From an uncultured Chloroflexia bacterium (GTDB lineage Bacteria > Chloroflexota > Dehalococcoidia > UBA2979): a DNA stretch of 64,000 bases. Positions 1 through 64,000 of this stretch are shown one piece after another. The stretch spans positions 896,001-960,000 of the forward strand of contig CAVSIV010000006.1 in NCBI GenBank assembly GCA_963728205.1. The letters are read 5' to 3'. The translations under genes were made by a program, and so were the position numbers. The notes under the pieces are model-generated. The model was given only the letters and a program-made list of their open reading frames with translations. It made no database searches and was not told the origin of the DNA. The number at the start of each line of letters is the position of its first letter. Position 1 is the stretch's first letter.

Positions 1-1
1 C

Positions 2-439
2 GCGGATGTCGCGCAGCGCGCGGTAGATGCGCTCCTTCGTGATCTGGAACTCGGCCAGGATGCGAGCGGCGTCGCCCTCGCGCTCGTCCGAGATCGCGAT
101 CAGGAGGTGCTCGACGCCGACGTACTCGTCCTGCAGGCGGTCGGCCTCGGCGTTCGCGGCCTCGAGCATGCGCACGATGCGCGGCGTCGTGTAGATCTGG
201 ACGACGTCGTATTCGAGGCGCGGCGCCTTATCGAGCGTCGCCTTGATCGCGCGCGCCACGGCGTCGACGTCGATGCCCATCTTCGTGAGCACCTCGCGAG
301 CGAGCCCGTCCTTGAAGCGGACGAGCGCGAAGAGCACGTGCTCGACGTCCCACTGCGCGTGCCGCGACTCGCGGACGAGCTGCTGGGAGGCCTGCAGCAC
401 CTGCTGCGCCTGCTCGGTGAATCGGTCCTGTCTCATCAT
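2..439 (-). CDS. clpB: ClpB/ClpC-family AAA+ chaperone, N-terminal part (runs off window edge)
   Basis: Manual translation MMRQDRFTEQAQQVLQASQQLV...DVEHVLFAL...EADRLQDEYVGVEHLLIAI shows two Clp-N repeats; downstream of dnaJ-hspR. Confidence 0.85.
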   Translation of the reverse strand, partial: MMRQDRFTEQAQQVLQASQQLVRESRHAQWDVEHVLFALVRFKDGLAREVLTKMGIDVDAVARAIKATLDKAPRLEYDVVQIYTTPRIVRMLEAANAEADRLQDEYVGVEHLLIAISDEREGDAARILAEFQITKERIYRALRDIR

Positions 440-483
440 CTGGCGTGTCCTGCCTTCATCTGTTGTTCGGGGCGAACGGCGTG

Positions 484-849
484 TCAGCTCGCCGGCTCGT
501 CGTGCCGGCCGCCGCGGAGGCGAGCGATCTCCTGCGTGGCCCGCTCGAGCTGCATGCGCAGCTCCTCGATTTGCCGGCCCATCCGCAGGATGACGTCGAC
601 GCCGGCGAGATTGACGCCCAGGTCGTTGACCAGGCGCACCACCTGCCGCAGCCGCTCGACGTCTTCGTGCGAGAAGAGCCGCGTGTTGCCGCCGGAGCGG
701 GCGGGCCGGATCAGGCCGACGCGCTCGTACTGGCGGATCGTCTGCTGGTGGAGCCCGACCATCCTCGACACGATCGAGATCTGGAACACGGGCTCGTCGC
801 GCGGGATGCCGTGCGCGTCGCGCCGGCGGGGGGTGCGCGGCTCGTTCAT
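484..849 (-). CDS. hspR: HspR-like MerR-family heat-shock repressor
   Basis: DEPVFQISIVSRMVGLHQQTIRQYERVGLIRPARSGGNTRLFS...GVNLAGV; ATGA overlap with dnaJ stop. Confidence 0.88.
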   Translation of the reverse strand: MNEPRTPRRRDAHGIPRDEPVFQISIVSRMVGLHQQTIRQYERVGLIRPARSGGNTRLFSHEDVERLRQVVRLVNDLGVNLAGVDVILRMGRQIEELRMQLERATQEIARLRGGRHDEPAS

Positions 850-1955
850 GCCGCACCCGCCTTCGAGCCGTCCTTCGACGCGCCGCCGGCGGCCGTGCGG
901 CGCAGCTCCTCGAGGAGCCGCCGCTGCTCGTCGCTCAGGCGCTCCGGCAGCACGAGGCGGACCTTCGCGTAGAGGTCGCCGAACCCGCCGCCGCGCTTCG
1001 GCATGCCCTGCCCGGCGAGGCGGAACACCTTGCCGGCCGGCGTGCCCGTCGGCAGGCGCAGCGCGAGCGCCTTGCCTTTCGGCGTCGGCACGTGCGCCTC
1101 GCCGCCGAGCGCCGCGTCCCACGCGGGGACGTCGACGTCGACGTGCAGGTCGTGGCCCTCGCGCCGGAAGCGCGGGTGCGGCGCGACGTGCACGCGCAGA
1201 AAGAGGTCGCCAGGGGCCGCGCCGTTTCCGCCCGGCTGGCCCTTGCCGGCGATGCGCACGCGCGTGCCGTCGTCGACGCCCGCCGGCACGTTCACCTCGA
1301 TGCGGCGCACCGGCGAGCCGATGCCGCTGCCGCGGCACGCGTGGCACGTCGCGCCCGCGAGCTGGCCCTGGCCGCCGCACACCACGCACGGCTGCTGGCC
1401 CTCGCGGATCTCGACGGTGCGCGTCGTGCCGCGGTAGGCGTCCTCGAGGCTGATGGTGACGTCGTGCTCGACGTCGGCGCCGCGACGCCGACCGGCGCCC
1501 GCGCCCGCGCCCGCGCCGCCGCGGCCGGCCGCGCGGCCAAAGAGCGTCTCGAAGATGCCGCCGCCGGCGCCCGGGCCGCCCGCGCCGCCGGCCGCGCGGC
1601 CGCCGAAGCCGAACAGGTCGCCCAGCCCGCCGAGGTCGCCCTGCTGCGCGCCGTTGCCGTCGAACGAGAAGGAGTAGCCCCCCGGCCCACCGCCGGCGCC
1701 CTGGCGGCGGCGCATCGCCTCGATCTCGTCGGCGTGCTGCCACTGGTCACCGTACTTGTCGTACTTCTTGCGGTTCTCGGGGTCCGCGAGCACCTCGTGC
1801 GCGCGATTGATCTCCTTGAAGCGCTCCTCGGCGCTCGCGTCGCCCGGGTTCACGTCCGGGTGGTACTTGCGGGCGAGCGCGCGGAACGCCTTCCGAATCT
1901 CCTTCTGGGAGGCGGTGCGCGGTACGCCCAGCACGTCGTAGTAGTTGGTGGCCAT
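846..1955 (-). CDS. dnaJ: DnaJ/CbpA-family co-chaperone
   Basis: J-domain with HPD (KYHPDVN), G/F-rich linker, two CxxCxGxG motifs, DnaJ C-terminal domain (GDLFLRV, GDLYAKV). Confidence 0.92.
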   Translation of the reverse strand: MATNYYDVLGVPRTASQKEIRKAFRALARKYHPDVNPGDASAEERFKEINRAHEVLADPENRKKYDKYGDQWQHADEIEAMRRRQGAGGGPGGYSFSFDGNGAQQGDLGGLGDLFGFGGRAAGGAGGPGAGGGIFETLFGRAAGRGGAGAGAGAGRRRGADVEHDVTISLEDAYRGTTRTVEIREGQQPCVVCGGQGQLAGATCHACRGSGIGSPVRRIEVNVPAGVDDGTRVRIAGKGQPGGNGAAPGDLFLRVHVAPHPRFRREGHDLHVDVDVPAWDAALGGEAHVPTPKGKALALRLPTGTPAGKVFRLAGQGMPKRGGGFGDLYAKVRLVLPERLSDEQRRLLEELRRTAAGGASKDGSKAGAA

Positions 1956-1961
1956 GCGCGT

Positions 1962-2031
1962 AGTATAGCCACTGGATCTGCGTCTGTCACGCGCAGATCT
2001 CTTGACCGCCCACAGAGTTCCGATCTAGCAT
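1962..2031. promoter_or_regulatory. Divergent sigma70-type promoters with central HAIR-like inverted repeat
   Basis: Minus strand: GTGACA(1990-1985)-17bp-TATACT(1967-1962), 6 nt from dnaJ ATG. Plus strand: TTGACC(2002)-18bp-TAGCAT(2026). IR GATCTGCG-N9-CGCAGATC at 1975-1999. Confidence 0.65.
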
Positions 2032-2112
2032 GCATTCCGGAAGTTCTTCACGCGGCGCCTCGCTTCGGCGGGGGCCGACGACGGACAGCCCAGGCAACAA
2101 GGGGGTATTCAC

Positions 2113-2571
2113 ATGGCAAACATCACCGTCCGCGATCCGTTCGAGATGACCGGCAACCTGCGCAACATGATGGACCGCCTCTTCGACGACACCTTCGGAC
2201 GCGTCGCCGCCCCGTTCCTCGAGGAGGGCACGCTCCCGGTCGATATGTTCGAGAAGGGCGGCAAGCTCGTCGTGCGCGCGTCGCTCCCCGGCTTCAAGGA
2301 AGACGAGATTGACGTCCAGGTCCACGAGGGCGTCCTCTCGATCACCGCGCGCAAGTCGCGCGAGCACGAGGAGCAGGGCGACCGCTGGTACCGTCGCGAG
2401 CGCTCGTACGGCTCGCTGAGCCGGCGCATCGCGCTCCCGGGGGTCGTGCGCGACGCCGAGGTGGACGCGACGCTCGACAACGGCGTGCTCACGCTCGCGA
2501 TGGCGTTGCCCGAGGCCGCGAAGCCGAAGCAGATCCAGGTCAAGAGCACCGGCACGAACGGCACGACGTAA
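2113..2571 (+). CDS. Small heat-shock protein (Hsp20/alpha-crystallin)
   Basis: PVDMFE...ASLPGFKEDEIDVQV...RERSYGSLSRRIALP...ATLDNGVLTL; RBS GGGGG upstream. Confidence 0.95.
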   Translation: MANITVRDPFEMTGNLRNMMDRLFDDTFGRVAAPFLEEGTLPVDMFEKGGKLVVRASLPGFKEDEIDVQVHEGVLSITARKSREHEEQGDRWYRRERSYGSLSRRIALPGVVRDAEVDATLDNGVLTLAMALPEAAKPKQIQVKSTGTNGTT

Positions 2572-2609
2572 CGCGGGAGCGGCATGAGCCGCCGGGTACC
2601 GAGTCGCAG

Positions 2610-2635
2610 GAGAGCCCCGGAGGACCGGGGCTCTC
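2610..2635 (+). terminator. GC-rich hairpin between convergent hsp20 and SARP genes
   Basis: GAGAGCCCCGG-AGGA-CCGGGGCTCTC perfect 11-bp stem. Confidence 0.6.
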
Positions 2636-2658
2636 GCCGTTTCAGTCCACTGCCAGGA

Positions 2659-3570
2659 TCAGTTCAGCAGCCCGATCGCTGCGAGCGCGGCACCGGCTGG
2701 GCCCGTGGCAGCGAGTGCGGAGAGGCCGCCGATCAGGCCCACGACCAGGCCCCTCACGGCCGCGGAACGGGTCGTCGCAGCCCTGGCATCGGCCCATGCG
2801 CGCTTCGTGCGCGTGCTGACGTCGCGGTCGACTTCAGCATGCATGGTGCGTTGCGCGACCCCGTACCAGGCACGTGCGCGTGCGAGTTGCCCCATCGCGC
2901 CGTGTGCTCTGATGAGCAGGCAATAGATGTCCTCCCGGCAGGGGTCGAGCTGGACGATGCGATGCGCGCAGTCGATCGCGCGCATGTAGTTGTGCGCCTC
3001 CATCGCCTCGGCCGCGACCCGCTCGAGGGCATAGAGGTACTGGTCGCGCAGGCGCTCGCGCGTCATGAGCGCCCAGTCCTCGTACACATCGTCGGGAAGG
3101 TAGTCGCCCCCGTAGAGCGCGACGGCCCGCCCAAAGGCCAGGCTCGCTTCGCCTGTCTGCCCCGCCGCCTCATGCGCCATCGCATCCCGCACGCACCGCT
3201 CGAACTCGTCCGCATCGAGCGTGACGTCCTCCCCCAGTGCGTAGACGCCGTGCCGCATGATCACCCAGTTCCGCGCCTCCCCGGACTCGCACTCCAGAGC
3301 GCGACGCAGGTAGTGAGCCGTGACCTTGAGCGACAGGAACGCGGCATCAGGAAGCGAATCCGGCCAGAGCATGTCCGCGATCGCCTCCTTGGACAGGCTC
3401 CGTTGCGGGCTCCCGGCAAGCACCTTCAGCAGGCTCAGCGACTTCGGACGAATCCTCTCCGTCACGTCGACGTCGCCGATCCGGACCGAGGTCTGACCCA
3501 GGAGCTTGAGATAGAGGCGAGGGAGCGGAACAGACACGAGGATCCACCCATCGTTGGGGCGATGATTCAT
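2659..3570 (-). CDS. SARP/AfsR-family transcriptional activator (OmpR-type wHTH + BTAD)
   Basis: LKLLGQ..., KEAIADMLWPD, LDADEFE, AVALYGGDYL, WALMTRERLR, LDPCREDIYCLLI; hydrophobic C-terminal tail. Confidence 0.88.
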   Translation of the reverse strand: MNHRPNDGWILVSVPLPRLYLKLLGQTSVRIGDVDVTERIRPKSLSLLKVLAGSPQRSLSKEAIADMLWPDSLPDAAFLSLKVTAHYLRRALECESGEARNWVIMRHGVYALGEDVTLDADEFERCVRDAMAHEAAGQTGEASLAFGRAVALYGGDYLPDDVYEDWALMTRERLRDQYLYALERVAAEAMEAHNYMRAIDCAHRIVQLDPCREDIYCLLIRAHGAMGQLARARAWYGVAQRTMHAEVDRDVSTRTKRAWADARAATTRSAAVRGLVVGLIGGLSALAATGPAGAALAAIGLLN

Positions 3571-3884
3571 GTGGATAACGCGGACGCCGCTACCGGCGAG
3601 ATATCGCCCGATCTCGAAGGCCGAGATCCGGGCGTCAGACTCTCAACTGGGGGATTCTAGGCCCCCTGGATTCCCGTCCGAATAAGGGAATCAGCAGAGC
3701 CCGTGAACGATCCATTTGAGACCCCTGCGCTACACGTTCGGGGGGCGCCCGCGTTGCAGCTCGCGCCGGGCGGGCGTGCTCCCGGTCGCGTCGGATGCGC
3801 CGAACCTCGAGCCGGCGGGCGGACCGCACGTGAGCGGAGCGTCGCCGCCGCGGACGGGCATCGAGCAGCGGCCTGCGGTCGCGG

Positions 3885-4943
3885 CTAGAGCACCGGGGTG
3901 CGGTGGCGGACGCTCGAGGTGAGGACCGCCGCAGTGAGGACCAGGTGACGAGTCGCCGTCAGCGTGTACTTGAACGGAACCCGCCACCAGCGACGGGCGC
4001 GCCGGTCTCTCTCAACCATCGAGCGGTAGGCCCAGAGCCAGGGCATCGCCGTCACGATGGGCCATGGTCGACGGCGGACGAGGGCGAAGAGTACGCCGGC
4101 AATCATCGCGTAGAAGCACGCCTGTTCGCGGGAGTAGAAGTAGCGTCCCCAGAGGGCTCGGCGCAGTTCCGGAAACTCGCGGACGAGCTTCGGCATGATC
4201 TGCGCGCGGATGGGCTCCATGAGCCACGCCACGAATGGCATGTTCGTGGCCTCGTGATAGACCACCGCCTCCGGCACGAACTGCGCGCGGTAGCCCGCGC
4301 GCTGTACGCGCCACGCGAGGTCGGTGTCCTCGCCGCCCACGGGTAACCCGAACGGGAACGTGCCGTAGGCCTCATTGAAGCCGCCGAGCGCCTCCACGAC
4401 GTCGCGTCGATAGAAGGCGTTCGCCGTGGCGTATACGAAGTCCTCGCGGGCGTGTGTGATCTGATGATGGAAGAATCCAGGGATACGATGCTCATTGTTA
4501 CGGGCGTGGATCGGTCCGGCGATCAGGCCAACTTCGTCTCGCAGGTGCGCGACTCCCGTCCGAACCCACCGCGCGGGAGGACGACAGTCGCTGTCGGTGA
4601 AGGCGAGGATTTCGCCGCGCGATCGCGCGATGCCGTAGTTCCGCGATGCGGCCGGTCCGCGGTTCTCCTTCCGATAGAACCTCACCGGGCACGGCGCCGA
4701 CGCCGAGATCCGCCTCACGACCTCCTCGGTGTCATCATCGGACGAGTTATCGACCACGATGATCTCGAGCCGATCCGGCGGATAGTCCTGCGCGACGAGA
4801 TCCGCGAGAGTATCGGCGAGAGGTACCGCGCGATTGTAGGTCGGAACGATCACCGACACCGCCGGCAGAGCGCACTCATCCGGGTCCGTGCTGCGCGCGC
4901 TTCCTGGATGCACTCGATGCTCCCACTTCGCCGGCTCGCACAC
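3885..4943 (-). CDS. Family 2 glycosyltransferase (start may be GTG 4913)
   Basis: VSVIVPTYNR, IIVVDN, GPAASRNYG, LAFTDSDC, GGEDTDLAWR. Confidence 0.92.
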   Translation of the reverse strand: MCEPAKWEHRVHPGSARSTDPDECALPAVSVIVPTYNRAVPLADTLADLVAQDYPPDRLEIIVVDNSSDDDTEEVVRRISASAPCPVRFYRKENRGPAASRNYGIARSRGEILAFTDSDCRPPARWVRTGVAHLRDEVGLIAGPIHARNNEHRIPGFFHHQITHAREDFVYATANAFYRRDVVEALGGFNEAYGTFPFGLPVGGEDTDLAWRVQRAGYRAQFVPEAVVYHEATNMPFVAWLMEPIRAQIMPKLVREFPELRRALWGRYFYSREQACFYAMIAGVLFALVRRRPWPIVTAMPWLWAYRSMVERDRRARRWWRVPFKYTLTATRHLVLTAAVLTSSVRHRTPVL

Positions 4944-4972
4944 CGCGCACCGTCGGACGCTAGGCGGGCCGG

Positions 4973-4987
4973 GTTAATCCGCGGTTA
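4973..4987 (-). promoter_or_regulatory. TAAC-N7-TAAC box 1
   Basis: Minus strand TAACcgcggatTAAC, then 10 bp, then TAGCGT. Confidence 0.7.
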
Positions 4988-5032
4988 GACCTGCCCGTCA
5001 CGCGGCTCGACGCAGGAACGGTCGCGGAACCG

Positions 5033-6830
5033 CTACAGGACGGGCCGTCCTGCACGGACGGATCCCCGCGCCAGGCCGACACACCAGGCAACCTGGGCCG
5101 CGGCGACGCGCGCTGCGCTCCGGGCCGACGGGCGCCAGCGGGATGGCCGCACACCGAACCGACGCCCGAGTTGCGCGAGCCATGGGACGGCGAGCACGAG
5201 CGGCCGCCGATCCCGCCGCAACGCAGCGGCCGCAGCCCCCAGCAGCATCAGGTCAAAGTTCCGTGTCTCGCGAGACGCGAAGACGCCCATCACGAGCCCG
5301 CCTCGCATCTCCGGCACGGTGCGGTACATGGTCGGCAGGCCGCTCGCCGCGCGCACCTGGTTCCAGAACCCGCCCGGCGACGGGAAGCGCCGCCCCACCG
5401 CGACCTGCTCGCTATAGCGCGACCGCCACCCGTGGCGCTGGAGCCGCCAGGCGAGCTCCGCGTCCCAGCCGATCGTCGCCTCGCCGCCACCCAGAGACGG
5501 ATCGAAGCCGCCGACCGCAGCCACGGCATCCCTGCGATGCGCCGTGTTCCAGACCGGGAAGAGGTCCAGGCGGGGGCGTTCGCGCCACTCGTGATCGGGC
5601 CGTGTGCCGGGCGTATCCAGGAACTTCGGGTGGCTCTCGGCGGCGGCGTAGACCGGGCCGCTCACCACCCCCGTGTCGGCGTCGAATCTCGCGTACGCAC
5701 GACTCCACCCAGTCCGCGGGAACCTCGCAGCGGTCATCCGTGTGGACGATGACGTCGGCGTCGGTCGCACGCATCGCCAGGTTCCGCGCGGAGGGTCCCT
5801 CGGCGGGAGAGGCGACAATGTCGCGGACGCGGCCCTGCGTGCGTTGCGCACACTGCTCGAGCGCGCCCGTCACGTCCGGGCGCCGTCCATCGTGGAGCAC
5901 GAGGATCTCCGTGCGATCGATCGGGAAGGTCTGCTGGAGCAGGGCGTCCAGGGACCGCGTCAGCCGCTCCCCCCCGGCGTGGGCGGACACGACAACCGCG
6001 ACCCGGGGATCGGGCGGCGGCGGCCCGCAGTCATCGCCGGGGCGTGGCGCCAGCTCCGCGACCAGCGTGTCCGCGGCGTTCGGCACGCGCGTCTCGGCAA
6101 CGCGCGCGAGGCGGCACCCCAGGTAGCGAGCGAGGGTCATCAGCTCGAAGTCGCGCAGGAGGCGGCGGCCCGCGACGCAGTCGATGCGCTCGGGAACGAA
6201 CCCGCACTCCAGCGCGAGCTCGGTCAGCTCGTCCCGGTGGTACTCGTGCACCGTGGGGAGCGGCGGTCGACCGAACGAGAAGGGCGGCGCGGCGTGGCGC
6301 AGCGAGAAGCGCCGACCGGCAACGGCGTTCAGCCGGTTCCCGAGCCTGCTCTGGTTGACCGTGGCGAGGAACACCCGTCCGCCGGACCGCAGGCCGCGGC
6401 GGAGCGCTCTGAGGAACTCGCGCTCACCGCGGGGCAGTGCCTCCAGCACGAATGGGACAACGATCGCCGCATACCGCTTCTCGATCGGTCCAGGATCCGA
6501 GAGCGTCGCCGCCGTCACGTCTCGCTCGACGCGCCCCAGCATGTCGTCGCTGAAGTGAGATCCGGGAAAGCGCCAGAGGGACAGGTCGAATCCGCGAGCG
6601 ACCAGCACGCTCGCCAGCAGCTCCCCACCGCCGATCAGCAGGACGGGACTACCCGGCGCGATGTGGCGCTCCAGGCGTCGCACGAGATCCGCGGCGAGCG
6701 GCAGCTCGTCGTTCAGGTGGTGGTATTCGCGCTCGGTGAGCGAGAGGCTGTCCAGCACGTCCTCGACGATGCGCAGGTAGCCGGGGCGTCGGGAGCGGTT
6801 CCGCCCCGGCGCCGCCTGCACGTCGGTCAC
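5033..6830 (-). pseudogene. Methyltransferase-like domain fused to GT2; frameshifted near 5686-5690 (pseudogene or assembly error)
   Basis: Frame of ORF 5412..7397 gives MTase-like region plus GPSARNLAMR..IVHTDDRC..WVESCVRE. GT2 continues as FDADTGVVSGP..WDAELAWRL..GSVRAGRPVL in frame of ORF 5033..5851. Confidence 0.75.
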
Positions 6831-8026
6831 GCGGGCCACGGCTGGAGCTCCACGCTGCGCAGGTCGCCGCCGTCTGCCATCGCAATCAGCAGCTGCTCGG
6901 TCACCGCGCCGATGCGATCGAGGCTGAACTGCATCGCCCACGCTCGACAGCGATCCGCGGTCCCCGGCCGGCGCGCGATCTCGATCGCCTCGATCACGGC
7001 ATCGGCCAGCTGCTGGGCGCGCAGCTCGCTGACCAGGTCGCCATACGTCTCGAGCGGCACCGTGACGCCGACGTCGGGGCTGCGCATGATCTCGCCCGGT
7101 CCGGCGGAGGAGCTGCAGACCACGGGGGTGCCGCAGGCGAGCGATTCGGTCACCACCATGCCAAAGGCCTCCTCGACCGAGGGGAGGACGGTCACGGCCG
7201 CGCGGCTGTACTCCATCGGCAGGGCCCGCAGCGCCCCCGCCCCCGGCACCTCGATGGCCGCGCGCGCCGCCGCCCCGGGCACGAGCGCCTCCATGCGCTC
7301 GAGCGTGTACACGTCGGAGCCGCGGTCGAAGCCGAGCCCGAACGGTCCGGCGAGCACCAGCGTCGCCCGCGGGCACCGGCGATGGATCTCGTTCCACGCG
7401 CGGAGCAGCAATGGCCCGCCCTTGCGCGGGTCGCCCAGGTCTCCGGTGAAGAGGACGCGCGGCGCCGACAGGTCCTTCGGCGCGGATGGGGTGAACGTCT
7501 CCGTGTTGACGGGCGGCGGCAGTGCCATGGCCGGCACGCCGTACGTCGCCTCCATCTCGCGCGCGCCGCCCGGCGTCAGCGCAGCGACCCGGTCGGCGTG
7601 GCGCATGAGCTGCTCGAAGACCAGGCGATCCACGCGCCCGGGCCAGCGGTGCGTCCGCAGCACCATGTGGAACAGGTACGGGAGGTCGAGCGCCCGCCGC
7701 AGCAGCGGTGCGGTCACGATGCCCGAGTAGCTCCAGAGGTGCGCCGCGTCGTAGTGCCCGCGCACCAGGTGCCAGGTCGCCTGGGTGCCGAACGCATACA
7801 GCCGCAGGAGCGGACCGTAGTTGTTGAGCACCGGGTGCACCGCCTGGCGCAGGTAGATCACGCGGACGGCGCCGTCATACGCGACGCGGCCGCGGCCCGG
7901 CTTCGAGGTGATGATGTCCACGTGGTGTCCGCGCGCCGCGAGGTAGCCGGTCAGGTCGTGGATGCAGCGTTCGACGCCGCGGCGCATGTACGGCCAGTAG
8001 GCGGGATAGGGATAGGCGATCCTCAC
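6827..8026 (-). CDS. Family 4 glycosyltransferase
   Basis: RGVERCIHDL..GHHVDIIT; RKGG; LPSVEEAFGMVVTESLACGTPVV. Confidence 0.92.
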   Translation of the reverse strand: MRIAYPYPAYWPYMRRGVERCIHDLTGYLAARGHHVDIITSKPGRGRVAYDGAVRVIYLRQAVHPVLNNYGPLLRLYAFGTQATWHLVRGHYDAAHLWSYSGIVTAPLLRRALDLPYLFHMVLRTHRWPGRVDRLVFEQLMRHADRVAALTPGGAREMEATYGVPAMALPPPVNTETFTPSAPKDLSAPRVLFTGDLGDPRKGGPLLLRAWNEIHRRCPRATLVLAGPFGLGFDRGSDVYTLERMEALVPGAAARAAIEVPGAGALRALPMEYSRAAVTVLPSVEEAFGMVVTESLACGTPVVCSSSAGPGEIMRSPDVGVTVPLETYGDLVSELRAQQLADAVIEAIEIARRPGTADRCRAWAMQFSLDRIGAVTEQLLIAMADGGDLRSVELQPWPA

Positions 8027-8086
8027 GATCTGGCTCCCCGTGCGCCTGCTGGCCGGAGCGGCGACGTGCCACGACGCCTGCGACGT

Positions 8087-9055
8087 CTACTTGAACGCGT
8101 GGAAGATGACCTTCGGGATGTTCCTGCGGAAGTTGGAATTGAGCAGGAAGCGCGACTGCTCCTCGACCCGCGAGAAGCGCGCGAGGTGCAGCCAGAGCTT
8201 GTACGTCAGCACGCTCGGCTGCCACCACACGTCGCCCTGGCCCGCCCAGCAGAACTGCGCGACCGCGTCCTGGCCGTGGTCGTCCAGATCGGGGTTGTAG
8301 ACGTCCCCGAACACCGCGAAGCCGCGCGTCACGGTAGAGATCGACTCCATCGCACGCAGCGGGTCGCGCAGGTGGATGAGCAGGTCGCTACAGAAGACCA
8401 TGTCGAACGTGCCCAGGCGCTCCGGGCTCACGTCGTAGACGCTGCACGTCTCGTACTGGACGTTCGAGCCGAGGACCTCCTTCGCGATGCGGAAGCCCTC
8501 ACCCTTCGTGATCTTCGGGACGTTCTCCTCCCACTTGTCCCACCACAGGCGCGGGACGTCGGTGCTGTGCGTGTCGGCGACGTCGATGGCAACGACATCC
8601 GCACCGCGCCGCTCGAACTCGAACGCCCAGAACCCGTCGAACGTGGCGACGTCGAGGACGCGCATCCCGGACATGTCCCGGGGCAGGTGGTAGTAGGGCA
8701 GCTGTTCGCGATGGTCGACGTAGCCGGGCGTGGTCACGCCATGCGGGAGCTCGAGCGTGTGGTACCAGTCATATCCGCTGATGCGCTCCAGGATCGCGCG
8801 GGCTTCGGGGGTCGCCGGCACGTTCATCGGCACCACCGGCTTCTCCGCGGGGAAGCCGGCGCGGTACATGTCCGCGCCCTTGTGCAGGCTCTGTTGCGAA
8901 CGCCGACGGGCGCGCGAGAGCGCGCGGAACGGAGCGCTTCCGAGCAGCGACTCCGCGATCGTGGCGTCGAGCCCCAGCCCAATGTCGACCGGCCCGAGGC
9001 TGAGGCGCGTTTCGCGCACCTTCCGCCGCAGTCGACCGTCCCTCACCATCGTCAT
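8087..9055 (-). CDS. Class I SAM-dependent methyltransferase (CmoB/DUF1698-like), paralog 1
   Basis: WYHTLELPHGVTTPG, RVLDVATFDGFWAFEFERRGA, FDMVFCSDLLIHLRDP; RBS GAGGAGG before ATG 9055. Confidence 0.88.
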   Translation of the reverse strand: MTMVRDGRLRRKVRETRLSLGPVDIGLGLDATIAESLLGSAPFRALSRARRRSQQSLHKGADMYRAGFPAEKPVVPMNVPATPEARAILERISGYDWYHTLELPHGVTTPGYVDHREQLPYYHLPRDMSGMRVLDVATFDGFWAFEFERRGADVVAIDVADTHSTDVPRLWWDKWEENVPKITKGEGFRIAKEVLGSNVQYETCSVYDVSPERLGTFDMVFCSDLLIHLRDPLRAMESISTVTRGFAVFGDVYNPDLDDHGQDAVAQFCWAGQGDVWWQPSVLTYKLWLHLARFSRVEEQSRFLLNSNFRRNIPKVIFHAFK

Positions 9056-9268
9056 GATGTCCTCCTCGTCGGCGAATCGATCGACCGGCACGACGGCCAC
9101 GAACGAGCATCGGCGCCGGGCCCGTTCGCCGGCCTGGCGTTCCGCCGGCAGTGGCGGACTTCCCCGGCCGGCGCAGAGCCTCCCGACACGGTGAGCAGGC
9201 GGGCTCCCGCAGCCCGCGTCTGCTGGAAGTGCCGGCGCGCTGATGGGCGGGATTCTCGGGCCGACGCA

Positions 9269-9283
9269 GTTAACCGCGAGTTA
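9269..9283 (-). promoter_or_regulatory. TAAC-N7-TAAC box 2
   Basis: Minus strand TAACtcgcggtTAAC, then 11 bp, then GAGAAT. Confidence 0.7.
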
Positions 9284-9371
9284 CGCCGGTCGGGTGCCGG
9301 CCGGCCCCCGGGCGCCGACGCGAACGCGTGGCCCACCCTCCGGGACTGTGGACGCGCGTCGCGGGACGCGC

Positions 9372-10409
9372 TCAGAGCACGATGCGGCGATGGCGCACGC
9401 TTCCGTACCAGAGGGAGAGGACGAGCAGCAGCGAGCTCTCCACCTGGATCGCCAGGCGCAGCGCCGCGCGGGCCCAGCGGCCCGGGGGCCAGGCATCAAT
9501 ACGCAGGATGGGCATGACCGAGCGGAGCCAGGGCAACGCGAGCAGGAGCGCCGGCCGCCGCCGCCACCCGCACAGCGCGGCCGCAATGAAGAGGTAGAAC
9601 TGCGCCGTCTGTCGCTTGAGAAAGAAGCGACGGTAGAAGCACATGGTGCGCAGCTCCGGGGCGACCGCGACCATCCGCGGGACGACCTGCGCCTGCACGG
9701 CGTTGAGCAGGTACTCGCGCGCCGACACCGGCGACGCCTGGTGCCGCACCGCGGCCGCCGGCGCAAACGCCGAGGCGTAACCGGCGCGCTTCACACGCCA
9801 CGCCATCTCGGTGTCGTCCCCGCCGATGGGCTGCCCCCAGGCGTACGTGCGGGAGCGCTCGTCAAAGCCACCCAGCCGGAGGAAGACGTCGCGCCGGTAG
9901 AAGATGTTCGCGGTCGGGTACAGCCCCTCCTCGCGGTCGACGGCGTTGATCTGGTGCACGAAGAACGGCGCGTCCCGACCGACGGGGATCGGCAGGATCG
10001 GCCCGCACACGAGCCCGGTGCCGGCAGTGAACGCCCCGACGCCGGAGCTGAGCCAGCCGGGCTCGGGGAGACAATCGCTGTCCGTGAACGCGACGAACTC
10101 GCCGGCGGCGAGCTCGGCGCCGCGGTTCCGCGACGAGGCGGGCCCGTCGTTCTCCTTGCGCACGTACCGCACGGGCAGCCCGCCTTCGGTTGCCCGCAGG
10201 ACGACGTCGCGCGTCTCGTCGTCCGACTCGTTGTCCACGACGATGATTTCCGCGCGCGCGAGGGAGAACGTCTGCTGCGACAGCGCCACCAGGAGGTCGC
10301 GGAGTTGCGGCGCCCGGTTGCGCGTCGGGACAACGATGCTGACGAGCGGCGCGCCGGAAGCGGTGGGGCGATCCGGGGTCCCGCCCGTCCGGTGCGCGTC
10401 AGTACTCAC
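9372..10409 (-). CDS. Family 2 glycosyltransferase
   Basis: VSIVVPTRNR, VAFTDSDC, GGDDTEMAWR, C-terminal GSVRHRRIVL. Confidence 0.92.
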   Translation of the reverse strand: MSTDAHRTGGTPDRPTASGAPLVSIVVPTRNRAPQLRDLLVALSQQTFSLARAEIIVVDNESDDETRDVVLRATEGGLPVRYVRKENDGPASSRNRGAELAAGEFVAFTDSDCLPEPGWLSSGVGAFTAGTGLVCGPILPIPVGRDAPFFVHQINAVDREEGLYPTANIFYRRDVFLRLGGFDERSRTYAWGQPIGGDDTEMAWRVKRAGYASAFAPAAAVRHQASPVSAREYLLNAVQAQVVPRMVAVAPELRTMCFYRRFFLKRQTAQFYLFIAAALCGWRRRPALLLALPWLRSVMPILRIDAWPPGRWARAALRLAIQVESSLLLVLSLWYGSVRHRRIVL

Positions 10410-11193
10410 CGAGCGAGCCCCGCCGCTTCGCGTGCGCGACCGCCCGGTCGAACGTCAACGTCCCGACCGGCACGAGGATCAGCGCCGTCAGCGCGAGCAC
10501 GAGGACCTGCGGCGCCACGGCGGTCGGCGGCCGCCCGTCGAGGCCGGCCCGCACTCCGTCGAGGACGTAGGTGATCGGGAGCAGCATCGCGAACGGATGC
10601 AGCCAGCTCGGGAGAACGCTGACGGGGAACACCACGCCGCCGAGCAGCGCCATCGCGCCGGCGTAGGCGAGGCGAATCGGGTCGCCCTGCTTCACCACGA
10701 TGACGAACGCACCCGAGAGCGCGCCGATACCCGCGAACGTGCCGATCGCCGGCAGCGCCACGAGCAAGATCGTGAGCGGGTCGGCGCCGCGCCAGAAGCC
10801 CAGCGCAACCACCCCGAAGCCGATGAGGATCACCGCGCGGAGTATCGCGAGCAGGAAGCGAAACAGCCAGAACGACAACAGCAGCGTGGTGGTGGAGATC
10901 GGCGCGAGCAGGACCGGCTCGAGCGTGCCCGCGCGCTGGCTGTCGCTGATGTGAGCGGGGAGGCCGTTCATCGCCTGTGCCATGAGGTCCATCACGGCGA
11001 GCCCGACGAGCAGGAACGCCACGTAGCTCCCGCCCTCCTCTCCGATCAGCTTCGAGCGATCCCCGACCGCGTTGCCGCCGAGGAAGACGATGGCCGCGAG
11101 CACGATCACCGACGCCAGCTGCCAGAACGCGGCAAGCCGGTAGCTGCTCCAGACCAGGAAGTCCCGCCGCAGGTATCCGAACACGACCGTCAC
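10399..11193 (-). CDS. ABC-2 type transporter permease
   Basis: Six hydrophobic segments, GTLEPVLLAPIS, GGVVFPVSVLPSWL..LPITYVLDGVR. Confidence 0.9.
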   Translation of the reverse strand: MTVVFGYLRRDFLVWSSYRLAAFWQLASVIVLAAIVFLGGNAVGDRSKLIGEEGGSYVAFLLVGLAVMDLMAQAMNGLPAHISDSQRAGTLEPVLLAPISTTTLLLSFWLFRFLLAILRAVILIGFGVVALGFWRGADPLTILLVALPAIGTFAGIGALSGAFVIVVKQGDPIRLAYAGAMALLGGVVFPVSVLPSWLHPFAMLLPITYVLDGVRAGLDGRPPTAVAPQVLVLALTALILVPVGTLTFDRAVAHAKRRGSLGEY

Positions 11194-12212
11194 GCCGGCA
11201 CCTCCTCGCGCGGCACGCGCGGCTGGCCCTTCGCGATCCGCGAGAACACCTCCTCCAGGGGGAGGTCGCGTCGCTCGCACGACCACACGCTGCCGCCGCT
11301 CGTCACGACGTGACCGATCACGGCGGGGATGCTGGGGCGGCCGCGCTCGATGCCGAGTCGCACCAGCCGCCTGCCATCGGCCATTGGCAGGCTCTCCACC
11401 GCGGTCACCCCCCGGATTCGACGAAGCTCATCGAGGGTCGCCCGACCCAGCGGCCCCACGGTGAGCTCGTACACATCGTCGGCCTCGATGAAGTCGCGGA
11501 GGTCCGAGACGCTCCCGCTGACCTGGATCGCGCCGTGGTTGATGAACGCCAGGCGATCGCACAGGTACTCGGCTTCGGCCATGATGTTCGTCGCGATGAG
11601 AACGCAGCGATGCTCGCCGACGACGCGCTCCTTGATCAGGCTCCGCAGCTCCTCGGAGCCGACCGGATCGAGGGTTCTCGTCGGCTCGTCCATGATCAGG
11701 ATGTCGGGATCGTGGAGGAGGCCGCGCGCGATCGAAACGCGCTGGCGCATGCCGGACGAGAAGTGGTGCATCCGCACGTCCGCTGCGTGGGAGATGCCCA
11801 CGACCTCGAGCAGCTCCATCGCCCGACGCTTCGCCTCGCGACGCGACATTCCGTAGAGCGACGCGTAGAAGGCGAGGTTCTCGAGGGCCGAGAGGCGCCA
11901 GTAGAACGTGCGCTCGTCCCCGTAGACGACCCCGAGCTTGCGTCGCACCGCGAGACCATGCGACCGCACGTCGAGCCCGTCCACCGTCACCGTCCCCGCG
12001 GTCGGCAGGGTCAGGGTGGCGATCACCTTCACCAGCGTGGTCTTCCCGGCCCCGTTGGGGCCCAGCAGCCCGCAGATCTCGCCGCGGTCGACCGCGAGGC
12101 TGAGGTGATCCAGCGCGACGGCGCCGGGATCGCGCCGCAGCAGCGACCGCCAGCCCTGCTGCTGCGGAAACCGCACGACGAGTTCGCTGGCGACGATGGC
12201 TGCGGATGTCAT
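11190..12212 (-). CDS. ABC transporter ATP-binding protein (DrrA-like)
   Basis: GPNGAGKTT, FSSGMRQR, ILIMDEPT. Confidence 0.95.
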   Translation of the reverse strand: MTSAAIVASELVVRFPQQQGWRSLLRRDPGAVALDHLSLAVDRGEICGLLGPNGAGKTTLVKVIATLTLPTAGTVTVDGLDVRSHGLAVRRKLGVVYGDERTFYWRLSALENLAFYASLYGMSRREAKRRAMELLEVVGISHAADVRMHHFSSGMRQRVSIARGLLHDPDILIMDEPTRTLDPVGSEELRSLIKERVVGEHRCVLIATNIMAEAEYLCDRLAFINHGAIQVSGSVSDLRDFIEADDVYELTVGPLGRATLDELRRIRGVTAVESLPMADGRRLVRLGIERGRPSIPAVIGHVVTSGGSVWSCERRDLPLEEVFSRIAKGQPRVPREEVPA

Positions 12213-12239
12213 GTGGCGTGATGAAAGCCGCCGGCTGGA

Positions 12240-12254
12240 TAACTGGCAGTTAAC
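12240..12254 (+). promoter_or_regulatory. TAAC-N7-TAAC box 3 (divergent intergenic region)
   Basis: TAACtggcagtTAAC, then 10 bp, then CAGACT; overlapping degenerate TAAC-N7-TATC on the minus strand. Confidence 0.7.
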
Positions 12255-12364
12255 CGCGGGGCCACAGACTCCGCAGGCTCCCCTCGAACGGAGTGCAGCT
12301 CGCGACGGATCGGGCTCCCTCCCTGCCGTCTCCGCGGTCCGACCGTTCCGTCAGGAGGTCCGGC

Positions 12365-13996
12365 GTGCCGCCACGACTCGTCCGCCCGCTTGCCGTCGCC
12401 CTCCTCGTCTTCGCCACATTCGGCGCGGTGCGCTCCACCGCGGCCGCACCCATCTCCCTCACCACCGTCGACCAGACGTTCGGGACGGGGGGCTTCACGA
12501 CGGTGGACATCGGCGGACCCGGGGGCCCAAACGGTCAGCAGGAGGACGAGCCGTTCTCCATCGTCGTGCAGCCGGACGGCAACTACGTCGTCGCCGGGAA
12601 GGCGTTGAATCCGCGAACGAAGAACATCGACTTCGCGATTCTCCGCTACACGCCGCGCGGAGTGCTCGACTCCACCTTTGGCTGGAACGGCATCGTGCTC
12701 GTGGACTTCACCGGGGATCACGACGAGGCGATGTCGGTCGCGTTGCAGCCGGACGGGAAGATTCTCGTCGCCGGGCTCGCGGGTCGCTCGAACGGGAACA
12801 GCGACTTCGGACTGGTGCGCCTCAACCGGAACGGCAGCCGCGACACGACGTTCGGCTGGAACGGCGTCGTGATGACCGACTTCTTCGGCCAGCCCGACCA
12901 GGCGCTGGGGGTGGTCCTGCAGAGCGACGGCAAGATCATCGTCGGCGGGTACGCGACCCGAAGCGCCGGCAACATGGACTTCGCGCTCGCGCGCTACTAC
13001 CCGACGGGGGCGGTCGACGCGACGTTCGGAATCGGCGGCCGCTCGACGGCGAACTTCTGGGGCCGCATCGACGCCATCTACAAGCTCGCGCTCAATCCTC
13101 TGGGGCGCATCGTCGCCGCCGGGGTCGCGCAGCGGCCCGACGGCACGATGGACTTCGCGGTCGGCCGCTTCCAGGCCAGCGGTGCACCCGACAGCACGTT
13201 CGGGCTCGGCGGCTTCGTCGCGACGGATTTCTTCGGCGACCAGGACGTCGCCTATTCGCTGCTCGTCGAGCCCGACAGCTCAATCGTCGCCGGGGGGATC
13301 GCATACAACCCCGCCGGAGGCGGCGGGGACCTGGCCCTCGTGAAATACCTGGCGAACGGAGCGATCGACACGTCGTTCGCCCGCTCCGGAACGACGCCCG
13401 GCAAGGTGATCGTGGACTTCTTCGGCGACTACGACCAGGCGCTGTGGCTGGTGCGGCAGCCTGATGGCAAGATCGTCGCCATCGGTCATGCCAAGGACCA
13501 GGCGCGGAGCTTCAACTTCGGCCTCGCGCGGTTCGCGCCGAACGGCGAGCTGGATCCGACGTTCGGCAGCGGCGGCACATACGTCACCGACTTCTACAGC
13601 GGCCCGGATGGCGCGCATGCCGGCGCGTTGCTCGACGACGGCGCCCTGATCGTCGTCGGCGACGCGTTTGTCCCCGCGACGGACAGCGACGACTTCACGA
13701 TCATCAGGTACCTGGTCTCCGACCCGAGCTGGATCGCCGGGGTCGTGCGCTCGCTGCCCGCGACCGCCTTCGACGACGCGGCGCGCGGCGCGAGCATCGC
13801 GGCATCGCTCGACGACGCACAGGCCGCGCTCGCGAGCGGCGACGCTGCGGGCGCGCTCTCGCCGTTGCAGACGCTCGAGTCGCACCTGCAGGGATGCCCG
13901 GCGAGCCCCGACGGCGACGCGTGGATCGTCGATTGCGCCGCCCAGGTGCGCGTGCGTGGCCTGGTCGAGAGCGTCATCGCCAGGCTCGCGCCCTAG
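12365..13996 (+). CDS. Secreted delta-60 repeat (beta-propeller) protein
   Basis: Signal peptide, ~7 repeats of xxQPDGKIxVAG..DFALxRY..GxLDxTFGxxG; small helical C-terminal domain with two Cys; RBS GGAGG before GTG 12365. Confidence 0.88.
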   Translation: MPPRLVRPLAVALLVFATFGAVRSTAAAPISLTTVDQTFGTGGFTTVDIGGPGGPNGQQEDEPFSIVVQPDGNYVVAGKALNPRTKNIDFAILRYTPRGVLDSTFGWNGIVLVDFTGDHDEAMSVALQPDGKILVAGLAGRSNGNSDFGLVRLNRNGSRDTTFGWNGVVMTDFFGQPDQALGVVLQSDGKIIVGGYATRSAGNMDFALARYYPTGAVDATFGIGGRSTANFWGRIDAIYKLALNPLGRIVAAGVAQRPDGTMDFAVGRFQASGAPDSTFGLGGFVATDFFGDQDVAYSLLVEPDSSIVAGGIAYNPAGGGGDLALVKYLANGAIDTSFARSGTTPGKVIVDFFGDYDQALWLVRQPDGKIVAIGHAKDQARSFNFGLARFAPNGELDPTFGSGGTYVTDFYSGPDGAHAGALLDDGALIVVGDAFVPATDSDDFTIIRYLVSDPSWIAGVVRSLPATAFDDAARGASIAASLDDAQAALASGDAAGALSPLQTLESHLQGCPASPDGDAWIVDCAAQVRVRGLVESVIARLAP

Positions 13997-13998
13997 CG

Positions 13999-15210
13999 AT
14001 GGCCGCCCCGCGCGATCCCGCGAAAGGCATCGCTCCGCTGCCGTCACGCGGCCCGACCGCGCCCGGCGAGCTCAGCGCCCCGTGGGTCACCTGGGCCCTC
14101 TCGCAGGGTGGGCTTCGGCTGGACGCGCCGGTCGCGTCAATCGAGGTCGAGACGCTCAAGTCGCAGGCTGCCCTCACCGGCAGCGTCGCGCGCGTGCGGC
14201 TTCGCGCGCCCGGCGCCGGACTCCCGCCATCGCTGATCGCGAAGTTCCCCGCCTCGACCGGTCCCACCCGCGCACTGGCGGAGCGCTTCGACCTGTACCG
14301 CCGTGAGGCGCGGTTTTACCGCGAGCTCGCCGCGACCTGCGGGGTACCGACGCCGCGGCCGTACTACACGCCGCGCGACGACGAGCCGAGCGTGCTGCTA
14401 ATCGAGGATCTCGTCGACACCGTCTCCGTGGACGTGGTCGACGGCGCGTCCTTCGATCAGGTCGCCGCCGTCGTCGAGCTCCTGGCGCCAATGCACGCTC
14501 GCTTCTGGAACGACACCGCGCTCGCCGCGCACTCGTGGCTGCCGGCCCCGAACAACGCCGTGATCCTCGAGCTGGTCGGAGAGCTGGGTACGCACCCCTG
14601 GCGCCAGTTCCGCCGGCAGTTCGCTCGCTCGCTGCCGGCAGACGTCGTGGACATCGGCGATCGACTTGCCGTCGACCGCACCGTGCTCGACCGCCTCTCC
14701 GCCGCCCCCTGGACGCTCGTGCACGGCGACATGCGCATCCACAACATCCTGTTTCGCTCCGATCGCCCCGCGCAGCCGCGAGCGGTGATCGACTGGCAGA
14801 CCGCCACGCGCGGGAGAGGCCCGCTCGACCTCGCCCACCTCTTCGTCAACAGCCTTGACGTCGAGGACCGCCGGCGGGCGGAGGCGGACCTGCTGCCCCG
14901 CTACCACGCGCTCCTGCGCGCGGCGGGCGTCGCCGGGTACGAGCTCGAGGATTGCCGGATCGACTATCGCCTCGCCGTCGCCAACCAGTTCAGCCAGGTG
15001 GTCGCGCTCAACGCCCTGATCGACCCGTTGTCGAAGCTCGACGACGAGGTCGCGACGTCGACGGGCGCTCGTCTCGTCGCGGCGCTCCGCGAGCTGCGGG
15101 TGCTCGACATCCTCCCGCCGACGCGGCGCCAGCGCGTCCGGGCACGCGTGAAGCGCGTGCTCCCCGCGCCGGCGAGGCGGCTCGCGCGCGCCGCGCTGCG
15201 CCGCCGCTGA
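13999..15210 (+). CDS. APH/ecdysteroid-kinase-like phosphotransferase
   Basis: SLIAKF, YRREARFY, LLIEDL, TLVHGDMRIHNILF, VIDWQ. Confidence 0.85.
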   Translation: MAAPRDPAKGIAPLPSRGPTAPGELSAPWVTWALSQGGLRLDAPVASIEVETLKSQAALTGSVARVRLRAPGAGLPPSLIAKFPASTGPTRALAERFDLYRREARFYRELAATCGVPTPRPYYTPRDDEPSVLLIEDLVDTVSVDVVDGASFDQVAAVVELLAPMHARFWNDTALAAHSWLPAPNNAVILELVGELGTHPWRQFRRQFARSLPADVVDIGDRLAVDRTVLDRLSAAPWTLVHGDMRIHNILFRSDRPAQPRAVIDWQTATRGRGPLDLAHLFVNSLDVEDRRRAEADLLPRYHALLRAAGVAGYELEDCRIDYRLAVANQFSQVVALNALIDPLSKLDDEVATSTGARLVAALRELRVLDILPPTRRQRVRARVKRVLPAPARRLARAALRRR

Positions 15211-15299
15211 CGAGGCGTGCCGCTCGCGCCCGCGGCCGGCGCCATCGCGCTCCGCCGGCCTCGACCCCGGTCATACGCGCGAGGCGCTGCCATCTCCAT

Positions 15300-15314
15300 T
15301 AACTGCCGCGTAAC
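15300..15314 (+). promoter_or_regulatory. TAAC-N7-TAAC box 4
   Basis: TAACtgccgcgTAAC, then 11 bp, then TAGATA. Confidence 0.7.
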
Positions 15315-15423
15315 TCGACGCATCTTAGATACGCGGACCGGGGACCTGCGGCGCGATCGCCAGGTTGGGGTCCCGCGCTCCCGCATGAGCGTCGCAAGAC
15401 GCAGATACACGAGGACGGCGGCT

Positions 15424-16446
15424 GTGTCGTTGAGCGTCGAGAAGAAGCTGACCGTCGCGGGGCTCGAGCTCGGGCTCGGCGTCGATGCCGCCCGCGCTGA
15501 GGCGCTGCGCACCAGTGGAGCCTATCGTCGCGTCCTGCAGCCGGCGCTCCTTGCTGCCAGGCGGCTGCGGCGAACGCGCCCCTCCGGCGCGGGCCCGGCG
15601 GTCGCCTCTGAAACGCGGGGGTCCCGGCCCGCGCCGCCCGCGACGGTGCAGCACGACCCGCGCGCCGCCGAGATCTGGGCCCAGATCGCGGACATCGGCT
15701 GGTACCACACCATCGACCTCGGACACGGCGTGGCGACGCCCGGCTTCATCGACAACCGGCCCACCGTCCATCGCTTCGGCATCCCGCAGGCGCTCACCGG
15801 GGCGCGCTGTCTCGACATCGGCACCTACGACGGTTTCTGGGCGTTCGAGTTTGAGCGGCGCGGGGCGACCGAGTCCATCGGCATCGACGTCGACTCCCCG
15901 GCCGACTACGACATCCCCCGTCCCTTCCGGTTGCTGGCCGACGAGCGCGCGGAGCACGCCCCGGAGACGCTCGAGCGCGACTGGAACACGCAGATGGCGC
16001 CCGTGGGCATGCAGTGGCCGGGCCAGGGCTTCCACGTCGCCGCGCGTCTGCTCGGGTCGAAGGCGCGCCGCGAGGTGCTCAACGTCTACGACCTCGCACC
16101 CGAGCGGCTGGGGATGTTCGACCTCGTCTTCATCAGCCAGCTGCTCCTCCGCCTGCGCGACCCCCAGACGGTGCTCGACAACATGATCTCGGTCACGAAG
16201 CCGGGTGGGTGCGCAATTGTGGCCGAGGGATACGACCCCGAATTGGAGCGACTCTCTCAGCCGGTCAGCCGCTTCGTCGGCGTGCAGTCGATGGGCATCT
16301 GGTGGTCGCACAGCATCAAGGCCATGAAGTTGATCATGGAGACGGCCGGCTACGAGCGCGTCGCGGTCGTGTCGACCTTCGAGGCCGAGAACCGCGTGGG
16401 ACGCTTCCCGAAGGTCGTGCTGCGCGGCTACGCGCCGCCGGCCTAG
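15424..16446 (+). CDS. Class I SAM-dependent methyltransferase, paralog 2
   Basis: WYHTIDLGHGVATPG, RCLDIGTYDGFWAFEFERRGA, FDLVFISQLLLRLRDP. Confidence 0.88.
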   Translation: MSLSVEKKLTVAGLELGLGVDAARAEALRTSGAYRRVLQPALLAARRLRRTRPSGAGPAVASETRGSRPAPPATVQHDPRAAEIWAQIADIGWYHTIDLGHGVATPGFIDNRPTVHRFGIPQALTGARCLDIGTYDGFWAFEFERRGATESIGIDVDSPADYDIPRPFRLLADERAEHAPETLERDWNTQMAPVGMQWPGQGFHVAARLLGSKARREVLNVYDLAPERLGMFDLVFISQLLLRLRDPQTVLDNMISVTKPGGCAIVAEGYDPELERLSQPVSRFVGVQSMGIWWSHSIKAMKLIMETAGYERVAVVSTFEAENRVGRFPKVVLRGYAPPA

Positions 16447-16495
16447 CGGATCCGCCCGGGTGTCGCGTCGAGGCTCGACGTCCGAGGGGTGAGCA

Positions 16496-17869
16496 ATGGA
16501 GCTCAACCAGTTCATCCGCCTCGTGGTTCGGCGCTGGTACATCGTCGCCGTGCTGCTCGTGGCGGCGTATGCCGGCACGTGGCTCTACCACGCGGTCACG
16601 CAGCGGGCGAAGGCAACGGGAACCGTGGCGGTTCTTCAGCCCTACGTGGCCGCGCCCGGCGAGTACATCCCTCCGCAGATCACGTTCGACACCATGGACG
16701 AGAGCGCGGAACTCGCGCGGCGCGTCCAGAGCCGGCTGCACGACGGGACGTCGGCGGAGACACTCCAGAACGGGATCGACATCGGCCTGCGGATCTCCAA
16801 CCGACCGACGCTGACGCCGCTGTACGAGGTCAGTTACTCGGACCGCGACACGGCGCGTGCGGAGCGCGTCGCAGGGATCGTGCTCGATGAGGCGATCGCG
16901 CTCTACGGCGAGCTCAACCGGCCCGCCGAGAAAGACGTGCGGGCGGCGTTCGAGGGCGAACGCCAGCGTGCGCAGGCCGCGGCCGACGCAGCCCAGGCGG
17001 CGCTCGCGAAGTTCGAGTCCGAGAACGACGCCTTCAATCTCACCGCGCGGCAGGACCAGACCCGCGGCTACCTGACCCAGCTCCACCTGCTCGCGTTGCA
17101 GCGCGGGTCCGGCGGAACCGGCTCGCTGTTGACCGCGGCGACGGCCGAGCTGGATCGGCTGACGCGCCTCGAGCCCGAGTACACGCGGCTGAAGAGCGAG
17201 GCCGACCTCGCGCAGACCGACCTGTACCGAGTCGACGCGCGCGTGAGCGATCTCACGGCGGCCCTGCCGGCCGGGCCCGCGATCCAGCCGTTCCTCGACG
17301 ACGCGACGAGCAACCTCCGCGCGGCAAAGGCGCGCGACGCGGCGGCGCAGGACGCGCTCGCCGCCTTCCGCCAGAGCAACGCCGTAGCGGATGTGACGGG
17401 GAGCCGGCAGGCGCAGCTTGCGCTCGTCAATCAGCTGCAGCTCGCCGAGACCTCGACCAGCGCGGGGAGCGGCACGATCGACGCGGCGATCGCCGAGCAG
17501 GAAACGGCGCTCGAGCGGCTCAACGCCCTCGCACCGCAGTACTCGCAATTGAGCCTCCAGGTCGGCCGGGCGGAGAGCCAGCTGTCGGCCCTCGAGCAGC
17601 ACATCCAGGAAATCGTCGGAGCCCAGGCGCTGCCATCGCAGAGCCAGACGCTGGTGCTCGAGCGCCCGACCCTGCAGTCGGACGTGTTCTGGATCCTGCT
17701 CACCTACGCCCTCGCCACCGTCGTCGCAGCATTCGCGGGCCTGACCCTCATCTACCTGCTGGGCGTCCTTGCCCGGAGGGCTCTGACCGTCGAGGAGATC
17801 GAAGCCCGACTCGGGCTTCCGGTATTCGCGACCGTGACAGAGGTCGGCTCGCGGAAGGGAGTCCTATGA
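16496..17869 (+). CDS. Polysaccharide co-polymerase / chain-length determinant (Wzz/GumC-like)
   Basis: MELNQFIRLVVRRWYIV N-terminal TM, long coiled coil, C-terminal TM followed by EEIEARLGLPVFATV. Confidence 0.8.
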   Translation: MELNQFIRLVVRRWYIVAVLLVAAYAGTWLYHAVTQRAKATGTVAVLQPYVAAPGEYIPPQITFDTMDESAELARRVQSRLHDGTSAETLQNGIDIGLRISNRPTLTPLYEVSYSDRDTARAERVAGIVLDEAIALYGELNRPAEKDVRAAFEGERQRAQAAADAAQAALAKFESENDAFNLTARQDQTRGYLTQLHLLALQRGSGGTGSLLTAATAELDRLTRLEPEYTRLKSEADLAQTDLYRVDARVSDLTAALPAGPAIQPFLDDATSNLRAAKARDAAAQDALAAFRQSNAVADVTGSRQAQLALVNQLQLAETSTSAGSGTIDAAIAEQETALERLNALAPQYSQLSLQVGRAESQLSALEQHIQEIVGAQALPSQSQTLVLERPTLQSDVFWILLTYALATVVAAFAGLTLIYLLGVLARRALTVEEIEARLGLPVFATVTEVGSRKGVL

Positions 17870-18465
17870 CCGCGGTCACCGTCTCAACCTCGCGAACGCT
17901 GCGCTCGTTGCTCCTCCGCCGGCGGCCGCGGCGACGCACGAGCGCCGTCTCCAGAGTTGCCGTCGGCGACGGCTCATTCGGAGGGGAGCAGTACCGCCTG
18001 CTCGCCCTCCACCTCGCGACGAACATGCGCAACCGGGATCAGAAGACCATCGCGCTGTTCCGCCCCACCGCCCGCGTGCCCGGGACGTCCATCGCGCTGA
18101 ACCTTGCGGCCGCGCTCGCTCAGCACGTCGAGGTCGTCGTGCTGAGCACGTCACCGGTGGATCGGGAGCTGCTCGACGCGGCGGCGTTGCTCGCGGAACG
18201 CAGCCATCGCGTGACCGGGCAGGTGATCTCCGAATCACAGGTTCCGGCGCGGATCGACGACGTCACCGACGCCTCGACCTTCGTCCTCGTCGACAGCCCG
18301 CCCGCGGATCGATCGAGCGGCGCCTACCACATCGCGCAGGCGGCAAAGCACGTGCTTTACCTGCTGCCGGAGAACGTCCACGAGCTGGACACGCACGAGC
18401 GGAACGTGCGTCAGCTCCGGCGGTTGCAGGTGAACGTGCTCGGCGTCCTGCTGTGCGGCGGCTAG
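17866..18465 (+). CDS. CpsD/Wzc-like tyrosine-kinase homolog with degenerate Walker A
   Basis: EQYRLL, IALNLAAALAQ, FVLVDSPP, VNVLGVLL; ATGA-coupled to the Wzz-like gene. Confidence 0.7.
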   Translation: MTAVTVSTSRTLRSLLLRRRPRRRTSAVSRVAVGDGSFGGEQYRLLALHLATNMRNRDQKTIALFRPTARVPGTSIALNLAAALAQHVEVVVLSTSPVDRELLDAAALLAERSHRVTGQVISESQVPARIDDVTDASTFVLVDSPPADRSSGAYHIAQAAKHVLYLLPENVHELDTHERNVRQLRRLQVNVLGVLLCGG

Positions 18466-18546
18466 CGGGCTCATGGCCCGCGCCGCCGCCGCTGCGGCAG
18501 TGATCGCCGCGCTCGCGGCGGCCGCCACCGGGACGCCGGGCCCGCA

Positions 18547-20112
18547 ATGACGCACGCCGTCACCGCTTCCGGCGGCGCGCGGCCATCGCCGCTGCGTCGC
18601 GCGCTGCGCACGTTCCTGCACGCGGTCCTGCTGCTGGCGTGCGCATTCGTCCTCTACGTTGCGAGCGTCGGCGGCCTGCTCGCTCTCGTGCTTGCTCTGT
18701 TCGTTGCCGGCGCGATCGCGCTCGCGGCGTACCGGTGGCCGACCGGCGCGACGCTCGCGATGCTCGTGATCGTCCCGATGTCCCGCAGCGTCTCCTTTGT
18801 CGCCTTCGCCACCTCGCGGTCCGCGCTGGTGCTGCACGCCAGCCAGCTGCTGAAGGACGAGCTGCTGATCGCGGTCCTCCTCGGGGTGCTCAACCTCGCG
18901 TTCCTGCGACGGCGGTGGCCGCGCGTGCACCTGATCGATCTCGCCGTCGCGGCCTACCTCGCCGTCACCCTCGTCTACGTCGCCTATCCGGGCGTCGACC
19001 ACAGCAGCGGCAGCGTGTTCGCTCGGTTCCTCGCATGGCGCCAGGACGGCTTCTACGTCCTCGCCTACTTCGTGGGCCGGGGGATCACGCTCCGCCGCGC
19101 CGACCTCACCCGCGCGCTCGGGATCGCGGGGACGATGAGCGTCGCCGTCGCGGTCTTCGCGGTGTTCGAGTTCGCGGCACCCGGGCTGAGCAACGGCCTG
19201 CTCAACAAGCTCGGATTCTCGGGCTTCATGGCGGCGATTGGCACCCCGCACGAGGTGCTCGCGGTCCGCAGCCGCGGCATCGGTGCGGCCGACCTCGCGC
19301 GGGCATCGTCCTTCTTCTTCGCCGACCTCGGCCTTGCGTACTACCAGCTCGTCGTGATTCCCGTGGCGGCCGGTCTGTTCGTCTTCAGTCGCGGCAGACT
19401 GCACCGCCGGGCAGCGCACGCGGGCTTCGTGCTGCTGATGATCGGCGTGCTCGGCCTCACGGTGACCCGCAGTGCCATCGCGGTCGCCGGGCTCGGGCTC
19501 GTCGTCGTCCTCCTGCTGCGCCCCTCCTATCTCCACGCCGCGGCCATCCTTCTCGGCGCCGGAGCGCTGCTCCTCGCGTTCATGCTCGTCGAAGGCATCC
19601 GGCCCGACGGCCTGCTCGCGCTCGGTTCGCTCAACGAAGGATCCGCGCAGTCGCATCTGGCGCTGCTGCACGAGGCGCTCGCGACGCTACAGCAATTCCC
19701 CGGCGGCCTCGGACTCGGCAACGGCAGCCATGTCGCGAACCAGCTGGCGACGTTCGGGGTCATGCTGCCCGTCTCCGCCGCCGAGTCCTGGTACCTGCAG
19801 CTCGGGCTCGAGATGGGCGTCCTCGGGATCGCGGCGTTCACCGTCGCCCTGCTCAGCGCGACGTTCTTCGCAATGGCGAATCACTTCCGGGTGCAGGACG
19901 ACCTGCTGCGCGCGCTCACGCTCGGCACGGCCGCGCTGGGCGCGAGCCTGATCGCGATCAGCGTGGTGCAGCCCGTCTGGGCGGCCGTACACGTCCCCTT
20001 CTTCTTCTGGCTCCTGGTCGGCATTGCCGTGCGCGCGCCGGTCCTCGATCGTCAGTGGCGCGCGAGCGGCGAGAGCCCGGTCCCGCCGCCCCGCGCGTCG
20101 GCGCCCGGCTAA
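18547..20112 (+). CDS. O-antigen ligase / Wzy polymerase-like membrane protein
   Basis: ~12 TM segments, TVTRSAI, PGGLGLGN, ESWYLQLGLEMGVLG. Confidence 0.8.
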   Translation: MTHAVTASGGARPSPLRRALRTFLHAVLLLACAFVLYVASVGGLLALVLALFVAGAIALAAYRWPTGATLAMLVIVPMSRSVSFVAFATSRSALVLHASQLLKDELLIAVLLGVLNLAFLRRRWPRVHLIDLAVAAYLAVTLVYVAYPGVDHSSGSVFARFLAWRQDGFYVLAYFVGRGITLRRADLTRALGIAGTMSVAVAVFAVFEFAAPGLSNGLLNKLGFSGFMAAIGTPHEVLAVRSRGIGAADLARASSFFFADLGLAYYQLVVIPVAAGLFVFSRGRLHRRAAHAGFVLLMIGVLGLTVTRSAIAVAGLGLVVVLLLRPSYLHAAAILLGAGALLLAFMLVEGIRPDGLLALGSLNEGSAQSHLALLHEALATLQQFPGGLGLGNGSHVANQLATFGVMLPVSAAESWYLQLGLEMGVLGIAAFTVALLSATFFAMANHFRVQDDLLRALTLGTAALGASLIAISVVQPVWAAVHVPFFFWLLVGIAVRAPVLDRQWRASGESPVPPPRASAPG

Positions 20113-20299
20113 CGCCCGCCGCCCGACGCCCCGGGCCGGACGGCCCGGCACCACCGCGCCTGCGCCCCGGGGCACCCGCGGCTCCACGCCGCGACTCCGC
20201 GTCTCCCGCGAGATCCGCGCGCTGCGATCCCGCCGGCGATCTCTTTCGCTTCGATGGCACCCGATGACGTAACCATCCCGCGATCCATCGCTGCTGGGT

Positions 20300-20314
20300 T
20301 AACTCACCCGTAAC
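20300..20314 (+). promoter_or_regulatory. TAAC-N7-TAAC box 5
   Basis: TAACtcacccgTAAC, then 11 bp, then TAGGGT. Confidence 0.7.
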
Positions 20315-20373
20315 CGCTCGATTCATAGGGTCCGACCTGTCACCGGGGCACACGAACCGAACCGAGTCGTGAC

Positions 20374-21504
20374 GTGCGGGTAGGACTCATGGGGCGGTCA
20401 CTGCGCCCGCCGCTCACCGGCATCGGGCGACATACCGCGAACCTGGTTCGAGGGCTGGCCGGCCGACTGAGCCCCGGGGATCTCAGCGTCTACATCCCCA
20501 GGGACGCCGCTGCGGCGGTCGCGGATGTCCGCTGCCGTGTCGTCTCCGCTCCGATCCCCACCCCTCACGAGCTGCTGCGCGGCCTGTGGGAGCAGACATG
20601 GGTGGCTCGCGACGTGCGGGCGCGACGACCGGACGTCTACCACTCCCCGAACTACGGGCTCCCGCTCGCGCTCCCGTGCCCGTCGGTCGTCACCGTGCAT
20701 GACCTCGCGTTCCTCGACCGACGGTTCCATCACCGTAGGCTCGGCGCCTACCTCCGGTTCGCGACCGCGCTCTCCGTGCGCCGCGCGACCCATGTCATCG
20801 CCGTCTCGCAGTACACGCGCGACCGCATGCTCGCGACCTACCCGGTCGCCAGCGATCGCGTCTCGGTGGTCTACAACGGCCTGGATCCTCGCTACGAGAC
20901 GCTCCCGTCCGCCCGCGCAGTGCAGCGCTTCCTCGCGACGATCGCGCAGGCACGTCCGTACGTCCTCTTCGTCGGCACGATCGAGCCGCGCAAGAACCTG
21001 CCGCGCCTCGTGCGCGCGTTCGAGCTGGTCGCGCCGAAGCAGCCCGCCCTCGACTTGCTGATCTGCGGAACGTGGGGCTGGCGCTACGGAGCCGCGCGGG
21101 AGGCGATTGAGCGGTCGGCCTTCCGCGACCGCATCCGCGTGCTCGGCTATCTCCCGTCCGCGGACCTGCCGCTCCTGTATGCGGGAGCTCGCGTCCTCGT
21201 CTACCCGTCCCTCGAGGAGGGGTTCGGTTTCCCACCGCTGGAGGCGATGGCGATGGGAACGCCGGTCATCACGAGCGACACGAGCGCGCTCCCCGAGGTC
21301 GTCGGCGATGCCGGTGTCCTCGTCGACCCCACCGATGTCGGCGCGATCACGGCGGCGCTCCTGCGGCTGCTCGACGACGAGGCGCTCGCGGATCGGCTGC
21401 GTCAATGCGGGCTGGAGCGCGCCCGGCGATTCACGTGGGACCGCGCGACCGTCGAGACGCTCGCGGTGTACGCGCACGCGGTGGAGCAGCGAGCGGGCGC
21501 ATGA
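20374..21504 (+). CDS. Family 4 glycosyltransferase (mannosyltransferase-like)
   Basis: TGIGRHT, VVTVHDL, GTIEPRKNL, YPSLEEGFGFPPLEAMAMGTPV. Confidence 0.93.
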   Translation: MRVGLMGRSLRPPLTGIGRHTANLVRGLAGRLSPGDLSVYIPRDAAAAVADVRCRVVSAPIPTPHELLRGLWEQTWVARDVRARRPDVYHSPNYGLPLALPCPSVVTVHDLAFLDRRFHHRRLGAYLRFATALSVRRATHVIAVSQYTRDRMLATYPVASDRVSVVYNGLDPRYETLPSARAVQRFLATIAQARPYVLFVGTIEPRKNLPRLVRAFELVAPKQPALDLLICGTWGWRYGAAREAIERSAFRDRIRVLGYLPSADLPLLYAGARVLVYPSLEEGFGFPPLEAMAMGTPVITSDTSALPEVVGDAGVLVDPTDVGAITAALLRLLDDEALADRLRQCGLERARRFTWDRATVETLAVYAHAVEQRAGA

Positions 21505-22679
21505 GACCGGCGATCTTCCACCCGTGGATCTACCTGAAAGGGGGCGTCGAGCGGACGCTGCTCGAGCTCGTGACGCGCAGCCGGCACGACTGGCAGATCT
21601 ACACGGGTCGGTACCTGCCCGAGGAGACCTTCGAGGAGTACCGGGACCTCAACGTGGTCGAGATGGCCGAGCTTTCGCTGGTGCGAGACGCCGCACCGGT
21701 GGCGAAAGCGTGCCTGCAGCTCCTGCGGACACGGGGGCTGTGGGACCGGCACGACGCGCTCATGATCTCGTGCGACGGCATCGGGAACCTGCTCACGTTC
21801 AATGCGGGGCACATCCCCTTGATCTGCCTGTGCCACACGCCGCTGCGCGTCGCCTATGACCCCATCACCCGCGAGCAGTGGCGGCGTACACGCAGTCCGG
21901 GGCTCCCGATGCGCACCGGGGTCCAGCTCTTCACGTACGTCGACCGCCTGGCGTGGCGCCGGTACGACCACGTCTTCTGCGTGAGCCACGAGGTGCGCGA
22001 CCGCATCGTGCGTCGCCGGCTGGTCCGGAACGACCGCCTCGAGGTGCTGCACCCGGGCGTCGACATCCACCGCTTCCTGCCGAGCGGCCGGAGCGAGCGC
22101 TTCTTCCTGATCCCCGGGCGCATCATGTGGACCAAGAACATCGAGCTCGGGATCGCCGCGTTCGCGCGCATGAAGGACCTGCGCCTGTGCCCGGGGCTGG
22201 AGGACGTCCGCCTCGTCATCGCCGGCGCCGTCGATGAGAAGAGCCGGCCCTACTTCCGGCAGCTCCGCGCGACGGCTGCGGGTCGCTGCGACGTCGAGTT
22301 CGTCGTGGGGCCGAGCGATAGCGAGCTGATGGACCTGTACGACCGGTGCCTGGCGACCGTGTTCCCCCCGCTCAACGAAGACTGGGGGCTCGTGCCTCTC
22401 GAGTCGATGGCCTTCGGCAAGCCCGTGATCGCCGTCAACCGGGGCGGTCCGGCGGAGAGCGTGGTGCACGGGCTGACCGGGCTGCTCGCGCCCGCCACCG
22501 TCGAGGCGTTCGCCGGGGCGATGGCCGCGATCGCCTCCAGCCCGGAGTTGCTCGAACACCTCGGCCGCAACGCGCGCGCGCAGGCCGAACGCTTCCACTG
22601 GAACACCTTCGTCGACCGCATCGACGGGTATCTCGACGAGATCCAGGATCGGCGTCCGGTGCTCGCCGCCGCTCGATGA
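21501..22679 (+). CDS. Family 4 glycosyltransferase (ALG2-like)
   Basis: HPWIYLKGGVER, GRIMWTKNIEL, NEDWGLVPLESMAFGKPVIAVNRGGPAE. Confidence 0.92.
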   Translation: MRPAIFHPWIYLKGGVERTLLELVTRSRHDWQIYTGRYLPEETFEEYRDLNVVEMAELSLVRDAAPVAKACLQLLRTRGLWDRHDALMISCDGIGNLLTFNAGHIPLICLCHTPLRVAYDPITREQWRRTRSPGLPMRTGVQLFTYVDRLAWRRYDHVFCVSHEVRDRIVRRRLVRNDRLEVLHPGVDIHRFLPSGRSERFFLIPGRIMWTKNIELGIAAFARMKDLRLCPGLEDVRLVIAGAVDEKSRPYFRQLRATAAGRCDVEFVVGPSDSELMDLYDRCLATVFPPLNEDWGLVPLESMAFGKPVIAVNRGGPAESVVHGLTGLLAPATVEAFAGAMAAIASSPELLEHLGRNARAQAERFHWNTFVDRIDGYLDEIQDRRPVLAAAR

Positions 22680-23848
22680 TGCGCATCGGTTTCGACGCAA
22701 CGGTGCTGCAGGGACCGACGCGCCACACGGGCGCGGGGCGGTGTGCCGAGGGGCTGCTGTCCGCAATGGGGCCCCGCATCGCAGACCAGGGCGAGGTGGT
22801 CGCGTTCGCATGGGAGGACGCGGGCGAGCCGTTCCCTTCGCCGCCCGGCGTGCGCTGGGAGCCGGTGCCCCGGCTGCCGCTCGGCAGGTGGTCCGCGCTC
22901 GCCACGTCGCTCGCCGTGCTGCCGCGAGCGGTTGCCGCAAGCGGCGTCGAGCTGTTCCACACGCCGACGGTGCACACGCGACCGTCGCTCCCGCCGGTGC
23001 CATCGGGGCTCGCGTGCCCGCTCGTCGTGACGCTCCACGACGTCATTCCGCTCACCCAGTACGCCGCCACGAATCGGATGCCCCTGCGGATGCGGCGGTT
23101 CTACCGGTGGAACCTCCGCCGCGCGCTCCGGGCCGATCGCCTCGTCACCGTCTCCGACCACTCGCGCCGCGAGATCGCATCCCGCACCGGCACGAGCACC
23201 GACCGCATCGACGTCGTCTATAACGGCGTCGACCTGCCGGGCGGCGCCACGGGCGGGACCCTGCCGGGCCGGCCCGTGCTGTGGTCGCGCCCGTTCGCCC
23301 TCTACGTCGGATCGTCGGAGCCGCGCAAGAACCTCCCGCGCCTCGTCGAAGCGTTCGCGATCGCCGTCTCGCGCGGGCTCGACTGCGACCTCGTGCTCGT
23401 GACCGATCCGGCGTCGGGACACGCCCCACGGCTGCGCGAGCTGATCGAGCGGTCGGGCGTTCGCGCGCGCGTGCACCTGCGCTCCGGGCTGCCCGCGCGC
23501 GAGCTCGAAGCGCTGTATCGCGCCGCCACCTTCCTCGCGTTCCCCTCGCTGTCGGAAGGGTTCGGGCTGCCGCCCGTCGAGGCTATGCTTGTCGGGACCC
23601 CGGTCCTGGCCTCAAGGTTGGGAGCGCTCCCGGAAGTGCTGGGGGAGGCGGCGCGCTACGTGGATGCGTTCGACACGACCGCGATCGCTGAAGGCATGCT
23701 GGAGCTCGCGCAGAACGCCGGCCTGCGCACACGGCTGCGCACGGCCGGCTGCGACGTGGCCCGGCGCTACACGTGGCAGCGGGCCGCCGAGCAGACGCTC
23801 GCGGTCTACCAGGACGTTCTCCGGAGGGCGCGCGGGGAAGCTCCGTGA
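22676..23848 (+). CDS. Family 4 glycosyltransferase
   Basis: VVTLHDVIP, EPRKNLPRL, FPSLSEGFGLPPVEAM. Confidence 0.92.
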   Translation: MMRIGFDATVLQGPTRHTGAGRCAEGLLSAMGPRIADQGEVVAFAWEDAGEPFPSPPGVRWEPVPRLPLGRWSALATSLAVLPRAVAASGVELFHTPTVHTRPSLPPVPSGLACPLVVTLHDVIPLTQYAATNRMPLRMRRFYRWNLRRALRADRLVTVSDHSRREIASRTGTSTDRIDVVYNGVDLPGGATGGTLPGRPVLWSRPFALYVGSSEPRKNLPRLVEAFAIAVSRGLDCDLVLVTDPASGHAPRLRELIERSGVRARVHLRSGLPARELEALYRAATFLAFPSLSEGFGLPPVEAMLVGTPVLASRLGALPEVLGEAARYVDAFDTTAIAEGMLELAQNAGLRTRLRTAGCDVARRYTWQRAAEQTLAVYQDVLRRARGEAP

Positions 23849-24927
23849 GCATCCGTCCACGGCGACGGAGCCGCCGGCGCCGTCTCGCATGGTGGCTGGG
23901 CGGCACGCTCGTCGTGCTCCTCCTGCTCGCCACGCTCTCGCACCCGCGCCGACACCCGACCGCGCCATCGTCGATCGAGCCGGCGCTGTCGAGCGCGCAG
24001 CCGCCACTCGTCTTCACCTACTTCTACTACTGGTATGACCTCCCGGACGGCGCGCACAGCACCGCGCTGACGGACCACCCCGTCGATCCGAGCGCCAGCT
24101 TCCGGCGCGTCGACTGGATGGGGCAGCAATTGATCGATATGCGAGACGCGGGCATCGACGTTGCCCTCGCCGTCTACTGGGGCGACGAGGAGCCTTCCAG
24201 CGACGTCGGGCTCGCGAACCTGGTCCAGGCGGCGCGCCAGCTGCGCGCCGAGGGAGAACGGACGCCGGGCATCGGGCTGTTCCTCGACACCGGCCTGATC
24301 GGCCGCTGGAGCTATGACCAGCGCGACCTGCGCACGCCCGAGAACCGCGACCGCTTCTACGCTCTCGTGCGTCGCTTCTATCAGGCCGTCCCGCGCGAGA
24401 TGTGGGGCACGATCGACGGGCGTCCCGTGCTCTGGCTGTGGGGCTCGTGGCTCGACATCCGCTTCGACCAGCGGCTGTTCGACGACGTCTATACACGATT
24501 CGAGGCCGACTTCGGCGTACGGCCGTACATCGTCGCCGACAACAGCTGGCGATACGCGATCGGCACCGGCTTCATGGGGCGGATCAGCGTCGATCGCGGC
24601 GCGCCGATCAGCGTCGACGACTTCTACTCGTGGGGCGGGGCGATCGAAGGCTACCGGGAGGAAGGCGGCAACGTCGCGGAGATTGGGCCGGGCTACGACG
24701 AGCGCCGGCTCGGCGGCTCCGCCGACCGCACGGGGCGGTACGTTCCGCGGGACGGCGGTGCAACGTACCGGGCCGCCTGGGAGGCCGCGCTCGCTTCGGG
24801 CAAGCGGTTCATCGCGATCGAGACGTGGAACGAATTCCATGAGGCCAGTGACATCGCCGACTCGCGGGAGTACGGACGCACCTACATCGAGATCACCCGC
24901 GAGTACGCCGGGCGCCTGGCGCGATGA
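23845..24927 (+). CDS. Membrane-anchored glycoside hydrolase-like protein (DUF5010/GH99-like TIM barrel)
   Basis: N-terminal TM, TYFYYWY, DMRDAGIDV, IDGRPVLWLW, PGYDER, IETWNEFHEASDI. Confidence 0.72.
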   Translation: MSIRPRRRSRRRRLAWWLGGTLVVLLLLATLSHPRRHPTAPSSIEPALSSAQPPLVFTYFYYWYDLPDGAHSTALTDHPVDPSASFRRVDWMGQQLIDMRDAGIDVALAVYWGDEEPSSDVGLANLVQAARQLRAEGERTPGIGLFLDTGLIGRWSYDQRDLRTPENRDRFYALVRRFYQAVPREMWGTIDGRPVLWLWGSWLDIRFDQRLFDDVYTRFEADFGVRPYIVADNSWRYAIGTGFMGRISVDRGAPISVDDFYSWGGAIEGYREEGGNVAEIGPGYDERRLGGSADRTGRYVPRDGGATYRAAWEAALASGKRFIAIETWNEFHEASDIADSREYGRTYIEITREYAGRLAR

Positions 24928-24976
24928 AGCCGCCCGCCCGGCCTGCTGACCACACCGCTCCCCCGGCGCGGCGGCG

Positions 24977-26188
24977 CTAGGCGGCTCGCACGTCGCCCGC
25001 CGCGATCCCGCCGAGCAGGGTCTCGAGCCGCTCGCCGGCCGCAACCCACGTCCAGTTCGCCACGACGTGTGCGCGGCCCGCGTCGCCCATCGCCCGCGCG
25101 GCGGCCGGGTCGGCGAGGATCCCGCTCAGCGCGCCGGCGAAGGCCTCCTCGTCGCGCTCCACCAGCCGGCCGGTCACCCCGTCGATCACCGTCTCGGTCG
25201 GCCCGCCCTCGCCGACCGCGACGACCGGCGTGCCGCAGGCCATGGCTTCGAGCACGGCCAGGCCGAACGGCTCGAAGTGCGACGCGAAGACGAACGCCCT
25301 GGCCCCCTGGTAGAGCTGCACGATCTCTGCGTCGGAAACGGCGCTGCGGATCTCGAGCCTGACATCGCACCCGGCGGCGAGCCGGGTGAGCTGTCGACCG
25401 ACGCTTGCGTGGTCCGCGTTCGCTGCGATCACCAGCCGCGGCCGTGTGCGCCGCGGGTACCGACCCAGGCCCCGGATCAGGAAGTCGAAGCCCTTGGCTA
25501 CCGCCAGGGCGCCGACGGAGAAGACGTAGTCGCCCCGCTCCGGGTCGGACGGCGGCGCGAACCGCGCCGCGTCGACGCCGAGCGGCGAGACGGCCGAGTC
25601 GCGCTCGTAGTAGTCGGCAATCGTCGCGCGCGTCATCGCGGAGTTCGCGAGCACCAGGCTCGCCGCGAGCACGTTGCGCCGATCGAGCGGCTTCGTGACG
25701 AGGTCGTAGAGTCGCCCGCGCGCCCACGCCCGCGCCCGCTCCCGGGGCGGCAGTGGCGCCGCCTCGGGGCGGCAGACCGCCTCCAGGAATCGCCGCGGCG
25801 GCTCATGGCAGTAGTACGCGGTCGGCGTCAGCGAGTGGGCGAGCACGGAGGGCGCCGCCTGCGTGAAGCGACAGGGGTCGGTCAGCACCACGTCGTAGCC
25901 GCCGGCATCGATGCGCGCCGCGACGACGCCGGACAGGCGCTCCAATCGCTTGAGGTCGTGGAGCCAGCGCGCCATGTTGAGGCCGACGGCGTGACGCAGC
26001 GGCACGTGGGGCCGGAACGGAAACACCGTCACTTCGCGCCCGACCACACCGCTTTGCAGGAAGCTCTCGTCGGCCGTCTCCAGCGAGAACACGTCGACGA
26101 CGTGCCGCCTCGCGAGCTCTCGGCACAGCTCGTGGAGGGCGCGCCTCGCGCCTCCCGGGGCCTGATGGTGATACCAGGCGATTCTCAC
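24977..26188 (-). CDS. Family 4 glycosyltransferase
   Basis: GGARRAL, YCHEPPR, EPFGLAVLEAMACGTPVVAVGEGGPTE. Confidence 0.92.
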   Translation of the reverse strand: MRIAWYHHQAPGGARRALHELCRELARRHVVDVFSLETADESFLQSGVVGREVTVFPFRPHVPLRHAVGLNMARWLHDLKRLERLSGVVAARIDAGGYDVVLTDPCRFTQAAPSVLAHSLTPTAYYCHEPPRRFLEAVCRPEAAPLPPRERARAWARGRLYDLVTKPLDRRNVLAASLVLANSAMTRATIADYYERDSAVSPLGVDAARFAPPSDPERGDYVFSVGALAVAKGFDFLIRGLGRYPRRTRPRLVIAANADHASVGRQLTRLAAGCDVRLEIRSAVSDAEIVQLYQGARAFVFASHFEPFGLAVLEAMACGTPVVAVGEGGPTETVIDGVTGRLVERDEEAFAGALSGILADPAAARAMGDAGRAHVVANWTWVAAGERLETLLGGIAAGDVRAA

Positions 26189-26222
26189 GGCCACCTCCCG
26201 GGGTCGAGCGATCACACCGCCG

Positions 26223-27278
26223 CTACAGCACGAGCCGGCGAAAGCGCACGCTCCCCGAGAGCGCCGCGGCCAGCGCGATGCCGTCACGCAGGACGTGAGC
26301 TGCCACGCGCAGCGGTGGGCATCTCCCGACCCACCGCTCGCGATAGGTCAGAACCAGGTATGGCAGCGCGAGGAGCGCGAACGCTCGGCGCCATCGAGCG
26401 AGGAAGACCCCGAGTGCGCATGCCTGGAAGTAGAGGTGCGACCGATCCGACCACGTGCCGGCGATCAGGTAGCGGCCGAACTCGGGGTAGCGCGCCGCCT
26501 TCGCCGGCCAGATGTGGTAGTGCCAGGCGTTGCGCAGCCAGCCGGACGGCGAAAGGCGCAATACCTGGTGATAGACGAGCGCCTCGCGCGAGAACGCCGA
26601 CCGCCAGCCGGCGCGGTGCAGGCGCCAGCCGAGGTCGACATCTTCCCAGTACGCGCAGCCGGGATCGAAGCCCCCGGCGTCCACGGCGGCCGCGCGCAGA
26701 TACGCCACGTTGGACGTCGAGTACGACCCGTCGAACTCCAGCGTCTCGATGAAGTGGTTGAAGAGCGGCTGCGGCTGATCCGGATGAGCGATCGTGCGCC
26801 CCTGGACGACGCCGACCCCCTCCGTAAACGCGCCCATCATCGATCGCAGCCAGCCGCTCGTCGGAACACAGTCGCTGTCGGTGAACGCAACGACAAGCCC
26901 GCGCGCTCGCAGGAGGCCGGCGTTGCGGCTCGCCGACGGGCCGCGGTTGCGCGAGGACAGCAGCGCGCTGAACGGGGCCGGGCTGCAGTGGGCAGCCTCC
27001 TCGAGCAGCGCCCGCGTGCCGTCGGTCGATGCGTTGTCCACCACGATCACTTCGTACGCGCCGTCGGGCATGTCCTGCGCGAAGAGCGCGCGCAGCGTGT
27101 CGCCGACGAGATCGCGGCGATTGCGCACGGGCACGACGATCGACACCAGCGGAGCCGCGGGCACCGGCCGGCGGCCTTCGACGACCGCGTATTCGGCGAG
27201 CGGCACGTCCTCCAGGAAGGGCGCGCCGCGGCGCCGCGGGTGACGAGTGAGCGGGGGCGGGTCAGCGCTCGGTCTCAC
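26223..27278 (-). CDS. Family 2 glycosyltransferase
   Basis: VSIVVPVRNR, VVDNASTDGT, VAFTDSDC, WEDVDLGWR, C-terminal GSVRFRRLVL. Confidence 0.92.
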   Translation of the reverse strand: MRPSADPPPLTRHPRRRGAPFLEDVPLAEYAVVEGRRPVPAAPLVSIVVPVRNRRDLVGDTLRALFAQDMPDGAYEVIVVDNASTDGTRALLEEAAHCSPAPFSALLSSRNRGPSASRNAGLLRARGLVVAFTDSDCVPTSGWLRSMMGAFTEGVGVVQGRTIAHPDQPQPLFNHFIETLEFDGSYSTSNVAYLRAAAVDAGGFDPGCAYWEDVDLGWRLHRAGWRSAFSREALVYHQVLRLSPSGWLRNAWHYHIWPAKAARYPEFGRYLIAGTWSDRSHLYFQACALGVFLARWRRAFALLALPYLVLTYRERWVGRCPPLRVAAHVLRDGIALAAALSGSVRFRRLVL

Positions 27279-28264
27279 CGGGGCGCCTCACAGCGACCCC
27301 GCGTCCACGGGTGCGCGCGCAGCACCACCTTGTGCATCTGGTAGGCGCCGTACTGCTTCAACATCAATCGCGACACCTCGTCGACGCGACTGAAGCCCGC
27401 GACGTTCAGCATCCCGCGGAGCGCAGCGACCGACGGCATCCACCAGATGTAGCCCTCGTATCGCCTGAACTCGGTCAGCGCCTCCCCGTTTCGCCCTTCG
27501 AGATACGGGTCGAAGACCTCGGCCACGATCAGCTGTCCGCCGGGGCGGACGGTCGAGAAGACGCGCTCCAGCGCGCCCTGCGGATCGCGCAGGTGGATGA
27601 GGAGGTCGCTGATGAACACGAGGTCGAACGTGCCGACGTTTTCCGGCGAGAGGTCGTAGATGCTGATCTCGCGACGGTCGACCTTCGAGCGGAGCGCCTC
27701 GTGCGCGAGCCGGAACCCATCGCCCGTGCGCTGATCTCGCTCGGGGGACAGCTGCTCGCGCACGCGCAGCGGCAGATCGATCTGGCTGAACGACGCCAGA
27801 TCCGTCGCCACCACCTCGGCCCCTCGACGCTCGAATTCGAACGCCCAGAATCCGTCGAACGTGGCGATCTCGAGCGCGCGCATCCCGCGCATGTCCGCGG
27901 GGAGCCCGTAGCGGTCGACCGCGTCGCGGTGGTCGACGCGGCCGGGCGTCGTGACGCCGTGGGGCAGGTCAATCGCGTGGTACCAGCCGATGTCGTTCAC
28001 GCGCGCCGCGAGCGCGCGCCCCTCCGCGGTCGCGAAGGCGTCGGCGTCCAGCAGCGGCTGATCTGGGATCACCTCCTGGATGGGCAGGGTCCCCGTCTCG
28101 GCACCGGCGGACGCCCCGTCCGCGCGCGGCTCGCGCCCACGCACCTGGTCAATCGCGGGCCGCAGCCACCGATACGCACGACTCGTGCGCACCCGGGAGC
28201 GCAGGCGGTCGTCGACCTGCACACCGATTCGAACGCCGCCGATATCCAGGCGCTTCTCCCGCAT
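27275..28264 (-). CDS. Class I SAM-dependent methyltransferase, paralog 3
   Basis: WYHAIDLPHGVTTPG, RALEIATFDGFWAFEFERRGA, FDLVFISDLLIHLRDP. Confidence 0.88.
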   Translation of the reverse strand: MREKRLDIGGVRIGVQVDDRLRSRVRTSRAYRWLRPAIDQVRGREPRADGASAGAETGTLPIQEVIPDQPLLDADAFATAEGRALAARVNDIGWYHAIDLPHGVTTPGRVDHRDAVDRYGLPADMRGMRALEIATFDGFWAFEFERRGAEVVATDLASFSQIDLPLRVREQLSPERDQRTGDGFRLAHEALRSKVDRREISIYDLSPENVGTFDLVFISDLLIHLRDPQGALERVFSTVRPGGQLIVAEVFDPYLEGRNGEALTEFRRYEGYIWWMPSVAALRGMLNVAGFSRVDEVSRLMLKQYGAYQMHKVVLRAHPWTRGRCEAPR

Positions 28265-28989
28265 CACGAGGCGCGCGCGCCTTCGTATGCCGGCTCGTAC
28301 GCGCCCCACAGCTGGGTGAGCTCCTGCTGGTCCTTGTAGGTGTCCATCGAACGCCAGAACCCCGTGTGCGTGTGGGCGTACAGGACGCCGCGCCGGCTCA
28401 GTGCGGGCAGCACCTCGCGCTCGAGGTTCTCCCCCTCCCAGGTGTCGAAGGCGCGCGCGTCGAACACGAAGAAGCCCGCGTTGATCCAGCGGTCCGGGAG
28501 CACGGGCTTCTCCTCGAAGTGCGAGACGGTCCCGGTCTCGCCGAAGTGCACCAGCCCGTACTGCGACCGCAGCGGCACCGTGGTCATCGTCGCGAGCGCG
28601 TCGTGCGAGCGGTGAGACTGCATGAGGGCATCCAGATCGACGTCGCCGAGGCCATCGCAGTAGGTGGCGTGGAACACGGGCGTCACGTAATCCCGGCATC
28701 CGAGGATGCGCCCGCCGGTGTCGGTCTGGCTGCCCGTGTCGACGCAGATGACGTCCCAGTCGTGCATCCCCTTGCGTACCTCGAAGTAGTCGACGATCTG
28801 TTCCTTCAGATAGCCGACGGAGAGCACGAAGTTGCGGTACCCAAAGCGCCGGTAGATCCGCATCACCTGCTCGACGATCGGCGCGTTCCCGACCGTCATC
28901 AGCGCTTTCGGCGTCTGGCTGGTGTACGGGTAAGCGCGCGTGCCCTGACCGCCGCACAGGATGACGACCGACATGTCTCGCTGGTTCAT
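28264..28989 (-). CDS. rfbF: Glucose-1-phosphate cytidylyltransferase-like nucleotidyltransferase
   Basis: VILCGGQGTR, PKAL, VDTG..TDTGGRI, FEEKP..WINAGFFVF, GFWRSMDTYKD. Confidence 0.8.
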   Translation of the reverse strand: MNQRDMSVVILCGGQGTRAYPYTSQTPKALMTVGNAPIVEQVMRIYRRFGYRNFVLSVGYLKEQIVDYFEVRKGMHDWDVICVDTGSQTDTGGRILGCRDYVTPVFHATYCDGLGDVDLDALMQSHRSHDALATMTTVPLRSQYGLVHFGETGTVSHFEEKPVLPDRWINAGFFVFDARAFDTWEGENLEREVLPALSRRGVLYAHTHTGFWRSMDTYKDQQELTQLWGAYEPAYEGARAS

Positions 28990-28999
28990 TCCCGGTTCC

Positions 29000-29998
29000 T
29001 CACTGACGCAGGACGAGAGCTGCTTCGACGGCGTCGGGGAGCACGGACGCGTACCAGTCGACGGAGCGCGCAATCCCCTCTTCGAGCCCGACGCGCGGCT
29101 CCCAGCCGAGGACGCGCCGCGACTTCTCGGCGGACAGCCACTGGTGTCGGATCTCGCCGTGCGCCTCGCCGAGCACGCGAGGCGACAGGTCCGTGCGGCG
29201 CGTGCCCTCCAGCACCGCGTCGACCACCTCGAGCACGGAGTGCCCCCTGCTCCAGCCGAAGTTGAACGCCTCGCCGCGGACCTCCGCGCGTTCGAGCTGC
29301 TCCGCCAGCGCGACGTAGGCGCTGACGGCGTCGTCGACGTACAGGTAGTCGCGCCGGAGCGTGCCGTCGCTGCGGATCACGGGTGCCTCGCCCGCGAGCG
29401 CGGAGCGAATCGTGCCCGGGATCAGCCGCGACCAGTTCAGGTCGCCGGGGCCGTAGATGTTTGCGCAGCGGACGATCGCCAGCGGCAGCGCGAATGATGC
29501 GTGGTAGCTGCGCGCGAGCGTCTCTGCGCAGAGCTTGGAGGCGTCGTACGGGTAGATCGCGGCGAGCGGGCTGTCCTCGGTGTACGGCAACACCCGCTGG
29601 TCGCCGTACACCTTGTCCGTCGACGCCAGCACCACGCCGCGTATGAGCGGTGCAGTGCGCGCAGCCTCGAGGACGCACCACGTGCCCCGGATGTTCGACT
29701 CGAACGTCGACACGGGCGACCGGTTCGCGATCCCGACGATCGCCTGCGCCGCGAGATGGAAGACGTACTCGACTTCGTACTCGTTGAGGACGCGCTCGAC
29801 GAGGCCGTCGTCCGTCAGCGAGCCGCGGACGACGTCGACGCCGTCCGCACCGAGCGCGTCGAGCTTCCGCAGCCCCCGCGAGTCGCGGACGATGCCGACG
29901 ACACTGGCGCCGCGCCGCGACAGACTCGCGGCAAGATTCGCTCCAACGAAGCCCCCGGCGCCGGTCACCAGCACGCTGTGTCCCCGCAGGTCCGTCAC
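29000..29998 (-). CDS. NAD-dependent sugar dehydratase (CDP-glucose 4,6-dehydratase-like)
   Basis: LVTGAGGFVG, VFHLAAQAIV, ASTDKVYG, PYDASK, NIYGPGDLNWSRLIP. Confidence 0.88.
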   Translation of the reverse strand: MTDLRGHSVLVTGAGGFVGANLAASLSRRGASVVGIVRDSRGLRKLDALGADGVDVVRGSLTDDGLVERVLNEYEVEYVFHLAAQAIVGIANRSPVSTFESNIRGTWCVLEAARTAPLIRGVVLASTDKVYGDQRVLPYTEDSPLAAIYPYDASKLCAETLARSYHASFALPLAIVRCANIYGPGDLNWSRLIPGTIRSALAGEAPVIRSDGTLRRDYLYVDDAVSAYVALAEQLERAEVRGEAFNFGWSRGHSVLEVVDAVLEGTRRTDLSPRVLGEAHGEIRHQWLSAEKSRRVLGWEPRVGLEEGIARSVDWYASVLPDAVEAALVLRQ

Positions 29999-30918
29999 TA
30001 GAACGCTCCCCTCCCCGAGAGGACCGTCGGCACGGTCCGCAACAAGATCCGGATGTCGCTGGCGAGCGACCACGAGGCGATGTAGCGAAGGTCGAGCCGA
30101 AGCATCTCGTCGAAGTCGAGCAGGCTGCGCCCGCTGACCTGCCAGAGGCCGGTCATTCCCTGCGGCATCGCGAGCCGCTGCCAGTGCTCCGGTTCGTAGG
30201 CCGCGACCTCCGATGCGAGCGGCGGTCGCGGCCCGATGAGGCTGATGTCCCCCTTGAGCACGTTGACGAGCTGCGGCAACTCGTCAAGGCTCAGGCGACG
30301 GAGCACGCGGCCGACCCGCGTCTTTCGCGGATCGTCGCGGATCTTGAAGAGTGGGAAACGCTGCTCGTTCCGCCCGCGGAGCTCGGGCAGCAGATCGTCG
30401 GCATCGGCCCGCATCGACCGGAACTTGTACATGGTGAAGACGCGGCCGCCCGCAGCGGCGCGCTGCTGACGGTGCACAAGGGGGCCGGCCGACTCGAGCT
30501 TGATCGCAACGGCAATCATGGCCATCACCGGGCTGGCAACGAGCAACGCCGCCAGGGCGACGACCACATCCATGACGCGCTTCAGCCGCCGCTGAACGCG
30601 GCTGGAGGCATAGGGCGAGACCGGCGCGAGCGCCGACGATGGCGGGCGGAGGTATGTGATCTGGGGCGGAGCGCGCCGAGCGGGGACGAGTTCGGTCGTG
30701 CTCGTTTCGCCCCTCGAGACGGTCGCCGCCGGCTCCTCGGGGAGGGCGTCGAGCAGCAGGCCCATCAGTCGCGGCGCATCGTCGAGGCTCGCGAAACTCG
30801 CCTGCCGCCGTGAGCCGACGTGTGTGATCTGGCCGTGGTCGATTCGGCTCGACCAATCGACGAAGACCCGGACCACGAAGGAGTGGTAACCCGCAGGCTC
30901 CTCGGGCAGAGTCGACAT
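29998..30918 (-). CDS. Priming sugar transferase (Bac_transf/WcaJ-type C-terminal domain) with extra N-terminal domain
   Basis: KRVMDVV, FTMYKFRSM, DDPRKTRVG, SLDELPQLVNVLKGDISLIGPRP, GMTGLWQVSGRS. Confidence 0.92.
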   Translation of the reverse strand: MSTLPEEPAGYHSFVVRVFVDWSSRIDHGQITHVGSRRQASFASLDDAPRLMGLLLDALPEEPAATVSRGETSTTELVPARRAPPQITYLRPPSSALAPVSPYASSRVQRRLKRVMDVVVALAALLVASPVMAMIAVAIKLESAGPLVHRQQRAAAGGRVFTMYKFRSMRADADDLLPELRGRNEQRFPLFKIRDDPRKTRVGRVLRRLSLDELPQLVNVLKGDISLIGPRPPLASEVAAYEPEHWQRLAMPQGMTGLWQVSGRSLLDFDEMLRLDLRYIASWSLASDIRILLRTVPTVLSGRGAF

Positions 30919-30979
30919 GGACAAACCGCCATCGCTCCCACTTGCCGCACCAGCACATGGTGCGTTGTAGGAGCGGCGA

Positions 30980-30994
30980 GTTACGCCGGAGTTA
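30980..30994 (-). promoter_or_regulatory. TAAC-N7-TAAC box 6
   Basis: Minus strand TAACtccggcgTAAC, then 10 bp, then TACAAC. Confidence 0.7.
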
Positions 30995-31041
30995 CTCTCG
31001 GCCGGCGATGGCGGCCGACCGCACGGTGGCGGCGGCAGGCA

Positions 31042-32733
31042 TTACGAATGCACCCGGCCTCCGCCGCGCTGCACGCCCGCCACTCCCTCGCCCACCGCGG
31101 GGAGGCCGAGTCCTTCGACGATTCCGTCGACGTACAGGATGGCGAGCGCTTCCTGCACGGCGCGCTCGATCGCCTCGTCGATGCGTGCCCCAAACGCTGC
31201 GCGTAGATCCGCCACGATGTCCGAGACCGAAGCGTGTCCGTCGATGCGCTTGACCACCTCGGCGACGAGCGGCGAGCACGCCGTGCCTGCGGGACGCGCG
31301 GGCGAGCGAAGCACGTACCCCCACGCGAACTCGCCGCCCTCGATCACCGGCTGCACGTCCACGCGTGCCTCCGGGGCGAGCGCGGGGCAGGCATCGGATG
31401 GCACGAGGGTGCCGTTGAGTCGTTCGCGACGCTGCTCGCGCTCCGTCTCCAGCGCGCGCACGCTCTGCACGAACGCGTTCGGCGCTTCGCCGTGCTCCAC
31501 GACGACCCGTTCGTACCCCTGCGGCGGCTGCCCCGCCACCGCGGTGATGAAGGCGTGGCGCGGCGAGTAGTCGGCATCCGCGTCGGTGATGCGTCGCGCC
31601 TCCCAGAAGTAGGAGTCAGCGGTGCGGTTGCTGGAGTAGAAGAGCTTCGCGAGCTCGTGGAAGTGCCGGTACTGCGTCCCGAAGAGCTCGCCGTAGACGG
31701 GTGCGGCGGCACGTCCGAGTCGCGGGTCCTTGCGCGCCGACACGACGTAGGCGGCGGCGAGCAGCGCCGAGCTCATCGCGAGGTGGACGCCCGACGAGAA
31801 CAGCGGGTCGACGAAGCATGCCGCATCGCCGACGAGCACCCACCCGTCGCCGGCGACCTGCTCGGAAGCGTAGGACCAGTCTTTGATCACGTGAGGACCC
31901 TCGGCGAGCGCAGCGCCCTCGAGCAGCGCGCTTACCCGGGGCGCCTCTGCCAGTCGCGCCTCGAGAAAGCGGTCGACCGGCTGTTTGCGCAGCGCGCGCT
32001 GCGCGCGCTCGCTGTCCACCACCACCCCGACGCTGGAGACCCCCGTGTGCAGCGGGATCGCCCACGCCCACCCGTCCGCGAACGACTCGACCAGGATGTT
32101 GCCCGCGGCCGGCGCCGGGAGGCCCCGCGCACCGCGGTAGTAGGCGTAGACGGCGAGATTGCGGAAGAACGGGTCCCACCGGCGCAGATCGCGCGCCCGC
32201 CCGATCACCGCTTGCTGCCCGCTCGCGTCGACGACGAAGTCTGCCGCGACCGTCGTCGTCCGGCCGCCACGACGGCGGCAGCGCACCCCGGTGGCGCGGT
32301 CGCCCTCGAAGCAGACCTCGACGACCTGCACCCCCTCGCGCACATCGGCGCCGAGTGACCGCGCGTGCTCCAGCAGGATCTGGTCGAACTCCGGTCGGGT
32401 GACCTGGTACGAGTGCGGCCAGCGCGCGTTCGTCTCGCGGAAGAACCACGACCACGGCGTCGGGTCCGAGCCCCAGACCATCGTCGCGCCGGGCTTCTCC
32501 AGGAAACCGGCGCGCTGGACCGCGGCGAGCGCGCCGATCTCTTCGAGGATCGGCAGGGTCGCCGGCAGCAGCGACTCGCCCACGTGCGACCGCGGGAAGT
32601 GCTCGCGCTCGAGCACCAGCACGCGCATCCCGGTGCGCGCCAGCGCGGCCGCGGCGGTGCTCCCACCCGGACCGCCGCCGATCACGATCGCGTCGACGCT
32701 CGACGGCAAGGCCGGCCCGCGCGCAGGGCTCAC
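31042..32733 (-). CDS. Flavin-dependent halogenase-family protein with C-terminal extension
   Basis: GGGPGGS FAD motif, FPRSHVGESLLP, WAWAIP (WxWxIP), LVGDAACFVDPLFSSGVHLA. Confidence 0.85.
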   Translation of the reverse strand: MSPARGPALPSSVDAIVIGGGPGGSTAAAALARTGMRVLVLEREHFPRSHVGESLLPATLPILEEIGALAAVQRAGFLEKPGATMVWGSDPTPWSWFFRETNARWPHSYQVTRPEFDQILLEHARSLGADVREGVQVVEVCFEGDRATGVRCRRRGGRTTTVAADFVVDASGQQAVIGRARDLRRWDPFFRNLAVYAYYRGARGLPAPAAGNILVESFADGWAWAIPLHTGVSSVGVVVDSERAQRALRKQPVDRFLEARLAEAPRVSALLEGAALAEGPHVIKDWSYASEQVAGDGWVLVGDAACFVDPLFSSGVHLAMSSALLAAAYVVSARKDPRLGRAAAPVYGELFGTQYRHFHELAKLFYSSNRTADSYFWEARRITDADADYSPRHAFITAVAGQPPQGYERVVVEHGEAPNAFVQSVRALETEREQRRERLNGTLVPSDACPALAPEARVDVQPVIEGGEFAWGYVLRSPARPAGTACSPLVAEVVKRIDGHASVSDIVADLRAAFGARIDEAIERAVQEALAILYVDGIVEGLGLPAVGEGVAGVQRGGGRVHS

Positions 32734-32758
32734 GCCGGGGCCCGGCGCGCGAGGACAC

Positions 32759-34066
32759 TCAGTCGCCCGCCTCCACCGGCTCGATCGCCTTGGCGTCGGC
32801 CGGGTTCTTCTCGTAGGGGCCGGGGAGCCCGAGCTCCTCGCCCATCTCGCGCACCGCCGGGAGCACGTCGGAGCCGAACAGCCGCAGGCTCCGCATGGAG
32901 TCCTCGTGCGTCATTGCGCCGTCGCCGTCCCAGAAGAAGATGCTCCCGGGGCGCAGCGTCTCGAGGACATGCCGGATCTTCGGGATCACGGTCTTCGGCG
33001 TGCCGGTGATGATCGTGTAGTTCTCGAGCTGCTCGTCGTATCCGGCCTGCATCGCGGGCCGGGCGGGGGCAGCCTTCCCGCCGTTCCCGCCGCTCTCGGC
33101 CGGCAGCTCGGTGTGACCGCGCGAGGCCGCGGCGATCCCGACCTGGCCGGTCGGCAGCAGGTTGTTGCGGTCGGTGAGACCGGGCAGGTTCTGCAGCACC
33201 GGCGAGGCCACGCCGCGGCTGCCCTCGAGGAAGATGTTCCCGGGGCCGTCGAGGAACTTCTTCGCGGTCGCATACGCGAGTTCTTCGGTCTCGTCGACGT
33301 GCACCTTGAACAGGTAGCCGATGTGCTCCGGGCCGGCCTCGTACCCCTCGCGCGCGGCGACCTCGCGGTAGTAGTCGAACGACTGGCGCGTCGGCTCGAG
33401 GCGTGTGGCGAGCATCACGTAGGGATACCGGTGCTTCGCCGCCCACTCCACGGTGTTCCGGGAGAGCACGCCCGGGATCATGATCAACGGGTGCGGCTGC
33501 TGGTACGGCCGCATCCACGGGTTCACGTAGCGGTACTGGTAGTGCTCGCCCTCCCACCGGAACGGGCCGGGCGTCGTCCACGCCTTGATGATGAAGTCGT
33601 GCGCCTCCTGGAAGCGCTCCCAGTTGAAGGGTGGCTGCGCGTTGTGCGCGACGCTCTCGCGGCCGGTGCCGCGCACCCATCCAGTCACGAGCCGACCCTC
33701 GGAGATCATGTCGATCGTCGCGAGCGTCTCGGCCAGCCAGAGCGGGTCATCCCAGATGGGTAGCACGTTCCCGTTGAGAACGATCTTCACCTTCTTGGTG
33801 ATGCGGGCGAGGATCGACGCCTCGACGTTGACGACGCCGCCCATGCAGAACGGCGTGCTGTGGTGCTCGTTGAGCATGATCGCGTCGAAGCCCATCTCCT
33901 CGACCACGATCTTCTCGTCGAAGTAGCGGTTGTAGAGCTCGGCGCCGAGCTTCGGGTCGTACTCACCGTTGCTGATCGAGAGGTCCTGGATGTTGCGTCC
34001 GGTCGCGCCGAAGTACCCGGAGTTCGGGTCCTGATACGGCCGCTCGGTGAAGTATCCGACGAACAT
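32759..34066 (-). CDS. LLM-class (luciferase-like) flavin-dependent oxidoreductase
   Basis: EEMGFDAIMLNEHHST, LAETLATIDMISEGRL, PYQQPHP, SLRLFGSDVLP. Confidence 0.92.
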   Translation of the reverse strand: MFVGYFTERPYQDPNSGYFGATGRNIQDLSISNGEYDPKLGAELYNRYFDEKIVVEEMGFDAIMLNEHHSTPFCMGGVVNVEASILARITKKVKIVLNGNVLPIWDDPLWLAETLATIDMISEGRLVTGWVRGTGRESVAHNAQPPFNWERFQEAHDFIIKAWTTPGPFRWEGEHYQYRYVNPWMRPYQQPHPLIMIPGVLSRNTVEWAAKHRYPYVMLATRLEPTRQSFDYYREVAAREGYEAGPEHIGYLFKVHVDETEELAYATAKKFLDGPGNIFLEGSRGVASPVLQNLPGLTDRNNLLPTGQVGIAAASRGHTELPAESGGNGGKAAPARPAMQAGYDEQLENYTIITGTPKTVIPKIRHVLETLRPGSIFFWDGDGAMTHEDSMRSLRLFGSDVLPAVREMGEELGLPGPYEKNPADAKAIEPVEAGD

Positions 34067-34890
34067 CAGCGGCTCCTCGCCTGCACCGGCCGCGCGCTCG
34101 CGACCTGCTGCGCAGCGTGGTTGACGACCAACGCCGCGACTCGATCGGGTTCCTCGATCTCGACCGCGTGCCCGGCTCCGGGGACGACCTCGAGGTGGGC
34201 GTGCGGCAGCGCCGCCGCGTACTGCTCTCCGATCGTCCGGGGCGTCACACGATCTGCCTCGCCCCACACCGCGAGCGTCGGGGTCTCAACCTCGGTGAGC
34301 AGGTGCGGGAGCCGCGTGTTGTACATGTAGGGGCGCCACGAGATGCGCGCGGTCATGACCCGGTTGAACTGCCAGAGGGTCACGAGGCTGCGATCGACCT
34401 CCGCGCCGAGATGCCGCTCGGCGGTGGCATCGTCGCGGAACGCGGCCCGCGCGTACTCGGTGTGATCCATCAGCATCTGGTCCATGATGTCGCCCGTCTG
34501 GGGCCGAAGCCCGGCGGCGCCCACGACGACGAGGCTCGACAGGCCGCCGGGGTTCATCGTCGCCATCTCGGCGGCGATGAAGCCGCCGAGGCCGAGTCCG
34601 ACCACGGTCACGCCGCTGAGCTGCTGCTTCCGCAGGTACTGGAGCATCAGGATCGCGAGGTCGCGCGGTTCGCGCGCCCACTCGGGCAAGGTCGACTGCC
34701 CGTAGCCGGGCAGATCGGGAACCAGCACGTCGTGTTGCTCGGCGAGGGCGTCGAAGAACGGTGTCCAGCCAGTGCTGCCCGTCGAGCGATGCAGCACGAG
34801 CAGCGGCGGTCCGTCGCCGGCGCGCATCGCGTGGATCCCGAGGCCCGCCACCTCGACTTCATGGTCCTCGGGCGTGCGTGTCGTCGTCAC
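34066..34890 (-). CDS. Alpha/beta fold hydrolase-like protein (nucleophile elbow GLGLGG, Ser absent)
   Basis: GDGPPLLVLH, PDLPGYG, PTLAVWGEADRV, GAGHAVEIEEP. Confidence 0.85.
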   Translation of the reverse strand: MTTTRTPEDHEVEVAGLGIHAMRAGDGPPLLVLHRSTGSTGWTPFFDALAEQHDVLVPDLPGYGQSTLPEWAREPRDLAILMLQYLRKQQLSGVTVVGLGLGGFIAAEMATMNPGGLSSLVVVGAAGLRPQTGDIMDQMLMDHTEYARAAFRDDATAERHLGAEVDRSLVTLWQFNRVMTARISWRPYMYNTRLPHLLTEVETPTLAVWGEADRVTPRTIGEQYAAALPHAHLEVVPGAGHAVEIEEPDRVAALVVNHAAQQVASARPVQARSR

Positions 34891-35025
34891 GTGCCCCCCT
34901 TCCGGAGCGGTGGCCGGGATACTAGAGCCTCCCGCCGCGCGTGACCAACACGTTCGTAGTAGCCCGGAACCACGTCAGCCGCCAGAATGCGGACGGCCCC
35001 CGGCGTCGAGGAAGAGGCGGTCGGC

Positions 35026-36726
35026 ATGACGGCGGACGGCGCACCTGCCCCGGTCAGCGAGGAGCTGCTCGTCATCCCGACGCGCGACGGCGCCGCGCTC
35101 GCGGCGTCGCTCACGCGTCCGGCCGGGCCCGGGCCGTTCCCGACGATCCTCGTCCGCACGCCCTACGACCGCACGAACCAGCGCGCGTCCGGGGAGGCTT
35201 GGGCGCGCGCGGGCTACGCGTTCGTACGGCAGGACGTGCGCGGCCGCTTCGACTCGGAGGGAGAGTTCTACCCGTTCCGCGACGACCCGGCGGACGGCGC
35301 CGACACGATCGCCTGGATCGCGCAGCAGCCGTGGAGCAGCGGCGCCGTCGGGATGAGCGGCGCGTCGCATGTCGGCACCGTGCAGTACCTCGTTGCTCCC
35401 CAGCGGCCGCCGGCACTGGCGGCCGCCATCCCGGAGTTCGCTCCGGCCAGCGTCTACCACTACTGGTGGTGGCATGGGGGCGCCTTCCGCCTGTCGTTCA
35501 ACGCCGCCTGGGCCGTGCTGCTGGCCCGAGACAACCTGCGCCACTTCCCCTCGCGACTCGCCGAGCTCGAGGCGCAGCGCGCCCAGGCGTGGGTGACGCC
35601 CGAGGAGATGCGCCGTCTCGAGATCAAGCCCTTCTTCCGGCGCTGGGCGCCCGAGACCTTCGCCCGCCTGCCGACGGTCTTCGGCAACAGCTGGTTCCAG
35701 GAGTTCATGGCGCACCCATCGTTCGACCCGTTCTGGGAGCCGTACGACCTCACGCGCCGGCACCGGGACTGCGCTGCGCCCATGCTGCACGTCGGCGGCT
35801 GGTTCGACACGTTCGCGCAGGGCACGATCGACTCGTTCAGCGGCCTGTCCGCTGCCGGACGGGCGGAGCAGCGGCTCATCGTTGGTCCGTGGCGACACGT
35901 GAACTGGGGCCAGCGCGAGACAGGTGAGCTCGACTTCGGGCCCTCCGTGCTCGAGGTCGACCCGTTCGCAACGCGGCGGGCCTGGTTCGACCGCTGGCTC
36001 CGTGGTGCCGACGGCGACGACCCGCCGGTGCTGATCTACGTGATGGGCGAGAACGCCTGGCGCCGCGAGGAGGCGTGGCCGCCGCCGACCGCGCAGGAGC
36101 AGGCCTGGTACCTGGGCGCGGACGGCTCGCTCCGCCGCGACGCGCCCGGCGACGAGCGAGGGCGCTCGTTCACCTACGACCCGCGCGATCCCGTCGTCAC
36201 GCTGGGCGGCCCGGACTGGGTGAACTACCCGTGCGGGCCCTTCGACCAGGCGCCCCTCGACGCGCGACCGGACATCCTGCGCTTCCAGTCGGCTCCGCTC
36301 GACCGCGACGTCGAGGTCACCGGCCGCGTGCGCGCCCTGCTCTGGGTCGCGTCGACGGCGGTCGACACCGACTTCACGGCCAAGCTCATCGACGTGCACC
36401 CCGACGGGCGCGCGTTCAACCTCTGCGACGGGATTCGCCGCGCGCGCTACCGCGACTCGTTCGCGACGCCGAGCCTGCTCGCGCCGGGCGAGCCCGTCGC
36501 TATCGCGATCGACCTCTGGTCGACGAGCAACCTCTTCCGTCGCGGCCACCGGATCCGACTCGACGTGTCGAGCAGCAACTTCCCGCGCTTCGACGTCAAC
36601 CCCAACACCGGCGACGGATCGCTCGGCGGCCCCGAGGCGGACCGCCCGTACGTCACCGCGACCAACACCGTCTTCTGCGATCGCGAGCGGCCGTCCCGGA
36701 TCGTGCTCCCCGTCGTCCCGCGCTGA
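35026..36726 (+). CDS. CocE/NonD-family serine hydrolase
   Basis: RTPYD, QDVRGRFDSEG, GMSGASH, GGWFD, GPWRH, DTDFTAKLIDV, SSSNFPRF. Confidence 0.93.
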   Translation: MTADGAPAPVSEELLVIPTRDGAALAASLTRPAGPGPFPTILVRTPYDRTNQRASGEAWARAGYAFVRQDVRGRFDSEGEFYPFRDDPADGADTIAWIAQQPWSSGAVGMSGASHVGTVQYLVAPQRPPALAAAIPEFAPASVYHYWWWHGGAFRLSFNAAWAVLLARDNLRHFPSRLAELEAQRAQAWVTPEEMRRLEIKPFFRRWAPETFARLPTVFGNSWFQEFMAHPSFDPFWEPYDLTRRHRDCAAPMLHVGGWFDTFAQGTIDSFSGLSAAGRAEQRLIVGPWRHVNWGQRETGELDFGPSVLEVDPFATRRAWFDRWLRGADGDDPPVLIYVMGENAWRREEAWPPPTAQEQAWYLGADGSLRRDAPGDERGRSFTYDPRDPVVTLGGPDWVNYPCGPFDQAPLDARPDILRFQSAPLDRDVEVTGRVRALLWVASTAVDTDFTAKLIDVHPDGRAFNLCDGIRRARYRDSFATPSLLAPGEPVAIAIDLWSTSNLFRRGHRIRLDVSSSNFPRFDVNPNTGDGSLGGPEADRPYVTATNTVFCDRERPSRIVLPVVPR

Positions 36727-36792
36727 TCGCCCCCGGCGCAGCGCGAAGTGACGCAGCGCCGGGGGCGGGCGAGTCCATGCACACGGGCTCCG

Positions 36793-38040
36793 TTAACCGC
36801 GCGGCAGCCCCAGCCCGCGCGTCGCGATGATGTTCCGCTGGATCTCCGAGGACCCCGCGGCGATCGTCGCCGGCACGGAGGTCACGTAGTCCTGCGTGAA
36901 CGACGCCCGCGCCGGCGCGTGCGGGTCGCCCGGGTCCCAGAGGTTCGAGTACAGCCCGAACAGCTTCGTGCCCGTGCGCGCCAGGCGCTGCCGCGCCTCG
37001 GAGATGAACATCTTCGCCATCGACGCCTCGTAGTTCGGGATCAGCCCGCGGTTCTGCATCGAGATGATGCGGAACGAGAAGTTCGACCCCACCTCACTCT
37101 CGACGTAGCGGTCCGCGACCTCGAGGCGCAGTGCCGTCGCCTCGCCCGACTGCCCGCCGAGCCGCGCCTTCTCCGCGCCCTCCTCGGTGCCGACGTAGTC
37201 GATCAGGCGCCGAATCGTGCGTCGCGCGGCGACCGCGCCGGAGATGTTCGAGCGCTCGAAGTCGAGCAGCGTGGCGCCGACGTACCAGCCGCGGTTCACC
37301 TCGCCGACCGCGTTCTTCGCCGGCACGCGCACGTCCTCGAAGAACGTCTCGTTGAAGCCGTGCTTCCACGCCATGTTGATCAGCGGCCGCACGCTGAGCC
37401 CCGGCGTGTGAATGTCCTCGATCACGAGGAACGTGATCCCACGGTGCTTCGGCGCGTCGGGATCGGTGCGCACGAGCGCGAACAGCGCGTCTGCGTGGTG
37501 CGCGCCCGACGTCCAGATCTTCTGCCCGTTCACCACGAAGTCGTCGCCGTCGCGGACGGCGCGCGTCTGCAGCGACGCGAGGTCCGAGCCGGCTCCCGGC
37601 TCCGAGTAGCCCTGCGCGTAGACGACCTCGCCCGACAGGATCGGCGGGAGCCACTTCTGCTTCTGCTCGTCGGTGCCGTGCACGATCAGCGTCGGCCCGA
37701 GCAGGCTGACGCCTGAGCCGCCGACGCGCGGCGCGCCGGCCGACGAGATCTCCTGGTTGAAGATGAACTGCTCCATCGGCGAGAGCCCGCCGCCGCCGTA
37801 CTCGCGCGGCCACTGCGGCGCGAACCAGCCGCGCGCCGCGAGCGCATCGCCCCAGCGCTTGGCCGCGTCGCGTCGCTCCGCGTCGTCGGACTTCCGGTCG
37901 GCGGTCCAGTCGCCGCCGCCGCCCTCTTCGACGTTGTCGCCGGCGGCGATGCGCCGGTAGTAGTCCGGCAGGTCCTGCTCGAGGACGCCGCGCACCTGCG
38001 CGCGGAAGTCGGCCTGCTCCTGCGTGTCCGCCCAATCCAT
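36793..38040 (-). CDS. Acyl-CoA dehydrogenase
   Basis: QGYSEPGAGSDLASL, VNGQKIWTS, FNETFFEDVRVP, IAAGSSEIQRNIIA. Confidence 0.95.
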   Translation of the reverse strand: MDWADTQEQADFRAQVRGVLEQDLPDYYRRIAAGDNVEEGGGGDWTADRKSDDAERRDAAKRWGDALAARGWFAPQWPREYGGGGLSPMEQFIFNQEISSAGAPRVGGSGVSLLGPTLIVHGTDEQKQKWLPPILSGEVVYAQGYSEPGAGSDLASLQTRAVRDGDDFVVNGQKIWTSGAHHADALFALVRTDPDAPKHRGITFLVIEDIHTPGLSVRPLINMAWKHGFNETFFEDVRVPAKNAVGEVNRGWYVGATLLDFERSNISGAVAARRTIRRLIDYVGTEEGAEKARLGGQSGEATALRLEVADRYVESEVGSNFSFRIISMQNRGLIPNYEASMAKMFISEARQRLARTGTKLFGLYSNLWDPGDPHAPARASFTQDYVTSVPATIAAGSSEIQRNIIATRGLGLPRG

Positions 38041-38203
38041 CGATGCACCCCCCATGACCGTGAAACCCTGCGCAGTGACATCGCGAGTGTAATCGCTCTC
38101 CGCGAGCGTGCACCCGCGGCGCCGCGTTGACGACCCGGGCGTGCGAACGGGACGGCGAACCGGGCGCGCGGGCGCCGCTCGCCGCAGGTGGGGGCTGCAG
38201 CGC

Positions 38204-39226
38204 CTATCGCACGACGAGCACGATCGTCCCGGTGGGCACGCCCGACGGGAACGCAGCGTCGAACGTCGCGTTCACGAACGCCGGCGCGCCGGGGATCAGC
38301 ACGAGCGACCGCCCCCCGACGAACGTCGTCACCGACACGCCGCCCGCCGCCGTCACGGCCGCCGCGAGCTGCGCGACCGTGCCGCCGTTCCAGATCGCGG
38401 CGGTCACGCCGACGCTCGTGATCGCGCGGTCCAACGCCCCCACGATCCCGACGCCGGGACTCGGCGCCGTCACGGTCGGCGGGTAGAGCACGGCGAGCGC
38501 GGCGATGTCGTCCGGCTGGAGCAGGTACGGTGTCTGGCAGGCGATGTCGGTCGGCGCCATGATCGCGGTCGGGTCGAGCGAGTGGCCGACGCCGATCGTG
38601 TGCAGCAGCTCGTGCGTGATCGTGTGCTGCAGGTCGCGGTAGGTCGGGCTGCCGGGGCAGGCGAAGTCGTAGGCGTCGCTCAGGAAGACGCGCGCGGAGC
38701 GCAGGTCGCTCCATCCCGGCTGCGTCGCCGACGGCACGCCGGAGTAGACCGCGCGGCCGGTCTCGGCGATCTGGCCCCAGCCGATCACGATCGCATACGA
38801 GGTGTCCTGCGTGCAGAGCTCCGCGCGCGTCGCGGGCCCGGCGTCGACGAGCGTCAGCCCCCCGCGCAGCTCCGCGTTGATCTGCTGGATGGAGGCGTCG
38901 AACGCCTGCTGCGCGATCACGGCGCTCAGCGCTGACGCGGGTCCCGAGAGATCCGTCCCGTTCAGCACGCAGGTCCCCCCGCCCCAGGACGAGTAGAGAT
39001 CGACGCGGGTGCGGTCGACCCACTTGAAGTTCTCGAGCACATAGCCCGGGAATGGCGCGCTCGCCTCGTCCGGCGACCCGACGAGCGTGCCGGCGTGCAC
39101 CGCTTCGCCGCCGCCGAGGGTCGCCGCGGAGAGGGCGAGCAGCGCGACCGCGACGGCAATCGCGCGGCCCAGCCGCGCCGCGGTCGCGCGCGCTCGGTGC
39201 TCCCGCGGCGGCGGTCGTGACCCCAT
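38204..39226 (-). CDS. Secreted matrixin-family (metzincin) zinc metalloprotease
   Basis: Signal peptide; HELLHTIGVGHS zinc motif plus AIMAP Met-turn; C-terminal PGAPAFVN domain. Confidence 0.85.
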   Translation of the reverse strand: MGSRPPPREHRARATAARLGRAIAVAVALLALSAATLGGGEAVHAGTLVGSPDEASAPFPGYVLENFKWVDRTRVDLYSSWGGGTCVLNGTDLSGPASALSAVIAQQAFDASIQQINAELRGGLTLVDAGPATRAELCTQDTSYAIVIGWGQIAETGRAVYSGVPSATQPGWSDLRSARVFLSDAYDFACPGSPTYRDLQHTITHELLHTIGVGHSLDPTAIMAPTDIACQTPYLLQPDDIAALAVLYPPTVTAPSPGVGIVGALDRAITSVGVTAAIWNGGTVAQLAAAVTAAGGVSVTTFVGGRSLVLIPGAPAFVNATFDAAFPSGVPTGTIVLVVR

Positions 39227-39609
39227 TGCCCCCCACCCTTCGCCCGCGGCGCGGGTCCGTCCCGCGCGTCATCGTGCGCCGCTAAGCCACGGCGCCGCCT
39301 GGCTGCCGATGGTCACGGGCCCAGCGCCGAGCACCCGACCCGTCTGGCGAGGAGTCGCCCTGATCCGGCCGCGGAGGCGCAGGGTAGCCCCCGCTCGCCG
39401 CTCGCGGGCGATGCCCCTGCCGGAGCCGGCTGATCACTGGAAGATCGCGCGGCTCGTGCTCGCGAGCATCCCGCTCACGACGCTGGTCCCTGTGTCCGGC
39501 CTTCCAAGCCCGATCGGCGCCGACGTCACCCCTGCTCACGCCTGGCGGGGCGGAGTGCAGCGGTTGACCCGTGCGAAACCGTGAAGACACGGACGGATTC
39601 GATCGGCAC

Positions 39610-39654
39610 GGGCATGCCCCGGGCCGCTCGGCCGTAAGAGCCCGGGGCATGCCC
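39610..39654. repeat. 15-bp perfect inverted repeat (REP-like/terminator hairpin)
   Basis: GGGCATGCCCCGGGC-N15-GCCCGGGGCATGCCC. Confidence 0.6.
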
Positions 39655-39839
39655 ACCAGAGGGGAGCAGGCCCACGAGCGCCGACCATCGCGTGCGGAGC
39701 CCCCGGGGGACTTGCGGCGGGGCGCATAGTGTGGCTGTCGCCCGCGTCGCTGCGGCGCGCGGCGAGCGTCAGGGCCGGCGCGAGAGGCGGTCCGCGCGCG
39801 ACGGTGGTGGTCGCGATGCGGGGCCGGAGGAGGCACACG

Positions 39840-40886
39840 GTGGTCGGGACGCCACAGCCGCCCGCCGATCGGATCGCCGCGGCACGCGACGCGGTCGGCG
39901 AGCACGCGGGCGATGACTACGTGATCGCGCCCACGCAGCACGCCGCCGCGCTGAGCGGGGCCGCGCCGCAGCTGGCCGACGTGCTGCGCGGGTCCGGCCC
40001 GGAAACGGACGCCGCCGAGTACGAGCGGCTCGACGCGGACGCAATCGGCGCACAGCACGACTTCAAGCGGACGGCCGCCCGCGCCAACGGCGCGATTCTG
40101 CTGACGACGTGGCTGGGCGCTGCGGTGCTCGCCGCGAGCACGCTCGACGGCCTCCTCGGCTCGGAGGTGAGCCGAGTCGTCGCGGTGGCATGCGGTGCCG
40201 CCGGCGTGGTTGCGGGCGCACTCGGCGCGATGTGGCTGCAGCGCCTCAAGCGAGGCGAGTTGTTCAATCGCTGGATGCGCGCGCGCGCCCGCGCCGAGGC
40301 GCAGCGGGTGCGGTACTTCGAGCGAGTCGTCTCGGCCCCCGACCCCGGCGGCGGGTCGCCGCCGCTTCCGCTGCTCCAGCTCGAGTACGTGCGTCGCTAC
40401 CTGCTCGACGTCGAGCTCGCCTTCTACCGTCGTCGCGGCGCAGACCACCGGCGCGGAGCCGACCGCTCGCTCCGGCTGGAGGGCATCGCGCTCGTGCTCG
40501 CGACCGTCGGCACGGGCATCGGCGCGTTGCTCGTCGCCGCCGCGGGCGCCGAGCTCGCCGCCGCCAGCGCCCTGGGGATCGCCGGCGCGGCGCTCGCCGG
40601 CTTCGCGCAGAGCCGCGAGGCAGTGACGCAGGACGCGCGCAACGCCGAGCGCTACGAACGCACGCGGGAGGCACTGGTCGCGGTCCGCGAGCGGCTCGAC
40701 GCCGTCCGCGCCGCCGCCGCCGTCGGCGACGCCGACCCGGTACGGCACTTCTTCGAGAGCGTGGTCGAGCAGGTCTCGGTCGAGCACCGCCAGTGGCTCG
40801 ATGCTGCCGAGCAGGCGCGCGGCGCGATCGGCCGGCTCGAGGAGGCGCTCGAGCGCAGCCGCGCCGCGACCGCGCCAAACTCATAG
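39840..40886 (+). CDS. Tandem SLATT (DUF4231-like) membrane protein
   Basis: Two 2-TM units; RWMRARARAEAQR and AFYRRR...RYERTREAL...VSVEHRQW motifs; RBS GGAGG before GTG 39840. Confidence 0.7.
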   Translation: MVGTPQPPADRIAAARDAVGEHAGDDYVIAPTQHAAALSGAAPQLADVLRGSGPETDAAEYERLDADAIGAQHDFKRTAARANGAILLTTWLGAAVLAASTLDGLLGSEVSRVVAVACGAAGVVAGALGAMWLQRLKRGELFNRWMRARARAEAQRVRYFERVVSAPDPGGGSPPLPLLQLEYVRRYLLDVELAFYRRRGADHRRGADRSLRLEGIALVLATVGTGIGALLVAAAGAELAAASALGIAGAALAGFAQSREAVTQDARNAERYERTREALVAVRERLDAVRAAAAVGDADPVRHFFESVVEQVSVEHRQWLDAAEQARGAIGRLEEALERSRAATAPNS

Positions 40887-40926
40887 CAGCATCCGTCACG
40901 CCCGGGCCGGGCGAGGAGATCCAACC

Positions 40927-42132
40927 GTGTCCTTCCCCCGCCGGGTGCGCGGCAGCGGGTCCGCATCCACGGCACCGTTCCGCATCGTCGCGCGCGCCCC
41001 CGGGCCGTCGTGGCCGCGTCGCGCGGGGCGGACGGTCGTCTTCGTGCTCGGCGTGCTGATCTTCCTGGCGGGGCTGCTCCTCGCGGTCCCGACACTGCTC
41101 CTGCTGATCGTGCTCCCGCTTGCGACGTTCGCAGGCGACGGGACGTCGCCGGGCGACTGGCTCTGGCTCGCCGGCCTCGGTCCGGGTGCGATCCTGCTGC
41201 TGTTCCTCGGGCTGCGGCTCGTGCGCGCCCGCCGGTACCTCGTCGTCTTCCTGCGCCGGTTCGGCTTCAACGACGCGTCGGCGGCGCTGACCTTCGCGGT
41301 GGGCGGCGCGCTGGGCCGGCGCTGGCGGCTGGTGACGCTCGACGACTCGCGGATCGAAGCGGTGGGCGTGGGCCGCGGCACGCGCCTCACGTGGGGCGCC
41401 GGGCAATGGCTGTCGCTGCTCGCGCTGGCGATCGTCGTCGCGCTCGTGCTGCGCTGGTGGTTCGGCGGCGGGCCGGAAGGCATCGTCGGCGGCATCTGGG
41501 ACGGCCTGTACACGGGCGCCGAGGAGAACGGCTCGAACCCGCTCGAGGCGGCGTTCGTCGCCTTCATCGGCACGCTGGTCGTCGGCCTCGTCGTGCTGTC
41601 GCTGATCGTGGGGCTGCTCGCGGCCGCGATCTCCGCGCTCGGCGTCGCGTCGCTCGCGTCGTGGCGGGCGAACCGAGCCGTGCACCGGGCCGAACGCGCG
41701 AAGGCGCTCAACGTCGACGACGCGTCCGCGGTGGCCGGCGCGGTGGACCGCGTGCTCGCGCGCTCGCGCGGCATCCAGGCCCCGCGGCTCGTGGTGCTCC
41801 GCGTCGCCGACGCCTGCTGGCGCGACGTCGTGCGCGCACTCGCCGAGGAAGCGGACGTCGCGATCGTCGACGTCTCGGACCCCACGGAGCACCTCGCGTG
41901 GGAGGTTGCGACGCTGCAGTCGCCGGGCGTGCGCGCGCGGCCGCTGATGATCGGCCGGCGCGATCGCGTCGAGGCGCTGGCGGCGGTCGAGGCGGCCGGC
42001 GGCGGCGCGGCGGCGCGTCTGCGGGAGCAGCTGCGGGGCGAGACGGTGCTGGTCTACGACGACATCCTCGAACGGGGGGCGCTGCGCCGGTTCGCGCGGG
42101 CGCTGGCCGGTGCGCTGGAGCGGACGCCGTAG
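40927..42132 (+). CDS. Membrane protein with TIR-like alpha/beta domain
   Basis: Multiple TMs; VFLRRF, WRDVVRALAEEADVAIVDVSDPTEHLAWEV; RBS GAGGAG. Confidence 0.6.
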   Translation: MSFPRRVRGSGSASTAPFRIVARAPGPSWPRRAGRTVVFVLGVLIFLAGLLLAVPTLLLLIVLPLATFAGDGTSPGDWLWLAGLGPGAILLLFLGLRLVRARRYLVVFLRRFGFNDASAALTFAVGGALGRRWRLVTLDDSRIEAVGVGRGTRLTWGAGQWLSLLALAIVVALVLRWWFGGGPEGIVGGIWDGLYTGAEENGSNPLEAAFVAFIGTLVVGLVVLSLIVGLLAAAISALGVASLASWRANRAVHRAERAKALNVDDASAVAGAVDRVLARSRGIQAPRLVVLRVADACWRDVVRALAEEADVAIVDVSDPTEHLAWEVATLQSPGVRARPLMIGRRDRVEALAAVEAAGGGAAARLREQLRGETVLVYDDILERGALRRFARALAGALERTP

Positions 42133-42349
42133 CGCGTGCCGCGCGAGCCCGTTCGACGGCCGCAGTACTCGGACTCCCTGCTCGGCGCGGCGCGGGCGCG
42201 CGACCAGCGTCGCCGGGCGCGAATGTCGTGACTCGCCCGCGCACCTCGGCCTCACGGCGCGGCAGGCCGGGTCGGCAACAGTCCCCGTCGGACCGGAGCG
42301 TCGCAACGGCGGGGGCGCGATTCCCCGCACCTGCATATGATCCGCCGCA

Positions 42350-43114
42350 GTGACGCGAAACCGACAGACGGCCGACGGCACGTTCTCAGGATGTCCGAGC
42401 TGGACCAGACGCAGGGACCCGCCGCGCCTCGCCAGCCGCTTCGTGCACTGCTGGCTGCTGAATCTCGACCTTGATGCCGCGCCGCTGCACGAGTCGTACG
42501 CGTTGCTGTCCTCGGACGAACAGCGTCGAGCGGAGTCGTTCCTGGTTCCACGTGACCTGGAGCGCTACATCGCGGGACGAGGATGGCTACGCCGCATGAT
42601 GGCCCGATACCTCGGGTGCTCAGCCAGCGACGTCGCGCTGCGGGTCGGTCCGCATGGCAAGCCGGAGCTCGCGGCGCCGGGACAGAGCCTCCAGTTCAAC
42701 GTGGCCCACTCGGGACCGCTACTCCTGGCGGCATTTGGCCGCGGCCCCGGCCTCGGAGTGGACATCGAACGCATGCCCGAAGCCTGGCCCCTGGAGGGAC
42801 TCGATGCCGGGGTGCTGTCCCCCGCCGAGATGCAGGTGCTCGCGCAGGCATCCCCCCGGGATCGACAGGATCAGTTCCTCGCGTACTGGGTCCGCAAGGA
42901 GGCTGTGCTGAAGGCGGAGGGCTCCGGGATGATGGTGTATCCGCCGAGCGCCGTATCCGTGGTGCCGGCAGGCGCGTCGCCATCGATCACGGTCCGCTGC
43001 GGCGATGCCCTGTACACGGTGGTCGACATCTCGATCGATGAGGAGTACCGGGGAGCGCTCGCGATTGCGTCTCCGGGGCGGGCACCGTGGGTGCGTTGCT
43101 ACCGGTTCGGCTAA
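42350..43114 (+). CDS. Sfp-type 4'-phosphopantetheinyl transferase
   Basis: LSSDEQRRA, GPHGKPEL, FNVAHSG, LGVDIE, WVRKEAVLKAEG. Confidence 0.93.
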   Translation: MTRNRQTADGTFSGCPSWTRRRDPPRLASRFVHCWLLNLDLDAAPLHESYALLSSDEQRRAESFLVPRDLERYIAGRGWLRRMMARYLGCSASDVALRVGPHGKPELAAPGQSLQFNVAHSGPLLLAAFGRGPGLGVDIERMPEAWPLEGLDAGVLSPAEMQVLAQASPRDRQDQFLAYWVRKEAVLKAEGSGMMVYPPSAVSVVPAGASPSITVRCGDALYTVVDISIDEEYRGALAIASPGRAPWVRCYRFG

Positions 43115-46100
43115 ACGCGCCGCGCCGCAGCGCCCGGCAGCGGGCCGGAGCGGCCCTCCAGCACCTCGTCGATGCAGCGTCGAAGCTCCGCGGCGAGCAT
43201 GCGCACGTTCGGCTCGGTGAGCATGTTCGCGTGCGACGCAGGGATGCGCCTGACATCGAGCCCGTCCGTCGCGAAGTCCTGCCATCGCATGCGGGGATCG
43301 CCGTCCAACCCACCATCGCCGTAGTCTTCGTCGCCCCAGAAGAGCGTGACCCGACCCCGGAACGGGCCCGGGCGGTAGGTCGCGACGGCCTGCAAGGAGA
43401 GGCTGCCGGCCGCGGCCGGCCGCGCCCTCGGCGACTGTGGCCGCAGTCGTGACCGCCAGTACCGAACACGCTTTGCGACGTAGTCGACCTTGCCCGTGAA
43501 GCTGCGCCTCCTCAGGGCGACGACGTGTCGTCGCAGCGTCGGTCTGAATCCGCGCAGCGCCGCCGGGCAATTCGTGTCGAGGAGCGCCACGAGGCCGAGT
43601 TGCCTCCCAGTGGCTTGGAGCACGCGAGCGACCTCGAAGGCGACTACGCCGCCCGTCGAGTGACCCACGACGAAACAGGGGCCGGCGGGCTGGAACCTAC
43701 AGATTTCCTCGGCTGCCTCGCGGGCCATCTCCGGGATGCCGGCGTCCCGCGCATCGCCCGGTCGCGGCGCTCGGTGAAGGAGCAGGTAGGACGGCTGATC
43801 CGGACCGAGGTGCCGTGCCAGGTGGCGGTAATTCAGGCCGTACCGGTCGGCGGAGTGCATGAAGTAGATCGGCGGCCGCTCTCCGAATGGCTGCATCGCG
43901 ACGAGCCTCTGCTCCCGGCTGACGACGCCGGCCTCGATGACGCCGGCCAGCCGCTCGATCGTTCCGGCTTCGAACAGGGCGCTGATCGGAAGGCGCACGC
44001 CGAACGCCTGCTCGATCTCCCAGAACAGCCGCGCGGCCAGGAGCGAGTGCCCTCCCAGCGCAAAGAAGTCCGCGGTGACGCTGACGGAGTCGATCGAAAG
44101 CACCCTCTGCCAGATCTCGGCGAGACGCCGCTCGGCATCGGTCCGCGGCCCCACGCACTCCGTGCCGTCCGGGCGGGTCGTGTTCGACGCCGGCAGTGCC
44201 CCCCGGTCGACCTTGCCGTTCGGGCTCAGGGGCAGCGATGCGAGCCAGACGATACGCGCGGGGATCATGTACGCGGGAAGCCGTTGCGCGAGAAACCGCC
44301 GCAGCGTTTCCGTGGAGGGCCTCCGGTCGCCCCGCTCCGAGACGTACGCCACCAGCGAGCGGTTCCCGAGGCCATCCGCCTCGGCAACCACCGCGCAATC
44401 GCCGACGCCATCGCACTCCGCGAGCGTGGCCTCAATCTCGCCGGGCTCGACCCTGAATCCGCGCACTTTGACCTGATTATCGCGGCGGCCGACGAACTCG
44501 AGACTGCCGTCGGGAAGGAAGCGGACGATGTCGCCGGTACGGTACAGCACGCCGCCGCTCTCACCGGCGAATGGGTTCCGCACGAACCGCTCGGCGCTCA
44601 ACTCCGGGCGCGCCAGGTATCCGAGCGCAACGCCTTCACCGCCGATGTAGAGCTCCCCGCGAACGCCCGGCGGAACCGGCTGCATCCGAACGTCGAGCAC
44701 GTACACGGTGGTGCGCGAGATGGGCCGCCCGATGGGGATGGTGTGTGCGCCCGCCGGGACTTCCGTCACCTCATGCGAGGTGGCGAAGGTAGTGGTCTCC
44801 GTCGGGCCGTAGACGTGCAGCAACCTGGCGGGAGGACCTGCCCTCAGGACCTCGCGAACCGACCGCACGTCGGCGGACTCGCCGCCGAACAGCACAACCC
44901 GGAGCGTGCGAAAGGCATCGGGACGTGCGCTCGCAACCAGGTTGAACAGTGCCGTCGTCAGGAACATCACGGTCACGCCGTGTCTCACGACGTGCTCCGC
45001 AAGTGCGCTCGCGGACAGGATCGTGTCCTGAGACGGGATCACGACCATGGCTCCGTTCAGGAGCGCGCCCCAGATCTCGAATGTCGCTGCGTCGAACGAA
45101 GGATTGGAGACATGCGCAACTCGATCGGACTCGACGACCTGGCAGAAGTCGGCGTGGACGACGAGTCGTAGCACGCCACGTTGCGGAACCAGCACGCCTT
45201 TCGGCTTCCCGGTCGAACCAGACGTGTACATCACGTACGCGGGGTCGTCCGGGCTTCCCGCGGTCCCGGGGTTCGAAGCGGGTTGAGCGTCGATCGCCGC
45301 GTCGGCGTCGAGCCGCACGCAGGTTGCGGGTCGAGACGGCAACGACGCGCGGTGTGCGCTCGTGGTCAGCACGACCGACGGCGCTGCTTCATCGACGATG
45401 AACGCGAGGCGCTCGGCGGGATAGCCGGGGTCGAGCGGAACATATGCAGCTCCGAGCTTGATGACGGCCACGAGTGCAACGAGCATGTCGATGGACCGGT
45501 CCATGCACACCCCGACGGTGGACTGTCTCGAAACGCCCAGCGACCGGAGGTAGTGCGCGACCTGGTTCGCGCGCGCGTTCAGGGCGCCATATGTGAGCTC
45601 GCGCGCGCCATCCGACACCGCGATCCTCGCGGGGCCGGCGCTCACCTGCTGCTCGAAGCGCTGCGCCAGCGTCCCGGCGAGGGACGGCGCGGAGTCCGCG
45701 CCGCTCCAGTCGTCCAGGATCTGGCGCCGCTCGCTCGTGGAGAGGATCGGTGCATCCGCGACGGGCAGATCTGGGCCGGCGGCAACCGCGGCGAGCAGTG
45801 CAGCGTAGTGGGCCATCAGGCGCCGGATCGTCTCGGGATCGTACAGGTCCGCGTTGTACTCGAACTCGACGCGCGTGAGCGGGAACCCTTCGGCGGGCCG
45901 CGTAGCATCGCCGCCTGCTCGCCGCGGGGTGACGATGACGTTGATGTCGAACTTCGCGGAGTAGTTGTCCGGGTAGTCAAGCGCCACCTCGAGACCGTGC
46001 AGGTCGAGCCGCGGCAAGTGCGCGTCGTGGGAGCTGAACGCGACGTTGAATAGCGGATTGCGACTGAGGTCGCGATCGGGGTGAAGCTCGGCAACGAGCC

Positions 46101-48939
46101 TCTCGAACGGCAGATCCTGGTGCTCCGCTGCGTCGAGCACAGTTGCTCGGGCGCGGCGCAGCAGTTCTCGGAAGGTGGGGTTGCCGGCGCTGCTCGTACG
46201 GAGAACGACCGTGTTCACGAGCGGCCCGATCAGGCCCTGGACCTGCGGCCCCGTACGGTTCCCGAAGCCCGAGCCCAGCACGATGTCTTCGATCCCGCTG
46301 TATCGAGTCATGATCGCCACGAAGCCCGCGAGGAGCGCGGTGAACAGCGTGGCGTCCTCTTCGCGCGCGAGCGCGTGGAGCCTCGCCTCGAGCTCGACCG
46401 GCAGCTCGAGGATGAGTCGGGCGCCGGCGAACCCCTGGGTGGGCGGCCGCGGCCGGTCCGTCGGCACTTCCAGTACCGGAGGCTGTCCCGACAGCCGGTC
46501 CTTCCAGTGCTCGATCTCCTGCTCGAGGACGGCACCGCGCAAGCGATCGCGTTGCCAGGCGGCGAAGTCGACGAACTGCAGTTCGGGCTCCGGGAGCGGG
46601 GAAGGCTCACCACGGCATGACGCGTTGTACAGCGCCCGCAGCTCACCGAGTTCGACCGCCAGGGACCATCCGTCGTGGACGAGATGATGCTCGACTTGGA
46701 CGAGGATGTGATCGTCGGCGTGGAGCCGCAGCAGCTTCCAGCGAATCAGCGGCAGCTCCCATGGATTGAAGATCTGCTGGCATTCCTCGCGGACCAGCCG
46801 ATCAGCCTCGCTCTCCCGGTACGCCGACGGAACGTCGTCGATCGTCTCGACCGGGAGCGAAACGCGATCGGGGGCGTGCACGACCTGGACAGGGCGCCCG
46901 TCGGTCGCCGGGAACGTCGTCCGGTAGATCTCATGGCGCCGCACGAGCTCACCGAGCGCGTCCTCGAGCGCGTGCACGTTGAGCTTCCCGCGAAGCCTCA
47001 GCGTGAACTGGAAGTTGTACGCGAGGCTCCAGGGGCTCAGCTGGTGCAGATGCCAGATCGTCTCCTGGACGAAGGACGTCGGCAGCGCCTCATTCCGTGG
47101 GGCGCGTGGAATCGCGTGGTTCCGCACGCGCGGACCATCCGCCGCGCGTGCGTCGATCTCGCGCGCCAGCCTCGCGATCGTCGGCCGATCGAACACCGTG
47201 CGGACGGAGAGGTCCACGCCGAAGCGCTCCCGTACCTCACTGGCGAGTTGCGCGGCGAGCAGAGAGTGTCCGCCCAGGTCGAAGAAGCTCACATGGATGC
47301 CGGGATCGCGCACGTTGAGCAGGCGACACCAGAGGCGCGAGAGCGCGACCTCAGTCGGCGTTCCCGGTCGCAGATCGTCGGCCGGCGCCCGCCCCTGGGC
47401 CATCCCCGGAGGGGGCAGCGCGGCGAAGTCCACCTTTCCGCCTCCAGTACGGGGGAGCATCGGGACCGGGATGAGTTGCGAAGGCACGAGGTACGACGGA
47501 TGGGATGCTCGAAGGTCCCTCGTCACTGCCTCAGCATCGAAGGACGCGGGGTCCGCGACTACGTAGGCAACGAGGCTGCGATAGCCGGCGTCGGTTTCGA
47601 GCGATGTGACCGCCGCCCCCGCAAGGGATGGGTGACGCACGAGCGCTGCCTCAACCTCGCCGAGCTCGACGCGGAAACCCCGGATCTTCACCTGCCTGTC
47701 GAGACGCCCGAGAAACTCGAGCGCCCCGTCCGGACGCGTCCGCACGAGGTCCCCGGTGCGGTAGAGGCGAGGGCTGGCCCCCGCGGAGCCAAAGGGGTTC
47801 GCGATGAACCGCTGCGCCGTCAGCTCCGGTTGCCCGAGGTAGCCGAGCGCGAGCGTCGGCCCTCCCACCAGCAGCTCGCCCGGTCGCTCGTCGGCCACTG
47901 CGTTGCCGAACTCGTCCACAATGTGGACCACCACTCCCGGCAGCGGGAAGCCAATCGGAACCGGGGCCGCCAAGGGCTCCGGCCGGCACGACCAGCTGGT
48001 AACGTCGACGCAGGTCTCCGTCGGGCCGTAGCAGTTGATGAGCGCGGCCGAACTCGACTCGAAGAAGGCGGAGACGACATCCGAGGCAAGCGTGTCCCCG
48101 CCGCACACCACTCGCCTGAGGCTCGTGATTGCCCTCCAGGACGGGTCGGCGATCATGGAACGCAGCATCGCCGGCACCGTGTCCAGGACCGTCACTGCCC
48201 TCGCGGCGATCAGACTGTTCAGATAGGCCGCGTCCCGTTCCCCACCCGGCTCGGCGATGACGACGCGCGCACCGACCGTGAGTGGTCCGAAGACCTCGGC
48301 GATCGACGCGTCAAAGCTCGTCGAGTACTTGTGCAGCACACGGTCGTTGTCATCCAGGGGGTGTCGCTGTTGCGCCATGCGCAGATGCGCCACCACGGAG
48401 GACTGCGGAACCATCACACCCTTGGGCGCGCCCGTTGAGCCCGACGTGTAGATCACGTATGCCAGCGAATCGGGACGCGTGGGGGATCCGGGCGGCTCGT
48501 CCGTCTCGGCGGCGATCTGATCGCCGTGCTCGTCCAGGACGACGAGAGTCGTTGAGCGCGGCACGTCCGGACGCGCGGAGCCGGTCAGAACGAACGGGGC
48601 CGCCGTTTCGCGGACGATATGTGCGAGCCGGTCGGCGGGCTCGGATGGGTCGCAGGGCACGTACGCGCCCCCGGCCTTGAGGATCCCGAGGAGAGATACC
48701 ACCGACCCGATCGATCGTTCGACGGCGTGGACGATGCACGTGTCCGGCGCGACGCCCAGTCTCTGCAGATAGCGAGCCAGGCGATTCGCCCGAGTGTCGA
48801 GCTCGCGGTACGAAAGAGTGATGCCGGCCGACTCAACGGCGACGGCCTCGGGGGTGCGGGCTGCCTGCTCCGCCACCAGCTGATGAAGCGTCGGCATCTG
48901 GGCGACCCCGGCGTCGATGTGGGACGCGAACTCCCACAT
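43111..48939 (-). CDS. Two-module NRPS A-T-C-A-T-TE (start uncertain: 48897/48939/49020)
   Basis: Two A domains (YTSGSTG.PKG, YGPTE, YRTGD), two PCPs (FFDLGGHSL, FFALGGHSL), C domain EHHLVHDG, TE GHSTG. Confidence 0.96.
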   Translation of the reverse strand: MWEFASHIDAGVAQMPTLHQLVAEQAARTPEAVAVESAGITLSYRELDTRANRLARYLQRLGVAPDTCIVHAVERSIGSVVSLLGILKAGGAYVPCDPSEPADRLAHIVRETAAPFVLTGSARPDVPRSTTLVVLDEHGDQIAAETDEPPGSPTRPDSLAYVIYTSGSTGAPKGVMVPQSSVVAHLRMAQQRHPLDDNDRVLHKYSTSFDASIAEVFGPLTVGARVVIAEPGGERDAAYLNSLIAARAVTVLDTVPAMLRSMIADPSWRAITSLRRVVCGGDTLASDVVSAFFESSSAALINCYGPTETCVDVTSWSCRPEPLAAPVPIGFPLPGVVVHIVDEFGNAVADERPGELLVGGPTLALGYLGQPELTAQRFIANPFGSAGASPRLYRTGDLVRTRPDGALEFLGRLDRQVKIRGFRVELGEVEAALVRHPSLAGAAVTSLETDAGYRSLVAYVVADPASFDAEAVTRDLRASHPSYLVPSQLIPVPMLPRTGGGKVDFAALPPPGMAQGRAPADDLRPGTPTEVALSRLWCRLLNVRDPGIHVSFFDLGGHSLLAAQLASEVRERFGVDLSVRTVFDRPTIARLAREIDARAADGPRVRNHAIPRAPRNEALPTSFVQETIWHLHQLSPWSLAYNFQFTLRLRGKLNVHALEDALGELVRRHEIYRTTFPATDGRPVQVVHAPDRVSLPVETIDDVPSAYRESEADRLVREECQQIFNPWELPLIRWKLLRLHADDHILVQVEHHLVHDGWSLAVELGELRALYNASCRGEPSPLPEPELQFVDFAAWQRDRLRGAVLEQEIEHWKDRLSGQPPVLEVPTDRPRPPTQGFAGARLILELPVELEARLHALAREEDATLFTALLAGFVAIMTRYSGIEDIVLGSGFGNRTGPQVQGLIGPLVNTVVLRTSSAGNPTFRELLRRARATVLDAAEHQDLPFERLVAELHPDRDLSRNPLFNVAFSSHDAHLPRLDLHGLEVALDYPDNYSAKFDINVIVTPRRAGGDATRPAEGFPLTRVEFEYNADLYDPETIRRLMAHYAALLAAVAAGPDLPVADAPILSTSERRQILDDWSGADSAPSLAGTLAQRFEQQVSAGPARIAVSDGARELTYGALNARANQVAHYLRSLGVSRQSTVGVCMDRSIDMLVALVAVIKLGAAYVPLDPGYPAERLAFIVDEAAPSVVLTTSAHRASLPSRPATCVRLDADAAIDAQPASNPGTAGSPDDPAYVMYTSGSTGKPKGVLVPQRGVLRLVVHADFCQVVESDRVAHVSNPSFDAATFEIWGALLNGAMVVIPSQDTILSASALAEHVVRHGVTVMFLTTALFNLVASARPDAFRTLRVVLFGGESADVRSVREVLRAGPPARLLHVYGPTETTTFATSHEVTEVPAGAHTIPIGRPISRTTVYVLDVRMQPVPPGVRGELYIGGEGVALGYLARPELSAERFVRNPFAGESGGVLYRTGDIVRFLPDGSLEFVGRRDNQVKVRGFRVEPGEIEATLAECDGVGDCAVVAEADGLGNRSLVAYVSERGDRRPSTETLRRFLAQRLPAYMIPARIVWLASLPLSPNGKVDRGALPASNTTRPDGTECVGPRTDAERRLAEIWQRVLSIDSVSVTADFFALGGHSLLAARLFWEIEQAFGVRLPISALFEAGTIERLAGVIEAGVVSREQRLVAMQPFGERPPIYFMHSADRYGLNYRHLARHLGPDQPSYLLLHRAPRPGDARDAGIPEMAREAAEEICRFQPAGPCFVVGHSTGGVVAFEVARVLQATGRQLGLVALLDTNCPAALRGFRPTLRRHVVALRRRSFTGKVDYVAKRVRYWRSRLRPQSPRARPAAAGSLSLQAVATYRPGPFRGRVTLFWGDEDYGDGGLDGDPRMRWQDFATDGLDVRRIPASHANMLTEPNVRMLAAELRRCIDEVLEGRSGPLPGAAARRV

Positions 48940-49209
48940 GCTTGCGAACTCCCACCGCGGCAGACCGGTCCGGTGGCCTGCGGCGTGGCGTCGAGGATGC
49001 ACGCTGCTGCCACGGCGCACGCCGGCGGACGCCGCTCACCTTCATCGCGGTTCGCCTGGCGACCCTCGGGCGGGCGACCCAGCGCGATGTCTGCGCCACG
49101 AACCCGGTCACGACATCTTGCGCATCGCAACCGGCCACGGATGCCTGATCGGCTGTGCCGCCGCTGCGGCTCGCGGTCGGCATCGTGGCGCGAACCTAGG
49201 TCCGTCGCG

Positions 49210-49224
49210 GTTAATCGACGGTTA
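49210..49224 (-). promoter_or_regulatory. TAAC-N7-TAAC box 7 (NRPS promoter)
   Basis: Minus strand TAACcgtcgatTAAC, then 11 bp, then TAGGTT. Confidence 0.7.
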
Positions 49225-49303
49225 CGGGGTAGGCGTCCCTACAGCGCCGGGACCCATCACGCCGTGCGACCTGCCTGCGTCGGTGCGGCCAGGCGGCGCG
49301 CAG

Positions 49304-49351
49304 TCTCCCTGCACCCTCGGGCCCCCAGGCGACCCCGAGGGTGCAGGGAGA
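49304..49351 (-). terminator. Long perfect hairpin insulating the NRPS promoter from the upstream operon
   Basis: TCTCCCTGCACCCTCGGG...CCCGAGGGTGCAGGGAGA. Confidence 0.6.
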
Positions 49352-49440
49352 GCGCACTCGCTCGCGAAGACTCATTTCGTCCGACCGAAGAGCCTCGCGG
49401 CAGCGGCCGCACGTTCGTCAAGCCGCGGCCGCGGCGCGCC

Positions 49441-49797
49441 CTACCCGCGAATGAGCTTGAGCAGCGTCCGGGACGCGATCGTGGCGGCCGCGGACGCGAA
49501 GCTGATGCCGGCGAGCGTGATCGCCGTCTGGTCGTACACCGGGTGCACGCGCACGCCGTCCGGCGAGACCTCGACGACCGCCACGCCGCGCGCCTTGCCG
49601 CCCGCGCCGCCCCCGCCGCCGGAGCCGGCGCCCTCGTCGTCGCCGCCGCCGCCCCAGCCGAGGCCGACCCCGTAGGCGACCTCGGCCACGGGGATCACGG
49701 TGCGGTCGCCACTGGAGACCGGCTGGCCGAAGCAGTGCCCGGCACTGGTCCGCTCCGGGACCTGGGCGAGCTCTTTCATGGCCTCGGCGGCGTCCAT
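49441..49797 (-). CDS. YtfJ/GerW-like small protein
   Basis: FGQPVSSGDRTVIPVAEVAYGVGLGWGGG...GSGGGGG..GVAVVEV. Confidence 0.75.
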   Translation of the reverse strand: MDAAEAMKELAQVPERTSAGHCFGQPVSSGDRTVIPVAEVAYGVGLGWGGGGDDEGAGSGGGGGAGGKARGVAVVEVSPDGVRVHPVYDQTAITLAGISFASAAATIASRTLLKLIRG

Positions 49798-49850
49798 CCG
49801 GGGTCTCCGTTCCTGCGAGCGAGCGTCCGCGAGCGGCGGCTCGCCGTCGT

Positions 49851-50198
49851 TCATGCGGACTCCAGCGTAGCGCGCCGCGACGACCGCCGCCGACCGAGCC
49901 ACCACCCGACCGCGAGCGACGCGCCCCAGAGCGCGAGCGTCCGCCGCACGGCCCGCGTCCGCGGATCCGGCACGCGCGGGATCGCGACCTCGTACCGCCG
50001 CCCCGCCTCCGTCACCTCGACGGCCACCGGCCGCACCCGGCCCAGCGTCAGCGCGAAGCCGGTGCCGCGCCCCGCGCCGACGCGCAGGCGACGGTGCTCG
50101 ACGCGCCCGCGCAGCGCGCGGTCACCGAACTGGCCGAGGTCGACGTGCTCGACCTCGGTCGTCAGCAGCGCACCCAGGCCACCGGGCATCGCGGGCAT
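49851..50198 (-). CDS. Hypothetical protein with C-terminal TM, co-oriented with YtfJ-like gene
   Basis: ORF fills gap between permease and YtfJ-like gene; VRPVAVEV..RYEVAIP..D.; start uncertain. Confidence 0.55.
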   Translation of the reverse strand: MPAMPGGLGALLTTEVEHVDLGQFGDRALRGRVEHRRLRVGAGRGTGFALTLGRVRPVAVEVTEAGRRYEVAIPRVPDPRTRAVRRTLALWGASLAVGWWLGRRRSSRRATLESA

Positions 50199-50235
50199 CA
50201 GCGGGCGGCCGCGGGGGCCGGCGCCGCCGCGCGCA

Positions 50236-50952
50236 CTAGAGGTCCTTCTGGCGGAAGACCCATACCGACGCGAACACCGCGGCGGCGGTCAGCGCGGGGA
50301 ACACGAGCATCACGCGGAAGACGTCCCAGCCCGAGACGTCGCCGCGGAACGTTGCCGGCAGCGCCTCGATCACGGCGGTGGTGCTCATCCACGTCAGCCC
50401 CAGGAACTGGAGCACGACGCCCGACAGCACGACCACGAGCAGCACGGCCAGCACGGCCATCAGCACGTTGGTCATCACGGTCGACATCGAGAGCCCGAAG
50501 GCCGCGAGGAAGGTGAGCAGCGCGCCCACCATGAGGATGCCGGCCAGCACGCCGCCGAACGACGTATCGGACGCGGCGTACCGCACGACGAGGTAGGCGA
50601 ACGGGATGATCACCACGAAGTAGACGGCGACGGTGAACCCGACGCGCGCAACGATCTTCGCGGAGATGTACTCGGTGCGCGTCACCGACCGCGACATGAT
50701 CGAGTCGGCGATGATGCCCGACTCGCCGTTGATCGCGCTGCTGGAGAGCACCGCCACGGCGAGCGCCGACAGCGGCGCGAGGACGGCCGCGATGTACGCG
50801 CCCATCGTCTCCGACGCGAGCTCGTTCTGGCTCGCTGCGACGGCGACCAGGAACAGCGCGGGACCAACGAGCAGCGGGATCCAGACGCGAGCGACCCAGG
50901 AGCGGGTCAGCTGCGTGAGGTCATACCGCAGGATGGCCAGGAATGCTTGCAT
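50236..50952 (-). CDS. ABC-2 family transporter permease
   Basis: Multiple TMs, INGESG..MSRSVTRTEYISAK, ends FRQKDL. Confidence 0.85.
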   Translation of the reverse strand: MQAFLAILRYDLTQLTRSWVARVWIPLLVGPALFLVAVAASQNELASETMGAYIAAVLAPLSALAVAVLSSSAINGESGIIADSIMSRSVTRTEYISAKIVARVGFTVAVYFVVIIPFAYLVVRYAASDTSFGGVLAGILMVGALLTFLAAFGLSMSTVMTNVLMAVLAVLLVVVLSGVVLQFLGLTWMSTTAVIEALPATFRGDVSGWDVFRVMLVFPALTAAAVFASVWVFRQKDL

Positions 50953-51988
50953 CCGTCGTCTCCGATTCGATGGTGCCGTTTGAGCCGCCGCGCTTGGCGA
51001 TGTCCTGCGTCGCGGCCCATGCGGCGGCGCGCAGGAAGCCGCGCGTGCGGTCCTCCTCCAGGCGCCGCAGGAAGGCCTCCTCGATCTCGTCCGCGCCGGT
51101 GTTGATGTGGAGGAGCTCCACGCCGGTGCGGTCGACAAGCTGGAGGACGCGCTCGATGTACTCGGGGAGCGGCTCGGTGCCGAGGAACGTGATGCGGAAC
51201 TCGGAGCCGAGGCGCTCGTAGCGCACGGAGCCGAGCTCGTCGAGCGTCGGGATCTGCTGCTCGAACGCCGCGGTGTTGCCTTCGATCTCCACCGCGATCG
51301 TGCCCTGGCGCGCCAGCCGCCGCATCTCCGCCATCGGCCCCGAGTAGATCTGGCGGCCGCTGGAGATGATGCCGACGTCGGTGCAGACGCGCTCGACGTC
51401 GCCCAGGATGTGCGTCGCGATGATGATCGTGCGGTCCCGGCCGGAGAGCTCGCGGATCAGCTCGATGGTCTGCTTGCGGCCCGCCGGGTCGAGACCCGAC
51501 GTCGGCTCGTCGAGGATCAGCAGCTCCGGGTCGTTCATCAGCGCCGCGGCGATGCCGAGGCGCGTGAGCATGCCGGTGGAGTAGCTGCCGATGCGCTGCG
51601 AGGCGGCGTTCGTGAGGTCGACCGCCTGCAGCAGCCGCGCCAGCTGGATCTTCGCGCGGTCCCCCGGCAGCCCGAGGACGGCGCCGACGAACTGCAGGTA
51701 CGAGATCGCCGTCATGTGCTTGGGGAAGTTCGGGTTGGTCGGCAGGAAGCCGATGCGGCGCCGGATGTCGGCGCGCTCGGCCGTCATCGGCTCGCCCAGC
51801 ACCGAGACCGTGCCCGCGGTCGGCCGCTGCAGGCCGAGCAGGATGCGGAAGGTGGTGGACTTGCCGGCGCCGTTCGGACCGACGAGCCCGAACACCGAGC
51901 CCTTCTCGACGCGCAGGTTCAGCGCGTTGAGGGCGATGTAGCGGTTCTCGTAGATCTTCGTGAGGTCCGACGTGAGTACGACGTGCAT
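50921..51988 (-). CDS. ABC transporter ATP-binding protein
   Basis: GPNGAGKST, YSTGMLTR, LILDEPTSGLDP. Confidence 0.95.
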   Translation of the reverse strand: MHVVLTSDLTKIYENRYIALNALNLRVEKGSVFGLVGPNGAGKSTTFRILLGLQRPTAGTVSVLGEPMTAERADIRRRIGFLPTNPNFPKHMTAISYLQFVGAVLGLPGDRAKIQLARLLQAVDLTNAASQRIGSYSTGMLTRLGIAAALMNDPELLILDEPTSGLDPAGRKQTIELIRELSGRDRTIIIATHILGDVERVCTDVGIISSGRQIYSGPMAEMRRLARQGTIAVEIEGNTAAFEQQIPTLDELGSVRYERLGSEFRITFLGTEPLPEYIERVLQLVDRTGVELLHINTGADEIEEAFLRRLEEDRTRGFLRAAAWAATQDIAKRGGSNGTIESETTDASIPGHPAV

Positions 51989-52231
51989 CGTGGGCACCTC
52001 CTGGGGGTCGCCCGCTTCCATGCGCGACGGCCGGCCCGGCGTCCCGCCCGGATCGACTAGCGGTGAGCGGGCATCATATCCGGCGCCCCCAAGACACGAA
52101 AGGCGGGGTTCCCCCGATTCCGGTGCGCGCCGCCGTGCCGCCGCCGGCGAACGGCCCGCGTCAGCGCGCTGAGCGGTCGCGCATGGCGGAGTGCCTCGTC
52201 GCCGGCGCCGGCGACGCCGCCCCGCACCCGC

Positions 52232-52657
52232 CTACGGCAACACCACGACCGCGTGCCCGGGACACGTCGCCTCGCCCGCCTGGTTGAACACATTCACGTC
52301 CAGGTAGACCCGACGCTCGCCCTCCTCCTCGCGCTTGTCGGTGACCGTCCCGCGCACCGTCAGCACGTCGTGCTTCTGGTTGATCGCGCGGTACTGGCAG
52401 CCCACCTCGCGGATCTCGGCCTCGTCGCCAATCCAGTCCTGCAGCGCGTTCACGATGTACGCGTAGCGCAGGTTCCCCATGCCGAACGCCCCTTGCTCGT
52501 TGAGCGCGGCGCGGCCGGCCTCGTCGTCCATGTGGATGTAAACGAACTCGTCGTTCACCGCGGCGTAGCGGTTCCAGTTCATGAAGTCGGTCTCGCGCGA
52601 CCACTCGGGCAGCGCGTCGCCGACGGTGACGGCGTCGAAGGTGACGTTCGTGGACAT
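52232..52657 (-). CDS. MaoC/hot-dog fold dehydratase
   Basis: FDAVTVGDALP, YAAVNDEFVYIHMDDE, NQAGE..PGHAVVVLP. Confidence 0.85.
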   Translation of the reverse strand: MSTNVTFDAVTVGDALPEWSRETDFMNWNRYAAVNDEFVYIHMDDEAGRAALNEQGAFGMGNLRYAYIVNALQDWIGDEAEIREVGCQYRAINQKHDVLTVRGTVTDKREEEGERRVYLDVNVFNQAGEATCPGHAVVVLP

Positions 52658-52698
52658 CGGTGACCTCCTGAGGCGCGACGCTGCGCGCCACTGCGCGA

Positions 52699-53196
52699 CT
52701 AGTAGCGGATGCCGGTCTGCACGCGGCGCTTCGCGAGCTCGCCGCGCTGGTTGCGCCACTCCGTCTCGTTGCGCGAGAAGAGCGTCAGGCCGAGCCGCGT
52801 CTCGCGCTCGTCCCAGTCCATCAACCGGCTGCGCGCGGTGACCACGTCGCCGGGCCGCATCGGCGCGCCGTAGGTGTCGACCTGCCCGCCGTTCATCCCG
52901 CGCGTGCCCGGACCGCCGCCCCGCGGCGTCGCGCGCTCCGGCCGGATCTCACGCTCGACCGGCCACGCGAACGGGTTGAAATCGCGCGGCGCGATGATGC
53001 CGCCCCAGCGTGTCGACGCCGCGTACTCGGCGTCCCAGTAGATCCGCGACGGTCGCTCCGGCCAGTACACCGCGATCGCCCACTTGCGGATGTCCGACTC
53101 GCTGATGGGCGGCGCCACGCGCTCCGGTCCCCACACGCCCTTCTGCTGCAGCATGTCGTCGGTGACGAGCGTCTGCGGTTGTGACTCCGTCGTCAC
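52699..53196 (-). CDS. MaoC N-terminal-type dehydratase partner (HadA-like)
   Basis: DIRKWAIA, YWDAEYA..GIIAP, MNGGQ..PMRPGD, WRNQRGE. Confidence 0.82.
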   Translation of the reverse strand: MTTESQPQTLVTDDMLQQKGVWGPERVAPPISESDIRKWAIAVYWPERPSRIYWDAEYAASTRWGGIIAPRDFNPFAWPVEREIRPERATPRGGGPGTRGMNGGQVDTYGAPMRPGDVVTARSRLMDWDERETRLGLTLFSRNETEWRNQRGELAKRRVQTGIRY

Positions 53197-53335
53197 GGCT
53201 GTCCCCCTCCACACGAACGTGATGACGCGCAGATGGTACGGCGCGGGGGGAAGCGCCTGCGCCGTCGATGGCAGGCGCCCGCACAGGCGCCCGCTACGAC
53301 TCGTGCCCGTAACGTGCGACACCTATAGTGCGGCC

Positions 53336-54010
53336 ATGCAGCGAGTGCTGATGCTCTCGGACGACGTGGCGAACGCGGCGGCCGCCGCCTCCGCGCTGCG
53401 CCAGGACGGCCGCGACGTCCGCGTGGAGACCAGCCCCGAGCGCTTCCTCCTCGCCGCGCGCGAATGGCGCCCCGCCGTCGCCCTCGTCGACCTCGAGATC
53501 GGCCTCACGCCCGGCGGCCTCGCCGCGCTGCTCCGCGACCCCGTGCTGTCCGAGGACGTCGGCATCGTCGCGATCGCGCTCCAGCCGCGCCTCGAGCTCG
53601 TCGGTCCCGGCGTGCAGATCGACGACTTCATCATGCCGCCGCTCGACGAGTCCGAGCTGCGCACGCGCGTCGCGCGGGTGCTGTGGCGCCGCACCGGCAC
53701 GGACGACGGCCACGTCCTCCGCGAGGGTGCGCTGACGATCGACCTCGAGCGCTACAAGGTGACAATCGACGGCGACGCCGTGGACCTCACCTACAAGGAG
53801 TACGAGCTGCTCCGCTTCCTCGCGACGAACCCCGGGAAGCCGTTCACGCGCGAAGCGCTGCTGAACCGCGTGTGGGGCTACGACTACTACGGGGGCTCGC
53901 GCACGGTCGACGTTCACATCCGTCGCATCCGCGCCAAGATCGAGCGGCAGCAGCAGTACGTCGAGACCGTGCGCAACGTCGGCTACCGCTTCATCGAGCG
54001 CACGCGCTAG
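53336..54010 (+). CDS. OmpR/GlnR-like response regulator (atypical receiver)
   Basis: DLTYKEYELLRFLATNPGKPFTREALLNRVWGYDYYGGSRTVDVHIRRIRAK; leaderless promoter TATAGT-N6-ATG. Confidence 0.88.
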   Translation: MQRVLMLSDDVANAAAAASALRQDGRDVRVETSPERFLLAAREWRPAVALVDLEIGLTPGGLAALLRDPVLSEDVGIVAIALQPRLELVGPGVQIDDFIMPPLDESELRTRVARVLWRRTGTDDGHVLREGALTIDLERYKVTIDGDAVDLTYKEYELLRFLATNPGKPFTREALLNRVWGYDYYGGSRTVDVHIRRIRAKIERQQQYVETVRNVGYRFIERTR

Positions 54011-54016
54011 TCGCCG

Positions 54017-55108
54017 CTATCGTCCCGTCGCGAGCTGCTGCCAGGCGCTCAGCGCCGGTCGCGCCGTCCCATCCTGCGTGCTCAGTCCCATGGCAGCGCC
54101 CGGCGCCGCCGCCGACGCATCGTCGTACGCCGACGGCCACATCACGAAGCGCGGGGTGACGCCATGGAGCAGCGCCGGGAGGCGTTGAACGAACGCGGCC
54201 TGTTGCTCGGGCGTAGCGCCCGCGGTCACGCCGCCACCCGCCGCGGCGGGCCAGCCGATCGAGGCAAACGCGACCGGTCGCCCCGCAACATGATCGAGCG
54301 CGTCCGCGTAGTAGGTCGCGGGGATGTCGCCCGGCGACGCATAGTCGAGCGCCGGGTCGCTCGTGAACGCAACGAGGTCGAGCAACGGCGCGACCTGCTC
54401 GAGCAGCACCCAGTGCGACGGTCGCTGATCGCCCGCGACCGTACGGCCGCCGCGCAACGCCTCGTACTGGAACGTCGCGTAGACGACCGTCTGCGGCGAC
54501 ACCCGGTGGATCGCGGCGACGATGGAAGGAACCGATTCGACGAACCCGTCGTACGCCTCGTGGTCCTCGGCCCAGAGCAGGTTCACGTCATCGCCGATGC
54601 CGAGGTACGGCGGCTGCGTCGCCTTCGCGAGCGCGACGAGCGCCTGCAAGTACGAACCGACCGCGCCGGGCAGGCGGAAGTCGAGCGACGGCCTGTAGCC
54701 CGCGCCCGCGCCCTGGTCGAATCCGATCGAGAGCAGGGCGTGGAACCCGTGCTGCTGCGCGGTCTGGAGCTGCTGCGCGGCCGCGTCGGGGATCCCGGCG
54801 GGCGGCTGGTATGTGAAGGGGGCGCCGAGCCAGCCGCCGAGCGCCGGCACCGCCGCGTACAGCGTCTGCCAGTCCGCGCTCGTCGGCGCCGCGGCGTGCG
54901 GCGGCACCGGCGCGGCGATGCCATACTCCGCCGGCGCCGGCGCCGGCGCCAGGGTGGCGCTGGCGGTCGGCGCAACGAGGGTAGCGGGCTGGCCGCTGGC
55001 GGTTGCCGTCGCCACGCCACCGCCGGTCCCGCCGCTCGAACACGCGGCCGCCGCGGCCGCGAGGAGCAGGAGCACGAGCGGCGCGGGGATCGCGCGACGA
55101 GGCGTCAT
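54017..55108 (-). CDS. Lipoprotein with GH-A-like TIM-barrel (catalytic residues apparently absent)
   Basis: Lipobox LAAAAAAC; YLGIGDDVN, VAFASIGW, TPEQQAAF, MGL..DGTARPAL..W. Confidence 0.65.
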   Translation of the reverse strand: MTPRRAIPAPLVLLLLAAAAAACSSGGTGGGVATATASGQPATLVAPTASATLAPAPAPAEYGIAAPVPPHAAAPTSADWQTLYAAVPALGGWLGAPFTYQPPAGIPDAAAQQLQTAQQHGFHALLSIGFDQGAGAGYRPSLDFRLPGAVGSYLQALVALAKATQPPYLGIGDDVNLLWAEDHEAYDGFVESVPSIVAAIHRVSPQTVVYATFQYEALRGGRTVAGDQRPSHWVLLEQVAPLLDLVAFTSDPALDYASPGDIPATYYADALDHVAGRPVAFASIGWPAAAGGGVTAGATPEQQAAFVQRLPALLHGVTPRFVMWPSAYDDASAAAPGAAMGLSTQDGTARPALSAWQQLATGR

Positions 55109-55167
55109 CCCTTCTACGGTAGCCCCCCGGCGCACCCTCCCCCGGCCGCGCGCCCGCGGCCCTCGCG

Positions 55168-55488
55168 CTACGCCGCCTCGTCGCCGGCGAACCGGTAGCC
55201 GACGCGCGGCACCGTGTCGATGTAGGTCGCCGCGCGGTCGCCGAGCTTGGAGCGCAGCCGCGACAGCACGACCGCGAGCCGCCGGCGGCTGCGCACCGTG
55301 GCCTGCCCCCAGAGCGCCTCGGCCAGCCGGTCGTAGGTCGCGATGCGGCCGTCGAGCGCGGCGATGTGCCACAGCGCGTTGAACTCCAGGTACGTGAGAC
55401 GCACCTCGCTGCCGGACAGCGTCACGCGGTATCGCTCGCGGTCGATGCGGAGAGCACCCGCCTCGATCACATCGCCCACTCGTGTCAC
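55168..55488 (-). CDS. Stand-alone OmpR-type winged-helix protein
   Basis: LRIDRERYRV..LTYLEFNAL..LSRLRSKL..IDTVPRVGYRF; no receiver domain. Confidence 0.78.
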   Translation of the reverse strand: MTRVGDVIEAGALRIDRERYRVTLSGSEVRLTYLEFNALWHIAALDGRIATYDRLAEALWGQATVRSRRRLAVVLSRLRSKLGDRAATYIDTVPRVGYRFAGDEAA

Positions 55489-55742
55489 TCGTGGCGACTC
55501 CCGTCCTGCGCGCCGGGCCGGCGGCCCGAGTGACCGACCCCGCCGCTGCGTTCGGCGCGGGATCAACCTATCGGGGCCGCGTTTCACCGCGAGGTCGCCC
55601 CTGTAACGACTCGATGTCGCGCGCATTTCGTTTCGGTTTCCCCGCGGCGCGGCGGTCACCGCGCTTGCAGCGGCCTGTGCACCGCGTCACGATGTCGCGG
55701 CACCAGCGTCCCCGCGGGCGCCGGGCACGGAGAGGGGATCAC

Positions 55743-57152
55743 GTGGCGACACTGCAGGAGGTGCGACAGCTGGCAGAGTCGCGCGGCGCGCGCCGGCTCG
55801 ACCTCCGCGCGAGCGACTTCACCGGACGCTGGCTGCGCGTCTCGGTGCCGCTGGACCGCCTCGGCCCCGAGCTCGTCGATCACGGCGTGGGGTGCGACCG
55901 CGGTGCGCTCGAGGGCAGCGACGCGCGGGGCCCCGAGCTCATGCTCGTGCCCGATCTCGATACCGCCGCCGTCGACCCCGTCGCCGCGCAACCCACGCTC
56001 AGCCTCGTCTGCCGCATCGTCGACCCGGTCACGCACGGCCGTTACGCGCGCGACCCGCGGCACGTTGCCGAGCGCGCCGAGGAGCACCTGCGCGCGTCGG
56101 GCGTCGCCGACCGCGCCGTCTTCGCCGCGCCCCTGCAGTTCTTCCTCTTCGACGACGTCCGTTACCAGCAGGCCGCGCACACCGGCTTCTACTTCGTCGA
56201 CTCCGCCGAGGGCGCGTGGAACTCCGGACGCGACGAGGCGCCGAACCTCGCGACGACGACCCCGGAGGGTCGTGGCTATCAGCAGGGCCCGCCGTTCGAC
56301 ACGCTCGCGGAGGTGCGCTGGGCCGTCGTGGAAGCGCTCGGCGCGATCGGCGCGCAGGTGATGTCGGCGCGCCACGAGGCCGCCGCCGCGGGGCAGTCCG
56401 AGGTCGCGCTCGGCCACGGCCCGCTCGTGCGCAAGGGCGACGAGACGCAGTGGGCGCGCCACATCGTCCGCAACGTGGCGCGGGCGAACGGGCGCGTGGC
56501 GACGTTCATGCCGAAGCCGCTGCACGGCCAGGCGGGCTCCGGCATGCCCGCGCACCAGTCGCTGTGGCGTGGCGATACGCCGACGTTCTTCGACAGCAAC
56601 GGCTACGCGGGCCTCTCGCAGCTCGCGCGGTACTACATCGGCGGGCTGCTCCAGCACGCGCCGGCGCTGCTCGCGTTCTGCGCGCCGACGACGAACTCCT
56701 ACCGCCGCCTGATGGCCGAGGAGTCGCCGGTGCACCTCACCTACTCGGTGCGCAGTCCCTCGGCGATCGTGCGCGTGCCCTCGCTGCCGCCGACTCCGGC
56801 CGGGACGCGCGTCGAGTTCCGGCCGCCCGACGGCACGGCGAACCCCTACCTCGCGTTCGCGGCCATGCTGATGGCCGGGCTCGACGGCATCCAGTCACGC
56901 ATCGAGCCGGGCGACCCGCTCGACAAGCATGTCGACGAGCTGTCGGCGACGGAGCTGGCGCGCGTGCAGACGCTGCCGACGTCGCTCGACGCCGCGCTCG
57001 ACGCGCTCGCCGCGGACCAGGCGTTCCTGCGCAAGGGCGACGTCTTCTCGCCGGAAGTGATTGATGGCTGGATCGCGCTGAAGCGCGACGAGGCCGCGGC
57101 GGTGCGCGCGCGGCCGACGCCGTACGAGTACGAGCTCTACTTCACGGGGTAG
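55743..57152 (+). CDS. Glutamine synthetase type I (beta-like) homolog, catalytic residues degenerate
   Basis: [39 protein letters not shown]; lacks several metal ligands (see findings). Confidence 0.85.
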
Positions 57153-57259
57153 CGCCGGGGACCGCCGGCCCGGAGCCCCAGCCGTCCGCCGTCCGCCCGT
57201 CCGCCCGTCCCACGAGCGCGCCGATTTCGCCTGCCGCGGGGCGGCCCTATTCTGGGCGC

Positions 57260-57447
57260 AGCGCAGTGGGGCCTGGAAGGCAGCGGCGGGACACCCGCCG
57301 CTCTGACCGCGCGGAACCGGCACCAATCCCGGCATCCGACCTCGAGCCTCACTCGTCACGCGGCGACCCGGCACCCGCCGCGTGCTCGAAGGTTCGAAGG
57401 GAGGACCACGTTGCCGGGCAAGCCGGTTCGACCCGCGCCGACGGCGC
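57260..57447 (+). ncRNA. Candidate structured RNA (long rod; 6S-like motifs)
   Basis: Nested stems 57314-21/57422-29, 57328-34/57412-18, 57342-49/57390-97, 57357-65/57376-84; TATTCT at 57248. Confidence 0.35.
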
Positions 57448-57622
57448 GGCTGGCCGCACGCACCCTCGCGCCCGCACCTCCGAGCCGCCCCGCGTGGGCG
57501 ACCGCCGCGGCGCGACCACCAAATCTTCGCCACCGCTCGCCTGGGACGCGCCCGGCATAACCGGCCGCGCCCGCCTACCCGTCGGAGACGGCCGGCTTCT
57601 GCGCCGGCAGGGGAGTGGTGAG

Positions 57623-59696
57623 ATGTCCACCTACGCACTGGTCGTAGCCTGCGGCCTGCTCGGGCTCGGCTTCGGCACCGTGACCGGCGCCAGCGTGCTG
57701 GCCGCCAGCCCCGGCTCGCCGCGCATGATCGAGATCGCGCGCGCGATCCAGGAGGGCGCCGGCGCCTACCTCAACCGCCAGTACCGCACGATCGCGATGG
57801 TCGGCGTGCTCGTCGCCGCGCTGCTCGCCTGGCAGCTGGGCTGGCACGTCGCGATCGGGTTCCTGCTCGGCGCGACCCTCTCGGGTCTCGCCGGCTACAT
57901 CGGCATGAACGTGTCCGTGCGCGCGAACGTCCGCACCGCGGACGCGGCGTCGCGGGGGCTCGCCCCGGCGCTGCGGCTCTCCTTCCGCGCGGGCGCGGTC
58001 ACCGGGCTGCTCGTGGTGAGCGTCGGCCTGCTCGGGCTCATCGGCTACTACCTCGCGCTGCGGGCCTCCTTCCAGGACATCACCCCGGTGATGGAGGGGC
58101 TCGTCGGGCTGAGCTTCGGCGGCTCGCTGATCTCGATCTTCGCGCGCCTGGGCGGCGGCATCTTCACCAAGGGCGCCGACGTCGGCGCCGACCTCGTCGG
58201 CAAGATCGAGGCCGGCATCCCCGAGGACGACCCCCGCAACCCCGCCGTGATCGCGAAACGTCGGCGACAACGTCGGCGACTGCGCCGGCATGGCCGCGGA
58301 CCTCTTCGAGACGTACACCGTCAGCCTCGTCGCGACGATGCTGCTCGCCGCGCTGCAGTTCGCGCAGCCGCTGCGCGACCGCATGCTCACGCTACCGCTC
58401 CTGCTTGCGGGGCTGTGCATCGTCGCGTCGATCGCCGGGGTCTTCTTCGTGCGGCTCGGGCGCTCGCAGTCGATCATGCGCGCGCTCTACGCCGGCCTGA
58501 TCGCGACCGTGGCGATCTCGGCCGTCGCGGCGGCGTGGGCAATCCACTGGGCCGTCGGGTTCCGCGCGTCGATCGCCATCGCCGGCGCGACGTACCACGG
58601 CTGGAACCTCTACGTGTGCTGCCTCGTCGGCTTCGCCACGACCGGGCTGCTCGTCGTGATCACCGAGTACTACACCGCGACCGCTTACCGCCCGGTGCGC
58701 TCGGTCGCCGCGGCGTCGATCAGCGGGCACGCGACCAACGTGATCCACGGCCTCGCCGTCTCGCTCGAGGCGACCGCGCTGCCCGTGATCGTGATCTGCG
58801 CCGCGATCGTGACGGCCGACATCAACGGTGGGCTCTTCGGCGTATCACTCGCGGCGACGACCATGCTCGCGCTCGCGGGCATGATCATCGCCCTCGACGC
58901 CTACGGCCCGGTCACGGACAACGCCGGCGGCATCGCCGAGATGGCGGGGCTGCCGTCCGCGGTCCGCGAGGTGACCGACGCGCTCGACGCGGTCGGCAAC
59001 ACGACGAAGGCGGTGACGAAGGGATATGCGATCGGCTCCGCGGCACTCGCCGCGCTCGTGCTGTTCTCGGCGTACACCGAGGACCTGCGCCGCTACTTCC
59101 CGCGCGTCGACGTCGGGTTCGCGCTGCAGGACCCCTACGTCGTGGTCGGGCTGTTCATCGGCGGCCTGCTGCCGTACGTCTTCGCGTCGCTCGGGATGGT
59201 GTCGGTTGGGCGTGCGGCCGGGAAGGTGGTGTCCGAGGTGCGCCGCCAGTTCCGCGACATCCCCGGGATCATGGACGGCAGCGCGCGTCCCGAGTACGGA
59301 GCCGCGGTGGACCTCCTGACGCGCGCGGCGATCCGCGAGATGGTGCTGCCGTCGCTTCTGCCGGTCGCTGCGCCGGTATTGCTCTACTTCGTCGTCTGGC
59401 TCGTGCAGGGGCAGGCCACGGCGTTCACCACGCTCGGGGCCATGCTGCTGGGGACCATCGTGACCGGGCTCTTCCTCGCGCTGTCGATGACCTCCGGCGG
59501 GGCCGCGTGGGACAACGCGAAGAAGTACATCGAGAGCGGCGCGTTCGGGGGCAAGGGCTCAGAGGCACACCTCGCGGCGATCACCGGCGACACCGTCGGC
59601 GATCCCTACAAGGACACCGCCGGGCCGGCGGTGAACCCGATGATCAAGATCGTGAACATCGTCGCGCTGCTGCTGCTCGCCATGCTGGCGCACTGA
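57623..59696 (+). CDS. hppA: Membrane-bound H+-translocating pyrophosphatase, frameshifted at ~58256 (likely sequence error or pseudogene)
   Basis: [35 protein letters not shown]|[17 protein letters not shown]; GNTTKA (Lys = K+-independent type); [14 protein letters not shown]. Confidence 0.9.
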
Positions 59697-59749
59697 GCCG
59701 CCGGCCGCTGCCTCGGACCCGAAGGCCGCGCGCCCGCGCCGAGCGCGCG

Positions 59750-61081
59750 CTACAGGCCGAGGTAGCGGTCGATCTCGTACTGGCTGACCTGCGATCGGTA
59801 CTGCATCCACTCGAGCCGCTTGTTCGCGACGAGCGTCGCCCACACGTGCTCGCCCATCGTCTCGCGCATCAGCGTCGACGCCTCGAACTGCGCCGTCGCC
59901 TCCGCGAGCGACACCGGCAGCGCGACCACCCCGCGCGCCGCGAGCTCCCCGGCTGGCATCTCCGACACGCTGCGTTCGAGCGGCTCGGGGAGTGGATAGG
60001 CGCCGTCGATGCCCGCCATGCCGGCCGCGAGGACACCGGCGAACGCGAGGTACGGGTTGCACGCCGAGTCCGGCACCCGGTACTCGATGCGCGTCGACTC
60101 CACCTCGAGGTCCGTGCGCCGGTCCGGCACGCGCACGAGGTCGGCGCGGTTGCGGGTCGACCACGTCGCATGCGTCGGCGCCTCGTAGCCCGGCACGAGC
60201 CGCTTGTACGAGTTCACCCACTGGTTGGTGACGAGCATCAGCTCAGGCGCGTGCCGCAGCAGCCCCGCCATGTAGTGCTTCGCCGCACCCGAGATGTGCA
60301 GCCACTCTCCGGCCTCGTAGAAGGCGTTGCTCTCGCCGCGGAACAGCGACTGCTGCAGGTGCATCGCCGAGCCGTTCTGGTCGGCGAGCGGCTTTGGCAT
60401 GAACGTCGCGTGGACGCCGTGGCGGATCGCCACCTCCTTCACGACGAGCCGGAACGTCATGACCGCGTCGGCCATGGTCAGCGCGTCCGCGTAGCCGAGG
60501 TCGATCTCCTGCTGGCTCGGCGCCGCCTCGTGGTGGCTCTCCGCGACGCCGATGCCGAGGTCCTCGAGCGTGAGCACGGTCTCGCGACGAATGTCGGACG
60601 CGCCGTCCGCCGCGGTCATGTCGAAGTAGCCGCCGCCGTCGAGCGGCTCGGTCCCCTTCGCGTCTTTGAAGTAGAAGTACTCGACCTCGGGGGAGACGTA
60701 GAAGGTGTAGCCGGACTCCGCCGCGCGGGCCAGCGTGCGCTTCAGCACCTGGCGCGGGTCGCCCTCGAACGGCTCCCCGTTCGGCGACCAGATGTCGCAG
60801 AACATGCGGGCCTCGGCCTGCCCCCGCGGGCGCCAGGGCAGCAGCTGGAACGTCGCGGGGTCCGGCATCGCGATCATGTCGGCCTCGTCGTGGCGGGCGA
60901 AGCCCTCGATGGCCGAGCCGTCGAAGACGATGCCGTCGTCGAGCGCGTGATCGAGCTCCCCGGTCGTGATGGCGACCGACTTGAGTTGCCCGAGGATGTC
61001 CGTGAACCACAGCCGGATGAACTTCACGTCGTGGTCGCGGCACGCCTGCAGGACGTGCTGGCGAGAGTCGAGATCGTTCAT
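59750..61081 (-). CDS. glnA: Glutamine synthetase type I (alpha-like), intact active site
   Basis: [64 protein letters not shown]; leaderless TACTCT-N6-ATG. Confidence 0.92.
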
Positions 61082-61362
61082 GGCACGAGAGTAGCGTGAT
61101 CGGTGTTTCAGCCGCATGTCGTGATCTCGCCCGGCCGGCGCGCCGCCGCGCCACCGGATGCGGCGGTCGTGGCCATCGCGGAGCGGTCGCGCGCTCGCCG
61201 GGCCACGCGCCTCGCGTCAGGCGGCACGGGCGCAGGCGGTCGGACCGCACCGCTTCCCGGCTTGCTGCCGGTAGCGCCAGCGAATGCGTTATAGTGCCGC
61301 CCGCACGCGAGCGGCACCGGCGTCCCGCCGGCCGTAGCAGAGCACGACGAGGAGGGTGCAGC

Positions 61363-61839
61363 TTGGTCACGGAACTCCCTGACCTGACCGACGAAATGAA
61401 GGCCGCCATCGGCCGCCCCGGCCCGGCGACGACCTACGAGGTGACGACGCTCGGCATCCGCACGTTCGGACGGGCCGTCGGCTACAAGAACCCCATCTAC
61501 TTCGACGAGGCGGCCGCGAAGGCCAAGGGCCACCGCGGGCTCGTCGCACCGCCGGGCTACCTCGGCATGCCGGTCTTCGACCCGAACCGCCAGGAGGCCG
61601 CGCGTCGCCCGGACTTCCAGACGCCGTTCAAGCGGAACCTCAACGGCGGCACCGAGGTCGAGCCCATCGAGCACGTCTACGCCGGCGACGTCCTCGACGC
61701 CGTGACGACCCTCACGAACCTCGAGCTCACTCGCGGGCGCCTGGGCCAGATGCTCGTCCGCACGTCCGAGACCGTGTACACGCGCAAGTCCGACGGCAAG
61801 GTCGTCGCGAAGACGCGCGGCACCGGCCTCTCCTACTAG
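61363..61839 (+). CDS. MaoC N-terminal-type dehydratase partner (HadA-like)
   Basis: IRTFGRAVG..NPIYFDEAAA..GLVAPPG, LNGGTE; RBS GAGGAGG before TTG. Confidence 0.82.
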   Translation: MVTELPDLTDEMKAAIGRPGPATTYEVTTLGIRTFGRAVGYKNPIYFDEAAAKAKGHRGLVAPPGYLGMPVFDPNRQEAARRPDFQTPFKRNLNGGTEVEPIEHVYAGDVLDAVTTLTNLELTRGRLGQMLVRTSETVYTRKSDGKVVAKTRGTGLSY

Positions 61840-61858
61840 CGGCGCGGAGGAAGACACC

Positions 61859-62287
61859 ATGGCACAGGTCTACTGGGACGACGTCACCGAGGGCCAGGAG
61901 ATCCCGGCCCTCGACGAGGAGTTCAGCTCGCAGCGGCTCGTGGTCTGGGCCGCCGCGTCAGGCGACTTCTACCAGATCCACTACGACGACAACTTCGCGA
62001 AGGGCAACAACCTCCCCGACATCATCGTCCACGGGGCGCTGAAGGGGATGCTCGTCGGCCGCGTCATCGACGAGTGGGTCGGCGACGAGGGCCGCATCGT
62101 GAAGTGGGGCGTCTCGTACCGCGGGATGGACCCGGCGCGCCAGAACATCAAGGTCTGGGGCAAGGTCACGAAGAAGTACGAGCAGAACGGCGAAGGCATG
62201 GTCGACCTCGAGGTCGGCTGCCAGCAGCCCAACGGCACGCAGACGACGCCGGGGACGGCGACGGTGGTGCTGCCGAAGAAGAAGTAG
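61859..62287 (+). CDS. MaoC-family dehydratase (HadB-like)
   Basis: YWDDVTEGQEIP, WAAASGDFYQIHYD, IIVHG. Confidence 0.9.
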   Translation: MAQVYWDDVTEGQEIPALDEEFSSQRLVVWAAASGDFYQIHYDDNFAKGNNLPDIIVHGALKGMLVGRVIDEWVGDEGRIVKWGVSYRGMDPARQNIKVWGKVTKKYEQNGEGMVDLEVGCQQPNGTQTTPGTATVVLPKKK

Positions 62288-62324
62288 CCTCGCCGGCGCG
62301 ACGCGCGCCACCGCGGAAGTACCC

Positions 62325-62352
62325 CGAAGCCCGGCCGTCGTGCCGGGCTTCG
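62325..62352. repeat. REP-like/terminator hairpin, copy A
   Basis: CGAAGCCCGGC-CGTCGT-GCCGGGCTTCG. Confidence 0.6.
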
Positions 62353-62383
62353 CGCTGCCCGCGCGCTTCGCCCGGGCGATGCG

Positions 62384-62551
62384 TCAGGCTGAGAGCCACC
62401 CCCAGTTCAGCGCGAACAGCGCGAGCGCCACGATGAGGCTCACCTCGGCTCGGCGTACCCAGCGCGCGTCGCCGCCCACGATCCAGGTTCCGCACGCGAC
62501 AGCCGCGACGAACAGCGCCGCACTCGCCAGCAGGACGACGAAGATCCGCAC
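62384..62551 (-). CDS. Possible small 2-TM membrane protein
   Basis: VRIFVVLLASAALFVAAVACG..VSLIVALALFALNWGWLSA; GAGGT upstream. Confidence 0.4.
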   Translation of the reverse strand: MRIFVVLLASAALFVAAVACGTWIVGGDARWVRRAEVSLIVALALFALNWGWLSA

Positions 62552-62635
62552 GGGACACCTCGCCACGACGGTAGTCCGCCCGGCGGCCGCGCTGCAGGGA
62601 CCTTCGTCGCCCATCGCACCGTTCGAGGACAAGAG

Positions 62636-62661
62636 GAAGCCCGGCACGAAGGCCGGGCTCC
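62636..62661. repeat. REP-like/terminator hairpin, copy B (inverted relative to copy A)
   Basis: GAAGCCCGGCACGAAGGCCGGGCTCC is close to the reverse complement of 62325-62352. Confidence 0.55.
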
Positions 62662-62683
62662 AGCGTTGCGCGACGCGATGCCG

Positions 62684-64000
62684 CTAGCCGAAGAGCACCC
62701 GCGTCGCGCGGTCGGCCATCGTGTACAGCGGCGCCGCATACACGCCGACGAAGATGACCCCGGCGAACAGCGCGCCCGTCGTGAGGTAGCCGGTCGGCGA
62801 GAGCCGCCAGCGCGCCGGGTCGCCGTTCGGCTGGTACAGGTACATCTGCTTGATCACGCCAAGGTAATAGTAGAGCGACAGGGTGCTCGCGATCACGGCC
62901 GTCGTCGACAGCCAGAGGAAGCCCTGCTGCGCCGTCGACGTGAAGAGGAAGAACTTGGTGAGGAAGCCGGCGAGCAGCGGCATCCCGGCGAGGGAGAAGA
63001 GCCCGGTCGTGATTACCAGCGCGAGCCACGGGTTCGTCTGCGCAAGGCCGCGGAAGCCGCTGATCTCCTCGGTGCCGGTGCGGTTGTAGAAGGCGATCAC
63101 CGCCATGAAGACGGCGAGGTTCGTGATCAGGTACCCGCCGAGGTGCAGCAGCAGCGCCGACGCCGAGCCCTGCGACACGGTCGTGATCGCCATCAGCATG
63201 AAACCGACCTGGCCGATCGACGAGTAGGCCAGCAGTCGCTTGATGTTGTGCTGCTGCATCGCGACGAGGTTGCCGAGCGCCATGGTCATCACGGCGATCA
63301 CGGCGATCATCCACTGCCAGTCGTGCAGCGCCGGCAGCAGCGGCCCGGAGAACCACCGCAGGAACAGCGCGAGCACCGCGGCCTTCGAGGTCGCCGAGAT
63401 GTACGCCGTCACGGGGAGCGGCGCTCCCTCGTAGGCGTCGGGCGTGTACATGTGGAACGGCACGGCCGACGCCTTGAAGCCGAGGCCCGAGATGATCAGC
63501 ACGAGCCCGAGCAGCAGCGGCATCGTCACGTCGTGCGCCGGCTTTGCTGCCAGCGCCGTCGCGATCTCCGCGTACTGCGTCGACCCCGCAACGCCGTAGA
63601 GCAGACTCAATCCGTAGAGGAGCATCGCCGACGCGACGCCGCCCAGCAGCGCGTACTTCAACGCCGCCTCGCCGGAGCGGCGGTCGTTCCGCGCGAGCGA
63701 GACCATCACATAGACGGAGAACGACAGCACCTCGATCGCGATGTACGCCGTCAGCAGGTCGCGGGCCGCGGCCATGTAGATGGCGCCGATCGTCGACAGC
63801 AGCAGCAGCGCGTAGAACTCGCCGATGTGCCCGATGTGCCGCTCCACGTATTCGTGCGAGCCGAGGATCACGACGATCGCCACCGCGATGAACATGACGC
63901 GGAAGAAGGTCGTGTAGTTGTCGACGGTGATCAGGCGCTCGAAGTCGCGGTTCGCGTCGATCCAGAGCAGGCTCACGACGCCCGCGGCGACGAGCCCGAG
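62684..64000 (-). CDS. nuoN: NADH-quinone oxidoreductase subunit N (5' end beyond window)
   Basis: EAALKYALLG, FKASAVPFHMYTPDAYEGAP, NIKRLLAYSSI, SLAGMPLLAGF.K. Confidence 0.95.
   Translation of the reverse strand, partial: LGLVAAGVVSLLWIDANRDFERLITVDNYTTFFRVMFIAVAIVVILGSHEYVERHIGHIGEFYALLLLSTIGAIYMAAARDLLTAYIAIEVLSFSVYVMVSLARNDRRSGEAALKYALLGGVASAMLLYGLSLLYGVAGSTQYAEIATALAAKPAHDVTMPLLLGLVLIISGLGFKASAVPFHMYTPDAYEGAPLPVTAYISATSKAAVLALFLRWFSGPLLPALHDWQWMIAVIAVMTMALGNLVAMQQHNIKRLLAYSSIGQVGFMLMAITTVSQGSASALLLHLGGYLITNLAVFMAVIAFYNRTGTEEISGFRGLAQTNPWLALVITTGLFSLAGMPLLAGFLTKFFLFTSTAQQGFLWLSTTAVIASTLSLYYYLGVIKQMYLYQPNGDPARWRLSPTGYLTTGALFAGVIFVGVYAAPLYTMADRATRVLFG

Follow-up and report, generated by a model that had tools for sequence, protein, structure and literature searches.

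Features of the Locus

The window, which is the whole stretch of 64,000 nucleotides that was analysed, contains a gene for a small SARP-type regulator, a glycan biosynthesis and export cluster, and an NRPS gene. The host genome (G000) has a size of 4.13 Mb. The glycan cluster encodes four GT2 and five GT4 proteins, several SAM methyltransferases, an ABC-2 exporter, Bac_transf, an epimerase, a Wzy_C ligase-like protein, a kinase, DUF5122 and DUF5010. The main genes are as follows.

2659..3570, minus strand: small SARP-type regulator of 303 aa (wHTH + BTAD), the proposed box binder
3885..30924, both strands: glycan biosynthesis and export cluster, seven transcription units (Pfam)
43111-49020, minus strand: monocistronic, two-module NRPS gene (Pfam: two AMP-binding, one Condensation, two PP-binding and one Thioesterase domain)
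53084-54010: GlnR-like protein with a Trans_reg_C domain (Pfam)
55168-55659: small wHTH protein with a Trans_reg_C domain (Pfam)

We defined the exact motif as TAAC-N7-TAAC and its strict form as TAACYS-N4-KTAACYS. The original prediction had placed seven such boxes in the window, and all seven were recovered as exact matches at the same coordinates and on the same strands (7/7). They are listed here with the elements and genes behind them.

4987-4973, minus strand: box 1, TAACCGCGGATTAAC; 10 bp, then TAGCGT (4962-4957); upstream of the GT2 gene 3885-4943
9283-9269 (whole element 9252..9283), minus strand: box 2, TAACTCGCGGTTAAC; 11 bp, then GAGAAT
9100-5033, minus strand: operon behind box 2; methyltransferase, GT4 and methyltransferase-GT2 gene
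12240-12254 (whole element 12240..12270), plus strand: box 3, TAACTGGCAGTTAAC; 10 bp, then CAGACT
12293-15210, plus strand: operon behind box 3; DUF5122 beta-propeller and APH/EcKL-like kinase
12221..12252 (element), minus strand: mirror box 3, TAACTGCCAGTTATC; one mismatch; 11 bp, TTTCAT, 8 bp, then ATG at 12212
12212-9372, minus strand: operon behind mirror box 3; ABC-ATPase, ABC-2 permease and GT2
15300-15314 (whole element 15300..15331), plus strand: box 4, TAACTGCCGCGTAAC; 11 bp, then TAGATA
to 20112, plus strand: operon behind box 4; methyltransferase (probable ATG 15385), 457-aa protein of Wzz/PCP-like topology, 199-aa ORF and Wzy_C protein
20300-20314 (whole element 20300..20331), plus strand: box 5, TAACTCACCCGTAAC; 11 bp, then TAGGGT
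20374-24927, plus strand: operon behind box 5; three GT4 genes and a DUF5010 gene
30994-30980 (whole element 30964..30994), minus strand: box 6, TAACTCCGGCGTAAC; 10 bp, then TACAAC
30924-24977, minus strand: operon behind box 6; priming sugar transferase (Bac_transf), epimerase, methyltransferase, GT2 and GT4
49224-49210 (whole element 49193..49224), minus strand: box 7, TAACCGTCGATTAAC; 11 bp, then TAGGTT; upstream of the NRPS gene

Of the glycan cluster's seven transcription units, six are preceded by an exact box, and the seventh, the ABC-transporter operon, shares the region of box 3. When one mismatch was allowed, the sole extra match in the window was 12238-12252 on the minus strand, which is the mirror of box 3. 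Judged from its sequence, this mirror reading is possibly a shared bidirectional site that serves the ABC-transporter operon with a leaderless start. Neither the mirror box nor an eighth box, which lies outside the window, was part of the original prediction.

Number, Rarity and Spacing of the Boxes

We compared the number of exact boxes with that in shuffled sequences. The window holds seven, and 0.04 were expected (100 dinucleotide shuffles; 0/100 reached seven). The strict form fits all seven window boxes and occurs eight times genome-wide, while the reversed control pattern occurs 0 times. TAAC itself is rare in the genome (1255 copies on both strands). Genome-wide, 13 TAAC pairs have the N7 spacing, seven of them inside the window, and any other spacing from 0 to 30 gave 0-4 pairs. 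The motif thus exceeds its expected count in the window, and its spacing stands out in the genome scan, both of which bear out the original prediction. An origin of the boxes from a repeat, from a mobile element or by chance was rejected because the flanks of the boxes are unrelated and only the N7 spacing is enriched.

Promoter Context and Geometry

We calculated a codon-periodicity index over 120 nt. It was 0.05-0.18 at the seven sites, against a window median of 0.40, so that all of them lie in non-coding troughs. Each box stands between Pfam-supported genes and is oriented toward the downstream gene (7/7), and the claim that the boxes are intergenic and co-oriented therefore holds. The seven -10-like hexamers that had been proposed are also present, 10 or 11 bp past the second TAAC. 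Counted from the heptamer repeat, the distance to the predicted hexamer is 7 bp for boxes 1, 3 and 6 and 8 bp for boxes 2, 4, 5 and 7.

The eight strict boxes of this genome and six boxes of G019, a genome of another genus, were pooled (n = 14). N-A-N-N-N-T occurred at offsets 10-11 in 8/14 boxes and at other offsets from 0 to 44 in 0-3; a TA-initial hexamer occurred at offsets 10-11 in 8/14 and elsewhere in 0-1. At least one of these two patterns was present in 12 of the 14 boxes, and in the other two (G19c and G19f) no convincing -10 was found at offsets 10-11. No TTGACA-like hexamer lay at a spacer of 16-18 bp in any of the 14 pooled promoters, which agrees with the weak or absent -35 of SARP targets. 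A sigma-70 consensus scan of 2500-5100 gave 0 promoter-like sites.

This fixed distance between box and -10-like element could also be produced if the repeats were no activator sites at all but promoter elements, containing AAC in their -35, that an alternative sigma factor of the ECF type reads directly. The -35 elements of ECF promoters commonly contain AAC, and their spacing to the -10 is 16-17 bp. However, the -10-like hexamers lie 10-11 bp past the second TAAC and 21-22 bp past the first one, so that no spacing of 16-18 bp fits and the boxes do not supply an AAC-containing -35 at 16-17 bp. Moreover, a strict tandem duplication with 11-bp periodicity plays no part in sigma recognition, the downstream hexamers resemble housekeeping TANNNT elements, and no sigma-factor domain was found in the ORFs of either cluster. 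We regard this explanation as highly improbable.

The geometry agrees better with that of a SARP operator. According to the AfsR paper, the repeats are 11 or 22 bp apart, the 3' repeat lies at a distance of 8 bp to the -10, and the AfsR SARP domain sits as a dimer, its protomers side by side, on a box of 22 bp overlapping the -35 (PMC10936776). In all of our boxes the TAAC cores have a period of exactly 11 bp, and the 3' repeat ends about 8 bp before the -10 element, the latter being predicted. The rule given in the original prediction, that SARPs bind direct repeats of 11-bp periodicity just upstream of the -10, thus matches the published geometry (PMC10936776).

The same position might nevertheless serve a SARP that binds the boxes and represses. 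The boxes overlap the core promoter and a site over the -35 region would suit a repressor, since occlusion at the -35 or spacer is a common mode of repression. On the other hand, all 14 pooled promoters are without a usable -35, and boxed promoters are therefore expected to be weak when unaided. The characterised SARPs are activators that bind exactly this position (PMC10936776, PMC10972967). Repression is thus quite improbable.

The SARP Gene

We examined the regulator encoded at 2659-3570. Its wHTH was identified as Pfam Trans_reg_C at residues 40-101 (27.0 bits; cut-off 26.2), and directly behind it Pfam BTAD covers residues 118-257 (E 1.4e-17). A search of the PDB with the single sequence matched no SARP and gave one spurious weak match. 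A family profile built from 13 relatives of the SARP matched the AfsR SARP domain (8hvr, E 2.6e-32) and EmbR (2fez, E 2.4e-28), and these alignments span both domains (residues 41-285 of the AfsR chain). The protein thus has the features of the SARP family: an N-terminal OmpR-type wHTH, a BTAD next to it and homology to solved SARP domains.

The SARP gene is 1.4 kb from box 1, as would be expected of a regulator beside its cluster. In the scanned ORFs of either cluster (this genome and G019), no protein other than the SARP had a Pfam DNA-binding domain. Between 3570 and 3885, where a box for autoregulation was looked for, no box with at most one mismatch was found. No minus-strand terminator-like site was found either, so the GT2 and SARP genes may share a transcript that is driven by box 1.

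Conservation in a Second Genus

G019 carries an orthologous, rearranged glycan cluster, in which nearly all genes are 43-76% identical to their counterparts (on G019:C6). A SARP orthologue with 47% identity adjoins it. Exact boxes precede five orthologous operon heads (Bac_transf, GT4, MT, DUF5122 and MT-GT4). On G019:C6 the counterparts are 45215(+) for box 2, 45172(-) for box 3, 42131(-) for box 4, 29362(-) for box 5 and 19633(+) for box 6. The last one directly follows the SARP orthologue, whose gene ends 2 bp past the start of its first box. Six of the 10 exact boxes of the G019 genome lie inside one 32-kb stretch of the cluster.

A matrix was trained on the six G019 boxes alone and scanned over the present genome. 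Its top seven matches genome-wide were six window boxes and C6:1295293, and all seven window boxes were in the top 12. Box 7 was the best site of the whole genome (25.1 bits), and mirror box 3 ranked 10th.

The cluster marker was found in 2/99 family genomes and in 2/401 sampled class genomes, G000 and G019 in both cases. The marker, the SARP orthologue and clustered boxes co-occur in these 2/99 family genomes. Clustered strict boxes exist in no others of the 99, and the same two genomes hold the only close pair of SARP orthologues. Metagenomes were scanned twice, with the 457-aa marker and with the DUF5122 protein as anchor, and gave no relative, and a species-genome scan with the SARP gave no close orthologue besides that of G019.

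The NRPS and Other Possible Regulon Members

The original prediction held that the SARP co-activates nearly every glycan unit and the NRPS, and that they form one system. For the glycan cluster, the boxes at six of seven units and the five operon heads conserved in G019 argue for this claim. For the NRPS, box 7 stands upstream of the gene here, and the co-regulation is predicted for this genome alone. Neither G019 nor G001, G003 or G015 yielded an NRPS orthologue, and conservation therefore lends no support to the link.

The eighth strict box (G000:C6:1295293) is located 335 kb off, before a gene for a secreted Cys-rich protein. The exact matches examined outside the window were C1:236504, C2:145406, C6:672625, C6:1060557 and C6:1778701. 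Most of them were rejected as regulon members, having no TAACYS fit or no co-oriented gene. One site, C2:145420(-) (exact match C2:145406), precedes an HDOD-domain gene with a matrix score of 18.5 and is a possible ninth member. The matrix match C6:1296934 was treated as chance because it lies within the coding sequence of a 522-aa ORF.

Boxes beside Other SARP-Domain Genes

We explored the boxes near other SARP-domain genes. In G015, two of the three exact boxes of the genome lie within about 1.3 kb of its single, non-orthologous BTAD gene, and G065 has the same arrangement. In G040, 4/9 of the boxes lie within 3 kb of a non-orthologous PAS-GAF-wHTH-BTAD gene. The second small SARP of the present genome has TAACGCTCCCGTAAC alongside, at C6:672625. 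Across ten further SARP-homologue loci that together span 36 kb, there were four TAAC pairs with N7, 0-1 with other spacings and 0 with the reversed control, and at eight of the ten no TAAC-N7-TAAC was present within about 1.5 kb. The genome G028 has 17 exact boxes (reversed control, four), and 0/17 are on the contig of either BTAD gene in this assembly of 320 contigs.

The boxes might also be real promoter-proximal operators of a different binder, either another BTAD/SARP paralogue or a member of the OmpR family, for instance the GlnR-like protein or the small wHTH protein. A paralogue could be the binder because the genome has eight BTAD matches and many OmpR-family regulators; TAAC-type boxes also occur beside other SARP genes, so that paralogues may overlap in specificity. 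Both named proteins carry Trans_reg_C, and OmpR-type families likewise read direct repeats with 11-bp periodicity. The form (G/T)TAAC-N6-(G/T)TAAC is superficially similar to the actinobacterial GlnR box consensus.

However, neither protein that the original prediction had named as an alternative binder (GlnR-like, 53336; wHTH, 55168) follows the motif across genomes. The GlnR-like protein is present in 24 of the 25 genomes searched and clustered boxes in 2/99; its identity is 83% in G001 and 71% in G003, two genomes with 0 strict boxes. The small wHTH protein has homologues in 9/25 genomes and in G019, most of them without boxes. In the window, no box with at most one mismatch was found near the glutamine synthetase (glnA) genes that adjoin these regulators. 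The boxes of a GlnR/OmpR regulon should share the distribution of their regulator and precede nitrogen-assimilation genes, and neither was seen in the genomes compared or at the glnA genes of the window. As for the paralogue, the second small SARP is 29% identical to the cluster SARP and its box heptamer differs (TAACGCT). Among regulator genes, only that of the SARP accompanies the cluster in both genomes. A different binder is thus unlikely.

We also suggest, tentatively and with more doubt than belief, that TAAC-heptad boxes may be a recognition code common to a Chloroflexota-wide clade of SARP-domain activators that is not dedicated to antibiotics. Stand-alone forms would control envelope glycan and PAS/GAF-fused forms respiratory enzymes; the genes in question are a molybdopterin oxidoreductase operon (G015, G065) and multicopper and heme-copper oxidases (G040). 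Here, one SARP would couple the glycan pathway, two secreted proteins and the NRPS product into an inducible remodelling of the cell surface. If this is true, the "sigma adaptation" mode would extend beyond the secondary metabolism of actinomycetes and include the core physiology of another phylum.

Proposed Mechanism

The SARP-regulon reading is supported by all of the computational tests that were run. On sequence grounds, we consider that the TAAC-N7-TAAC boxes are probably operator sites of the cluster-situated small SARP 2659-3570 (probability about 0.7). We infer from this that the SARP binds the boxes and that it activates and does not repress, and the same holds for the positions of the transcription starts and for an inducing signal. 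Two SARP protomers would bind side by side on two 11-bp direct repeats that share (G/T)TAACYS as their core. Between the end of the downstream heptamer and a TAGnnT-like -10 hexamer there are 7-8 bp, and therefore the 22-bp box would cover the usual place of the -35. The bound dimer could then replace the missing -35 contact and recruit RNA polymerase ("sigma adaptation", as solved for AfsR). In this way, a single regulator would switch on six or seven operons of an ABC-transporter-type surface-glycan pathway of about 27 kb. The predicted regulon would also include the monocistronic two-module NRPS gene 18 kb away and the secreted Cys-rich protein gene at G000:C6:1295293.

SARPs have been studied almost solely as antibiotic-cluster switches of actinomycetes. 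The regulon predicted here, in an uncultured Chloroflexota lineage, has a defined 22-bp box, eight predicted promoters and a footprint in a second genus, and there are hints that related sensor-fused SARPs govern respiration. The box is a means of finding co-regulated genes that are not neighbours. Together with the regulator, it could be a single handle for the 27-kb glycan pathway and the orphan NRPS in a heterologous host. Among the papers listed by our literature search, none dealt with Chloroflexota SARPs, with polysaccharide clusters under the control of a SARP or with SARP boxes of the TAAC type.

Comparison with Known Systems

In its gene content, the cluster resembles the ABC-transporter-dependent O-polysaccharide pathway of the E. 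coli O9a WbdD type and the S-layer-glycan pathway of Geobacillus (slg). With these it shares a priming Bac_transf, an ABC-2 permease and ATPase, many GT2/GT4 proteins and a Wzy_C ligase-like protein, as well as methyltransferases and a kinase as possible chain terminators. We know of no SARP-type regulon for clusters of the O9a or slg type.

EmbR of Mycobacterium tuberculosis (2fez) likewise has a SARP-type wHTH and BTAD (profile E 2.4e-28) and is linked to cell-envelope glycan (arabinan) genes. To our knowledge, no TAAC repeat box has been described for EmbR. EmbR has a C-terminal FHA domain (PMC10936776). Unlike this kinase-controlled, FHA-bearing protein, SARP 2659-3570 shows no FHA domain with Pfam.

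The small cluster-situated SARPs of actinomycetes (ActII-ORF4, DnrI) are also wHTH + BTAD proteins of about 300 aa encoded at a cluster edge, and their heptameric direct repeats with 4-bp spacers stand before several operons per cluster (review, PMC10972967). Those SARPs govern antibiotic pathways, whereas the predicted targets here are six or seven glycan operons, an NRPS and a gene for a secreted protein at an unlinked site. The heptamer sequence is also different.

Another of the closest known systems is found in Streptomyces coelicolor, where the afs box in the promoter of afsS is bound by the SARP domain of AfsR (8hvr, 8jke, 8k60), to which our profile aligns over the DNA-binding and BTA domains, although the sequence identity is so low that the single-sequence PDB search missed it. 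As in AfsR, two 11-bp direct repeats form a 22-bp box over the -35/spacer, the 3' repeat is about 8 bp from the -10, and the -35 is poor. The repeat core here is TAACYS, and that of AfsR is given in the review as CGTT(T/C)ATCGNN (PMC10972967). Unlike AfsR, whose host belongs to Actinomycetota, the present regulator, a small SARP, is found in Chloroflexota and lacks NOD and TPR domains. Finally, the target of AfsR is a regulator of secondary metabolism, whereas the predicted targets here are envelope-glycan operons.

Occurrence of the TAAC-N7-TAAC Box

We searched the 64-kb window for TAAC-N7-TAAC and found seven exact copies, whereas dinucleotide shuffles predicted 0.04. All seven sites of the original prediction (boxes 1 to 7, numbered along the window) were thereby reproduced exactly, in both position and strand. 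With one mismatch allowed, the only addition was box 3 read in mirror image, at 12238-12252(-). The window corresponds to G000:C6:896001-960000, G000 being the source genome (4.13-Mb, 72.5% GC). That genome contains 1255 TAAC words on both strands, and the genome-wide scan that had been proposed gave 13 pairs spaced by N7, 7 of them in the window, against 0-4 pairs for each other spacing from 0 to 30. The stricter form TAACYS-N4-KTAACYS matched all seven window boxes and one further site in the genome; its reversed control had 0 matches.

The eighth strict box, C6:1295293(+), precedes a gene (locus G000:C6:1295293-1296979; L005:6001-7687) for a Cys-rich protein of 522 aa that carries a signal peptide at its N-terminus and matches no Pfam family. 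This gene is part of an island of reduced GC content (~62% GC vs 72% GC for the genome), and no homologue was found in the five relatives searched. Another exact copy, TAACTCGGGGATAAC at G000:C2:145406-145420 (-), has GACGGT 10 bp downstream. It lies directly upstream of a gene for an HDOD-domain protein and scored 18.5 with the G019-trained matrix described below, and it is a possible ninth member of the regulon.

Gene Context of the Boxes

Genes of the window were called from codon-phase GC and Pfam, and the main features are as follows.

2659-3570, minus strand: small SARP gene (Trans_reg_C and BTAD)
3885-30924: ~27-kb glycan cluster with four GT2 and five GT4 genes, several methyltransferases, an ABC-2 exporter pair, a Bac_transf priming transferase, an epimerase, a Wzy_C protein, an APH/EcKL-type kinase, DUF5122 and DUF5010
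31042-43114: tailoring-type enzyme block
43111-49020, minus strand: NRPS (2 AMP-binding, 1 Condensation, 2 PP-binding and 1 Thioesterase domain)

The codon periodicity index fell into troughs at all seven boxes (0.05-0.18 vs a window median of 0.40). Each box lies between genes and is aimed at the downstream gene, as had been claimed. A long ORF starting at 15217 would span box 4; because the alignment of its G019 orthologue begins only at residue 72 and an in-frame ATG occurs at 15385, box 4 is placed upstream of the likely start.

The glycan cluster comprises seven transcription units, six of which carry an exact box, in line with the suggestion that nearly every unit is included. The seventh is an ABC-ATPase/permease/GT2 operon (ATG at 12212) divergent from box 3. 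On the strand of this operon, the box 3 DNA reads TAACTGCCAGTTATC, 11 bp, TTTCAT, 8 bp and ATG. Box 3 may serve both directions, with the operon starting leaderless.

Analogies for the glycan pathway are found in WbdD-type termination and in S-layer glycan clusters. A 457-aa protein without a Pfam match (16496-17869, plus strand) has a hydrophobic segment at each end and a long Ala/Gln/Leu-rich middle, which is the topology of Wzz/PCP chain-length regulators; its identity with the G019 counterpart is 58-59%. Two genes appear to be split. The methyltransferase-GT2 gene (5033-7397, minus strand) runs in two overlapping frames near 5684-5707, and the two parts align with one G019 orthologue of 593 aa; the cause could be a frameshift within the gene itself or an indel in the assembly. 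The H+-pyrophosphatase gene (57656-59696, plus strand) changes frame near 58256-58290, so that one ORF covers Pfam H_PPase positions 1-199 and a second covers 212-645, which suggests assembly indel errors or a broken gene.

Conservation of the Boxes in a Related Genome

In 40 relatives, the SARP has its closest homologue (47% identity) in G019, a genome of a different genus in the same family; the orthologous comparison covers this one second genome. Six of the ten exact boxes of G019 lie within 60 kb around its SARP gene. Its glycan cluster is orthologous but rearranged, with 43-76% identity for nearly all genes (Pfam, blastp), and five operon heads of the window have boxed orthologues there.

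Operon heads with boxes in both genomes (window box; G019 box position and strand)
Bac_transf: box 6; 19633+
GT4b: box 5; 29362-
MTb: box 4; 42131-
DUF5122: box 3; 45172-
MTa: box 2; 45215+

Outside the cores, the flanks of these orthologous boxes showed no relatedness. The sixth G019 box is upstream of a phosphoglucose-isomerase-like gene, and the GT2 gene of box 1 closes the MTa operon in G019 without a box of its own.

A weight matrix trained on the six G019 boxes only was then scanned over the whole source genome. Its top seven sites were six window boxes and C6:1295293, all seven window boxes ranked within the top twelve, and the NRPS box (box 7) ranked first with 25.1 bits.

Using the 457-aa protein as a marker, we detected the cluster in 2 of 99 family genomes and in 2 of 401 sampled genomes of the class, both times the source genome and G019. 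Clustered strict boxes were likewise confined to these two among the family genomes, and the three other genomes of the source genus lacked both the boxes and a close SARP.

The NRPS Box

Box 7 is a perfect example of the motif and has the best -10 of the set, TAGGTT. However, searches of G019, G001, G003 and G015 gave no orthologue of the NRPS, and the genes between 31042 and 43114 had no counterpart in the compared 60 kb of G019. The link to the NRPS thus stays a prediction that concerns the source genome alone, and the "one system" proposed for the glycan cluster and the NRPS would mean a shared switch, not necessarily a biochemical connection. In the stretch 49183-49198 (minus strand), an ATG at 49183, 9 nt past TAGGTT, opens a 116-aa ORF in a frame different from that of the NRPS, and the NRPS itself begins 163 nt beyond it, at 49020; possible explanations are a small leaderless ORF, a long 5' UTR and a further indel.

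Which Regulator Binds the Boxes

The SARP matched BTAD in Pfam with an E value of 1.4e-17, and its Trans_reg_C match was borderline (27.0 bits, cut-off 26.2). A PDB search with the single sequence did not recover known SARPs; a profile of 13 relatives matched the SARP domain of AfsR (8hvr, E 2.6e-32) and EmbR (2fez, E 2.4e-28) across both domains. Close relatives are few, the best non-self match in a large protein collection being 39% identical. The protein ends, at residues about 265-303 (2659-2775, minus strand), in a hydrophobic tail rich in Ala, Gly and Leu. This tail is absent from the G019 orthologue and could be a membrane anchor or a read-through artefact.

Two other regulators of the window had been named as alternative binders, and the distribution of neither tracks the motif. 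The GlnR-like regulator occurs in 24 of 25 genomes searched, with 83% identity in G001, which has 0 boxes; the small wHTH protein occurs in 9 of 25 and in G019. No box (≤1 mismatch) was found in the window near the glutamine synthetase genes adjoining them. A SARP/BTAD paralogue is a further, less probable candidate, as the source genome has 8 BTAD matches.

Boxes also recur beside SARP-domain genes non-orthologous to the window SARP. In the source genome, TAACGCTCCCGTAAC adjoins the gene of a second small SARP, 29% identical to the first. The only BTAD gene of G015 encodes a PAS-wHTH-BTAD protein (G015:C2:18832-20182; L022:10832-12182), and two of the three exact boxes of that genome lie in its divergent intergenic region, upstream of a molybdopterin-oxidoreductase operon; the congeneric genome G065 shows the same arrangement (G065:C36:3362-4662). 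In both species the operon (molybdopterin-oxidoreductase/4Fe-4S/EB_dh/NarJ-like) is divergent from the regulator, and the two tandem boxes are ~150 bp apart. The N-terminal sensor fusion differs from the usual "large SARP" layout. In G040, which belongs to a different family, four of nine boxes lie within 3 kb of a PAS-GAF-wHTH-BTAD gene (G040:C140; L031:4278-12536). They have the form TG-TAACG(C/T)T-N-GTGTAAC, are followed after 9-10 bp by hexamers of the TATAGT, TAACCT or GAAAAT type, and stand upstream of a multicopper oxidase, of two unknown ORFs and of a heme-copper oxidase operon (COX2/COX1); G040:C125:25797 is a fifth box of this subtype.

Ten other loci with SARP homologues (36 kb) contained four N7 pairs, in two loci, against 0-1 at other spacings and 0 for the reversed pattern. 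The eight loci without a box count against a SARP-box association. G028 may do so too: its 17 exact boxes (4 for the reversed control) lie on 17 different contigs, and neither of its two BTAD genes shares a contig with any of them, although this assembly is fragmented into 320 contigs.

Promoter Geometry and Comparison with Known SARP Systems

The -10-like hexamers named in the original prediction (TAGCGT, GAGAAT, CAGACT, TAGATA, TAGGGT, TACAAC and TAGGTT) were found downstream of the boxes; -10 elements and transcription start sites are predicted positions. When the repeat is taken as a heptamer (TAACYSN) with a 4-bp spacer, the distance from the end of the second heptamer to the hexamer is 7 bp in boxes 1, 3 and 6 and 8 bp in boxes 2, 4, 5 and 7. 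We pooled 14 boxes, eight from the source genome and six from G019. At offsets 10-11, NANNNT occurred in 8 of 14 (0-3 at other offsets from 0 to 44) and a TA-starting hexamer in 8 of 14 (0-1 elsewhere); at least one of the two was present in 12. In none of the 14 was the proposed -10 preceded, at 16-18 bp, by a TTGACA-like hexamer.

Four points appear new: the phylum; the box sequence; the predicted targets, which combine a surface glycan pathway of the ABC-transporter type with an NRPS and a secreted protein; and a hint that respiratory enzymes are under the control of sensor-fused SARPs whose boxes are of this kind. None of these four points was found described in the literature searched, at the level of listings. 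The regulon is solid as a prediction from sequence and easily testable, and its mechanism is unsurprising. The direct repeats used by AfsR are 11 or 22 bp apart, and 8 bp separate the 3' one from the -10; AfsR binds as a side-by-side dimer to a 22-bp box overlapping a poor -35, termed "sigma adaptation" (PMC10936776); a review of SARPs likewise places the heptameric repeats over the -35 (PMC10972967). With the predicted -10 elements, the geometry of our boxes agrees with this published rule for AfsR (PMC10936776), and the predicted regulon is, in function and architecture, a canonical small-SARP regulon.
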